The notes below the pieces were generated by a model. It had not been told where the DNA came from, did not search any database, and saw only the letters and a program-made list of their open reading frames with translations. Shown piece after piece: positions 1-64,000 of a DNA stretch of 64,000 nt. Made by a program: the position numbers and the translations under genes. Source of the stretch: Heterodontus francisci (taxonomy: Eukaryota); the NCBI RefSeq assembly GCF_036365525.1, contig NC_090415.1, forward strand, positions 12,896,001 through 12,960,000. The letters run 5' to 3'. Every line of letters begins with the position of its first letter. Positions within the stretch are counted from its first letter, which is position 1.

Positions 1-199
1 TGTCCCTCCAACAGATTGTGCTTGTTATTGGCTTTTCTCCTACTGAAATGGTTGCTGAATTTGTTGGTCTTTTTCTCCTGGCTTCAAAGCTAACTCTCTC
101 TCCCTCTGTCTCTCTCCTAGTGTCAGAGATTGCAGGAGGGAGAGAGAGAGGAAGACGGAGAAAGACACAGAACAACCCAGCTTCTCCAATCTATCCACG

Positions 200-482
200 T
201 AACTGAAGTCCCTCATCCCTGGAACCTTGCTCGTGAATCTTTTATGCATCCTCTCTAAAGCCCCCACATCCTTCCTAAAGTATGGTGTCCAGAATTGGAC
301 ACAATACTAGATGAGGATGAAGCAGTGTTTTATAAAGCTTCATCATAACCTCCTTGCTTTTACACTCTCAGCCTCTATTTACAAAGCCTGGATCCTAAAT
401 GCCTTTTAACCACTTTCTCAACTAGCCCTGCCACCTTCAATTTGAGCACAGACATCCCCAGGTCTCTCTGTTCCTGCACCCA
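200..482 (-). mobile_element. CR1 LINE ORF2 C-terminal fragment
   Basis: Reverse complement matches the CR1 'QFWxPY.RKDV.ALER.Q.RFT' region seen in other CR1 copies here (e.g. 14268-14774). Confidence 0.7.
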
Positions 483-579
483 CTTCCTTCTCTTCTTCGG
501 TTCTCATAACACAGAGGGACAGGAGGACAGGGAGGTCGAGAAATAAGGAGGGGGAGAGAGAGAGCAAACAAACAGGAAA

Positions 580-816
580 CACGTATGGGAACACCACCAC
601 CTGCAAGTTTCCCTTCCAGTCTCACACCATCCTGACTTGGAACTACATCACTTCACTGTCACTAGGTCAAAATCCTGGACCTCACTTCCTAACAGCACTG
701 TGGGTCTATCTACCCCACATGGACTGCAGCGGTTCAAGAAGGTTCAACGGCAATTCGTGATGGGCAATAAAATGCTGGCAGAGCCAGTAATGCACACATC
801 AAACAAATGAATAAAA
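580..816 (+). mobile_element. 3' end fragment of the CR1/L2-group LINE seen at 48630-50737
   Basis: Similar to 50480-50737, including the tail GGGCAATAAA(A)TGCTGGC...GAATAAAA. Confidence 0.7.
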
Positions 817-844
817 ATAATAACTATTTGGCACCAAGTCACGA

Positions 845-3722
845 AAGGGGAGACTACTGGAGGGACAGAGAGAGAGACAGTGAGAGAAGGAGAGAGGGAG
901 TGTCAGGGAGGAAAAGACAGAGTGAGAGACAGAGAGAGAAGGAGACAGATGGAATGACGGAGGGAAGGACAGACGGAGGGATAGACAGAGAGACAGTGAT
1001 AGAAGGACAGAGAGGGAGTGTCAGGGAGGGAAAGACAGATGGAGACAGAGGCAGAGATGGAAGGAGAGAGAGGGTGTGACAGGGAGGGAAAGACAGATGG
1101 AGAGAGAGAGAGAGATAGGAGGAGAGAGAGGGAAAGACAGAGAGGGAAAGACTGATGGAGAGGGAGAGAGAGAGAGGCAGAGACGGAAGGAGAGAGAGGG
1201 AGTGACAGAAAGGGAAAGACAGATGGAGGGAAAGAGACAGAGACAGAGATAGAAGGAGAGGGAGGGAGAGACAGAGAGGGAAAGACAGATGGAAAGAAAG
1301 AGACAGAGATAGAAGGAGAGAGAGGGAAAGACGGATGGATGGACATAGAGAGAGAGGCAGAGATGGAAGGAGAGTGAGGGAGTGTCAGGGAGGGAAAGAC
1401 AGATGGAGAGACAGAGAGAGTGAGACAGAGATAGAAGGAGAGAGAGGGAGAGACAGAGAGGGAAAGACAGATGGAGAGAGGCAGAGATGGAAGGAGAGAG
1501 AGGGAGTGTCAGGGAGGGAAAGACAGATGGAGGGACAGAGAGAGAGACAGAGAGAGAGGCAGAGACAATGATAGAAGGAGAAAAACCAATGGAGGGACAG
1601 AGAGAGAGAGACAGAGAAAGAGGCAGAGACAGAGAGAGAAGGAGAGAGATGGAGTGACAGAGAGGGAAGGACAGATGGAGGGATAGAGAGAGAGAGTGAC
1701 AGAGAGAGAGGCAGAGACAGAGACAGAAGGAGAAAGACGGAGAGACAGAGAGGGAAAGACAGATGGAGGGACAGAGAGAGAGACAGAGAGAGTGGCAGAG
1801 ACAGAGATCGAAGGAGAGAGAGGGAGTGTCAGGAAGGGAAAGACAGATGGAGGGATAGAGTGAGAGACAGAGAGAGACAGAGAGAGAAAGAGAGAGACAG
1901 AGAGAGAAGGAGAGAGACGGTGTGACAGGGAGAGAAGGACAGACGGAGAGACAGAGAGGGAGAGACAGAGTGAGAAGGGGAGAGATGGAGAGACAGGGCG
2001 GGAATGACAGATGGAGGGGTAGAGAGAGTGCGACAGAGACAGAAAGAAAGAGAGCGTGTGACGGGGGGGAGGGTGGGAGGAGACTGATTGAGAGACAGAC
2101 AGAGAAAGACAGAGAGAGGAGAGAGTGGGAGAGACAGAGAGGGAAAGGCAGTTGGAGAGACAGAGAGAGAGAGTGGCAGAGATGGAAGGAGAGAGAGGTA
2201 GAGATAGAGGGNNNNNNNNNNNNNNNNNNNNNNNNNNNNNNNNNNNNNNNNNNNNNNNNNNNNNNNNNNNNNNNNNNNNNNNNNNNNNNNNNNNNNNNNN
2301 NNNNNNNNNNNNNNNNNNNNNNNNNNNNNNNNNNNNNNNNNNNNNNNNNNNNNNNNNNNNNNNNNNNNNNNNNNGAGAAGGACAGATGGAGAGACAGGGA
2401 GGGAAAGACAGATGGAGAGACAGAGAGAGAAGGAGACAGATGGAGTGACAGGGAGGGAAGGACAGATGGAGGGATAGAGGGATAGAGAGAGAGACAGAGA
2501 TAGAAGGACAGAGAGCGTGTGTCAGGGAGGGAAAGACAGATGGAGAGACAGAGACAGAAGGAGAGAGGCAGAGACAGAGAGGGAAAGACAGATGGAGGGA
2601 CAGAGAGTGCGACAGAGACAGAAAGAGAGAGAGCGTGTGACGGGGTGGGGGGGGGGGCGTGTGGGGGAGAGACAGAGAGAGAAAGACAGAGAGAGAAGGA
2701 GAGAGTGGGAGAGACAGAGAGAGAAGGAGACAGATGGAGTGACAGGGAGGGAAGGACAGATGGAGGGATAGAGGGATAGAGAGAGAGACAGAGATAGAAG
2801 GACAGAGAGCGTGTGTCAGGGAGGGAAAGACAGATGGAGAGAAAGAGACAGAAGGAGAGAGGCAGAGACAGAGAGGGAAAGACAGATGGAGGGACAGAGA
2901 GAGCGACAGAGATAGAAAGGGACAGGGAGTGACAGGGAGGGAAAGACAGATGGAGGGACAGAGAGAGAGAGCAAGGGATTGACAGGGAGAGAAAGACAGA
3001 TGGAGGGACAGAGAGAGAGACAGAGAGTGGGAGACACAGAGAGGGAGACACAGAGAGGGAGACACAGAGAGGGAGACACAGAGAGGGAGACACAGATGGA
3101 GAGACAGAGAGAGATGGAGAGAGTGGGAGAGACAGAGAGGGAAAGACAGATGGAGAGACAGAGAGAGACACAGAGATAGGAGAGAGAGGGAGAGACAGAG
3201 AGGGAAAGACAGATGGAAGGACAGAGTGAGAGACAGAGAGAGAAGGAGACAGATGGAGTGACAGGGAGGGAAGGACAGATGGAGGGATAGAGGGATAGAG
3301 AGAGAGACAGAGATAAAAGGACAGAGAGCATGTGTCAGGGAGGGAAAGACAGATGGAGAGACAGAGAGACAGAGACAGAAGGAGAGAGAAGCAGAGACAG
3401 AGAGGGAAAGACAGATGGAGGGACAGAGAGAGAAAGACAGAGAGAAAAGGAGAGAGTGGGAGAGACAGAGAGAGAAGGAGACAGATGGAGTGACAGGGAG
3501 GGAAAGACAGATGGAATGACAGAGAGAGAGAAGGAGAGATAGGGAGTGTCAGGCAGGGAAAGACAGATGGAGGGACAAAGTGAGAGACAGAGAGAGAAGG
3601 AGAGAGATGGAGTGACAGGGAGGGAAGGACAGATGGAGGGATAGAGAGAGAGAGAGACAGAGAGAGGCAGAGTCAGAGAGAGAAGGAGAGACAGAGAGCG
3701 AAAGGCAGTTGGAGTGACAGAC
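845..3722. repeat. Compound polypurine (GA-rich) satellite containing an assembly gap
   Basis: Recurrent blocks GGGAAAGACAGATGGAG(G/A)GACAGAG and GGAGTG(T/A)CAGGGAG; almost purely purine on the + strand. Confidence 0.95.
2212..2374. other. Assembly gap (run of N)
   Basis: N bases. Confidence 1.
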
Positions 3723-4165
3723 AGCGAGTATGTAAGTGTGGGAGACATTCTGTATCTGCCAGTATCTCTACTGTGCACACAGGATAGACACATTCAATAT
3801 ATGTAAGTTACTGATACTGTGTCTGTATATGTGATTCATTCTTGATCTATGAGGCTCTGGCACCCTGTTTAACTGTAGGATTCACTCTGTATCTATGTGT
3901 CTTTGTGCTGTATGTGAGTTGAGATCCTGCTGTATTCAGGACTTAAAGTGTATCTCAGGCACTGTGTTGGCAATGCTTTGTTTAACTCATTAATGTATCA
4001 ATATGTGTTTACTTGTGTTTAATTTAAAATATGGATTAACAATATTTTATTGCTGCAGGTTTTATTCAATTCTTGTTTGTGAGTTGCAGCTTGGTATCCA
4101 ATTTGTAGCTCTGCAAAAGCAATTATGAATGACGATCTTTCAAATTTAGAGCATGACCTGATTTG

Positions 4166-4490
4166 GGGCGGCACAGTGGCGCAGTGGTTAGCACCGCAGC
4201 CTCACAGCTCCAGCGACCCGGGTTCAATTCTGGGTACTGCCTGTTTGGAGTTTGCAAGTTCTCCCTGTGTCTGTGTGGGTTTCCTCCCACATGCCAAAGA
4301 CTTGCTGGTTGCCAGGTTAATTGGCCTTTATAAATTGCCCCTATTATAGGGAGGTGGTAGGGAAATATAAGGACAGGTGGGGATGCGGTAGTAATGTAGG
4401 ATTAGTATAAAATGGGTGGTTGATGGTTGGCACAGACTCGGTGGGCCGAAGGGCCTGTTTCAGTGCTGTATCTCTAACTAACTAACTATG
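4166..4490 (+). mobile_element. HE1-like tRNA-derived V-SINE
   Basis: Head GGGCGGCACAGTGGCGCAGTGGTTAGC (A box) and GGTTCAATTC (B box); V-domain GGAGTTTGCAAGTTCTCCCTGTG; CR1-type tail GGGCCGAAGGGCCTGTTTC plus (CTAA)n. Confidence 0.9.
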
Positions 4491-4779
4491 TAATGTCAAA
4501 TTCCATCTGTTTGAAGAGAATGTATTAATCGTGTATGTTGTTGTCTGATCCTTAGTGACATGTTTGGACTGCTGTGTAATTTGTAGCTCAGTTTATATTG
4601 TAGGGTATGTGATTGGGATTCATTCTGTAGCTTTCATTCAGATACATTTTGTCTGTTCTGTTTCAGATTTGATATTTGAATTGTAGCCAAGGTGACACAG
4701 TGTATTCAAATCTGATAATGTGTGTGTTTTTGGACTGTAATTGATGTATCTACCAACCAGCTGGAGTGAAATAGAAACA

Positions 4780-6020
4780 ATTCCTATCTCTACTGCTCTA
4801 TTTGACTATTGGATTGATAGTGTGTCTCTCGACCTTGGAATCAGTCTGGGTCTGACTACTTATTTTGTTTGTTACAGTGGAAATGACGACCTGACCATCT
4901 CAGTGTGCTTTGTGAATGATACTGTACCTACTGTGTATTGGAACGAGCTGGATGCACGTTTCCTTCTGTCAAGGAATCACGACTTTCATTCTGGTTCCTT
5001 CAAGTGTTTGCCTGCAGGAAAAGAAAGGTAACTCTTATACTTGAATAACAGCTGAGTGAGAAGACAGAAAAGTGATCAAAGTAATCTTTTCAATAATAAT
5101 CATTCTGAACAATCACAAAAGGAAAGTCAATGACACAAGTAGTGTCAGTGTCTGAGTCCACTGCAGTACTGCAGAACTCTGCTTCTACTTGCCAGATATT
5201 TGGAGCGGTTTTATAACAATTTTGTGACATTCAGAAACACCCCAAGCCCCGCACTGCTCCACGAATTGGAACACCCGATCGAGTAGTGACATTTGCGTAA
5301 GCCAGATTTCTATTTCCATGTCCCATTGTTCAACGGACAACAAGTAAGCACTGTTTAAAAAAGTGTCTTTAATCTTCTCACCTGGTCCCTTCAAATCTGC
5401 CGCATCTTTATTGTTCAGACATTTTTTTCTGCTATTCACTATCCAATAACAATAAATAGTGATACTGGATCTGAACCAGGAACATTCATTACTGAAGAAG
5501 GGTCACTGACCTGAAACGTTAACTCTGCTTCTCTCTCCACAGATACAGCCAGACCTGCTGAGTATTTCCAACATTTCTTGTTTTTATTTCAGATTTCCAG
5601 CATCCGCAGTATTTTGCTTTTTATTATAACATTCATTACTGTTTGGAGAGAGAAATCAGCAATGATTTTCAATAGTGAGTTCATCATATTCTGTCTCTCT
5701 CTCCCTGTCCAGACACTGCCTGAGAAAGACCTCTCCCTTCCCCCCCAGCTCACTCCATGTTCCAGGACCAGTTCCTGCTCCACAATGTACATTACAAACT
5801 GTCCCCCACTCCCGCTGAATGGACCCGGTAATCAATGCTAATCTATGAGCACATCGGCAGACACGGGCCCAAATCTGTTGTACTGCTGTGAGCAGATACT
5901 GTTTGTTCACTTACCCCAGGCTTGTAATGTCTCCATTTGCAGCTGATTTAAACAATCGTCCGCTCACTCAGTGAATGACGCTCAGAGGCAGTGCTGGGGG
6001 AAGGGCTGCGCATGCGCTCA
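4780..6020 (-). ncRNA. Putative spliced non-coding transcript, copy 1 (exon 1 ends 5915, exon 2 5470-5382, exon 3 starts 5011; 3' end unknown)
   Basis: Minus-strand donor GG|GTAAGT at 5914, acceptor TTCAG at 5471, donor CAG|GTGAGA at 5381, acceptor CCTTTCTTTTCCTGCAG at 5012; both acceptors are kept in the paralog at 45-46 kb; no long ORF. Confidence 0.4.
5492..5626 (+). mobile_element. Solo Penelope terminal repeat with hammerhead-like motif
   Basis: Matches the Penelope end at 9491-9630; flanked by direct repeat AACATTCATTACTG (5481-5494 and 5628-5641). Confidence 0.85.
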
Positions 6021-6070
6021 TCTCATTTTGACGTCCAAATCGACTGGCCTATATCGCGCGTGCGCAGATC
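5980..6070. promoter_or_regulatory. CpG-rich promoter module, copy 1 (NRF1 sites, CRE half-site)
   Basis: TGCGCATGCGC at 6007-6017, CGCGCGTGCGCA at 6055-6066, TGACGT. Confidence 0.55.
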
Positions 6071-6639
6071 TCTGCAGCAATTCAGCATTCAAAATTCAAT
6101 GGGAACTTTCCCCATTTCACATTCATCAATGTCCGATTTGAAAAGCCGAACATGGGGTTAGGGTGGAGGGAGGGAGGGAGGGGAGGTGTGGGGCAACATG
6201 TAACATATAAAACTGGCAGCTAGTCCAATGTAGATGTTCAAATTGTGATCTTTCTCTGCAGGGTGTTTGTTATTATTGAGCCTCTCCTCTCAAAACAATC
6301 CGACAGAAACATGGGAAGACTGAGGGATCCGGTGTGTTTGCTGGGACTTTGCAGAGTTAATTTCAGCCAGTAAAATGTTGTTTTACCCGGGTAAAACCCG
6401 AGGTCAATGAGAGTAATGTCGGAGGGCGCTCTTCCTCATTTTATTCTAAACAAGAGACACAGGCACGGAAGTACCGCGATTACACCGGACACACAATTAC
6501 AGTGACAATAGAGTTCCAGCTCCCGGTTGTTAAATGTCCTCATGTTGACCGTCATTGCTGTGATTCTCAGGGGTTAGTTCCCGATGCCTAGGTTTGGATC
6601 CCTTAAACACTCTGAACCAGGAGATCCTCGCAGTCCCTG

Positions 6640-7070
6640 TTGAAATGTTGATGGAGGACTTGGCTAAAGTAGACTGGAAACAAAGATTTTATGGTGGGAC
6701 AGTTGACGAGCAGTGGAGGACTTTCAAAGCAATTTTTCAAAGTGCTCAGCAAAAGTATATTCCAGTGAAAAGGAAGGACTGGAAGAAAAGGGGTAATCTG
6801 CCATGGGTGTCTCAGGAAATAAGGGAGGCTATCAAATTGAAAGAGAAGGCATACAATGTGGCCAAAAACAGCATGAAACTAGAAGATTGGGAAAACTTTA
6901 AAGGTCAACAGAAAGCCACAAAAAGAGCTATGAAGAAAAGTAAGAGAGAACATGAGAAAAAACTAGCACAGAATATAAAGACAGATAGCAAAAGTTTCTA
7001 TAAATATATAAAACGAAAAAGAGTGGCTAATGTAAATGTTGGTCCTTTAGAGGATGAGAAAGGGAATTAA
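6640..7070 (+). mobile_element. CR1 ORF2 internal fragment
   Basis: ORF 6594-7070 reads VDWK...W.TFK...PW...KLAQNIKTDSKSFYKYIKRKR, the CR1 endonuclease-RT linker. Confidence 0.85.
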
Positions 7071-7071
7071 G

Positions 7072-7152
7072 TGTTTTGTTAGAGATACAGCACTGAAACA
7101 GGCCCTTCGGCCCACCGAGTCTGTGCCGACCATCAACCACCCATTTATACTC
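7072..7152 (-). mobile_element. HE1-like SINE 3' fragment
   Basis: Reverse complement of the 4405-4480 tail. Confidence 0.8.
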
Positions 7153-8686
7153 TTTTCTTTCTTCTTTTGGGCCTCCTTATCTCGAGAGACAATGGATACG
7201 CGCCTGGAGGTGGTCAGTGGTTTGTGAAGCAGCGCCTGGAGTGGCTATAAAGGCCAATTCTGGAGTGACAGGCTCTTCCACAGGTGCTGCAGAGAAATTT
7301 GTTTGTTGGGGCTGTTGCACAGTTGGCTCTCCCCTTGCGCCTCTGTCTTTTTTCCTGCCAACTACTAAGTCTCTTCGACTCGCCACAATTTAGCCCTGTC
7401 TTTATGGCTGCCCGCCAGCTCTGGCGAATGCTGGCAACTGACTCCCACGACTTGTGATCAATGTCACACGATTTCATGTCGCGTTTGCAGACGTCTTTAT
7501 AACGGAGACATGGACGGCCGGTGGGTCTGATACCAGTGGCGAGCTCGCTGTACAATGTGTCTTTGGGGATCCTGCCATCTTCCATGCGGCTCACATGGCC
7601 AAGCCATCTCAAGCGCCGCTGACTCAGTAGTGTGTATAAGCTGGGGGTGTTGGCCACTTCAAGGACTTCTGTGTTGGAGATATAGTCCTGCCACCTGATG
7701 CCAAGTATTCTCCGAAGGCAGCGAAGATGGAATGAATTGAGACGTCGCTCTTGGCTGGCATACGTTGTCCAGGCCTCGCTGCCGTAGAGCAAGGTACTGA
7801 GGACACAGGCCTGATACACTCGGACTTTTGTGTTCCGTGTCAGTGCGCCATTTTCCCACACTCTCTTGGCCAGTCTGGACATAGCAGTGGAAGCCTTTCC
7901 CATGCGCTTGTTGATTTCTGCATCTAGAGACAGGTTACTGGTGATAGTTGAGCCTAGGTAGGTGAACTCTTGAACCACTTCCAGAGCGTGGTCGCCAATA
8001 TTGAATGGATGGAGCATTTCTGACATCCTGCCCCATGATGTTCGTTTTCTTGAGGCTGATGGTTAGGCCAAATTCATTGCAGGCAGACGCAAACCTGTCG
8101 ATGAGACTCTGCAGGCATTCTTCAGTGTGAGATGTTAAAGCAGCATCGTCAGCAAAGAGGAGTTCTCTGATGAGGACTTTCCGTACTTTGGACTTCGCTC
8201 TTAGACGGGCAAGGTTGAACAACCTGCCCCCTGATCTTGTGTGGAGGAAAATTCCTTCTTCAGAGGATTTGAACGCATGTGAAAGCAGCAGGGAGAAGAA
8301 AATCCCAAAAAGTGTGGGTGCGAGAACACAGCCCTGTTTCACACCACTCAGGATAGGAAAGGGCTCTGATGAGGAGCCACCATGTTGAATTGTGCCTTTC
8401 ATATTGTCATGGAATGAGGTGATGATACTTAGTAGCTTTGGTGGACATCCGATCTTTTCTAGTAGTCTGAAGAGACCACGTCTGCTGACGAGGTCAAAGG
8501 CTTTGGTGAGATCAATGAAAGCAATGTAGAGGGGCATCTGTTGTTCACGGCATTTCTCCTGTATCTGACGAAAGGAGAACAGCATGTCAATAGTCGATCT
8601 CTCTGCACGAAAGCCACACTGTGCCTCAGGGTAGACGCGCTCGGCCAGCTTCTGGAGCCTGTTCAGAGCGACTCGAGCAAAGACTT
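7153..8686 (-). mobile_element. RTE-clade LINE, 5'-truncated, one frameshift
   Basis: ORFs 7935-8686 and 7214-8026: QCGFR, FIDLTKAFD, GVKQGCVLAP, LLFADD, RRLRWLGHV and a C-terminal Cys/His knuckle. Confidence 0.93.
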
Positions 8687-9490
8687 TCAATAGTGAGTAC
8701 ATCATATTCTGTCTCTTTCTCCCTGTCCAGACACTGCCTGAGAAAGACCTCTCCCTTCCCCCCCCCAGCTCACTCCATGTTCCAGGACCAGTTCCTGCTC
8801 CACAATGTACATTACAAACTGTCCCCCACTCCCGCTGAATGGACCCGGTAATCAATGCTAATCTATGAGCACATCGGCAGACACGGGCCGAAATCTGTTG
8901 TACTGCTGTGAGCAGATACTGTTTGTTCACTTACCCCAGGCTTGTAATGTCTCCATTTGAAGCTGATTGAAACAATCACAGTGAATGGTGCTCAGAGGCA
9001 GAGCTGGGGGATGGGGTGCGCATGCGCTCTTCTCCGCGTTATGACGTCATTTTCGACTGTCCTTTCTCGCGCGTGAGCAGATCTCTGCAATAATTCAGCA
9101 AATAAACATCAATGGGAACATCCCCCAATGTCCACATTGAAAAGTCAAACATGGGGTTAGGGTGGAGGGAGGGAGGGGAAGTGTGGGGGAACATGGAACA
9201 TATAAAACTGGCAGCTGGTCCCATTTAGATGCTCAAATTGCGGACTCTGTCTGCAGGGTGTTTGTTACTATTGAGCCCCTCTTCTCAAAGCGACAGAAAC
9301 ATGGGAAGAATGAGGGAGCCGGTGTGTTTGCTGGGACTTTGCAGAGTTAATATCAGCCAGCAACATTTTATTTTACCCGAGTGAAAACCCAGGTCAATGA
9401 GAGTAATACCGGACGGTAATCTTCATCGTTTTATTTGAAACAAGAGACACGCGATTACACCGGACACACAAGCACAGTGAGAATAGAGCT
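8687..9490. repeat. Second copy of the promoter/exon-1 module (duplicate of ~5668-6515)
   Basis: Near-identical to copy 1 over the first ~300 bp; NRF1 motif at 9017-9027, palindromic CRE ATGACGTCAT at 9041-9050, donor at ~8933. Confidence 0.9.
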
Positions 9491-11349
9491 GAAATAAAAG
9501 CAAAATACTGCGGATGCTGGAAATCTGAAACAAAAACAAGAAATGCTGGATTCACTCAGCAGGTCTGGCAGCATCTGTGGAAAGAGAAGCAGAGTTAACG
9601 TTTCGGGTCAGTGACCCTTCTTTGGAACTGACAAATATTAGAAAAGTCACAGATTTTCAACAAGTGAGGTGGGGGTTGGGCAAGAGATAACAAAGGAGAA
9701 GGTGCAGATTGGACCAGGCCACATAGCTGACCAAAAGGTCACGGAGCAAAGGCAAACAATATGTTAATGGTGTTTTGAAAGACAAAGCATTAGTACAGAT
9801 TAGGTGTGAATATACTGAATATAGAACATCAGCAAGTGCAAACCTGAAGAAAAACAACCTGAAAAAAACAGTGGGTAAGCAAACTGAACAAACTAAGATG
9901 AAATGAAATAAATGCAAAAAATGTAAAAAGGAATGCAAAAAAAAAGGAAGAAAAAATAACTAAAAATGACTAAAAATGAAAGTAAAGTGGGGGGCTGTCA
10001 TGCTCTGAAATTATTGAACTCAATGTTCAGTCCGGCAGGCTGTAGTGTGCCTAATCGGTAGATGAGATGCTGTTCCTCGAGCTTGCATTGATGTTCACTG
10101 GAACACTGCAGCAATCCCAGGACAGAGATGTGAGCATGAGAGCAGGGGGGAGTGTTGAAATGGCAAGCAACCAGAAGCTCAGGGTCCTGCTTGCGGACTG
10201 AGCGGAGATGTTCCGCAAAGCGGTCACCCAGTCTGCGCTTGGTCTCCCCAATGTAGAGGAGACCACACTGTGAGCAGCGAATACAGTATACTACATTGAA
10301 AGAAGTACAAGTAAATCGCTGCTTCACCTGAAAGGAGTGTTTGGGGCCTGGGATAGTGAGGAGAGAGGAGGTAAATGGGCAGGTATTACACCTCCTGCGA
10401 TTGCAAGGGAAGGTGCCCTGGGACGGGGACGAGGTGGTGGGGGTAATGGAGGAGTGGACCAGGGTGTCGCGGAGGGAACGATCCCTTCGGAATGCTGACA
10501 GGGGAAGGGAGGGGAAGATGCGACTGGTAGTGGCATCACGCTGGAGGTGGCGAAAATGGCAGAGGATGATCCTTTGGATATGGAGGCTGGTGGGATGAAA
10601 AGTGAGGACAAGGGGAACCCTGTCACGGTTCTGGGAGGGAGGGGAAGGCGTGAGGGTAGAGGTGCGGGGAATGGGTCGGACACGGTTGAGGGCCCTGTCA
10701 ACCACAGTGGGGGGAAATCCTCGGTTGAGGAAAAAGGAGGTCATATCAGAAGCACCGTCATGGAAGGTAGCATCATCAGAGCAGATGCGTCGGAGACGGA
10801 GAAACTGGGAGAATGGAATGGAATCCTTACAGGAGGTAGGGTGTGAAGAAGTGTAGTCGAGGTAGCTGTGGGAGTCAGTGGGCTTATAATGGATATTGGT
10901 AGACAACCTATCCCCAGAGATGGAGACAGAGAAGTCGAGGAAGGGAAGGGAAGTGTCAGAGATGGACCATGTAAAGGTGAGAGAAGGGTGGAAATTGGAA
11001 GCAAAGTTGATAAAGTTTTCTAGTTCGGGGCGGGAGCAGGAAACGGCACCGATACAGTCATCAATGTACCGGAAAAAGAGTTGGGGGAGGGGGCCTGAGT
11101 AGGACTGGAACAAAGAATGCTCGACATATCCCACAAAAAGACAGGTATAACTAGGACCCATGCGGGTACCCATAGCGACACCTTTTACTTGAAGGAAGTG
11201 CGTGGAGTTGAAGGAGAAGTTGTTCAATGTGAGAACAAGTTCAGCCAGGCGGAGGAGGGTGGTGGTGGATGGGGACTGGTTGGGCCTCTGTTCCAGGAAG
11301 AAGCGGAGAGCCCTCAAACCATCCTGGTGGGGGATGGAGGTGTAGAGCG
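9491..11349 (-). mobile_element. Penelope-like retroelement, 5'-truncated (RT plus GIY-YIG endonuclease and terminal repeat)
   Basis: SLYTSIP, GVAMGTRMGP, FRYIDD, YKPTD; GIY-YIG VVYCIRC..CGLLYIGETKR.L..RF.EH; terminal repeat at 9491-9630. Confidence 0.95.
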
Positions 11350-13508
11350 AAGAGCCCATGGGATCCAGGGCAATTTGGCAAATTGGATCCAAAATTGTCT
11401 TAGTGGCAAGATGGTCGAGGGTTGTTTTTGCAGTTGGAAGCCTGTGACCAGTGGTGTACTGCAGGGATTGATGCTGGGACCCTTGCTGTTTGTAGTGTCT
11501 TACTCTTCTCTCTACTCTTTGGCCTCCTTGTTTCGAGAGACAATGGGTATGCGCCTGGAGGTGGTCAGTGAATTGTGAAGCAGTGCCTGGAGTGGCTATA
11601 AAGGCTAATTCTAGAGTGACAGACTCTTCAACAGGCACTGCAGATAAAATTGGTTGTCAGGGCTGTTACACAGTTGGCTCTCTCCTTGCACTTCTGTCAT
11701 TTTTCCTGCCAACAGCTAAGTCTCTTCAACTCGCCACTCTTTAGTCCCACCTTTATGGCTGTCCACCAGCTCTAGCGATCACTGGCAACTGACTCCCATG
11801 ACTTGTGATCAATGTCACAGGACTTCATGACACGTTTCCAGAAGTCTTTAAAGCTGAGACATGGACGGCCAGTGGGTCTGATACCAGTGACTAGCTCGCT
11901 GTACAATGTGTCCTTGGGGATCCTGCCATCTTCCATGCGGCTCACATGGCCAAGCCAACTCAAGCGCTGCTGGCTCAGTAGGATGTACATGCTGGGGATG
12001 TTGGCCGCCGCCTTCTGTGTTGGAGATACGGTCCTGCCCCTGATGCCAAGGATTCTCCGGAGGCAGCGAAGATGGAATGAATTGAGACGTCGCTCTTGGC
12101 TGACATACGTTGTCCAGGCCTCGTTGCCGTAGAGCAAGGTACTGAGGACACAGGCTTGATACACTCGGACTTTTGTGTTCCGTGTCAGTGCGCCATTTTC
12201 CCACACCCTCTTGGCCAGTCTGGACATAGCAGTGGAAGCCTTTCCCATGTGCTTGTTGATTTCTGCATCTAGAGACAGGTTACTGGTGATAGCTGAGCCT
12301 AGGTAGGTGAACTCTTCAACCACTTCCATATTGCCGATATTGATGGATGGAGCATTTCTGACGTCCTGTCCCATGATGTTCATTTTCTTGAGGCTGATGG
12401 TTAGGCCAAATTCATTGCAGGCAGCCGCATTCCTGTCCATGAGTCTCTGCAGACACTCTTCTGTGTGGGAGTTAATGCAGCATCATCAGCAAAGAGGAGT
12501 TCCCTGATGAGGACCTTCCGTACTTTGGTCTTCAGTCTTAGATGGGCAAGGTTGAACAACCTGCCATCTGCATTAATGAATTAGACGTGAATATAGGAGG
12601 TATGATCAGTAAGTTCGCAGATGACACGAAAATTGGTGGTGTCGTAAATAGCGAGGAGGAAAGCCTTAGATTACAGGACGATATAGATGGACTGGTAAGG
12701 TGGGCAGAGCAGTGGCAAATGGAATTTAATCTTGAGAAGTGTGAGGTGACGCATTTTGGGAGGTCTAACAAGGCAAGGGAATATACAATGGGTGGTAGGA
12801 CTCTAGCAAGTACAGAGGGTCAGAGGGACCTTGGTGTACTTGTCCATAGATCACTGAAAGCAGCAGCACAGGTAGATAAGATGGTTAGGAAGGCATATGG
12901 GATACTTGCCTTTATTAGCCGAGGCACAGAATATAAGAGTAGGGAGGTTATGATGGAGCTGTATAAGACGCTAGTTAGGCCACAGCTAGAGTACTGTGTA
13001 CAGTTCTGGACGCCACACTGTAGGAAGGATGTGATTACACTGGAGAGGATGCAGAGGAGATTCACCAGGATGTTGCCTGGGCTGGAGCTTTTCAGCTATG
13101 AAGAGACGGGATAGGCTGGTGTTGTTTTCCTTTAGAGCAGAGAAGGCTGAGGGGGGACCTGATTGAGGTATTCAAAATTATGAGGGGCATAGATAGGGTT
13201 GATAGGAAGAAACTTTTTCCATTAGCGGAGGTTTCAATAACCAGGGGTATAGCTTTAAGGTAAGGGGCAGGAGAGAGGATTTGAGGGAAAAAAAATTTCA
13301 CCCAGTGGGTGGTCGGGATCTCAAACACATTGCCTGAAGGGGTGTAGAGGCAGGAACCCTCACAATATTTAAGAAGTATTTAGATGAGCACTTGAAACGC
13401 CGCAACATACAAGGCTATGGGCCAAGTGCTGGGAAGTAGGATTACAATGATGGCTGGTATGGACATGATGGGCTGAAGGGCCTGTTTCTGTTCTGTATAA
13501 CTCTATGA
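11350..13508 (+). mobile_element. CR1 LINE 3' portion, interrupted by an RTE at ~11498-12568
   Basis: AHGIQG..WIQN..SGV.QG..LGPLLF before the RTE continues as INELD..KFADDTKI..WQMEFN after it; CR1 tail at ~13470-13508. Confidence 0.9.
11498..12568 (-). mobile_element. RTE-clade LINE fragment nested in CR1
   Basis: ORF 11772-12440 is homologous to 7214-8026; same 3' UTR GGCCTCCTT.T.TCGAGAGACAATGG. Confidence 0.92.
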
Positions 13509-13509
13509 A

Positions 13510-14850
13510 ACTTCTAGAAGCAATAATTTGGGACCAAATTAATAGTCACATGGACAAATGTGGGTTAATTAAAGAAAACCAGGACTGATTTGTTGAGGAA
13601 AAGTCATGTTTATTAATTTGCTGGAGTTTTTTGAAGAGGTAACAGAGAGGGTTGATGAGGGCAATGCTGTTGATGTGGTGTACATGGACTTCCAAAAGGC
13701 ATTTGATACAGTGTCACACAACAGACTTGTGAGCAAAATTATAGCTCATAGAATAAAAGGGACAATAGCAACATTGATACGAAATTGGCTGAGTGACAGG
13801 AAACAGAAGTAGTGGTTAATGGATGTTCTTCGGGCTGGAGGAAGGTTTGAAGTGGAGTTCCTCGGGTCAGTATTGGGACCCTTGCTCTTCATGATGTATA
13901 TTAATGGCCTAGACCTTGGTGTATAAGGCACAATTTCAAAATTTGCAGATGATACGAATCTTGGAACAATTATGAACTGTGAGGAGGATAGTGTAGCACT
14001 TCAAAAGGACATAGACAAGTTGGGGGAATGGGCAGACAAGTGGCAGATGAAGTTCAATGCGGAGAAATGTGACGTGATTCAGAAAGAACATGGAGAGTCA
14101 ATGTAATATAAAGGGTACATCTCTAAAGGGGTTGCAAGAGCAGAGAGACTTGGGGAGATATGTGCATAAGTCATTGAAGATAAATAAAAAGTTGAGAGAG
14201 CGGTTAACAAAGCATGCAGTATCCTGGGCTTTATTAATAGGGCATAGAGTACAAGAGCAAGCAAGTTATGTTGAACTTGTATATGATGCTGCTTCGGCCT
14301 CAGCTGGAGTATTCGGTCCAGTTCTGGACGCTGCACTTTAGGAAAAATGTGAAGGCATTGGAGAGAGTACAGAGAAGATTCACGAGAATGGTTCCAGGGA
14401 TGAGGAACTTCAGTTATGGAGGTAGATTGGAGGAGTTGGGACAGTTTTCCTTGAAGGGAAGGCAGAGAGGAGATTTGATAGAGGTATTCAAAATCATGAA
14501 GGGTCTGGACAGAGTAGATAGAGAGAAACTGTTCCCACTTGTGAAAGGATCGAGAACGAGAGAGCACAGATTTAAAATGATTGGCAAAAGAAGCAAAAGT
14601 AACCTGAGGAAAAACAACTTCACGCAGCGAGAGGTTAGAATCTGGAATGCACTGCCTGAGAGTGTGGTGGAGGCAGGTTCAATCGAGGCATTCAAAAGGG
14701 AATTGGACTGTTATCTGAAAAGGACGAATGTACAAGGTTATGGGGAGAGGGCAGGGGGGACTGGCATTAGGTGAATTGCTCATTCAGAGAGCTGGTGCAG
14801 ATATGATGGGCCGAATGCCCTCCTTCTGTGCTGTAACAATTCTGTGATTC
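13510..14850 (+). mobile_element. CR1 LINE, degenerate RT and 3' end
   Basis: NLLEFFEEVT..VDVVYMDFQKAFD; RPQLEYSVQFW; 3' tail GGGCCGAATG..CTCCTTCTGTGCTGTAA. Confidence 0.9.
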
Positions 14851-14854
14851 TGTA

Positions 14855-15402
14855 AACAGTGGTTCGGCCTCATCTGGAATATTGTGTCCAGTTCTGGGCA
14901 CTGCACCTTAGGAAAGATGTGAAGGCTTTTGAGAGGGTGCAGACAAGATTTATGAGAATGGCTCCAGCTCCATATATGAGGGACTTCAGTTATGTGGATA
15001 GATTGGAGAATCTGGGGCTGTTCTGCTGAGAGAAGAGAAGGTTGGAAGACATTTGATAGAATCATGAAGGGTCTGGACAAAGTAGACAGAGAGAAACTGT
15101 TCCCATTGACGGAAGGGTCGAGAACTAGAGGACACTGACTGCAGGTGAATGGCAAAAGAGGGAAATGATATGAGGGAAAAACTTTCTTTATGCAGTGAGT
15201 GGTTAGTATCTGGAATGCACTGCCTGAAAGGGTGGGGGAGGCAGATTCAATCATGGCTTTCAAAAGGGAATTAGATAAGCACCTGAATAGAAAAAAATTG
15301 CGGGACTACAAGGAAAGGGTGGCTGAGTTGCTGTGCAGAGAGCCGGTACAGAGATGATGGGCCAAATGGCTTCCTCCTGTGCTGTAACCATTCTATGATT
15401 CT
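14855..15402 (+). mobile_element. CR1 LINE 3' fragment
   Basis: Repeats the 14290-14850 segment in diverged form; tail ATTCTATGATTCT. Confidence 0.85.
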
Positions 15403-15467
15403 TTCCAATAGCTTGTACATGTGTGGTGTCTTGCTGCCATTGCTGTAGATTCCTCTTGCCGCATAAC

Positions 15468-15865
15468 TGGCGGTAGCGTAGTGGTAATGTCACTAAACTA
15501 GTAATCCAGAGGTCCACATTACTGTCCTGGGGACACGGGTTCAAATCCCACCACAGCAGTTGGTGGAATTTAAATTCAATTACTTAATAAATTCAATTTA
15601 TTAAAAAAACCTGAAATTGAAAGCTAGTCTCAGTAATGGTGCCATGAAGCTATCGATTGTAGTAAAAACCCATCTGGTTCACTAATGTCCTTTAGGGAAG
15701 GAAATCTGCTGTTCTTCCCATGTCTGGCCTACATGTGACTCCAGACCCACAACCCTTAAGTGCCCTCTGAAATGGCCTAGCAAGCCACTCACTTGCCAAA
15801 AGCAATTGGGAATAGGCAACAAATGCTGGCCTTGCCAGTGACGCCCACATCCTATGAAAGAATAT
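15468..15865 (+). mobile_element. tRNA-derived SINE sharing its tail with the LINE at 48630-50737
   Basis: A box TAGCGTAGTGG, B box GGTTCAAATCC; tail AATGCTGGCCTTGCCAGTGACGCCCACATCC. Confidence 0.8.
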
Positions 15866-16169
15866 TTTTTTTTAAAACTATGTGGATTTCACAGCACAGG
15901 CAGTTGCTGCTACTTACTCTGGATTTGCAGTATAAACATTGCGTTAGATTAGAACCATAGAATGGTTGCAGTGTGGCCATGCCAGCTCTTTGCACGAGTA
16001 ACTCCGTTAGTCCCAAGCCCCCACTCTTTCCCTGTAACCCTGCCATTTTTTTTTCTTCAATTAGACAACTACATGTTAAACTCGAAAGGACTCTGAGTGA
16101 GTGATCATGTGCTGAGATACTGAATCGTACAGACCAGAGAGTCCAAGGCCCGGTCCTCTATCTCTGCTG

Positions 16170-16535
16170 ACTTCAAGCCCCCTGCCGGATGTGGGAACAC
16201 AATCTAAGCTGAAGTACTGCAGTAGCGAGGGAGTGCTGCATTGTAAATGTCATCCGTTGGTTAAGATATTAAACTGAGGCCCAGTCTGCCTATTCTGCGG
16301 CGATGTGGAAGATCCCACAAAAACTATTTGTAGGAGAGCGGGGGATTCTGGCGACCTGGCCAACATTTGTATTCAACCAACACACCCAAAACAGCAATCT
16401 GGTCATTCATCCATGCTTTAGGTCTTTCAGTGTGCAAATTGGCTGTCACTTTTACCTGTACTTTCAAACTTGTCAGACGTGAAGCACATTGGGATGTTTA
16501 TGGTGCTGTATGAATGCCATTTCTTCCTTATATTT
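16170..16535 (+). mobile_element. Deu-domain SINE (SacSINE1/AmnSINE-like), degenerate
   Basis: GAGGGAGTGCTGCA...TTAAACTGAGGCCC...AAGATCCC...CCTGGCCAAC...CTGGTCATT...GCAAATTGGCTG resembles the Deu domain as recalled. Confidence 0.65.
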
Positions 16536-17227
16536 CTTTTATCAGCCAGAGCAACAGGAGTGGGTGATTTTGCCCCTCTCCAGCCCAGAGCTGCTGAGCT
16601 GCGGGCAGGCTGAACTCCTCTCAGAATGGGAAAGCCAAAAACCTTTGGGAAGTGTTCCTGCTCCAAGTCACTACCCTGCTACTCTTGCTAGTAAACCATA
16701 TGCATGTAATTGTCAGGTGAATGCAGGATGTGATGCCTCATGCAGTGGAATAACCATCTGATCCTCACTGTCTAAGGTCACCTAGAACAAATCATGACCT
16801 TGCTGAGCCCTGCAAATCTGGTCCTCAAAGCCTAGCTAACCTGGTGCTATTTTGACTGAAATATCTTACTAGCTGGCTTGTCCTGTTTAAATTTCATGGC
16901 CCTGGGGGTGGTGGTGGTGTTTAGAAAGAGCTGTAATTGACACTGATGCCCCACTGGTGGAAAAAGTCAAGGCAGAGCAAGATCTGTTGGTATCAACAAC
17001 AAGTATCAGGAAATTCCTGGGTCAAAGATTTATACTTTGTATGTGGCCCCTGAGGCTTCAGGCTGTGCAAAGATACAGAGCTGGGACAGCTTTGCTTAGC
17101 GTGAATGGGTGGCTATGTATAATGACAGCACTGTTCCCAGCCAGAATGGAGATTGGGTCATTCCAGCATCAACATCGCCTGGAGACCGTACTGTTATAAG
17201 GTGACTGAAATTGATTTTATGCACGTA

Positions 17228-18934
17228 CTGTATATATTTATGTAAAAGTCAAAGTTTTGAGACCAATTTTTGGGGCTAAAATTTGGGGGGGGGGGGGGGT
17301 GTCAACATTTACACAAGTCATGTTTTTGAACTTTAACAAAATAATAGCCACCATGGAGGCAGACATAATTAGTGTAAAATCATTTATTTAAACAAAAGTT
17401 ATATACAATTTTTATTACAGTAAGTGGAACAATTTAATAACGTAAACTAGTTAGAACTGAACATGCACTAAAATCCATCAAAATCACTCTGGTCTGCAAC
17501 TCCGAATAATTCTCCTGAATCATCTGCTTGAATGGCATCATCATATGGATCATCAATAGCAGTTATGCCATCATCGTTTTCATTATTCCTCAAATAATCA
17601 TCCTCTACCATTGAGTGCATTGGAAATTCCACATTTCTTGAAGGATCTTACGACAATGTCGGTTTTGAGCTAATTTCAAGCATCCACAACCCATTCACGC
17701 AAAGCTGCTAGTGTTGGAGCTTGCGTGCTGCCTCCTTTGGTGAAGGTTTTCCCTCCCTCAAGCATCCAGTTGCTTTATTTCTGATGCTGTCCTTGAAGGG
17801 CTTGTTGATACTGACATCTAATGGTTGGACCACGCTGGTAAGGCTGCTGGGAATCACTGCAATACTGGTGTTCTGTGATCCAACCCCAGCAACAACATCA
17901 TCCACTAGGTGCGATTTAAACATGTCCCGGATGAGCAAGCTTTTCTCTTTGCATCGTCCACCTGGTCGTAAATTCCACACTTTCCTCAGCCATATTTTGC
18001 AGCCACCTTAAACCATCCATCCTTTTTCATGAACATGGACAACAATGCCTCTTGAAAATTTCTGTTTGGGGATGGTTTTCCTCTTAAATATCACCATCGC
18101 GTTTAGCTTTGTCCCGTCAGACATACAATAAAGTCTGACAGTGAATCTAGTCTTCTCACGGCTAGTCATCTTGACTAGTACTTTTTTTTTCTCCAATTTT
18201 GTTCACCCTTCAATTTGCCAGCATATCAAAATTCATGGGAGTTTCGTCCGTGTTGCCAATGCAAGCCAAATTGTAGCCATTTTTCTCTTGATGTGTTGGG
18301 TGTAAATGGGTGGAATTCAGTGATCTTGTTGTCAAGTTCAGTAGGTAGACGCTGTGAAATCTTTAGGTCTATAGTAGTCTTTAGGTGAAGTACAAAATTG
18401 CATCTCTGCATGAACCTGATGTACCAAACAGCACTGGCCTTGAAATCTGCTACGCCTTCTTTGCTTCTTTCAGCGCGTAGAATCGAATGGATGTGCGAGA
18501 AACTACATATCCATTCTGGCAAAGGTCACTGGGACCATTCTGCAACTTTACCATCTAATTGCGGCCACTTGCTAGGCTTTCCCCGATTAGCACTTTCATT
18601 CTTTGGCATCTTCATGAGCTGTGTGGAAAGCTTTCTCCAGTCTCTGACATTCTTCTCCAATGCTGTGAATTCTCTTGCTGCCACACAATTATTCGCCTTC
18701 TCTGCACAAGCAGTGACTTGTGGTTTAAACTGCACTGAGTATTTGTTGTTCTTCCTTGGCACCATATTGAAAAAATGTGGGGGATCCTAGCTGAACGTTC
18801 GGGTATTCATACTAGTGCTTGATTAGAATGTTCTGCGTTCTGAAAATTAAGGTTGACTTTTACACAAGATATCAGAAAAATTCAAGATTTTTTGGCCTAA
18901 AGTCATGGATCGACTTTTACATGAGTATATACGG
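17228..18934 (-). mobile_element. pogo-family (POGK/Passer-like) DNA transposon, decayed
   Basis: TIRs CTGTATATATTTATGTAAAAGTC and GACTTTTACATGAGTATATACGG with TA on both sides; frameshifted ORFs show a Brinker-like DBD (18526-18765), CENP-B-like HTH and DDE (GWM, QPLDVSINKPFK). Confidence 0.9.
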
Positions 18935-19864
18935 TAATTTGTATTACCTAACTATCTTTCACTCACTGCATTCTGTTGGAGCAATAACTCTGCCTTTATT
19001 GGGAGACATTGCTGCAGTTTCAGTCATAGTTCTGTTTACTGTAATTAGTAGAGACCCTTTTTAAATTTCTGTTTGCTGTCATGTGCTCTTTGAATAGACT
19101 CTGCTGATGAAATAGACTTGGCTATAAAATAGACTGTTTGCTGTGAGTCCTGATGTAGGTCCAGCCCCATCTCTAACTCATTGGCTGCTACAGTAGTGTC
19201 ATTGACAGTCTGTAAATGGGAACCTTCAGGACACTGATTTAGCTCCTGGTCGCAACCTTGTGCAGAATATAAAAGCACTGGAGAGTGCACAGTGTGTGAG
19301 GTTGTTAATGCAACAAAGGATAGTAATAGGATTCAGGGTAGTCTGCCTGCAAGGCTCCAATTTCAGCTTGGCTCAGATCAGATGTGTGTTCTTTTGAGCC
19401 TAGTCCTTTAAATATGATTAAGAGCCTGTTGCGAAGGCTAATATCCTTCTGGTGACCTTTCCAATAGCAGTAAGCTTCACTGCTGTTCAGAGATGGCTTA
19501 AAATGTATGTCAGTGGGATGCGGAGCAGCAGTGACAAATCACCTGCCTAATTTAGAACCATTTGATCCAAGGCAGCTGCCTCTGAAAGCTTGGCTGACGC
19601 CCAGTGTAATGGAGACTAGGAACCCAACCCGGGCTTTCGATAATTTCCAGATTCACTTGAGAGCAGCCTCTCTTGATTGGAGCTGAATCTGTGTCAGCTA
19701 CGCTCCTGTCTGGCACTAATGCTACTCTATATTGCACCGCCACTTCCTCTGGCTGCTGCAGCTCTCAATGCTCCAGGAATTGCCCTATTTGTATTGTTCA
19801 AGAATCCAGATGAAACCAAGTGCATATGGAGTTGCTGTCCTGGCCAGCCTCTCAACTTGTATCG

Positions 19865-20045
19865 CTGTCGCTGGGTCAAAATCCCAGAATTCCCTTCCTA
19901 ACAGCACTGTTGGTGTACCTACATCCCGAGGACTGCAGAGGTTCAAGAGGGCAGCTCAACCATCTTCTCCAGAGCAATTAGGTATGGGCAATAAATGCTG
20001 GCTGAGCCAACAATGCCCACATCCCACAAACGAATAAAAAAAAAC
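19865..20045 (+). mobile_element. 3' fragment of the CR1/L2-group LINE
   Basis: Matches 50560-50737; ends GAATAAAAAAAA. Confidence 0.75.
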
Positions 20046-20069
20046 TTCTATAAAATTGAGCTCATCTAT

Positions 20070-20625
20070 AGCTCTGCTGCCCATAGCCTAACTTGCACTC
20101 ATCACCCCTGGGCTTGCTGATTTACGTTGACTCCCAGTCAGGCAGCGCCTCAATTTAAAGATTCTCATCCTTGTTTTTACATGTCTTTCCATGACCTTGC
20201 CCCTCCCTCCATCTGTAACCTCTTCCAGCCCTCCAATTCACCAAGATCTCTGCTTCTGATGAAAGGTCACAGACCTGAAATGTTAACTCTGTTTCTCTCT
20301 CCACAGATGCTGCCAGACCTGCTGAGTATTTCCAGCACTTCCTGTATTTATTTCAGATTTCTGGTATCTGCCGTATTTTGCTTTTAAGGTCTCTGTGCTG
20401 TTTCATTTCTGGCCTCTTGCCCGTGTTTTCATTACTGCATCCTTGGCGGCCATGCCTTCAGCTGCCTCAGCTCTAAGCTCTGGAATTCTCTCTCCAAATC
20501 TCTCTACCTCTATCTCCTTTAAAACCTCCCACTTTAACCAAGCATTTAGTCCTAATATCGCAATAATATATAGCAATTTTTTGTTTCATAACGCTCTTGT
20601 AAAGTGTCTTGGGACATTTTACTAA
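20070..20625 (+). mobile_element. L2-like LINE 3' fragment with a Penelope terminal repeat inserted at 20256-20386
   Basis: L2-like '..LPV.QR..FKILIL..','AFS...P.LWNSL' and tail TGTAAAGTGTCTTGGGAC; the insert begins CTGATGAAAGGTCACAGACCTGAAA. Confidence 0.65.
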
Positions 20626-20899
20626 CTGCCAAATCACTTCCAAGTTGTTATTGATGGTGCAATGCACAGAACACCTCCCCTCGTTGCCTTCTGCACTTTC
20701 TTTTCACTTTCCTCCTCTCCTGCACTGCGAGGTTACAGCTCACCTGTATCCTGCCATGCGCGAGTGCTCCCAGGCTTTTGGGCCACATGAGAAACGACAG
20801 TCAAATTTAATTGTTTTCTTCCAACATCTTCACACGTGCACGTTTCAGTGGGGGTCACGGATAGTGAACAGGAATGGAAACCCTGTCTGATTTTGCTAT

Positions 20900-21090
20900 T
20901 TCTCTCTCTCGCGCTCTCTTTCTCTCCCGCGCTCTCTTTCTCTCGCCCGCTCTCTTTCTCTCCCGCGCTCTCTTTCTCTCGCCCGCTCTCTTTCTCTCGC
21001 CCACTCTCTCTCGCTGTCTCACTGGCTCTCTCGCTCGCGCTCTCGTTGGCCCTCCAGCTCTCTCGCTTGCTCTCCCACTCGCTCTCACAA
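20900..21090. repeat. CT/CG-rich 18-bp minisatellite
   Basis: Alternating GCTCTCTTTCTCTCCCGC and GCTCTCTTTCTCTCGCCC units. Confidence 0.85.
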
Positions 21091-21194
21091 CCCTTGCTCA
21101 GGGACATTTAAGTCAGTTGTGTCTCCCAACCCCTGTCTCAGGTAAGGTTGCGAGCTGCATGGATCAGGGATTTTAGGTCTCTTTGTGTCGTGGT

Positions 21195-22265
21195 ATCAGC
21201 CTCGTTTAATGGTAGCACACTCACCTTAACTCAACTCAAGGTTGAGGGCTCAAGGCCCACTTACGAATTTGAGCATATAATCTCTGCGGACAGTTCACTG
21301 CAGTTCTTACGTGATGCAGCACTGTTAGAGGTACTGTTTTTTGAATTTGACATTGAATTGAGACCCTGTCCTCTTGTTCAGGTGCCTCTATTCAAGAGGA
21401 GCAGGTGAGTTCTCCTACTGTCCTGGTCCAATGTTGTTCCTTCAACCAGCATCATCAAAGCTTTAGGGGAGACAATGGTGTAGTGGTAATACTGCTGAAC
21501 TCGTAATCTAGAGGCCTAGGTTAATGCTCTTGTGACAAGGGTTCAAATCCCACCATGGCAGCTGGCGGAATTTAAATTAAATTAATAATGGAATTGAAAG
21601 CTAGTCTCAGCCATGAAACTATCATCGATTGTCATAAAAACCCGTCTGGTTCGCTGGTCCTTACCTGGTCTGGCCTACATGTAACTCCAGACCCACAGCA
21701 ATGTGGTTGACTCCTAAATGCCCTCTGAGATGGCTGAGCAAGCCATTCAGTTGTCAAGGGCAATTGAGAATGGGAACAAATGTTGGCCTTGCCAGCGATG
21801 CCCACATCCCATGAAAGAATAAAAAAAATTGGTTAACTGATCATTTATCTCATTGCTGTTTGTGTTTAAATTAAGACTACAAGTGGGAGCAGAAGTAGGC
21901 CATTCCGCCCCTTGAGCCTGCTCTGCCATTCAGGAAGATCATGGCTAATTTCCATCCTATCTCCATATTCCTTGATTCCCTTATTAAAAATTATCGATCT
22001 CACTGTAAAATACACATAACAACTGAGCAGCCACAGCCCTCTGGGGCAGAGAATTCCAAAGATATAAAACTCTCTGAGTGAAAAATGTCTGACCCCTTAT
22101 CCTGAGATTGACCCCTAGTTCTAGACTCCATCCAGGGGAAACAGCAACATTTCACCATGTAACAACAGTGACAGCACTTCAAATGTAATTCGTTGGCTGT
22201 GAGCACTTTAGGCTAACCTGAGGATGTGAAAGGTGGTTTATAAATGCAAATTCCTTTCTTTCTTT
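21195..22265 (+). mobile_element. Deu-domain SINE split by a younger SINE (~21465-21830) and a CR1 3' fragment (~21875-22140, minus strand)
   Basis: Segments 21195-21460, 21833-21865 and 22145-22265 join collinearly into a Deu-SINE ending ATAAATGCAAATTCCTTTC. Confidence 0.65.
21465..21830 (+). mobile_element. tRNA-derived SINE, same family as 15468-15865
   Basis: TGGTGTAGTGG...GGTTCAAATCC...GCCAGCGATGCCCACATCCCATGAAAGAATAAAA. Confidence 0.8.
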
Positions 22266-22887
22266 CACAGCCTCCGGTGCACTTGCATGCTCAATGAGGA
22301 CTAAGAACTGGGGTGAATGAGGGACCTTCTGGTTTAGATGGCGACCTTTGTCAATAGAGCCATTTAGGTGTAGTTTTACCTGGGTAGACAATATTGCCTT
22401 TCATGCATGCAGCTGAAAGAGTATTTTATACAACTTTCATTTGTGTAGCACCTTGAGTCTGATTGGATGTTGAGAATATTTTGTAAGCTTTCTTTCTGAA
22501 TTTGCATTGACATTTTTAAGCTGCAAAATTCCACAGCACACTTGACCATCAACTTTAAGTGAGAAGAACATGGATGTTGAGAATATTTGTCGACTTCAAT
22601 TCAGTCATGGCTTTTCATTTGTCACATTCTATGGCAAGGTTGCAGAAATATATTTGACCGCGAGTGGGCATTGCGATGACCGGGAATCTAATCTGGGTCA
22701 ATTGTTTGGAAGGCAGATATACTCACCACTATACCAGCATCACTGGCATACATGTAGCTCGTCATTTATACAGTATACACGCCAGAGCTCATTGGAACTC
22801 AAATGTCATTTCAACCATTTCAATCTGCACCTTAAAACCACGTTCATGTTCCCATTGGAGGATAGAATCATGGAATGGTTACATCAT

Positions 22888-23115
22888 CTCCTAGAAACCG
22901 ACAAAATTCTAACAGGACTGGACAGACTAGATGTAGGAAGGCTGTTCCTGATGGCGGGGGAGTCCAGGACCAGGGGTGACAGTCTAAAGATAAGGGGTAA
23001 GACATTTAGGACTGAGATGAGGAGGGATTTCTTCACCCAGGGAGTGGTGAACCTGTGGAATTCTCTACCACAGAAAAGAGTTGAGGCCAAATTATTAAAT
23101 AAATTCATAAAAGAG
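22888..23115 (+). mobile_element. CR1 3' fragment
   Basis: KILTGLDRLD..LF..ESRTRG..LK...FFTQ.VVNLWNSLP. Confidence 0.8.
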
Positions 23116-23220
23116 TTTGTACTACTGGATTCGGGCATTTAGATGCTCATTAGATGGAATGCGTTTTAATTTCCTCTGATATTTGTAAGGCTTTTTTTTT
23201 TAACAGTACTCCCTTTTAGG

Positions 23221-23546
23221 GACACGCAGTGATGAACACCGCAAACTCACAGCCCCAGCGACCCGGGTTCAGTTCTGGGTACTGCCTGTGCGGAGTTTGC
23301 AAGTTCTCCCTGTGACGTGGGTTTCCGCCAGGTGCTCCGGTTTGCTCCCACAGCCAAACACTTGCAGGTTGATAGGCAAATTGGCAATCGTAAATTGCCC
23401 CTAGTACAGGTAGGAGAATTGAGGGAAGATAGGAATGTGGTAGGGAATATGGGATTAATGTAGGAATAGTATGAATGGGTGGTTGATGGTCGGCACAGAC
23501 TCGGTGGGCCGAAGGAACTGTTTCAGTGTTGTATCTCTCTATGACT
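23221..23546 (+). mobile_element. HE1-like V-SINE
   Basis: Homologous to 4166-4490. Confidence 0.85.
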
Positions 23547-24746
23547 CTTTCTTTGGCCTCCTTATCTCAACAGACAATGGGTAAGTGCCTGGAGGTGGTC
23601 AGTGGTATGTGGAGCAGCGCCTGGAGTGGCTATAAAGGCCAATTCTAGAGTGACAGGCTCTTCCACAGGTGCTGCAGAAAAATTTGTTTGTCAGGGCTAT
23701 TACACAGTTGGCTGTCTCCTTGCGCCTCTGTCTTTTTTCATGCCAACTGCTGAGTCTCTTCGACTCGTCACACTTTAGCCCCGCCTTTATGGCTGCCCGC
23801 CAGCTCTGGCGGACGCTGGCAATTGACTCCCATGACTTGTGATCAATGTCACAGGACTTCATGTCGCGTTTACAGATGTTTTTAAAGCGGAAACATGGAT
23901 GGCCAATGGGTCTCATACCAGTGGCGAGCTCGCTGTACAATGTGTCTTTGGGGATCCTGCCATCTTCCATGTGGCTCACATGGCCAAGCCATCTCAAGCG
24001 CCGCTGACTCAGTAGTGTGTATAAGCTGGGCATGCTGGCCACCTCGAGGACTTCTGTGTTGGAGATACGGTCCTGCCACCTGATGCCAAGTATTCTCCGG
24101 AGGCAGCGAAGATGGAATGAATTGAGACACCACTCTTGGCTGACATCCATTGTCCAGGCCTCGCTGCCATAGAGCAAGGTACTGAGGACACAGGCCTGAT
24201 ACACTCGGACTTTTGTGTTCCGTGTCAGTGCGCCATTTTCCCACACTCTCTTGGCCAGTCTGGACATAGCAGTGGAAGCCTTTCCCATGCGCTTGTTGAT
24301 TTCTGCATCTAGAGACAGGTTACTGGTGATAGTTGAGCCTAGGTAGGTGAACTCTTGAACCACTTCCAGAGCGTGGTCGCCAATATTGATGGATGGAGCA
24401 TTTCTGACGTCCTGCCCCATGATGTTCGTTTTCCTGAGGCTGATGGTTAGGCCAAATTCATTGCAGGCAGCCACAAACCTGTTGATGAGACTCTGCAAGC
24501 ACTCTTCAGTGTGAGATGTTAAAGCAGCATCGTCAGCAAAGAGGAGTTCCCTGATGAAGACTTTCCGTACTTTGGACTTCGTTCTTAGACGGGCAAGGTT
24601 GAACAACCTGCCCCCTGATCTTGTGTGGAGGAAAATTCCTTCTTCAGAGGACTTGAACGCATGTGAAAGCAGCAGGGAGAAGAAAATCCCAAAAAGTGTG
24701 GGTGCGAGAACACAGCCCTGTTTCACACCACTCAGGATAGGAAAGG
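23547..24746 (-). mobile_element. RTE-clade LINE, 5'-truncated, open ORF remnant
   Basis: ORF 23599-24726 (375 aa) is highly similar to the 7153-8686 copy. Confidence 0.93.
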
Positions 24747-25236
24747 TGTCACTGATTCTCTGTACTACTAAAGCGTGTCTTTAGTTCCAAAATGATCGCC
24801 GCTTATGTCTAAAGGGATCAAGGGATACGCGGACAAAGCGCGAACAGGGGACTGAGTTTGGATGATCAGCCATGATCGTATTGACTGGCGGTACAGGCTC
24901 GAAGCACCGAATGGCTTACTCCTGCTCCTATCTTTCTGTTAAGTTGGTCATTCGGCCCGTCGTGTCGCGGCCGGCTCTCTGCAAGATCAGTTCACCTCCT
25001 CCCACCGACCCGCCTTTTCTCCATTGCTCTGCAGTTTTGGTTTATTCTCGATATAATTATCCAATTCTGTTCTCAGGGTCTCGATTGAATCTGCCCCCAA
25101 CACACTCGATGTTATTCCTCTCCAATTTCAGATATTTCTGAAGGAATGGGAATATTCTTGCATGACTCACTTTTAGCCAGTAGATGGCATCAGTCTACAA
25201 TCATTTGGATCTTGTGATTTGTGTACACACATATCG

Positions 25237-25410
25237 ACCGCAATGGGTCTGCTGCTGCCCGGGGAGTTCTCCAAGCACGCCGCCTTGGCAGGGACAAAAA
25301 CACTGACGAAGTTTACCAGTTCCTTGTAAATCTCCACAATGTACAGAAATAAAACACGAAACGCAACATCTCTTTTAAAATCCGCCGACAGCTTCTTTGA
25401 AACAACTGCC
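25237..25410 (+). pseudogene. Histone H2B C-terminal remnant with decayed 3' UTR
   Basis: 25237-25329 translates TAMGLLLPGEFSKHAALAGTKTLTKFTSSL* (H2B: [30 protein letters not shown]); the following sequence resembles the H2B 3' UTR with a broken stem-loop. Confidence 0.8.
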
Positions 25411-25423
25411 CTGAAAAAATAAA

Positions 25424-25520
25424 ATGACCCTGCCCGGAACTGAGTTTGGCATCAGATAACACAACGACTCTTCAAAGAGACATCAAATTGGCAAAAGATA
25501 GAGCTGTTATCTCTTGTTGA
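25424..25520 (+). pseudogene. Orphan histone H3 3' UTR with degenerate stem-loop and no CDS
   Basis: Aligns to 56993-57090; GACTCTTCAAAGAGAC versus GGCTCTTTTAAGAGCC. Confidence 0.8.
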
Positions 25521-25916
25521 TTCCAGCACATAAACGTCTCAGAAGGATTTGACCACCCTCTTTACTGTCCACTGATAACTCTCGAAGCAGAGTGGCCCAG
25601 ATTCCTTTGTCTCCACATTGCAGCTGGGAATTTCAGGACCTGACAGTTCCCAGTGTGAGAGCAGTGACACCATTGCATACAACTCATTTTATCAGAGTAA
25701 CTCATTTTAGAACTCAAGACACGCCTTACTGGTATAGAAACGGTAGAATTGTAAAAAAGCCTTACAAATATGGCAAGAGAAAATTAAAATGCATTCCATC
25801 TGATGAGCAGATAAATGCTTGACTCCAGTACAATTCATAGCAACACAAAATAACGCGAACAGTATAACATTACCGTCTCTCAGACAGTAACCAGCCCTTG
25901 CACAGATGAAGTGGGT

Positions 25917-25932
25917 GGCTCTGAAAAGAGCC
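25917..25932 (-). terminator. Histone 3' stem-loop (H2A)
   Basis: GGCTCTTTTCAGAGCC followed by ACCCA on the minus strand. Confidence 0.95.
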
Positions 25933-25962
25933 TTTGGGTTGTCAAATTCAGGTCTGGCAGCT

Positions 25963-26352
25963 TCACTTGCCCTTCGTGCTGGGAGCGCTGGTTTTCTTGG
26001 GCAGCAGCACGGCCTGGATATTAGGCAGCACCCCGCCCTGAGCGATCGTCACCCCTCCCAGCAGCCTGTTGAGCTCCTCGTCGTTGCGGACGGCCAGCTG
26101 CAGGTGTCTGGGGATGATCCGGCTCTTCTTGTTGTCCCGGGCCGCGTTGCCGGCCAGCTCGAGGATTTCAGCTGTCAGATACTCGAGCACAGCAGCCAGA
26201 TACACCGGGGCTCCGGCACCCACCCGCTCAGCATAGTTGCCCTTTTTAAGGAACCTGTGAACACGGCCCACCGGGAACTGTAGTCCAGCTCGGGAGGAGC
26301 GGGACTTGGCCTTGGACCGAGCTTTACCACTGGTCTTCCCTCTTCCAGACAT
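25963..26352 (-). CDS. H2A: Histone H2A (129 aa)
   Basis: MSGRGK...[11 protein letters not shown]...LLPKK; true start is the ATG at 26352; stem-loop downstream, CCAAT boxes upstream. Confidence 0.97.
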
Positions 26353-27295
26353 TGCCACAATCTCACAAGCACTTTCACGAAGACTGTAGAGAACCGCCCA
26401 CATTCCTCCTCCTTGTACCTTCTGGAGGAATGGAGTGGTGGGCACTGCTGATTGGTCACTCTGCTCTGTGCTCTTCATGTAACCAATCGGAGAGCTGCTG
26501 AATTCACCAATCAGGAGACGCCAAGGAGATGTGGGCGGAAAATAACGGCGCCAAATTGTCAGACTGCAACCGATTTTTCAAATTTGAAAAGCCCGCCAAT
26601 ATATTGGGGCGACTTCAATATAGAATATTATATTTATAGTTCTTTTTTTACGGTTAAATAAATAAAACCTTTTTCATATTGTGTTATTCTACATTTGGTA
26701 ACAAGTTCCAGATTGGCTTTTACATTCTGACATCTATTCGGGTTTACTCTCTGTCCTTTTTGAAACCAGCGAGCAGAAAGTCTCTTTCACAACATTCTCC
26801 AACCGGGTACGTTTCATGTCAATTTTCATAATAATACCGCATCACTGATGAACGATTGTTTGTTATTCGTGGGAGACAACAGCGGAGTGTAGATTTTCAG
26901 TGTCAGGTGTCAGCGTGTGAGACGGAGGGTTCCGACACCACCCGGGGGTTCTAGATAATGTACTTATTAATTTTTGAGGTCAAACTTGAACTCGGGAAAT
27001 AAGTGACTGCGAACTGATGTATGTGCGTTAAATCAGCTTTTATTGTCGAAATACAGAAAAGGAGCCGAATATGAACACGTCCGAGAACAAACCTCACAAA
27101 TGGTCAGTGGTCAGTAATTTATGTACGGGACATTATTAGTTAGAGACAGAAAGATCGCACGGGCAGTGAAACTGCATTAACCAGAATCTATGGGAGTAAA
27201 ACAGAGATCACAAAGGCAAGGACACTTGATATATAAATCAATATAAGTCGATACTATACAGACAATGTTGTAGCTTTTTCAGAGAAGTTGTGGGT

Positions 27296-27311
27296 GGCTC
27301 TTAAAAGAGCC
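27296..27311 (-). terminator. Histone 3' stem-loop (H2B)
   Basis: GGCTCTTTTAAGAGCC followed by ACCCA. Confidence 0.95.
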
Positions 27312-27350
27312 TTTTTGTGTTTTGGGTGTGTTTCAGTACATTGTGGATAT

Positions 27351-27731
27351 TTACTTGGAGCTGGTGTACTTGGTGACCGCCTTTGTACCTTCCGACACGG
27401 CGTGTTTGGCCAGCTCCCCGGGCAGCAGCAGGCGCACGGCGGTCTGGATCTCCCGGGAGCTGATGGTGCTGCGTTTGTTGTAATGGGCCAGGCGGGAAGC
27501 CTCACGCGCGATTCGCTCGAAAATATCATTCACAAACGAATTCATGATGCTCATGGCCTTGGAGGAGATGCCGGTGTCAGGGTGAACCTGCTTCATCACT
27601 TTGTACACGTAGATGGAGTAACTTTCTTTCCTGGATTTTCTCCGTTTCTTGCTGCCCTTTGCTGGCGCCTTCTTCAGAGCTTTCTTTGCGCCCTTCTTGG
27701 AAGGTGCTGCAGTTTTCTTCTCATCAACCAT
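27351..27731 (-). CDS. H2B: Histone H2B (126 aa)
   Basis: MVDEKK...[12 protein letters not shown]...[10 protein letters not shown]; ATG at 27731. Confidence 0.96.
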
Positions 27732-27784
27732 GATCACGATCAACTTCAGACACAGAATAACCGAAATTTCGCTCCAAGCTCGCA

Positions 27785-27850
27785 TTTTACAGACATCCCC
27801 AGAACCCTATGCTAATGAAGGATGGGAGATGACCATGTTCATGATTGGCT
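27785..27850 (-). promoter_or_regulatory. H2B promoter with variant TATA, octamer-like site and CCAAT
   Basis: TGTAAAA (27785-27791), ATTAGCAT (27809-27816) and CCAAT (~27844) on the minus strand. Confidence 0.6.
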
Positions 27851-28160
27851 GGTTTACAATGATGTCATTGCCTGATGTTCTGTATCTATCTGACTGGGTG
27901 TCTAAAGTAACCAATCACATTTTGTGCTTCTCACAGACACAAACTGTCGCAGCAGTCAGATCGCCAACCCCTTTGCCCGCCCTTATCCATCTACATCAGT
28001 GACTTGCTGAGTCCCTCTTCCTCATCAACTATTTCTATTTTGCTAGTACGAACTCGTCTCTTTTTTCACTCTCTATAGTTCCCTTCCTAATCAGGATGTA
28101 GCGCCCCTCTGCACTTCCGTCCATCAACAGGACCGAATCGTCCAGTATAGTGGGTGTCAG

Positions 28161-29124
28161 ATACATAAATGATTTGGAGGAAAGTATAGGTGGTCTGATT
28201 AGCAAGTTTGCAGACGACACTAAGATTGGTGGAGTAGCAGATAGTGAAGGGGTCTGTCAGAGAATACAGCAGAATATAAATAGATTGGAGAGTTGGGCAG
28301 AAAAATGGCAGATGGAGTTCAATCAGGGCAAATGCGAGGTGATGCATTTTGGAAGATCCAATTCAAGAGTGAATTATACAGTAAATGGAAAAGTCCTGGG
28401 GAAAATTGATGTACAGAGAGACTTGGGTGTTCAGGTCCATTGTTCCCTGAAGGTGGCAAAGCAGGTCAATAGGGTGGTCAAGAAGGCATACGGCATGCTT
28501 TCCTTCATTGGACGGGGTATTGAGTACAAGGGTTGGCAGGTCATGTTACAGTTGTATAAGACTTTGGTTCGGCCACATTTGGAATACTGCGTGCAGTTCT
28601 GGTCGCCACATTACCAAAAGGATGTGGATGCTTTGGAGAGGGTGCAGAGGAGGTTCACCAGGATGTTGCCTGGTATGGAGGGTGCTAGCTATGAAGAGAG
28701 GTTGAGCAGATTAGGATTATTTTCATTAGAAAGACGGAGGTTGAGGGGGGACCTGATTGAGGTGTACAAAATCATGAGAGGAATAGACAGGGTGGATAGC
28801 AAGAAGCTTTTTCCCCAGAGCGGGGGATTCAATTACTAGGGGTCACGAGTTCAAAGTGAGAGGGGAAAAGTTTAGGGGGGATATGCGTGGAAAGTTCTTT
28901 ACACAGAGGGTGGTGGGTGCCTGGAACGTGTTGCCAGCGGAGGTGGTAGACGCGGGCACGATAGCGTCTTTTAAGATGTATCTAGACAGATACATGAATG
29001 GGCAGGAAGCAAAGAGATACAGACCCTAAGAAAATAGGCGACATGTTTAGATAGAGGGTCTGGATCGTCACAGGCTTGGAGGGCCGAAGGGCCTGTTCCT
29101 GTGCTGTAATTTTCTTTGTTCTTT
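28161..29124 (+). mobile_element. CR1 LINE, 5'-truncated
   Basis: ORF 28150-28839 YINDL..KFADDTKI..WQMEFN..; absent at the paralogous site ~59046. Confidence 0.93.
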
Positions 29125-29230
29125 GAGTGGGGCAAATGCGAGCATTGAAGTGCAAGTCCTTATCTCCATGTAGCGTGCCAAATAAGATTGGTCAGCTGCA
29201 GTCACAAGTAACCACATGAAAGATTTATAT

Positions 29231-30303
29231 GACAGCGCTTCTGATATGTCTTCCTTTTTCCTCAACCGAGGATACCCTTGTCCTCACTTTCCACCCCATC
29301 AGCCTCCACATCCAAAGAATCATCCTCCGCCATTTCTGTCACCTCCAGCGTGATGCCACTACCAAATACATCTTCCCCTCCCTTCCCCTGTCAGCATTCC
29401 GAAGGGATCATTCCCTCTGCGACACCCTGGTCCACTCCTCCATTACCCCCACCACCTTGTCCCCTTCACATGGCACCTTCCCCTGCAATCACAGGAGAAG
29501 TAATACCTGCCCATTTTACTCCTCTCTACTCACAATCCCAGGCCCCAAACACTCCTTTCGAGTGAAGCAGCGATTTACTTGTACTTCTTTCAATATGGTA
29601 TACTGTATTCGCTGCTCACAATGTGGTCTCCTCTACATTGGGGAGACCAAACATATACTGGGTGACCGCTTTGCGTAACACCTCCGCTCAGTCCGAAAGC
29701 ATGACCCCGAGCTTCCGGTTGCTTGTCATTTCAACACTTCCCCCTGCTTACATCTCTGTCCTGGGATTGCTGCAGTGTTCCAGTGAACATCAAGGTAAGC
29801 TCGAGGAACAGCATCTCATTTACCGATTAGGCACAAAGCAGCCTGCCAGACTGAGCATTGAGTTCAATAATTTCAGAGCATGACGGGCCCCCCAATTTAC
29901 TTTTATTTTTAGTTATTCTTTCCTTTTTATCTTTATTTTTATATTTATTTTATTTTATATCACCTCAGTTGGTTCAGTTTGCTTACCCACTTTTTTTCAT
30001 ATTTGTACTTGCGGCTGTTCAATTTTCATCCATTAACACCCTATCTGTACGAATGCTTTGTCTTTCAACACACCATTAACATAATGTTTGCCTTTGCTCC
30101 ATGACCTTCTGGTCAGCTATTCTGTGACATTTTCCTTTCTACACCTTCTCCCATGTTATCTCTTGCCCCACCCCCGCTTTACTTGCTTAAAACCTTTCAC
30201 ATTTCTAATATTTACCAGTTCTGAAGAAGGGTCACTGACCAGAAATGTTAACTCTGCTTCTCTCTCCACAGATGCTGCCAAACCAGCTGAGTATATCCAG
30301 CAT
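29231..30303 (+). mobile_element. Penelope-like element fragment (GIY-YIG region and terminal repeat); tail resumes at ~32934-32947
   Basis: ORF 29229-29678 is homologous to 9998-10700; TSD ATGAAAGATTTATAT at 29216-29230 and 32948-32962. Confidence 0.92.
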
Positions 30304-32933
30304 TGTTAATCAAGGAAAGTATTACAGCGGCAGAAAGGACGTTTGAGGACTCGTCTACTGAGGTAGTATGGGCCGAGGTTAGAAACAGGAGAGGAAAGGT
30401 CACCCTGTTGGGAGTTTTCTATAGAACTCCGAATAGTTCCAGAGATCTAGAGGAAAGGATAGCGAAGATGATTCTCGACAGGAGCGAGAGTAACAGGGTA
30501 GTGGTTATGGGGGACTTTAACTTTCCAAATATTGACTGGAAATACTATAGTTCGAGTACTTTAGATGGGTCTGTTTTTGTCCAGTGTGTGCAGGAGGGTT
30601 TTCTGACACAGTATGTAGACAGGCCAACCAGGGGCGATGCCATATTGGATTTAGTACTGGGTAATGAACCCGGCCAGGTGTTCGATTTAGATGTCGGTGA
30701 GCACTTTGGCGATAGTGATCACAATTCGGTTAGGTTTACCTTAGCGATGGGCAGGGACAGGTATATACCGCAGGGCAAGAATTATAGCTGGGGGAAAGGA
30801 AATTATGACGCGATTAGGCAAGATTTAGGATGTGTAGGATGGGGAAGGAAACTGCAGGGGATGGGCACAAACGAAATGTGGAGCTTATTCAAGGAGCAGC
30901 TAATGCGTGTCCTTGATAAGTATGTACCTGTCAGGCAGGGAGGAAGTTGTCGAGCGAGGGAGCTGTGGTTTACTCAAGAAGTTGAAGGGCTTGTCAAGAG
31001 GAAGAGGGCGGCTTATGTTAGGATGAGACGTGAAGGCTCAGTTAGGGCGCTTGAGAGTTACAAACTAGCCAGGAAGGATCTAAAGGGAGGGCTAAGAAGA
31101 GCAAGGAGAGGACACGAGAAGTCATTGGCGGATAGGATCAAAGAAAACCCTAAGGCTTTCTAAAGGTATATCAGGAATAAAAGAATGATAAGAGTTAGAA
31201 CAGGGCCAATCAAGGATAGTAGTGGGAAGTTGTGTGCGGAATCAGAGGAGATAGGGGAAGCGTTAAATGAATAATTTTCGTCAGTATTTACAGTAGAGAA
31301 AGAAAATGTTGCCGAGGAGATTACTGAGATACAGCCTACTAGGCTAGATGGGATTGAGATTCACAAGGAGGAGGTGTTAGCAATTTTGGAAAGAGTGAAA
31401 ATAGATAAGTCCCCTGGGCCAGATGGGATTTATCCGAGGATTCTCTGGGAAGCCAGGGAGGAGATTGCAGAGCCATTGTTGTTGATGTTTATGTCGTCAT
31501 TGTCGACAGGAGTAGTGCCGGAGGACTGGAGGATAGCAAATGTTGTCCCCTTGTTCAAGAAGGGGAGTAGAGACAGCCCTGGTAATTATAGACCTGTGAG
31601 CCTTACTTCGGTTGTGGGTAAAATGTTGGAAAAGGTTATAAGAGATAGGATTTATAATCATCTTGAAAAGAATAAGTTCATTTGCAACAGTCAGCACGGT
31701 TTTGTGAAAGGTAGGTCGTGCCTCACAAACCTTATTGAGTTTTTCGAGAAGGTGACCTAACAGGTGGATGAGGGTAAAGCCGTGGATGTGGTGTATATGG
31801 ATTTCAGTAAGGCGTTTGATAAGGTTCCCCACGGTAGGCTATTGCGGAAAATACGGAAGTATGGGGTTGAAGGTGATTTAGAGCTTTGGATCAGAAATTG
31901 GCTAGCTGAAAGAAGACGGTGGTTGATGGCAAATGTTCATCCTGGAGTTTAGTTACTAGTGGTGTACCGCAAGGTTCTGTTTTGGGGCCACTGCTGTTTG
32001 TTATTTTTATAAATGACCTGGATGAGGGTGTAGAAGGGTGGGTTAGTAAATTTGCGGATGACACGACGGTCGGTGGAGTTGTGGATAGTGTCGAAGGGTG
32101 TTGTAGGGTACAGAGGGACATAGATAGGCTGCAGAGCTGGGCTGAGAGATGGCAAATGGAGTTTAATGCGGAGAAGTGTGAGGTGATTCACTTTGGAAGG
32201 AGTAACAGCAATGCAGAGTGCTGGGCTAATGGGAAGATTCTTGGTAGTGTAGATGAGCAGAGAGATCTTGGTGTCCAGGTACATAAATCCCTGAAAGTTG
32301 CTACCCAGGTTAATAGGGCTGTTAAGAAGGTATATGGTGTGTTAGCTTTTATTAGTAGGGGGATCGAGTTTCGGAGCCACGAGGTCATGATGCAGCTGTA
32401 CAAAACTCTGGTGAGGCCGCACCTTGAGTATTGCGTGCAGTTCTGGTCACCGCATTACAGGAAGGATGTGGAAGCTTTGGAAAGGGTGCAGAGGAGATTT
32501 ACTAGGATGTTGCCTGGTACGGAAGGAAGGTCTTACGAGGAAAGGCTGAGGGACTTGGGGTTGTTTTCGTTAGAGAGAAGGAGGAGGAGAGGTGACTTAA
32601 TAGAGACATACAAGATAATCAGAGGGTTAGATAGGGTGGATAGTGAGAGTCTTTTTCCTCGGATGATGATGGCAAACACGAGGGGACGTAGCTTTAAGTT
32701 GAGGGGTGTAAGATATAGGACAGATGTCAGAGGTAGTTTCTATACGCAGAGAGTAGTAGGGGCGTGGAACGCCCTGCCTGCAACAGTAGTAGACTCGCCA
32801 ACTTTAAGGGCATTTAAGTGGTCATTGGATAGACATATGGATGAAAATGGAATAGTGTAGGTCAGATGGTCAGCGCAACATCGAGGGCCGAAGGGCCTGT
32901 ACTGCGCTGTAATGTTCTAATTCTAATTCTAAT
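30304..32933 (+). mobile_element. CR1 LINE, near-complete ORF2 (APE endonuclease and RT) with a few stops and frameshifts
   Basis: GDFNFP, SDHN, KSPGPDGI, NYRPVSLTS, QHGF, DFSKAFD, GVPQGSVLGP, FADD; (TTCTAA)n tail. Confidence 0.95.
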
Positions 32934-33219
32934 TTCTTGTTTTCATTATGAAAGATTTATATCGTGACCATTACATAATTCTGGCTGAAACTAGGCGAGG
33001 CAAGGCAACTTATTATTACTGGCGACAAATATTCAGGAAAGACAGGTCTGAAAAAATATGGAGGGTTGTGGAGTTGAAATAATTGATCAAATATAATATG
33101 ATAACACTGGCAGGGATGATGTTTTTGAGGTGTTAACAAAAGCATCTATTTGGTCACATATGTGGAATATGGCAGGAGGAAATGCATAGACATTCTGGGT
33201 CGCGAAATATTTGTCCTTC

Positions 33220-34180
33220 CCTGCCGGACACGTGAGTGTGGGATTCATTCTGTGCCCATCAGTATGTGATATTTACCCGTGGCTTTTACTCCGTATCTGT
33301 CAATCTATGGTCAATGATTTGGTCATTTCATTCAATAATTTCAATCTTCAATAGGTGATCCTGTTTTATTTTTCTCCGTAACATTCAGTTTCTAAATGGG
33401 TGATGATGGGTTTTGTTCTGTGAGTGTGGGTTTTGTTATGCATCTGTTAATATCTGATTTTGGAGTCTGGGCATTTCTCTTTATCTGTTAATTTCTGAAT
33501 TGTGAATTTGGATTTTAATCTGCACATGTCAGTTTCTGGTATGAAAGGTTTTTTGATTTTGTCTCTGTACCTGTTAGTAAGTGGCATTTTTGTGTAGCTT
33601 TACACTGCACATGTTAATTGATGACATGCCAGCGTTGTTTTCACTCGACATGTCAGTCTCTGGTTTGGAGGCCTCAACTGTGTTCTGTACCCATCAGATG
33701 TCTACATATAAGGATGGGTTTTAACCTGTTTCTTTCAATCTGTTGTATGTAAGTACTGTTTATTATCTGTATCTGTAAGTTTCTGATGAACGAATGTGGA
33801 CTGTATCACATCCCTGTCAGTGGTTCATTAAGAGATATTTTACAAGGTACCTGCCAGTTCTGATATGTGAGTGTGGGTTGTGATCTACATCTGGCCGTTT
33901 CTGGTACGAGACATGAGCATTGTTTTCACTCTGTGTACGTTAGCCTCAAGTGTCAGAAGCTGGGTTTAGTCATACATCTCATTCTCTGCTGTATGATTGT
34001 GGATTTACATCTGTACAAGTTAGTTTCTGGCACAGGCTTGTGAATTTTATTCTGTATGCCAATTTCTGGTATGTGAGTGTGTGTTTTTTCTGTCCTGTCA
34101 CTTTCTGCTGAACTGGATGGTGGATTTGCTTTGGATCTGTGAATTTCTGCTATCTGAATGTTGGCTTTCCTTTACATTTG
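33220..34180. repeat. Degenerate ~40-bp tandem array, segment 1
   Basis: Recurring approximate unit TACTCTGTACCTGTCAGTTTCTGATATGTGAATGTGGATTT. Confidence 0.75.
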
Positions 34181-36955
34181 TCATAGAGTTATACAGCACA
34201 GAAACAGGCCCTTTTGGCCCACTGTGTCTTTGCCTCCCATCAAGCATGAACCTATTCGAATCACATTTTCCAGCACTTGGCCCATAGTCTTGTATGCTAT
34301 GACGTTTCACGTGTTCATCAAAATCCTTCTCAAATGCTATGAGGGGTCCTGCCTCTACCAGCCCTTCAGGTAGTGTGTTCCAGATTCCAACCACACTCTG
34401 CGTGAAGTATTTTCTCCTCAAGTCCCCTCTAAACCTGCTGCCCATTACTTAAATCTATCTCCCCTGGTTGTTGATCCCTCCACTGAGGGAACGTTTTCTT
34501 CCGATCTGTACTATCAATGTCCCGTGTAATTTTGTATACCTCAATCAGTTCCCCTCTCAGCCTTCTCTGCTCCAAGGAAAACAACCCTAGCCAATCCAGT
34601 CTCTCTTCATAACTGAAATGCCACAGCCCAGGTAACATCCTGGTAAATCTCCTCTGCACCTTCTGCATTGCAATCACGTCCTTCCTTTGGTGAGTTGACC
34701 AGAAATGTACACAGTACTCCAGCTGTGGCCTAACTAGCATTTCATTCAGCTCCCTCTTAACCTCCCTGCTCCTTTATTCTATGCCTCGGCTAACAAAGAC
34801 AAGTATCCCATATGCCTTCCTAACCACCTTATCTCCCCGTGCTTCTGCCTTCAGTGATCTATGGACAAGTACACCAATGTCCCTCAGACCCTCTGTACAT
34901 CTTAGGATCTGGCCATTCATTGTATATTCTCTTGCCTTGTTAGGCCTCCCAAAATGCATCACCTCACATTTTCGCACTTCTCTGGATTAAATTCCATTTG
35001 CCACTGCTCCACACATCTTACCAGCCCATCTATATCATCCTGTAATCTAAGGCTTACCTCCTCACTATTTATGACACCAATTTTCGTGTCATCTGTGAAC
35101 TTACTGATCATATCTACTGCATTCACGTCTAAATCATTCATGTACACTACAAACAGCAATGGTCCCAGCACCGATCGCTGTGGTACACCACTGATCACAA
35201 ACTTTAACTCACAAAAACAACGCTCGACCATCACCCTCTGCCTCCTGCCACTAAGCCAATTTTGTATCCAAATTACCAAATTGGCCTGGATCCCATGGGC
35301 TCTTACCTTCTTAACCAATCTCCCATGTGGGACCTTATCTGAAGCCTTACTGAAGTCCATTTAGATAACATCAACTGCCTTACCCTCATCTACACATCTA
35401 GTCATCTCCTCAAAAAATTCAATCAACTTTGTTAGACACGATTTTTTTTTTCAAGTCACCTCCTCACTCTGCTTATTATTAAATATTTTTATTAATTACC
35501 ACCTCCCCCCCCCCCCCCCCCCCCACCGCCCCACTGCCACTCCCCGACATTTTCTATTCTCCTCTGGCCTCCGCTGTTTTCTGCCCCAAGCCTCTTTTTT
35601 TTTTTCCTTATCCAATCCTCTATTTCATTTGACATCCAGGGTTCCCTGGATTTGTTGGTCCTACGCTTCACATTTATGGGAACATGTTGGCCCTGAACTC
35701 TCATTATTTCCTTTTTGAATGACTCCCACTAGTCTGATGTAGACTTTCCTATAAGTAGCTTCTCGCAGTCCACTTTGGCCAGATCCTGTTTTATCATATT
35801 AAAATCGGTCTTCCCCAAATTGAGTACATTTATTTCTGGTACCTCTTTGTCCTTTTCCAAAACTACCTTAAATATTACAGAGTTAATGCCACTATCCCCG
35901 AAATGCTCCCCCACTGACACTCCTACCACTTGTCCGGCTTCACTCCCTAGGATTAGGTCGAGCACGGCTCCTTCTTTGGTCGGACTTTCTACCTGCTGGC
36001 TCAAAAAGATCTCCTGTATGCACCTTAAGAATTCTGCCTCCTTTAAGCCATTTGCACTAAGACGATCCCAGTTGATATTGGGTAAGTTGAAATCCCCGAC
36101 AATTATTACCCTATTATTTTTACACCTCTCTGAGATTTGCCTACATATCTGCTCCTCTATCTCTCACTGACTGTTTGGAGGCCTGTCGTACACTCCCAGC
36201 CAAGTGATTGCCCCCCTTTTTGTATTTATGTTCTGCCCATGTGGATCATTTGAGGAATGTTCGAAGATATCATCCCTCCTTATACAGTAATTGACTCCTT
36301 GATCAACTGTGCACTGCCACCTCCTATTTTATACCCTCCCCTGTCATGCCTTAAGATTCAATACCCTGGAATATTGAGCAACCAGTCCTGCCCTTCCCTC
36401 AACCATGTCTCCGTGAAAGCAATAATATCATATTCCCATGTGTTAATAAATGGCCTCAATTCATCTGCCTTACTAGTAAGATTCCTTGCGTTAAAATAGA
36501 TGCAATCCAGCCTTGCAGTGTTAATTTGTGTCTTAACATGTCTGCATTTTCTCTGCCTTCCAGCCTGACTCAGTTTCTCTTCTATATTTGACTGTGCATC
36601 AACCCTTACTGCACCTCCCCTCTGTATCCCACCCCCTTGCCAAATTAGTTTGCAACCACCACCCACCCCCCACCCCCTCCCCCAAAAGCACGTGCAAACC
36701 TCCCAGCAAGGCTGTTGGTCCCGATCCAGTTCAGGTGCAATCTGTCCAACTTGTACAATTCCCACCTTGGCCAGAAACAGACCCAGTGATCCAGGAAATT
36801 AAAGCCCTCCCTCCTGCACTATCTCTTCAGCCACACATTCATCTGCTCTATCCTCCTATTCCTAGACTCACCTGCACGTGGCAGCGGGGGTAATCCAGTG
36901 ATTACAACCTTTGCGGACCCCTTTTCTTTAATCTGCTACCGAGCTTCCGAAGTTC
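34181..36955 (-). mobile_element. CR1 LINE (ORF1 esterase end, endonuclease and RT; internally deleted)
   Basis: ORF fragments CIYFNARNL..IIAFTETWL, LDLILG, DFSKA.DKVPH, RPQLEYC; 3' tail at 34181. Confidence 0.88.
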
Positions 36956-37770
36956 ATGTTGCATGACCTCATCCCTCTTTGTACCTGTCAGTTTCTGGTA
37001 TGGAATAAAGATCTTTACTCTGTACCTGCTAGTTGCTGGCAAGTGATTGTGGCATCAATCCATATCTGTCAGAGTGTGATGTTACTTCAGATTTTACTCT
37101 TCAGCTGTCAGTTTCTGACATGTGAATATGGATTTTCCTCATTCTGGTCACTTACTGCAATGTAAGTCACTCCTTTATTCTGTGCCTGTCAGTTTCAGGT
37201 CTGGAAGAAAGATTTTTTTCATTACCTTTTATAATCTGGCAAGTGAATGTGAGATCACCCTGTATCTGTCAGTTTGTGACATATTACTGTGACTTTTACT
37301 CTTCACTTGTCAGTTTCTGATACGTGAATGTTTATTTTATTCTGGGTGCCTGTCAGATACTAAAATGCAAGTATGTTTGTTACTTGTAATTAATTGGAGT
37401 GTTTACTCTTGATCTGTCAGTCTCTGGAATGTGAATGTGGCTCTTACTCTGTGTCTGTCTGTATTGGATTTGCCAGCAAGTGTTTTTCTTTGTCTTTCTG
37501 TTCCTGACATGTGAATGTGAATTTTACTATGTACCTCTCAGTTACTGGTATGTGATTGTGGTTTTATTCTGTCTCCACGAGCCTATGATTAATGATTGCA
37601 GCTTGTGACCAAGGCATGTCAGTATCTTGTTTGCACATGCCCATTCTTATGTGCATGTTGCTTTATGGGAAATGACTAAAGGATTTACTCTTTCTTCTGC
37701 CATATTACTTCTTTGGCTTCAAGGGCTGGTCAGAGACTGGGAATTCTGTGATGAGCAACTCATGTCCTAA

Positions 37771-38030
37771 CTTAGTTTAGTTTAGAGATACAGCACTGCA
37801 ACAGGCCCGTCGGCCCACCGAGTCTGTGCCGACCATCAACCACCCATTTATACTAATCCTCCACTAATTCCATGTTCCAACCACATCCCCACCTGTCCCT
37901 ATATTTCCCAACCACCTATCTATATTAGGGGCAATTTATAATGGCCAATTTACCTATCAACCTGCAAGTCATTGGCATGTGGGAGGAAACTGGAGCACCC
38001 GGAGAAAACCCACGCAGACACAGGGAGAAC
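37771..38030 (-). mobile_element. HE1-like V-SINE, 5'-truncated
   Basis: Reverse complement of 4255-4490. Confidence 0.85.
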
Positions 38031-38440
38031 TTCCCAAAGTCTTTCCACCACCTACAAGCCACATGTCAGAATTCTGATGGATTACTCTCCACTTGCTTGG
38101 TTGAGTGCAGCTCTAAAAACACTGAAGAAGCTTGATACCATCCAGGACAAATCAGCAGGCTTGATTATCTTACCATTCACCAGGTTATGCATTTACTCCC
38201 TCCACCACCAGTGCACAGTGTGTCCCATCTAAAAGATGTACTGCATCAACCTGAGGAAGTACCGTACAACAGCACCTTCCAAACCCATGACATCTGCTAC
38301 TGACTGGAACATGGGCAGCAAGCTTATGAGAACATTACCACCTGCAATTTCATCTCTAGTTTGCACAACATCCTGGCTTCAAAATATAACACCATTCCTT
38401 CGACATCACTCAGCCCAAATTCTGGAACTCCCACTTTTAT
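38031..38440 (+). mobile_element. Fragment of the CR1/L2-group LINE
   Basis: SQSLSTTYK..MDYSPLAW..LKKLDTIQDK matches ORF 50038-50634. Confidence 0.8.
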
Positions 38441-38877
38441 GAATGACATTCAATCTGTAGCTGTTCATCAATGGTGCAGTCTGAGTGTAGAACTTATTCT
38501 GCATCTGCCACTCTGAAAGACAGGATCTGTTTGTTTATATTTAAGGAACAATGAAGGATCTCTTACACACCTAGATCTGTCCAAATATCTGACCCTCTTT
38601 GTATGGTATGTGTGTGAGGGATTCATTCTTTATCTCAGAATGTGGAATGTGACTATTCTGTTTTTTATCTCTGTCACTTACTGATCTGTGCATGTGCACT
38701 TTTCACTCTACCTGCCAGCTTCTGATGTGAGTGGATTTTTTTATGTACCTGTCATTTACTGATGAATTGAATGGTGGTTTTGGTTTGAATCGCTCACTTT
38801 CTCTTACGTGAATATGAGTATTCCTTCGTACTTGTCAATTGCTGGTATAAGAGTAAGATCTTTAAACTGCACCTAAT

Positions 38878-39116
38878 ACAAAGCAAAATACTGTTAATGC
38901 TGGAATTTGGAAATAAAAGGAGAAAATTCGGTAAATACACAGCAGGACTGCCAGCATCTGTGGAGACAGAAACAGAGTTAGCCTTTCAGGTCAATGACCT
39001 TTCATCAGAAAGGTCTGTCCTGATCAAAGGTCATTGACCTGAAATGTGAACGGAATTTCTCTGGCACAGGTGCTGCCAGACTTGCAGAGTATTTCCAGAA
39101 TTTTACATTTTCATTT
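38878..39116. mobile_element. Head-to-head inverted pair of Penelope terminal repeats
   Basis: 38878-39008 (minus) and 39020-39116 (plus), both similar to 5492-5626. Confidence 0.75.
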
Positions 39117-39994
39117 ACACTGTACATGGAGATGTACATTTTCTGGCAAGTGAATGTGGGATCAATATTTAACCTTTCAGTTCTGATATACAAATGAGGA
39201 TTTTACCCAGCATGTTGTCAGTTCCTGCAGTGCAATTATCTGATTTATTCTGTAACTTTATGATTGTGGTAATTGATTGTGGGTTTGACCCTACATCTAC
39301 CAGTCTCTGTAATGTGAATGTGGCTATTACTCTGTATTTATCTGTGTACAATTTGTGAGTGTTTGTTTTCCTCTCCGTGTCTGTTTCTGACATGTAAATG
39401 TGGATTTTGCTATGTACCTCAGTTACTTTATGTGTATGTGCTTTATTCTGTTTCTGTCCATCTGTCGTGAGTGTAATATTTTCCCTGTACCTATCAGCAT
39501 CACACTTCTTTGTATGGCCATTATTCTGCACTTGTTGGTTTATGGTACTGCTTGAATTACTCTTTCCCTCTCATTCCCTGATATGCTACTGTAAATTTTC
39601 CTCTTCACTTGTCAGATTCCACTCTGTGATAATGTTGTTTCACTGTCTGTCTGCATCTGGTATGCTATTGTAAGATTTACTGTGTGCCCATCAGCTTCTG
39701 GTATTTAAATATGAAGTTCACATTGTAACATTCAATTTGATCTGTGTGAATCTGCTTCGACCTTGAACTGGCAGTTTCTATTCTGTGAGTGTACATTTAC
39801 AAGTGCACTTGTTAATTTCTGCTAAATAACTGTTGGTTTTACTCTGTGCATGTCAGTTGCTGCAATGGGAAGATGGGAAAGGTTTTTAATTCTGAAAATG
39901 GCTATTACTGATAAGTGAGTGTGGGTTTTACTCTGTAACCCTCATTCTCTGGTATTTGAGTTTGTGTCTTTTTCTTCTGGTTAGCTGTTATGCT

Positions 39995-42900
39995 CACTTC
40001 TCTGACATAAACCTCCTTTGAACCGCCTCCAACACATTTACTTCCTTCCTTAAAGAAGGAGACCAAAACTGCACACAGTGTTCTAGATGTCGTCTCACCA
40101 ATGACCTGTATAATTGAAGTATAACAGGCTTATTGTCATTTTCAATTCCTCTCATAATAATGGATAACATTCCATTTGCCTTCTTTATGTCTTGCTGTAA
40201 ATGCACACTAACGTTTTTGACTCATGCACCAGAACACCTAGATCCCTCTACACCCCAGAATTCTGCAGTCACGCTACACTGATGTATCTTTTGATCTTCC
40301 TGACAAAGTGAACAACTTCACATTTTTTTCACATTGTACACCATCTGCCAGATTTTTGCCCTGTCACTCAACCTATCTAGATCAATCTGCAACCTCCTTA
40401 TGTCCTCTTCACAACATACTTTCCTACCTATCTTTGTTTCATCTGCAAATTTAGCTGCCATGCCATCGCTCCCCTCATCTAAATCATTGATATAAATTGT
40501 AAAAAGTGGAGATCCCAGCACTCGTCACATCCTGCCAATCAGAAAAGGACCCATTTATGCATTCTCTGTTTTCTGCCAGCCAGTCAACCTTCTATCCATG
40601 CCAATATGTTACCCACTACACCATGAGCTCATACACTGCACAATAACCTTTTACGTGGCACCTTGTCAAATACCTTCTGGAAATCCAAGTACTTTATGTC
40701 AAAGGGTACCCCTTTATCCACAGTGCATGTTAGTCCTTCAAAGAACTTCAATAAATCAGTTAAACATGATTTCCTCTTCACAAAACCATGCTGAATATTC
40801 CTGATGACCTTGTGTTTTTCTAAATGCCCAGCTATAGCCTCCTCATTGAGCAATTCTACCACCTTTTTGATCACAGGGGTTAAGCTCTCGGGGTCTATAG
40901 TTACCCTGATGAAGGGTCACTGACCTGAAATGTTAACTCTCCATCTCTCTCCACAGATGCTGCCAGACCTGCTGAGTATTTCCCACATTTATTGTTTTTA
41001 TTTCAAATTTCCAGCATCTGCAGTATTTTGCTTTAAGATTACTATAGTTACCCTTTCTCTGCCTCCCTACCTTCTCGAATAGAGGGGTTATATTTTCTAC
41101 AGTCCAGTCTGAAGCAACCTTTCCAGAATCTTGTGAATTTTGAAAAATTAACACCCACAAATCTATTAGTTCAGTAGCCACCATTTTAAGACACTAGGAT
41201 GAACACCAACAGGACCCAGGGACTTGTCAGCCCACAGCTCCATCAGTTTACTCAGTGCTGCTTCCCTGGTGATTGTAATTTCAACAAGTTCCTCTCTTCC
41301 ATCCACCTCTTGATTTACAGCTATTACGGGAATGATTTTTGTCTCCGCTATTGTTAAGACAGAAGGAATTTTTTTATTCATTTCTTCTGCCATTTTCTTA
41401 TTACCAAACTTTAACTCCCAATTTTCATTCCATAGAGGACCAACACTCAATTTACTTAAACTTTTCCTTTTCAAATACCGACAGAAACCCTTGCTATCCG
41501 TTTTTAGATTTCTAGCTAGCTTACTCCCATGCTCTAATTTCTTTTCTCCTGATTAACCTTTGGTCAGAATATATAGAATGACACAGAATGACTCAATCAT
41601 CTGACCTGCCATTCATCTTTGCACAATTCTCTGCCTTTTCATTCAGGTTGATGCCTTCCTTAACTTCTTTAATCAACCATGGATTGGGGATCCTCCCCTT
41701 GGAATTATTCTTTATAGTAGGGATATACTTATTTTAAGTACTCTGAAATATCCACTTAAATGTCTGCCACTGCTTCTCAATTGATCTATCTCCTGGCCCA
41801 GTAACCCAGTTCACTTCAGCGAGCTCAGCTTTTATGCCCACATAGTTGCCCTTATTTATGTTTACAATACTAGTCTTTGACACACTCCTCTCACTTTTAA
41901 ACTGGATGCAAACTTCAGTCACATTGTGATCGTTGCTACCAAGAGGTGCCTTTATCTGAGGTCATTAATTAATCCTTTCAAATTGCACAATACCCAGTCG
42001 AAAATAACCTGCTCGCCGGATGGTTCTAGAACATGCTGCTCGAAGAAACGATCTCGAAAGCATTCTATGAACTCCTCATACAGGCTTCTATTACCAATCT
42101 GATTTTTTCCAGTTTATATGTTGACTAAAATCACCCATGATTATTTCCATCCCTTTATCACAAGCACCCATCAGTTATTCTTGAAGACTTCATCCTACAT
42201 TGGGATTACTGTCTGGGGGCCTGTCGACGACTCCCACGAGTGCCTTTTTCCCTGACTATTCCTCATCTCCACTCAAACCGATTCTACATCCAGATCTCCT
42301 GAACCAAGGTCATGTTTAACTATTGCAACAATACGATCCTTGATTAACAGTGTCACCCCTCCACCTTTACCTCGCTTCCTATTCTTCTTGAATGTTATAT
42401 ATCCATCAATATTGAGGACCCAATCCTTGTCATCCTGCAACCATGTCTCCATAATGGCTATGAGATCATATTTATTTACTTCAACATGTGCTATCAGTTC
42501 CTCTACTTTGTTATGAACGCTACGTGCATTCAGATAAAGAGCCTTGGGTTTTACCTTTTTGTTATCTTTGTCACATCTAGTGTTGACTGTCGGTCTGCTC
42601 TTAGGTTTTTTTTCCTCTTTGCCCCTTCCTGCCATTCACTGACCTTCATTTCCCCTGTTACTATTGTGTTCTCCTGCCCTGACTCTAACCCTTGATTTGT
42701 TACATCTACTAAAGCTTGATCCCTCTACCCCTTTGTTTAGATCAAGTATCTCTCGACATCCCTAGTTATATGGTTTTCTCGAACACTGGTCCCAGCTCAG
42801 TTCAGGTATAGACTGTCCGAACGGTACAGCCTCCACTTTCCCTAGTACTGGTGCCAGTGCCCCACAAACTGAACCTGACTTCTCCCACACCAGTCTTGGC
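39995..42900 (-). mobile_element. CR1 LINE (ORF1 end to RT) with a Penelope terminal repeat inserted at 40906-41035
   Basis: LYLNARSV..IAIMETWL, QHGFVK, DFQKVFD, KFAD; insert TSD CTATAGTTACCCT at 40895-40907 and 41042-41054. Confidence 0.9.
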
Positions 42901-42904
42901 GGGT

Positions 42905-44850
42905 GTAAGTTTCACTGTATATCTCTCAATCCCAAGTCTACAATTTACCTCTGTCAGTTTTGGATTTTGAGTGTGGCTTTATCTGTACCTGTCAGTTTGT
43001 TTTATGTGAGAAACATCTTATTCAGTACCTTTCAGCTTCTTGTGTGTAAAAGTATCTGGGTTGTACTTTGTCCCCATCAGTACATGGTATGTGAGTGTGG
43101 ATTTGACACTTAATATTACATTCTTGGGTGTATGAGTGAGTGTTCACAGTTTGTCTTTGATTATCTGGTATGCCAATTTAAGGTTTGACTTGTGCCCTTA
43201 AATGTCTCATGTGTAGCTGAGGCTTTTAACCTCTCTCTGTCACTGTCTGGTATAAGAGTAAGAGTTTCAGTCTGGTTTTTGAGTGTGGATTTTACACCAC
43301 ATCTCTCCACGCTCTCGGATGTGAATGTGATATTTAATCTGTACATGCCAGTTTCTGACATGTAGCTGTGTGGTTTACTTTGTACATTGTCATTCTCTGA
43401 TATGTGACTGCCAATTTTATTCTGAACCTGTCTGTTTTTTATTTCTGTTTGTGTGAGTTTTAACCTGTATCTGTCAGTATCTGGTATATGAATCTTCTTA
43501 ATTATGTGCGTGTTGATCTGTATCTGTGAGGGTCTGAAGTGCAATTGTTAGGTTTTCTTTGTACCTGTCAGTGTCTCTTATGGATGAGAGACTTTCACTC
43601 CCTTAACTGTTAACTTCTTGCAAATCATTATGGATTTCACACTGTGTCAGTCTCTGGTAGGTAAATGTGGCATTTATACTGTATCTCCTAATTTCTGATA
43701 TGTGAATGTTGATTTTAATGTGTACCTCTTGGTTTCTCCTATGTGAGTCTTTTTACAATCTGTTTCTGCCAGTTTCTCATATGTGAGGGTGGCATTTATT
43801 CTGTACCTGTTACTTTCCGAAATGTGGGAAGAATTTACTCTTTCCCTGTCAGTTGCTGATATGTGAATGTGGGTTTATTCTGGATCTTTCAATCTTTGGA
43901 AGTTGAGTCCATGCTTTACCTTCTATCTGTTTGCTTCTGTTAAGTGAATGAGGGATTAAATCTGTTCCAGTGCATTGATTGTATATGAATGTAGTTTTCA
44001 GTCTGTACCTGTCAGTTTATGAAAAATGAAGGTGGTTTTATTTATCTTTCTGCCAGATTTTGTTATGTGACTGTTGATTTATTCTGTACCTGTTATTTTC
44101 TAGGATATGATTGTGGTTTTTGATCTGTACCTGTCAGTTTCTATTACTTGAGTGAGTTTTACTTTGCACCAGTTGTCTTCTGTTATGTGAGTGTCAGTTC
44201 TAAGCCGCACCGGTAAAGTTAAGGTAATATAGTGTGGGTTTATTCTGTATCTTTCAAACTCTAGTGTGTGACATGGGACCTTTCTCTGAATCTGTCGATT
44301 TCTGCTCTGTAACTGTACGTTTTAAACTGCAACTTACAGTTCCTGATAGGTGTGTGAGCACATTTTCTTTTTTCTGCAGCTATCTATGTCTACTACAATG
44401 TCTATGTGTGTTATTCCTAGATTTCAATTTCTGTTATTGAAGAATTGATTTTCCTTTGTGCTTCTCAGTCTCTGCAATGTGTCCATGTCTGTTACTGGTA
44501 ACTGTCTGTCTCTGTTAGGTGACTCTGGTTTTATTCTCTATCTGACAGTCTCTTGCCTGTGAGTGGGTTAATTTTCTTCTCTGTAACTGTCAGTTTCCTT
44601 TCTGTGGCTGAATGTTTTAATCTTTACTTAAACTTTTTCATAATTTGTAAATGTGAATTTCACTTTGTGCCTGTCTGTTTACATTATATGAATGTGTTTA
44701 TTTTTATTTTGTCAACATCAGTTTCAGGCATGTGAGGGTGAGATTCACTGTCTCCAGGATGCACCCTCTTGTGAGATTGACAGAGTGCCTTTTAATCTGA
44801 TAGTGGGTTCTGCTTTTGAACTTTACCTAACTTTCAGCAGTATTGATTTG
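42905..44850. repeat. Degenerate ~40-bp tandem array, segment 3
   Basis: CTGTACCTGT recurs at 44003, 44084 and 44125, giving ~40-41 bp spacing. Confidence 0.8.
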
Positions 44851-45407
44851 GAATGGATTGGATACAATGTCTGTCTCTTCTGATTTGTTTGATTGCTGAA
44901 TTGGAAATGTGCCTCTAAACATAGGATCAGTGAGAGTTTGACTACATCTGCTTCTTGTGACAATGCCATGAACTGAAGGCCTATGGGAGTGGTACTGTAC
45001 CTTGTCTGTGATGGAAGGAGCCGACTGCACTTGCCCTTGTGCCTGGGAATCATCACATTCATTCTGCTCCCTTGAACTATTTGCCTACAGAAAGGAAGAA
45101 AACTATGTCTTGTAAGTCACGATCAGTTGAGTTGGAAGCTAGAAAAGAGATTAATGTAACATTTCAATTAATAATATTTATGACTAATCACAAAGGCGAA
45201 CCAAAAATACAAAGAATATCACTGTCTGATTCCACTGCAGCTCTCAGCATCTGCTGACGAGGTGTCTTGGCAGTTTCACAGCAATTTTGGGACATCCAGA
45301 AACAAGCCAACATCTACACTGCTCCAAGGTTGGAACAACCTGATGGAGCAGGGATATTTGTGCAGGTCAGGTTTCTATTGCTATCTGGCATTATAATGTA
45401 ATAACCT

Positions 45408-46040
45408 GAGAACTAGGAGCAGGAGTCAGCCATTCAGCCTCTCCAGCCTGATCCACCATTCAATAAAATCATGTCTGATTTGATCTTGGCTTCAGCTCCA
45501 TTATCCTGCCTGACTAAAAACCCATTACTCCCTTGTAGATAAAAAAAACTCATCCTGGAATATATTTAATCATCAGCATCCACTGCTCTCTTAGGTATAG
45601 AATTCCTTAGATTAATGACGCTTTGAGAGATGAAATTCTCCCTTACCTCCGTCTAAAATGGGAGACTCCTTATTCTGAAACTGTGCGGCGTGGTTCTTGA
45701 TTCCCTCAAGAGGGGAGATATCTTTGCAGGATCTACTCTGTCAAGACCCCTCAGAATCTTACATTTTTTCGATAAGATTAGATCTGATTATTACAAACTC
45801 CAATGAGTGTAACACAACCTGCTCAACCTTTTCCTCATCACGCAACCTATTCATCGCAGGAAGCAACCGAACGAACCTTGCCTGAACTGCATCCGATGCA
45901 CGTATACATCCCTCATCAGCGCAGGAGACCACAACTGTATCCAGTAATCCAGGTGAGGTCTCAACAACACCCTGCAGAGTTGGAGAAAGACTTTCCTACA
46001 TTTATATTCCATCCCCCTTGCAATAAATGCCAACAGTCCG
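45408..46040 (-). mobile_element. CR1 3' fragment
   Basis: LLAFIARGMEYK..RPHLDYWIQLWSP; 3' tail at 45410. Confidence 0.8.
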
Positions 46041-46294
46041 GCTCTGTTTTCACTATTCACTTTTCAATAACAACAAACAGCGTGAAATAGGAGCTAAACC
46101 AGGGACAAGTATTACAGGATGAGGAGAGAAAACAGCCATGAATTTCAACAGCAGCTTCTTCACCTTTTGTCTCACTTACGCAGTGCACACGCAGCCCGAA
46201 AAATGCCTCTGCCTTCCGCCGCTCACTCCATGTTACAGGATCACTTCCTGCCTCACTCTGTCTCTTGCAAACAAATGGACGTTCAGCAGCCGAG

Positions 46295-46372
46295 CTGGCG
46301 GAAGGGAGCGCATGCGTTCTCAAGGTTCGCAAGAATCTGCGGTGTGGGCGGGGCTATGCCGCGCATGCGCTT
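46295..46372. promoter_or_regulatory. CpG-rich promoter module, copy 3 (two NRF1 sites, GC box, ETS-like site)
   Basis: GCGCATGCG at 46308-46316, GCGCATGCGC at 46361-46370, GGGCGGGG, CGGAAG. Confidence 0.55.
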
Positions 46373-46939
46373 CTTTAGGCAACGTTGTGAAATTCAATAA
46401 AATCAATTGGAACTTTATCCAGTTGAGTTTTTTCACATTTTGAGCAATGGAACCGGGGCTGTGGGTAAGATAGTGATGTTTCCCTTCTGGGAGATTACCC
46501 CTTTGTGAAATTCAACTTGAGATTATTCTCTGCAGTATGCTTGCTGTCTTTCAGCCCGGCTTCTCAAAGCAATCCTCTGAGGGAGTCGGTGTGTTTGCTG
46601 GGATCGCGCAGGAGTTAATATCTGACAATAACAGTCCTACATTCATGTCAGCAGATTTAAACTGTCGGTCACTGAGAGTCATAGCGAACGGTTTGAGCTG
46701 AAAGATTGCAGAGAGCTCAACAGGGCAGAAACAAGTTAAATTTGGGACATTGTGTGCCTCACTTTCGGACACGTCCTCGGAATGTGAGATTAATAATGTG
46801 GCTGCCTGTTGCACCATATCAGTGAGAGATGAGTTTGTATCGTCGCTCTCCCCTGGCGGAACTTTCGAGATGAAACAAATCTTACAGTTCAGCCTACAAC
46901 TCAATAATTACAGGCTCAGTCCTGGGCAAAATATTGGAA

Positions 46940-48628
46940 TCCATTCAGAGAGACAGGATAAACTGTCACTTAGAAAGACAAAGATTAATCAAGCATAGTC
47001 AGCGTGGATTTGTGAAGGGAAGATCTCGTCTGATCAACTTGATCCAATTTCTTGAAGAAGTAACAAGGAAGTTGTATGATGGCACTGTAGTTGATGCGGT
47101 CTAGATGGATTTTAGCAAGGATTTTGACAAGGTCCCACATGGCAGACTGGTTTAAAAAAATAAAATCCCGCGTGATCCAGACAAATGCAGTAAGCTGGAT
47201 GCAAATTAGGTTTAGTGGCAGGCAATAAATGGTAATTGTTAACGGGTGTTTTTGCGATTGGAGGGCTGTTTCCATTGGCGTTCCGCTTGGCTCAGGACTG
47301 GGTCACCTGCTCATTGTGGTATATATTAATGATTTGAACGTAAATGTACGAACATGAATAAGAAGCTTACAGATGACATAAAAATTGGTCGTGTGATAGA
47401 AAACGAGGAGGATTGCTGTAGGCTGTAGGAAGATGTTGATGGTCTGGACATATGAGCAAAAAATGGCAAATGGAATTCAACCCGGATAAGTGTGAGACGA
47501 TGCATTTTGGGAGGTCAAACAAGGCAAAGGAATACACGATTAATGGGAATATACTGAGTTGTGTAGAGAATGTGAGGGACCTTGGAGTAAATGACCACTG
47601 ACCCAGAAGGTAGCAGGACAAGTCGGTTAAGAAGGCATATGGAATCCTTCCCTTTATTAGCTGAGGTTTAGAATATAATAGCAGGAAGGTTATCCTGGAA
47701 ATATATCAACCATTGGTTAGGCTACAAATTGAGTACTGTGTGCAGTTCTCGTCACCTCATTATAGAAATGATGTAATTGCATTATAGAGGGTACAGAGGA
47801 GATTTACGAGGACATTTTCGGGACCTAAAAATGCAGCTATGAGGAAAGATTTAGTGGGTTGGGATGTTCTCCTTGGAACAGAGAAGGGTACATCTGATTG
47901 AAATGTATCACATTTTGAGAGGCCTGGATAGAGTGGAGGTCAATGGCCCATTTACCTTCATAGAGAGTGACTCGGGGGCAAAGAATTAAAGTGCTTGATA
48001 GAAAGATTAGAGGGGAAATAAGGGAAAGTTTTCCTCACCTAGCAATGCAAAACTGGGCATCCATGAGGGTCTGTGGGCCATTCGGATTAATGTGTACAGT
48101 ACTGGTCTCCTTATTTATGGAAGGGTGTAAATGCGTTGGAGGCAGTACAGAGAAGGTTTACTAGGCTAATGCCTGGAATGGACGGGCTGTCTTAAGAGGA
48201 AATATTGGACAAGCAAAGCTTGTATCCGCTGGAACTAAGAGTAAGATGTGACTTGATTGAAACATATAATATCCTGAGGGGTCTTGACAGGGTGGATGTG
48301 GAAAGGATGTTTCCCCTTGTGGGAGAATCTATAACAAGGGATCACTGTTTAGAAATAAGGGGTCGCAAATTTAAGACAGAGATGAGGAGATTTTTTTTCT
48401 CAGAGGGTCGTGAGACTTGGGAATTCTCTTCCTCAGAAGGTGAAGGAAGCAGAGACTTTGAATATTTTTCAGGTCCAGGTAAATAGATTCTTGACAAGAA
48501 AGGGAGTGTAGAAAACCGGCTCGTGCTGGAAATGTGGAGTAATCAGTTCAGAAATAAACTTATTGAATGGCAGAGCAGGCTAGAAGGGCCGAGTGGCCTA
48601 CTCCTGCTCCTAATTCGTATGTTCGTAT
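46940..48628 (+). mobile_element. Two degenerate CR1 fragments in tandem
   Basis: RT motifs (GFVKGRS, DFSK.FDKVPH, DD.KIG, WQMEFN) and a 3' tail at 48580-48628. Confidence 0.8.
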
Positions 48629-48629
48629 A

Positions 48630-50737
48630 AGATGAGCGAGGTACCAACAGCAGCAGAATTGTACTCAACCCCAATCTTTAAGCTCATGGCCCGGCATATC
48701 CCTCACTCTACAATGAACATCAAACCAGGAGACCAAACGTGATTCAATGAAGAGTGCAGCAGGGCATGCCAGAAGCAGCACCAGGCATACCTCAAAATGA
48801 GGTCTCAACCTGGTGAAGCTACAACACAGGATTACTTGCATGTCAAACTGCATATGCAGCATCCGATAGACAGAGCCAAGCGATTTCATAACCAATGGAT
48901 CAGATCTAAGTACTGCAGTCCTGACACATCCAGCCGTGAATGGTGGTAGACAACTAAACAACTAACTGGAGGAGGTGGCTCCACAAATATCCCCATCTTC
49001 AATGATGAGGGAGCCCAGCACATCAGTGCAAAAGATAAGGTTGAAGCTTTTACAACAATCTTTGCTAGAAGTGCCGAGTTGATGATTCATCTCAGACTGT
49101 TCCTGAAGGCCCCAGCATCACAGATGCCAGACTTCAGCCAATTCGAATCACTCCGTGTGACATCAAGTATGGACTAAAGGTGCTGGATACTGCCAAGGCT
49201 CTGGGTTCTGACAATGTTCTCCAATAGGACTGAAGACCTGTGCTCCAGAACTTGCTGCGCCCATAGCCAATCTGTTCCAGTACAGCTACAACACTGGCAT
49301 GGACCTAGCAATGTGGAATATTCCCCAGGTATGTCTTGGACACCAAAAGCAGGACAAGTCCAAGCTGGCTAATTAGACCCCATCAGTCTACTCTCAATCA
49401 TCAATAAAGTGATGGAAGGTGTCATCAACAGTGCCATCAAACGGCAGTTGCTCAGTAATAACCTGGTCAGTGACGCTCAGTTTGTGTTCCGCCAGTGCCA
49501 CTCAGCTCCTGACCACATTACAGCCTTGGTTCAAACATGGGCAAAAGAGCTGAACTCAAGAGTGAGAAGAAAGTGACTGCCCTTGACATCAAGGCAGCAT
49601 TTGACCAAGTATGGCATCAAGGAACCCGAGCAAAACTGAGGTCAATGGGAATCAGTGGGAAAACTCTCTGCTGGTTGGAGTCATACCTAGTGCAAAGGAA
49701 GATGGTTGTGGTTGTTCGAAGTCAATCATCTGAACTCCAGGACATCACTGCAGGTGTTCGTCAGTGTAGTGTCCGAGGCCTAATCATCTTCAGCTGCTTC
49801 GTCAATGACTTTCCTTCAATCATAAGGTCAGAAGTGGGATGTTCACTGATGATTGCACAATGTCCAGCACGATTCGTGACTCCTCAGCTACTGACGCAGT
49901 CTGTGTAGAAATGCAGCAAGACTTGGACAATATCCAGGCTTGTGCTGATAAGTGGCAAGTAACATTCACGCCACACAAGTGCCAGGCAACTACCATCTCC
50001 AACAAGAGAGAATCTAACCATCTCCCCTTAACATCCAATGGCAATTAGCATCGCTGAATCCCCCACTATCAATATCCTAGGTTCTACCATTGACCAGAAA
50101 CTGAACTGGAGTAGCCATATAAATACCGTGGCTACAAGAGCAGATCAGAGGATAGGAATCCTGCGACGAGCAAATAACCTGCTCCCTCCCCAAAGCTTGT
50201 CCACCATTTACAAGGTGGGAGTCAGGAGTGTGATGGAATACTCTCCACTTGCCTGGATGCGTTCAGATCCAACAACACTCAAGAAGCTTGACACCATCCT
50301 GGACAAAGCAGCCCACTTGATTGCCACCCCATGCACAAACATTCACTCCCTCCACCACCGACACACAGTAGCAGCAATGCGTACCATCCACATGATGCAC
50401 TGCAGCAACACACCAAGGCTTTTTAGACAGCACCTTGCAAACCCGCGAACACTACCAACTAGAAGCACAAGGGTAGTAGATGCATGGGACCACCATCACC
50501 TGCCAGTTCCCCTCCAAATCACACATCATCCTGACTTCGAACTATATTGCCATTCCTTCACTGTCGCTATGTCAAAATTCTGGAACTCCCTTCCTAACAA
50601 CACTATGATTGTACCTACCTCACATGGAGTGTAGTGGTTCAAGAAGCCATCTCACCACAACCTCCTCAAGGGCAGTTATGGATGGGCAATAAATGCTGGC
50701 CAAGCCAGCAACACCCACATCATATGAATGAATAAAT
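48630..50737 (+). mobile_element. CR1/L2-group (Crack/Daphne-like) LINE, 5'-truncated and decayed
   Basis: ALDIKAAFDQVWH, MFTDD, IDQKLNWSSHI, VRSVMEYSPLAW, SLHHR; tail GAATGAATAAA. Confidence 0.85.
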
Positions 50738-50739
50738 CA

Positions 50740-50972
50740 AACAGGGTGGTGGTGGTCTGGAACTCACTGCCTGAAAGGGTAGTTGAAGTATAAACCTTCA
50801 AATCATTCAAAAGAAGTCTGGATATGCATCTCAAGTGCCGTAATCTGCCGGGTTACGGACCGAATGCTGGCAGGTGGGATTAGAATGGGTGGAAATTTTT
50901 TCGGCTGGCACAGATACGATGGACCAAGTGGTTCCTTTCTGTGCCATAAACGTTCAATGTTTCTATGATTCT
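50740..50972 (+). mobile_element. CR1 3' end
   Basis: WNSLPERVV..; tail TTCTATGATTCT. Confidence 0.75.
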
Positions 50973-51235
50973 GAGTGAAAGCATATCTCTCCTTCTCACC
51001 ATCACCCAAGCCTCTCGCCCACTCCAGATCTTTCTCTCTCTTCCTTTTTTTCGCTATTGATGCTGTCTCTCTCCCTCTGCCTTTGGTGCTGTATCTATGT
51101 TGGCGATACAGTTACTGAGTGTTATGTGTCTGCATTCTATTGTAGTACTGATCGTCTCTCTCTCTCTGATGATACAGGTGAAGGTGAAATACTGTTGTTC
51201 AGTGTGATATGGACACACAGTTGGAAATTATAATA

Positions 51236-51607
51236 ATAAAAGCAAAATACTGCGGATGCTGGAAACCTGAAATAAAAACAAGAAATGCTGAAAATACTCA
51301 GCATGTCTGGTAGCATCTGTGGAGGGAGAAGCAGAGTTAACGTTTCGTGTCAGTGACCTTTCTTCGAACCCCTTCACCCCTATGTCACCTTCACCTGTAT
51401 CATCAGAGAGAGAGAGAGAGAGACAGACAGACATAGTCCCTCACTCGCTCTATCAGTACTACAATAGAATGCATACATAAAACACTCACTAACTGTATCG
51501 CGAACATAGATACAGCACCAAAGGCAGAGGGAGAGACACAGTTCCGAAGAAGAGTCACTGACCCGAAACGTTAACTCTGCTTCTCTCTCCACAGATGCTG
51601 CCAGACC
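51236..51607. mobile_element. Inverted Penelope terminal repeats (51236-51367 minus, 51540-51607 plus) enclosing inverted host DNA
   Basis: Both arms match 9491-9630; 51385-51538 is the reverse complement of 51065-51187. Confidence 0.85.
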
Positions 51608-52609
51608 TTTTGGAAATGTAAGACTGATACACTCTCTCTCTCCCTCTCTCACCCCTCTCTCTTTCACTATCCCTCTCTCTGTCCCTCTGTTGCTGTATAT
51701 TAAAGGGTAATGGTGTTATTGAGCGTGTTATGGACACGCTGAACAGACGGTGTCTTCAGTCCTGCATCGAAGGACGGAGAGAACCATCCTGTCACTGCCT
51801 GGAACAGAAAAAATCACAGCGTCTGAATGTGGGATTATTCTGTAACTGGACATCTCTCCTTGTTGACAATGGGATGTCTGGGACACCTGGAAAAATATGG
51901 ATAGACTTGAGGAAGAGACAGTCGATAATTTGTATTTTCACCGTCAGGAAACATGTTTCTGTGTGCGATCAATAACATCAAACCGGACAGTAGTTTGAAC
52001 ACATTCAAAGCTGTGATTTGCTCTTGCCGTCGAACCTAATAAACAGACAACATTCGCAGCGCCAGTCTCAGAGTGTTTAACACTTACTGAGTCTAGAAAA
52101 TACAAATACCCACCGTGAATCCGCAGCACAGGCTGAGCGGAGGGGAAATCCTGTCCTGGAAACGCTAAATTGAGCGAACAGTTCGGCCTGAGATTGTGTG
52201 GATGTGAATATTGTGGAAGAGAGTGTATTAAAGGGGCGGGAGCGTTAGTCTAATGCCACTGTGTTTGTGGGTCTGGTCTCATCGTCGGATTTCCGAGTCC
52301 CTCTTGTGTAAAATAACAAGATTTTCCAGTCAAAGAAGCACTTTGCTCCCCTTCTAATCCTCAAAGTGGGAATTCAGTGTTGTTTGTTTGTTGATTTCAA
52401 GATTTTAATCGAAAAGTATGGAACATGTCAGCGATCGGCTGAGAGAGAGTCATCAGTGCAGCAATGAAACGGGTTTCAGTCGAAAATGGAGTCTTTACTT
52501 CAAGTGAAACCCTTGTGACAGCAAACATTCTGATGTCAGAGACAGGAAGGATCTAGCCTGGGACTCTGGAATACCCGAATTTCAGTGGAATTGGAGAGTT
52601 TAGGACCAG

Positions 52610-52690
52610 AGAGAAACACAGAGAGGCAGCAGGAGCCGGGAGCTGACAGCAGGTTGTCTCCGCCCCGTCCGCTCACTGCCTTTAAGTTGC
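52610..52690 (+). promoter_or_regulatory. Histone H1 promoter (H1/AC box, GC box, TATA-like site)
   Basis: AAACACA at 52614-52620, CCGCCC at ~52660, TTTAAG at 52681. Confidence 0.65.
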
Positions 52691-52764
52691 TCAGTGCCGC
52701 CACCACCAGCTTCATTTCTGACCCAGTTCTGACTGACAGAGAGACTTTGTGCAGAGTCCTGGAC

Positions 52765-53478
52765 ATGACCGATACTGCAGCCGCCGAAACGGCTCCACCA
52801 GCCGCCGCCGCTCAAATCAAGACTCCCAAGAAGAAGAAGGCGGCTCCCCGGAAGGGGTCAGGCGGTCCCAAGTTGGGCGAGCTGATCCTCAAAACTGTGG
52901 CGGAATGCAGTGTCCGCAGTGGGATGTCACTGCAGGCAATAAAGAAGGCTCTGCGTGTTAAAGGTGTCGATGTGGAGAAGAGCAAGTTCCAAATCAAGCA
53001 AAGTATCAAGCGGCTTGTGGCGAAAGACTTCCTGGTGCAGACGAAGGGCACGGGGGCCTCCGGCACCTTCAAAATCACGAAACAGGAAAAGAAGGGAAAT
53101 GTGGTGAAGAAGATTAAGACAGGAGCAGCCAAGAGATCTTTAGTGAAGAAAACAGCTGCCAAGAAACTGATCACAAAGAAAACAGCCAAGAAATCCCCAG
53201 GGAAGAAAATAGTCGCCAAGAAAGTGAGCAGCAAGAAGACAGCAGCCAAGAAAGTGAGCAGCAAGAAGACAGCAGCCAAGAAAGTGAGCAGCAAGAAGGC
53301 GGCAACGCCAAAGAAGGCGGTAAAGAAAGCAACGCTTCCAAAAAAATCTCCAGCGAAGAATGCCAAAAAAGTCAAGAGGGCCACGGGCGGAAAGCCGCCC
53401 AAGAAAGTCCAATCATCAAGGGGCGGGAAGAAGCCGAAAGCAGCAAAGGCTCAGAAAGCAGCTCCTGGAAAGAAGTGA
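52765..53478 (+). CDS. H1: Linker histone H1 (237 aa, divergent)
   Basis: Winged-helix domain ...SG.SLQAIKKAL...LVQTKGTGASG.FK followed by a K/A/P-rich tail; ATG at 52765. Confidence 0.93.
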   Translation: MTDTAAAETAPPAAAAQIKTPKKKKAAPRKGSGGPKLGELILKTVAECSVRSGMSLQAIKKALRVKGVDVEKSKFQIKQSIKRLVAKDFLVQTKGTGASGTFKITKQEKKGNVVKKIKTGAAKRSLVKKTAAKKLITKKTAKKSPGKKIVAKKVSSKKTAAKKVSSKKTAAKKVSSKKAATPKKAVKKATLPKKSPAKNAKKVKRATGGKPPKKVQSSRGGKKPKAAKAQKAAPGKK

Positions 53479-53514
53479 AACAGCACGGGAAACTTGTAGA
53501 CATCTGAACCCAAA

Positions 53515-53555
53515 GGCTCTTTTCAGAGCCACCCACGTCTCTCAGGAAAGAGCTG
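53515..53555 (+). terminator. Histone stem-loop and U7-binding HDE (H1)
   Basis: GGCTCTTTTCAGAGCC ACCCA; AAAGAGCTG at ~53548. Confidence 0.95.
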
Positions 53556-54232
53556 ATCCCCGGATCACATGATCCCTGTCCCGCAGTCGTTTGCACATTT
53601 CACCTAGAAATGATTTGAAGTAAATCCAGTTTCCCTGATGACTCAACCCAGCCCTTCCTCACTCTGCAACAAATCAGGGATGTCCGGGCCTCACTGTACC
53701 CGGGTATATGTTCGGTGAAGTCTCAGTTCATGCCCGTTTCAGGGTGACAGCCTGTAACACAGTAACACGGGCGAGATACCCCGCGTCACATCTCAAACTC
53801 CAATACATGATTTTGTATAATTCAGCTGGGGTTCGGTTTCAGTAAACTGCTCAATCCGTCTGGGAGGAGAGGTGTGCCGAAACAGGTTGACTTGTGATCG
53901 GAAGCACTGCACTTAGGCGGGTGTATTACGAACTTTTATTTGTTACAGATCCGTATTTAGACCGCCGGTTTTCTGTTATCAGTGACTATCAATGCCGAAT
54001 CTCCATGTTTTATGCTGAGCTCTAATGTCGAGAATTGTTTTTTCTTGAATTCGCGGTTCGAGCAAGTGGGAGGCGGAGCGAGAGGATCAAAGCCATTTCT
54101 CTGCTCTGTCTGTCACTCAGTTTCCTCCAGACCCGCCTCTGGCTCTCTGTCTCTTTCTCAGTCAGGTTGGGGCAGGCTGTATAAAAAGGCAGCAGAAACT
54201 ACTCGTTCCTCATTCAGAATCGGTTTGTCTGA

Positions 54233-54553
<321 letters not shown>

Positions 54554-54583
54554 ACCAATCCACCTTGTCTACCAAAAACAAAA

Positions 54584-54599
54584 GGCTCTTATAAGAGCC
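54584..54599 (+). terminator. Histone 3' stem-loop (H4)
   Basis: GGCTCT-TATA-AGAGCC followed by ACCCA. Confidence 0.9.
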
Positions 54600-54769
54600 A
54601 CCCAAAACCTCATATAGAGATAAGTGACCTTGAAACTGCAGCGGGGATGTCTTGGGATGTGAAATTGTTGGAGCTCATCCAATGTTATGTGGACTTTATC
54701 AGATCAGTATTGCATTCTCTTATAGTCACTTCACGTCTCGCACATTTTTTCACTGTCTTCTTCTGTTCC

Positions 54770-55102
54770 ATGTTTAATAACCGCGTCATGAATTAAAAGG
54801 TTGCATTTGATAATGTCCATTGCCGACCTGAACTGCCGGTAAAGATGTAGAAAAGGATTTAAGAAATGAGTAAGAAATGGCCGGAGCTTTATTCCCGCCA
54901 GAGACCGAACAGGGAATGAACCCCTATTCAAACCGTGTTGGAAGATACAGAGAGGGGATCTAGGGCGGAAAAAAATCACGCTAAAAGCAATGAGATTTTA
55001 TAATCTGTCCCGCCAAATTAGGTTTTCTTTCATCTTTGCGTCGTTTATAATTTGAAAATGGCGGGCTTTTTGAAATTGATTCAATTTCAGTTGCAGTTCA
55101 AC
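54770..55102 (+). repeat. Duplicate of the H3 upstream region (56085-56403) with no gene attached
   Basis: Collinear similarity ending at GTTGCAGTTCAACC. Confidence 0.85.
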
Positions 55103-55109
55103 CGGATGT

Positions 55110-55900
55110 TGCCGGGACTGGAAACAATGCAGCTCTGAGGAAAGATTGAATGGTCCGTGGTTGTTCTCTGTGGCACAGAGAATGCTGAGGAGAGATCTGA
55201 TTGAATTGGATAACATTTTGAGAGGCCTGGATAGAGTGTAGGTGAAGGGCCAATTTACCTTCATACAGAGGTCACTGACTAGGGGTCAAAGACTTAAAGC
55301 GTTTGGTAGAATGATTAGAGGGAAGATGAGGACAAGGTTTTTTTCCCTCTCATCTAGAGGATGGTGGGGGTCTGAAACTCAATGCCTGAAAGGGTAGTTG
55401 AGGCAGAAATCTTCAAATGATTCAAAAGAAGTCTGGATATGCACCTCAAGTGCATATTCTACAGGATTACAGACCAAATGCTGGCAGGTGGGATTAGAAT
55501 GGGTGGAGAGCTTTCCGGCTGGCACAGACACGATGCTCCAAGTGGCTTCTTTCTGTGCCATAAACTTTCAATGATTTTCAGAAAAGAGAAGGCTGAGGGG
55601 GGACATGATTGAGGTATCCAAAATTATGAAGGTCATTGATAGGTTAGACAGGAGGAAACATTTTGTTTTCCCTCAGCGAACGGATCGATCAGTCGGTAAG
55701 GGGCAGGAGGTTTAATGGAGATGTGAGGGGGGAAAAAACACTCATCATGTGGTTGGAATCTGGAACACACTGCCTGAATAGGTGGTAGAGGCAGGAACCC
55801 TCACAACATTTAAGAGGTATTTAGATGAGCACTTGAAACGCCATAGCATACAAGAATACGGGCCAAGTGCTGGAAAATGGGATTAGAATAGTTAGATGCT
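55110..55900 (+). mobile_element. Two CR1 3' fragments
   Basis: RGDLIE..KI..GLDR, WN.LPERVVEA motifs. Confidence 0.75.
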
Positions 55901-55907
55901 TGAAGAA

Positions 55908-56084
55908 ATACTTGCAGGTTTATAGGTCAATTGCCCCGAGTGTAGGTCGATGGTAGGAGAATGGTGGGGATGCCGTAGGGAATATGGGATTAATGGAGGA
56001 TTAGTATAAATGGGTGGTTGTTGGTCGGCACGGACTCGGTGGGCCGAAGGGCCTGTTTCTGTGCTGTGCAACTCCATGACTCTA
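55908..56084 (+). mobile_element. HE1-like SINE 3' half
   Basis: GGATTAGTATAAATGGGTGG...GGGCCGAAGGGCCTGTTTC. Confidence 0.8.
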
Positions 56085-56359
56085 TGTTTAGTTATCGCGT
56101 CATGAATTAAACGGTTGCATTTGATAATGTCCACTGACGACCTGAACTGCCGGTGAAGATGATGGATTTATTCCCGTTCGAGTAAGCAATGACCGGACCT
56201 TTATTCCCGCCTGAGACCGAACAAGGAATGAACCCCAATTCAAACCGTGTTGGAAGAAACGGAGGTGGAATCGAGGGCCGAAAGATGAAGCTCCAAGCAA
56301 TGAGATTTTGTAATTGTTCCCGACGAATTAGGTTTTATTTAATCTTTGAGTAGTTTGCT

Positions 56360-56525
56360 AATTTGAAATTGGCGGGCTTTTTGAAATTAGTTGCAGTTCA
56401 ACCAATCAGGGAGCAGCAATTCCCACCGCCATTTTCCATCCCAGACATCGTTTCAAACTGGATGATGGACGGGGCTTCATCCAATCACAACATTAGGGCG
56501 GTCCTCCGACTGTCTTAAATAGGCA
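56360..56525 (+). promoter_or_regulatory. H3 promoter (E2F/CDE-CHR, two CCAAT boxes, TATA-like site)
   Basis: GGCGG-GCTT-TTTGAA at 56371-56385; CCAAT at 56402 and 56481; TTAAATA at ~56515. Confidence 0.65.
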
Positions 56526-56555
56526 GTCCCTGAGCAGCTTCAGCATTAAACGTGA

Positions 56556-56990
<435 letters not shown>

Positions 56991-57033
56991 ACTGACCCTG
57001 CCCGGAACTGAGTTCGGCATCAAATACCACAAC

Positions 57034-57074
57034 GGCTCTTTTAAGAGCCACCAAATGGACAAAAGAAAGAGTTG
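57034..57074 (+). terminator. Histone stem-loop and HDE (H3)
   Basis: GGCTCTTTTAAGAGCC ACCAA; AAAGAGTTG. Confidence 0.95.
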
Positions 57075-57467
57075 TGATCTCTTGTTCATTCCAGCACATA
57101 AACGTCTCAGAAGGTTTTGATCACTTATTTACTCAAAGCCGGGAGACACAAATACTTTTGTCCGCATCCGGCAGCTGGAGATTTCATGACGTGTCAGTTG
57201 GAAGATCGAGAGTCGCGATACCAATGTGCACAGCGCATTTTAATAGACCGGCGATCGTTTTAGAACTGAACAAATGTTTGTGGTACATAAAGGGTAGAAT
57301 GGTAAAAGTGCCTTTCTAATAGGGTCTGAGGGAATTAGAATGTAATTCATCTGATGAGCAACTAAATGCCAAAATCCAGTACACTTCATTCCAACACAAA
57401 ACAATGATAACAGTATAATATTACAGTCTTTCAGACAGTAACCAGCCCTTTCACAGATAAAGTGGGT

Positions 57468-57483
57468 GGCTCTGAAAAGAGCC
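57468..57483 (-). terminator. Histone 3' stem-loop (H2A)
   Basis: GGCTCTTTTCAGAGCC followed by ACCCA. Confidence 0.95.
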
Positions 57484-57513
57484 TTTGGGTTCACAGATTC
57501 AAGTCAGGCCGCT

Positions 57514-58023
<510 letters not shown>

Positions 58024-58764
58024 TCATTGTACTGTACATGTTACCAATCAGAGAGCTGCTCAATTCACCAATCACAAGAATTGAGGGCGAAAAATAAGAC
58101 CGTGAATTTGTCAACCTCCCAACGATATTTCACATTTGAAAAGCCCGCCAATATATTTGGAAAACAAGGAGCGGCTTCAATATAGAATATTACATTTATA
58201 GGTTATATTGTTTTACAGAAAACATTGCAAAAACGTGTTCATTTTTTTATTCCACATTTTCTTCCAGATTCGCTTTTGTAATCCGCCATGTATTCTGCTT
58301 TATTCTTTTTCATGATACAGTCTAACCAGCGGCTGAAAGTCTCATTCACAGCATTTTGTAACCGGACACATTTCAGGTCAATCTTCGTAATTATACTGTC
58401 TCACTGGTTATAGATTGATCCCTTTTCGTGGGAGACAAAAGCGGAGTATAGATTTTCAGTGTCACGGGTTAGAGACTGAGGGTGCCTAAACCAACGAGGT
58501 TTCTTAACAATGTACTTATTCATAAAGATAGACAAACTTCAACACGGCAACCAAGTAACTGAGAATATCTTTAAATCATGCGTTAAATCAGCTTTCATTT
58601 TCGAAATATAGCAAAGGGGCCGAATGAATCTGCATTAACCTGAACTGAACGGATTTAAACAGAGATTTACAACCGCCATCAAAAAGTTGCAGAGTGTTCG
58701 TATTAACATAAAAAGAAATCGATAATCATGATGATGTTGTAGCTATTTCAGAGAAGTTGTGGGT

Positions 58765-58842
58765 GGCTCTTAAAAGAGCCTTGTTTGCATATTGTGTTTT
58801 TCAGTCCATGGTGGCGATTTACTTGGAGCTGGTGTACTTCGT
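58765..58842 (-). pseudogene. Histone H2B remnant (last 7 codons and an intact stem-loop)
   Basis: TKYTSSK* at 58819-58842, stem-loop at 58765-58780; joined directly to sequence homologous to 27964 onward. Confidence 0.9.
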
Positions 58843-59399
58843 CCAACCCCCTTTGCCCGCCCTTAACCATGACTTTCTGAGTCCCTCTGCCTCTTCAACC
58901 ATTTCCATTTTGCTGGTACGAACACGTCTATTTTTTCACCCTGTCCGTATAATTTCTCGACACTTCCATTCCTTATCAGGATGTTCCGCCCTGCTGCACT
59001 TCCGTCCATCACCAGGACGGAACCGTCCAGTATAGTTGGGGTCAGACATGGGCAAGTGCAAGCATTGAAGTGCAAGTCTTTAAATCTCCGTTGCGCGCCA
59101 AATAAGGTTGGTCAGCTGCAGCTACAAGTAACCACATGAAAGATTTATATAGTGGCAATTACATAATTCTGGCTGAAACTAGGCGAGGCATGGGAACTTA
59201 TTATTACTGGCTACAAATATTCAGCAAGACAGATCTGAAAAAATATGGAGGGTTGTGGAGTGGAAAGAGTTGATCAAATATAATATGATAACACTGGCAG
59301 CGATGATGTTTTTGAGTTGTTAACAAAATAATCTATTTGGTCATATATACAGAAAATGGCAGGAGGAAATACATGGACATTCTGGGTCGTGTCATGTTT

Positions 59400-60395
59400 G
59401 TCTTTCCCTGCAGGACATGTGAGTGTGGGTTTCATTCTGTGCCCATCAGTATGTGATATTTAACTGTGACTTTTACTCCGTATTGGTCAATCTATGGTCA
59501 ATGATTTTGTGATTTAATTCAGTAATTTCAATCTTCAATAGGTGATTCTGTTTTTTTTTTCTTTCTCCGTAACATTCAGTTTCTAAGTGGGTGATTATGG
59601 GTTTTGTTCTGTACCTATGAGCTTCTGCTGAGTGAGTGTGGGTTTTGCTATGTATCTGTTAATATCTGCTTTTGGAGTATGGACATTTCTCTTTATCTGT
59701 TAATTTCTGAATTGTGAATTTGGATTTTAATCTGCACCTGTCAGTTTCTGGTATGAAATGTTGTTTGATTTTGTCTCTGTATCTGTTAGTAAGTGGCATT
59801 TTTGTGTAGCTTTACACAGCACATGTTAATTGATGACACGTCAGCGTTGTTTTCACTCTACATGTCAGTCTCTGGTTTGGAGACCTCACCTGTGTTCTGT
59901 ACCCATCAGAGGTCTTCATATAAGGATGGGTTTTAACCTGTTCCTTTCAATCTGTTGTATGTAAGTACTGTTTATTATCTGTATCTGTAAGTTTCTGATG
60001 AATGAATGTGGTCTGTATCACGTCCCTGTCAGTGGTTCATTAAGAGATATTTTCCACTGTACCTGCCTGTTCTGATATGTGAGTGTGGGTTGTGATCTAC
60101 GGCTGGCCGTTTCTGGTATGAGACATGAGCATTGTTTTTACTCTGTGCATGTTAGCCTCAAGTGCAGAAGCTGGGTTTAATAGTACAGCTCACTCTCTGC
60201 TGTATGATTATGGATTTTCATCTGGACAAGTTAATTTCTGGTACGGGCATGTGAATTTTATTCTCTATGCCAATTTATGGTATGTGATTATGTGTTCTTT
60301 CTGTTCTGTCAGTTTCTGCTGAACTGCATGGTGGATTTGCTTTCAATCTGCCAAGTTCTGCGATGTGAATGTTGGTTTTACTTTGTATTTGTCAT
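59400..60395. repeat. Paralogous ~40-bp degenerate array (copy of 33220-34180)
   Basis: Collinear with 33220-34180. Confidence 0.85.
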
Positions 60396-60399
60396 TGAG

Positions 60400-62315
60400 A
60401 GATAGAGTCATAGAGTTATACATCACAGAAACAGGCCCTTTGACACATTGATGGCCGGCACAGGCACAATCAGTGATCTATTCTAATCCCATTTTCCAGT
60501 ACTTGGCCCATCGCCTTGTATGCTATGGCCTTTCAAATGTATATCTAAATACTTCTTAAATGTTGTGTGGGGTCCTGCCTCTACCACCCCTTTCAGGTAA
60601 TGTGTTCCAGATTCCAACCACCATCTGGGTGAAAATGGAAAATAAAACAATCCTCTCTAAACTTCCTGCTTGTTACATTAAATCATGGCTGATCTGTTTC
60701 TGACTTGAATTCCACACTCCTATCAACTCCCAATAATCTTTGATTCCCTTGCCGAACAAGAATCTATCAATACCTGACTGAAAAATAATATATTCAGTGA
60801 CACCGCCTCCACCACCTTCTAAAGCACTGAATTCCAAAGTCTCACAAACCTCAGAGGGAAAAAAAATCTCCTCATCTCGGTCTTAAAAGTGTGACCCATA
60901 CTTTTAAAGCAGCGCCCCCGAGTTCTGAACTCATCCACAAGAGGAAACATCCTTTCCCCATCCACTTGTCAAGACCATTCAGGATCTTATACACTTCAAT
61001 CAAGTCTCCCCTCACTCTTCTAAACTCCAGTGAAAACTAACCCAGTCTGTCCAACCTTTCCTCATAAGACATCCACTCATTCCAGGTATCAATCTAATAA
61101 ACCTCCTCTGAAACACCTCCAACACATTTACTTCCTTCCTTAAATATGGAGACCAAAACTGCACACAGTATTCGAGCTGTGGTCTCACCGAAGCCCCGTA
61201 TAACTGAAGCATAACATCCTTAGATTAATTTTCAATTCCTGTTGTAATAAAGGATAACTTTCCAATTGCCTTTGTGATTTGCCATACCTGCACAAGAACA
61301 CCGAGATCCCTCTGCACCTCAGAATTCTGCAGTTATTCTCCATTTAAGTAATACTCTTTTTTTTGTCTTCCTGACAAAGTGAAAACTTCACAATATCTCA
61401 CCTTGTACTCCATCTGCCTGATTTCTGCCCACTCACTCAACCTATCTATGTCAGTCTACAACCTCCTTTTGTCCTCTTCACTACATACTTTCACCAATCG
61501 TTGTTTCATCTGCACATTTAGCTGCCATGCTATCGCTAGCCCCACCATCTAAGCCATTGATTTAAATTGTAAAAAGTTGAGGCCCCAGGACAGACCCCTA
61601 CAAGTCTCCACTTGTCACATCCTGCCAATCAGAAAAGGAGCCCTTTATGCATTCTCGCTTTTTATCACCATCCAGCCAAAATTCTATCCATGCTGATCTG
61701 TTACCCCCTACTCCATGAGTCCTACTTTCCACAAAATTCCTTTATGTGGCATCTTGTCAAATGTATTCTGCAAATCCAAGTACTGTACGTCAACGGGCTC
61801 CCCTTTATCCAGCGGGTATGATACTTCTTCAAAGAACTCCAATAAATTGGTTAAACATGATATCCCTTTGACAAAACCATGTTGACTATTCGTGATGACC
61901 TTGCGTTTTTCTAAATGTCCAGCTTTAGCCTCCTTATTGATCAATTCTAACATATTCCTCATGACAGGGGTCAAGCCAATTGGCCTTTAGTTAGCCTTTC
62001 TCTGCCTCCCTACCTTCTTGAATAGATGGGTAACATTTGCTACTTTCCAGTCCAATGGAACCTTTCCAGAATCTAGCGAATCTTGAAAAATTAACATGAA
62101 CGAATCTACTGCATCAGTAGCCACCAATTTAAAAACCCTAGGATGAAGCCCATCAGGATCCAGTGACTGTCAGCCAGCAGCTCTATCTGTTTACTCAATA
62201 TCACTTCCCTGGTGATTGTAATTTCACCAACTTCTTCTCTTGCTTCCAACTCCTAATTTATAGCTCTTACTGGAATGTTTTTGCATCATCTATAGTCAAG
62301 AAAGAAGGGAAATAT
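60400..62315 (-). mobile_element. CR1 fragments (3' end shared with 34181; RT region similar to 40000-41360)
   Basis: RPQLEYCVQFWSP, SQHGFVKG.SCLTNLLEFF; lacks the Penelope insert present at 40906. Confidence 0.85.
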
Positions 62316-62324
62316 GAGTAGAAG

Positions 62325-62845
62325 TTCACACTTTGATTGTCTAGTATGCCAATTTAAGGTTTAACTTGTATCCTCAAATTTCTAAGGTGCAGGTGTGGTT
62401 TTTAATCTGTCTCTGTCATTGTCTTGTACAGGAGTCAGGGTTTCAGTCTGTTTTTTGAGTGTGGATTTTACACCACATCTCTCCATTGCCTCGGATGTGA
62501 ATTTGATTTATAATCTGTACATGCCTGTTTCTGACATGTGGCTCTGAGTTTCAGTTTGTACATTGCCATTCTCTGATATGTGACTGCCAATTTTATTCTG
62601 AACCTGTCAGTTTCTTGTCTGTGTGTCTGAGTTTTGGTCTGTATCTGTCAGTATCTGGTATATGAGTCTTCTTAATTATGTGTGTGCTGCTCTGTACCTG
62701 TCAGTGTCTGAAGTGCAATTGTCAGGTTTTCTTTGTACCTGTCACTAACTGTTATGGATGAGAGACTTTCAAATCGAACTGTAAATTTCTTGCAATACAC
62801 GATGGATTTGACTCTGTGTCTGTCAGTCTCTGGTAGTTAAGTGTG
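62325..62845. repeat. ~40-bp array segment paralogous to 43145-43665
   Basis: Shared GTATGCCAATTTAAGGTTT and GTGGATTTTACACCACATCTCTCCA. Confidence 0.85.
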
Positions 62846-62864
62846 TCAAATTGCCCTGGGCACT

Positions 62865-64000
62865 CATCCAATCCTCTATTTCCCTTGACATCCAGGGTTT
62901 CCTGGACAAGTTCATCCTACCCTGCACCTTTATAGGAACATGTTGGCACTAAACTCTCATTATTTCCTTTTTGAATGACTCCGTCTGGTCTGATGCAGAC
63001 TTTCCTACAAGTAGCTCTTCCCAGTCCACTTTGGCCAGATCCTGTTTTATCATATTGAAATTGGCCTTCTCCCCCATTCAGTACTTTTATTTCCAGTCCC
63101 TCTTTGTCATTTTCCATAACTACCTGAAATATGCAGAGATATGGTCACTATCCCCGAAATGCTTCTCCACTGACACTTCTACCACTTGTCTGGCTTCATT
63201 CCCTAGGATTAGATCCAGCAAGGCTCCTTCTCTTGCTTGACTTTCTACTTGCTGGCTCAAAAAGCTCTCCTGTATGCACTTTAAGAGTTCTGCCCCCTTA
63301 AAGCCTTTTGCACGAGGTCTGTCCCACTTGATATTGGGCAAGTTGAAATCCCCTACTATTATTACCCTATTATGTTTACACCTCTTTGAGATTTGCCTTC
63401 ATATCTGCTCCACTATCTCTCCCTGACCATTTGGAGGCCTGTCGTACACTCCCACCCCAGTGGTGCCCCCTTTTTGTTTTTAGGTTCTACCCATATGGCC
63501 TCATTTGAGGAATCTTATAAGATATCATCCCTCCTGACTGCAGTAATTGACTCCTTGATCAACAGTGCACTGCCATCTTCTCTTTTACACCATCCCCTGT
63601 CACGCCTGAAGATTCTATAACATGGAATATTGAGCTGCCAGTCCTGCCCCTCCCTCAATTATGTCTCTGTGATAGCAGTAATATCATATTCCCATGTGTT
63701 AATCAATGCCCTCAATTCATTTGCCTCACTAGTAAGATTCCTTGCATTAAAATAGATGCAAGCCAGCCTTGCATTCTTTGTTGTGCCTGAACAGGTCAAT
63801 AATTGCTTTGCCTTCCAGACTGACACAGTTTCTCTTCAATATTTGACTGTGCATCACCCCTTAGTGTGCCTCCACTTCTTATCCCACCCTCCTGAAAATT
63901 ATTTTACAACCTCTGCCCCCTCCCCCGCACAGCAGAAGCAAGTCTCCCAGCAAGAATGTTGGTCCTGCTCCGTTTCAGGAAACCAGTCTAAATTGTACAG
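62865..64000 (-). mobile_element. CR1 endonuclease region, similar to 35610-36755
   Basis: LLDLILGNEA..HFGDSDH; GDFNLP; runs off the window edge. Confidence 0.85.

Follow-up and report, generated by a model that had tools for sequence, protein, structure and literature searches.

A 64,000-nt window of the Heterodontus francisci genome (GCF_036365525.1, NC_090415.1, positions 12,896,001–12,960,000, forward strand), which is the whole stretch of DNA analysed here, raises the question of whether a histone repeat unit carries, beside its histone genes, a promoter that sends spliced RNA into a tandem repeat. The first-pass annotation had proposed a family of spliced lncRNA genes embedded in the histone repeat unit and duplicated with it, each RNA carrying roughly 100 or more repeats. 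The reading we prefer, to which we give about even credence, is that of a duplicated CpG-rich NRF1-type promoter with a predicted minus-strand spliced non-coding leader RNA, accompanied by a passenger minisatellite.

The module itself is present in three copies, as alignments of copy 1 with copy 2 and of copy 1 with copy 3 confirm. Copy 1 and copy 2 match at 84.8% (5658–6513 against 8676–9488); copy 2 ends inside intron 1 and lacks any acceptor. Copies 1 and 3 are related through five collinear blocks, at 63–73%, that extend from 4693/44778 to 6373/46631. Inserted SINE and CR1 pieces aside, no terminal repeats, target duplications or similarity to reverse transcriptases or transposases were found in the module. 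A search of sequencing runs with 42900–46760 listed four matches (shares 0.14–0.39), all from one sample and one study of presumed type and with no RNA data set among them, an outcome that speaks neither for nor against transcription. Exact-pattern scans of metagenome contigs gave 0 matches, and a literature search beyond whose reach most subscription journals lay found no publication on the module or on the 41-bp array. Only copy 3 lies between histone genes, whose names we assign presumptively from their translations, and the family as a whole is not embedded in the histone repeat unit. Duplication along with the histone genes is shown for the array, which occurs twice upstream of an H2B–H2A pair; the module is seen there once only, and a fourth copy of it is predicted beyond array 2, to the right of the window's end.

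Table 1. Features of the module copies, the 41-bp array and the histone genes (window coordinates; a slash marks the exon/intron boundary).
Feature	Positions	Strand	Remarks
Copy 1, upstream part of module	6129..6513	.	Plus-strand GT 6157 and CAG 6261 inside
Copy 1, promoter core	5977..6128	-	Two NRF1-type palindromes (6008, 6056), CpG-rich
Copy 1, predicted exon 1 (start inferred)	5915..5985	-	ATG 5936; donor GG/GTAAGT at 5914
Copy 1, predicted intron 1 (444 nt)	5471..5914	-	Dead counterpart (~5703) of copy-3 donor; SINE
Copy 1, predicted exon 2 (89 nt)	5382..5470	-	Weak acceptor; strong donor CAG/GTGAGA at 5381
Copy 1, predicted intron 2 (370 nt)	5012..5381	-	Identity with copy 3 72.5% (305 columns)
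Copy 1, predicted last exon	3722..5011	-	Very strong acceptor; SINE ~4180–4485; one clear 41-bp unit (3749)
Copy 2 (only promoter, exon 1 and a portion of intron 1)	8676..9488	-	LINE cuts copy off
Copy 3, promoter core	46278..46435	-	Palindrome 46361, near-palindrome ~46305, GC box 46346 (presumptive labels)
Copy 3, predicted exon 1 (to 46180) and 86-nt intron 1	46094..46277	-	Donor TGC/GTAAGT at 46179
Copy 3, exon-2 remnant, then CR1 fragment	45400..46093	-	CR1 replaces exon-2 donor
Copy 3, start of predicted last exon	44750..45084	-	Highest acceptor score in the window
Array block contiguous with copy 3	42980..44750	.	37 units
Further array blocks, histone unit 1	33200..39975	.	19 + 14 + 22 units; CR1, LINE and SINE insertions between
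Array blocks, histone unit 2	59390..62855	.	19 + 10 units; unit-for-unit orthologues of those in histone unit 1
H2A and H2B, unit 1	25963..27785	-	3' stem-loop on each
H1, H4, H3 (plus), H2A (minus), 5'-truncated H2B (minus), next unit	52765..58845	.	

Evidence for a promoter comes from the core of the module, where the earlier description of CpG-rich cores with NRF1 palindromes proves accurate. The palindrome GCGCATGCGC occurs at 6008 in copy 1, 9018 in copy 2 and 46361 in copy 3, and a further one, GCGCGTGCGC, at 6056 in copy 1; we take these to be NRF1-type sites. Three perfect palindromes are observed in the window against 0.004–0.03 expected by chance. The observed/expected CpG ratio is 0.97–1.08 in the cores and 0.32–0.40 downstream, and copies 1 and 3 share 6 of 9 CpGs in the core but 0 of 11 in intron 2 and exon 3 (Fisher p = 0.002). 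In addition, a GTAAGT lies ~95–130 bases downstream of a palindrome in each long copy, there being 10 such motifs on that strand in the window. A CpG ratio of ~1.0, retained CpGs and palindromes are what the sequence of a Pol II promoter for a lncRNA gene should display, and the promoter core looks maintained.

Splice signals on the minus strand are found where they had been placed in copy 1, at 5914, 5471, 5381 and 5012, and include two strong donors in the correct order, equalled by 24 (5914, score 9.5) and 12 (5381) sites in 128 kb. Copy 3 likewise retains both acceptors, with CAG in copy 1 changed to TAG, as had been reported. The donors, on the other hand, differ between the two copies. 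Donor 5914 and the ATG sit in a ~190-bp block absent from copy 3; the possibility that this block hides an internal duplicate of copy 3 exon 1 was rejected (p = 0.14–0.59). The copy 3 donor at 46179 aligns to ~5703 in copy 1, where the GT is lost, and the distance from 5471 to 5703, minus a SINE with a 14-bp target duplication (5495–5627), is 86 nt, the length of copy-3 intron 1. Nothing in copy 3 corresponds to donor 5381; a CR1 fragment occupies ~45400–46039 there and supplies new donor-like sites at 45646 and 45762.

The two shared acceptors differ greatly in strength. The middle one is weak in both copies, with 1070 and 688 window sites scoring equally well, whereas the last acceptor ranks first (copy 3) and third (copy 1) among the AG sites in 128 kb, as scored with a frequency matrix. 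A matrix-free count gives a similar picture: a YAG for which 13 or all 14 of 14 bases are pyrimidines is found 11 times among 9209 AG sites, and two of the three that are followed by G are the last acceptors of copies 1 and 3. In simulations of neutral drift an acceptor score of at least 14 was kept in 2–4% of runs and one of at least 12 in 8–13%, figures that are only moderate evidence because the acceptor had been singled out for its strength. The first-pass annotation had named, among the outcomes that would refute its model, splice dinucleotides no better conserved than their flanks across copies, and for the dinucleotides this is what is seen: two of four are kept, compared with a background of 48 of 92 AG and 32 of 66 GT, although the last acceptor keeps its strength. 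Nor is the exon better kept than the intron, identity being 208/305 (68.2%) in exon 3 and 221/305 (72.5%) in intron 2 (p = 0.29).

The 17-aa ORF METLQAWDPVSLFIVIG, followed by a stop, which spliced copy 1 was said to encode exclusively, is real in the modelled transcript, but four further ORFs of 19–23 aa accompany it, so that "only" must be taken to mean that no long ORF is present. The longest ATG ORFs of the modelled transcripts, 23 aa in copy 1 and 79 aa in copy 3, are not shared, and the modelled ORFs have no credible protein relatives or families, as expected of an RNA with no coding capacity. At gathering score Rfam identifies six histone stem-loops only; two chance-level matches (E 0.34 and 0.71) fall in 3700–9600 and none in 42900–47000, and no intron contains a known small RNA that would mark a snoRNA or microRNA host gene.

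The ~40-bp tandem array of the earlier description is also real, with a unit of 41 bp: this distance accounts for 51 of the 94 neighbour spacings below 60 bp, all units lie on one strand, and shuffled sequence yields 0–0.05 matches. Autocorrelation and a profile detect it; Tandem Repeats Finder misses it entirely. Mean pairwise identity between units is 53% (68% to the consensus), but units agree with their counterparts in the next histone unit at 91% and 86%, from which we conclude that there is no homogenisation and that the array is frozen. Array sequence makes up 4580 of the 11885 bases (39%) of its span in unit 1, the remaining 61% being non-array, with two CR1s, another LINE piece and SINEs as interruptions, and block order differs between the arrays of the two histone units. 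The CR1s inside the span are all on the minus strand; with three or four insertions, this is not significant. At 4.6 kb in five blocks, the array is not a long homogenised one of the newt satellite type. One block, A, has been preserved between the two histone units (91.5% of 1230) better than neighbouring LINE pieces (85% and 84%) or histone spacers (77%), with p = 3e-6 against LINE B; a non-array flank (32948–33098) is also 93% identical, and block D only 86%. The better-kept block may be a product of mosaic gene conversion, or could reflect constraint. The array is likely to be an old, decaying minisatellite that travels as a passenger of the H2B–H2A pair.

Only in copy 3 would an exon run from the last acceptor straight into a multi-kilobase array, as had been claimed (37 units, 42982–44750), the first clear unit lying ~335 bases into the predicted last exon. 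The region 3722–5011 of copy 1 holds a single clear unit besides faint traces, and copy 2 has none, so that by sequence the mature RNAs of the family would carry 37, 1 and 0 units. The figure of roughly 100 or more repeats per RNA is not supported: it pools 92 units of histone unit 1 with 29 of unit 2, the latter sitting on the other side of the module. Since only 37 units are contiguous, even 92 would need a 12-kb exon reading through ~7 kb of non-array sequence.

Different readings of these features can be weighed against one another. It may be that the promoter core alone is alive, as a bidirectional or enhancer-like element acting perhaps mainly on the plus strand, with minus-strand splice signals that are chance or relics of an old gene and no stable spliced RNA; we consider this possible though rather unlikely. 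It is consistent with the sharing of two of four splice dinucleotides at a background of ~50%, with the turnover of both donors and the lack of an acceptor in copy 2, with the SINE only 24 bases from the copy 1 middle acceptor and the CR1 that removed the copy 3 exon-2 donor, and with a plus-strand GT and CAG retained in all three copies, on the strength of which the main direction of transcription could be plus. It does not explain why the last acceptor is extreme in both long copies or why copy 1 has two strong, ordered donors, and the plus-strand sites are mostly weak (donor scores 3.8, 3.8 and 7.5; acceptor scores 10.7, 5.7 and 4.6). Leader exons with one large last exon are also the layout of clustered zinc-finger genes, and a decayed protein-coding gene, with non-coding leaders, a large last exon that once held an ORF, and the array as a wrecked coding repeat, would fit that layout. 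Exon 3 aligns gap-free over its first 106 bases, with mismatches of 11/6/13 by codon position and 85 open codons in copy 3, and when the minus strand of the array is translated, words recur and stretches of 128 and 133 aa are free of stops. Nevertheless, we find this reading improbable: the codon pattern is not significant (p = 0.27), the frame has two stops in copy 1, exon-3 indels between the copies measure 1, 1, 1, 4 and 9, and for the 85-aa frame none of 10 candidates scored in a search confined to longer proteins. A coding array was rejected because the 41-bp unit breaks frame, the consensus has stops on both strands, and no Pfam family reaches the cut-off in any of nine translations. It has no relatives; the sole match among 1.84 billion proteins, P0001 (E 6e-13 summed over 29 stretches), is a sum of 27-bit pieces on an unrelated 5144-aa repeat protein.

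The remaining readings give the array itself a function. In the model of the first-pass annotation, a spliced lncRNA with ~100 protein-binding repeats builds or regulates the histone locus body. A live-looking promoter with a strong acceptor aimed straight at the array, the position of the array upstream of H2B in both histone units, the relatively well-kept block A and weak-looking minus-strand AATAAA sites would all suit such a scaffold, but the small number of contiguous units, their divergence and interruption, the near absence of units from copies 1 and 2, the two copies outside histone units and an exon no better kept than its intron make it very unlikely. The proposed strand of the array is, moreover, poor in donor-like sites (11, compared with 46 on the other strand; shuffles 14/14) and rich in AATAAA (23 compared with 1; shuffles 10.5/0.9), which is the pattern of the non-productive direction in the U1-PAS model (PMC5881035). 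The argument that these AATAAA sites must shorten the RNA is weakened, since U/GU-rich downstream sequence is missing (U 15–29% in 25 of 25) and the sites may not stop the transcript. The same asymmetry could turn the array into a one-way valve within the spacer: the minus strand would stop transcription before the H2B promoter, and the plus strand would let read-through pass. Plus-strand read-through could originate from H1, H4 and H3 or, backwards, from the H2B promoter, as with the satellite read-through of newt oocytes (PMC5615363, PMC2114352); the array ends ~0.8 kb upstream of the unit-1 H2B ATG when mobile inserts are removed, and the geometry would carry read-through from H3 into array 2 on the plus strand. 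We give the valve least credence, as the asymmetry stems from the repeated copying of a single consensus unit and the sites are hence not independent, and AATAAA is a minority variant of the 41-bp consensus with no downstream element. Highly improbable, too, is an arrangement in which every histone unit has its own promoter and a spliced RNA through the array toward H2B, with the RNA or the strand-asymmetric array organising or insulating the locus.

We favour a Pol II promoter that has been duplicated, together with a non-coding leader that is likely spliced, on account of the CpG retention, the NRF1 sites and the strong last acceptor. These elements of the proposed lncRNA family are supported, and the ~100-repeat RNA is not. 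NRF1 binding would protect the core from germ-line methylation, and Pol II would initiate there, probably bidirectionally. RNA from the minus strand would be spliced via short leader exons to the strong acceptor. RNA from copy 1 would end near a pair of AATAAA sites (4046 and 4061), ~950 bases into the last exon, and would contain almost no repeats, whereas that from copy 3 would enter the first array block and end within AATAAA-bearing array, well below 100 units. What evolution has kept would be promoter activity and perhaps one splicing event rather than the sequence of the RNA or the number of repeats, and the module copies likely give rise to a modest spliced non-coding RNA.

Multi-copy CpG-island/NRF1 promoters with short non-coding leaders are ordinary 5' ends of lncRNAs and genes that have spread by segmental duplication. 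The module resembles them in its unmethylated-looking core with palindromes, a first donor near the start, short exons, a strong last acceptor, splice-site turnover and exonisable transposon pieces; it differs in lying in a histone spacer and pointing into a minisatellite. Newt satellite 1 flanks histone clusters, and the shark locus shares with newt histone loci the presence of tandem repeats in the spacer of the histone repeat units, although the shark array is small, has a 41-bp unit, is only 53% alike and is interrupted. Satellite transcripts of the newt Notophthalmus are ascribed to read-through from upstream gene promoters (PMC5615363; for satellite 2, PMC2114352). In contrast, the RNA proposed here would have its own promoter and splice sites, and the array lies behind H2A and H2B, which are oriented away from it. 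Xist, NEAT1, Firre and hsr-omega are architectural repeat lncRNAs, with which the module shares a putative Pol II promoter upstream of possibly exonic tandem repeats; unlike in these RNAs, repeat sequence and number have no sign of retention between copies, and there is no Rfam match. In Drosophila, according to PMC5588930, GA-repeat/CLAMP elements nucleate the histone locus body. They too are repeats inside the histone repeat unit, but the Drosophila GA-repeat is a short protein-bound DNA element in the H3-H4 promoter and not a transcribed array.

On the most likely reading, the locus contains a promoter and leader that have been duplicated and are ordinary, though not previously described, along with a passenger minisatellite. 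They would be of use in annotating histone clusters in cartilaginous fishes and would illustrate how splice donors turn over behind a promoter that is retained. Were the bolder reading true, a vertebrate histone repeat unit would contain a repeat RNA of its own, and one could ask directly at this locus whether an lncRNA encoded there seeds the histone locus body.

The best-supported part of the module is its core, the CpG-rich, promoter-like part. The palindrome GCGCATGCGC has three occurrences, one in each module copy (chance expectation 0.004-0.03), and the CpG observed/expected ratio of the cores, 0.97-1.08, falls to 0.32-0.40 downstream of them. Within the core, six of nine CpGs of copy 1 survive in copy 3; in intron 2 and exon 3 taken together none of 11 does (p=0.002), and the distal upstream part retains two of six. 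Since methylated CpG decays over time, this retention suggests that the core is unmethylated in the germ line, and thus a live promoter-like element. Copies 1 and 2 are 84.8% identical (5658-6513 against 8676-9488), copy 2 ending within intron 1 at a LINE, and copies 1 and 3 align in five collinear blocks of 63-73% identity. Intron 1 (5670-5914) is 98.8% alike in copies 1 and 2 (242/245), whereas exon 1, the core and the upstream part reach no more than 81-92%; this contrast reflects either gene conversion of recent date or a mosaic in the assembly.

The first-pass annotation proposed a spliced minus-strand RNA, and every splice site that it named is present at the sequence level. Copy 1 has strong donors (only 24 and 12 sites are as good in the 128 kb of both window strands), the copy 3 donor is weak by score, and neither copy has a strong middle acceptor. 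In copy 1 the counterpart of the copy 3 donor (46179) lies near 5703, its GTAAGT changed to GAGAGA; with a SINE removed, the 86 bases from ~5703 to the acceptor in copy 1 equal the copy 3 intron length exactly. Donor 5914 of copy 1 lies, with the ATG of a 17-residue open reading frame, within ~190 bases absent from copy 3, and a CR1 LINE fragment occupies the place of the second donor there. Comparison with copy 3 led us to reject this ~190-base block as a hidden duplicate. With the donors of each copy thus unmatched in the other, only two of four splice dinucleotides are common to copies 1 and 3, background retention on the minus strand of aligned blocks being 48/92 for AG and 32/66 for GT.

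That the core is live and the splice signals are relics is a reading we consider rather unlikely. Exon 3 is not better preserved than intron 2 between copies 1 and 3 (208/305 and 221/305 identical, p=0.29); exon 2 is identical at 36/45 positions. The last acceptor, however, scores highest of all sites in the 128 kb in copy 3, and third highest in copy 1, under a matrix of splice-site frequencies. Independently of the matrix, three YAG-G sites have at least 13 of 14 pyrimidines, two of them these last acceptors (two of 11 when any base may follow YAG). In 20000 runs of simulated neutral drift, using the observed substitution table, an acceptor score of at least 14 is retained in 2-4% and of at least 12 in 8-13%. 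These results favour real splicing, and the overall pattern appears to be one of promoter and last acceptor retained, with donors turned over between them. That the module is a decayed coding gene is improbable: protein and family searches found no credible relatives of array or module translations, and the 41-bp unit length of the array breaks the reading frame. On the plus strand, a GT...CAG pair of mostly weak sites, spanning 71-105 nt upstream of the core, is present in all three copies, possibly marking a divergent spliced transcript.

The array, a 41-bp minisatellite, lies upstream of the H2B-H2A pair in both histone units, ~0.8 kb from the H2B ATG with inserts removed. Scanning with a 41-column profile at the lower threshold gives 122 units in the seven blocks and five further matches elsewhere; the reverse strand has eight, and shuffled sequence 0.05 per shuffle. 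Thirty-seven units are contiguous with copy 3, 55 more lie in unit 1 past transposon insertions and 29 in unit 2; beside copy 1 there is one, other traces being only faint. Of the 11885 bases that the hypothetical full-length exon would span, 4580 are array. At the higher threshold (114 units), units are 68% identical to the consensus and 53% to each other, yet 91% and 86% to the array units at matching positions of the next histone unit, so that homogenisation had ceased before the histone unit duplicated. Array blocks differ in order between units; the common blocks (32948-43672 and 59136-63999) have the order A, B, C, D in unit 1, which in unit 2 becomes A, C, D, B, the arrangement expected from tandem duplication followed by deletion. 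Block A is better preserved than neighbouring LINE pieces and spacers; we interpret this as mosaic conversion, given that the non-array flank of block A is equally high and block D is not; constraint is the alternative. CR1 pieces within the module-array span (34180-46039, 60390-64000) lie on the minus strand and those outside mostly on the plus, a pattern of few independent events.

The histone genes are of the replication type, with 3' stem-loops, and LINE and SINE sequence makes up most of the window outside them. The H1 tail has additional KKVSSKKTAA-type repeats, and H4 (both in the 52765-54553 region) begins MTGRG, the usual start being MSGRG.

Features of the window; histone names are those that the translations indicate
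Feature	Position	Strand	Remark
GA-rich compound repeat, 2.9 kb	850-3728		directly beyond last exon of copy 1; holds the window's sole assembly gap (163 N)
GT...CAG pair, copy 1	6157-6261	plus	kept
GT...CAG pair, copy 2	9156-9256	plus	kept
GT...CAG pair, copy 3	46465-46535	plus	kept
Decayed sequence	17400-18900	minus	likeness, by eye, to a pogo/Tigger-type transposase gene
CT/CG repeat island	20750-21150		CpG-rich
Inverted, decayed H2B 3' fragment	25236-25500		75% to 27277-27444; then match to H3 3' flank with worn stem-loop; H3 gene itself missing from this unit
H2A + H2B	25963-27785	minus	one histone unit
H1, H4, H3	52765-56990	plus	next histone unit
H2A	57514-57954	minus	second histone unit
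H2B, 5'-truncated	near 58820 (58760-58845)		second unit; last few codons and stem-loop remain, gene body and promoter deleted

Within the window, the suggestion that the module is embedded in the histone unit stands for copy 3; copies 1 and 2 lie 16-19 kb from the closest histone gene there. An RNA scaffolding the histone locus is, in our view, very improbable. The module does not belong with architectural repeat lncRNAs on sequence, because the repeats are not common to its copies, nor does the array belong with homogenised satellites. Newt satellite RNA is attributed to read-through rather than to a spliced gene of its own (PMC5615363, PMC2114352, PMC12046345). Large histone clusters are reported in a stingray preprint (10.1101/2025.06.08.657570), whose main text contains neither "satellite" nor "lncRNA"; a literature search for descriptions of the module or array, at the level of listings, found nothing relevant.

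Least probable of all is that the array acts as a one-way valve. Its blocks (33200-44750, 59390-62855) hold 46 donor-like sites on the plus strand and 11 on the minus (shuffles 13.8 and 14.2), and one and 23 AATAAA (shuffles 0.9 and 10.5), counts that are non-independent since all sites descend from one unit. In the plus-strand consensus, only a few bases separate one acceptor-like word and two donor-like ones. In the U1-PAS model the early-ending direction is donor-poor and AATAAA-rich (PMC5881035), so that the minus strand, along which the RNA was proposed to run, would be the early-ending one. A caution is that all 25 minus-strand AATAAA in 32900-45084 lack a U-rich stretch downstream.

The first-pass annotation thus holds in part, both as observation and as interpretation. 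The module would work much as do the 5' ends of ordinary CpG-island genes or lncRNAs. The likeliest reading, to which we give about an even chance, is that a duplicated promoter drives a modest spliced non-coding RNA, whose transcription, splicing, ends and location we infer, and that the array is a passenger.
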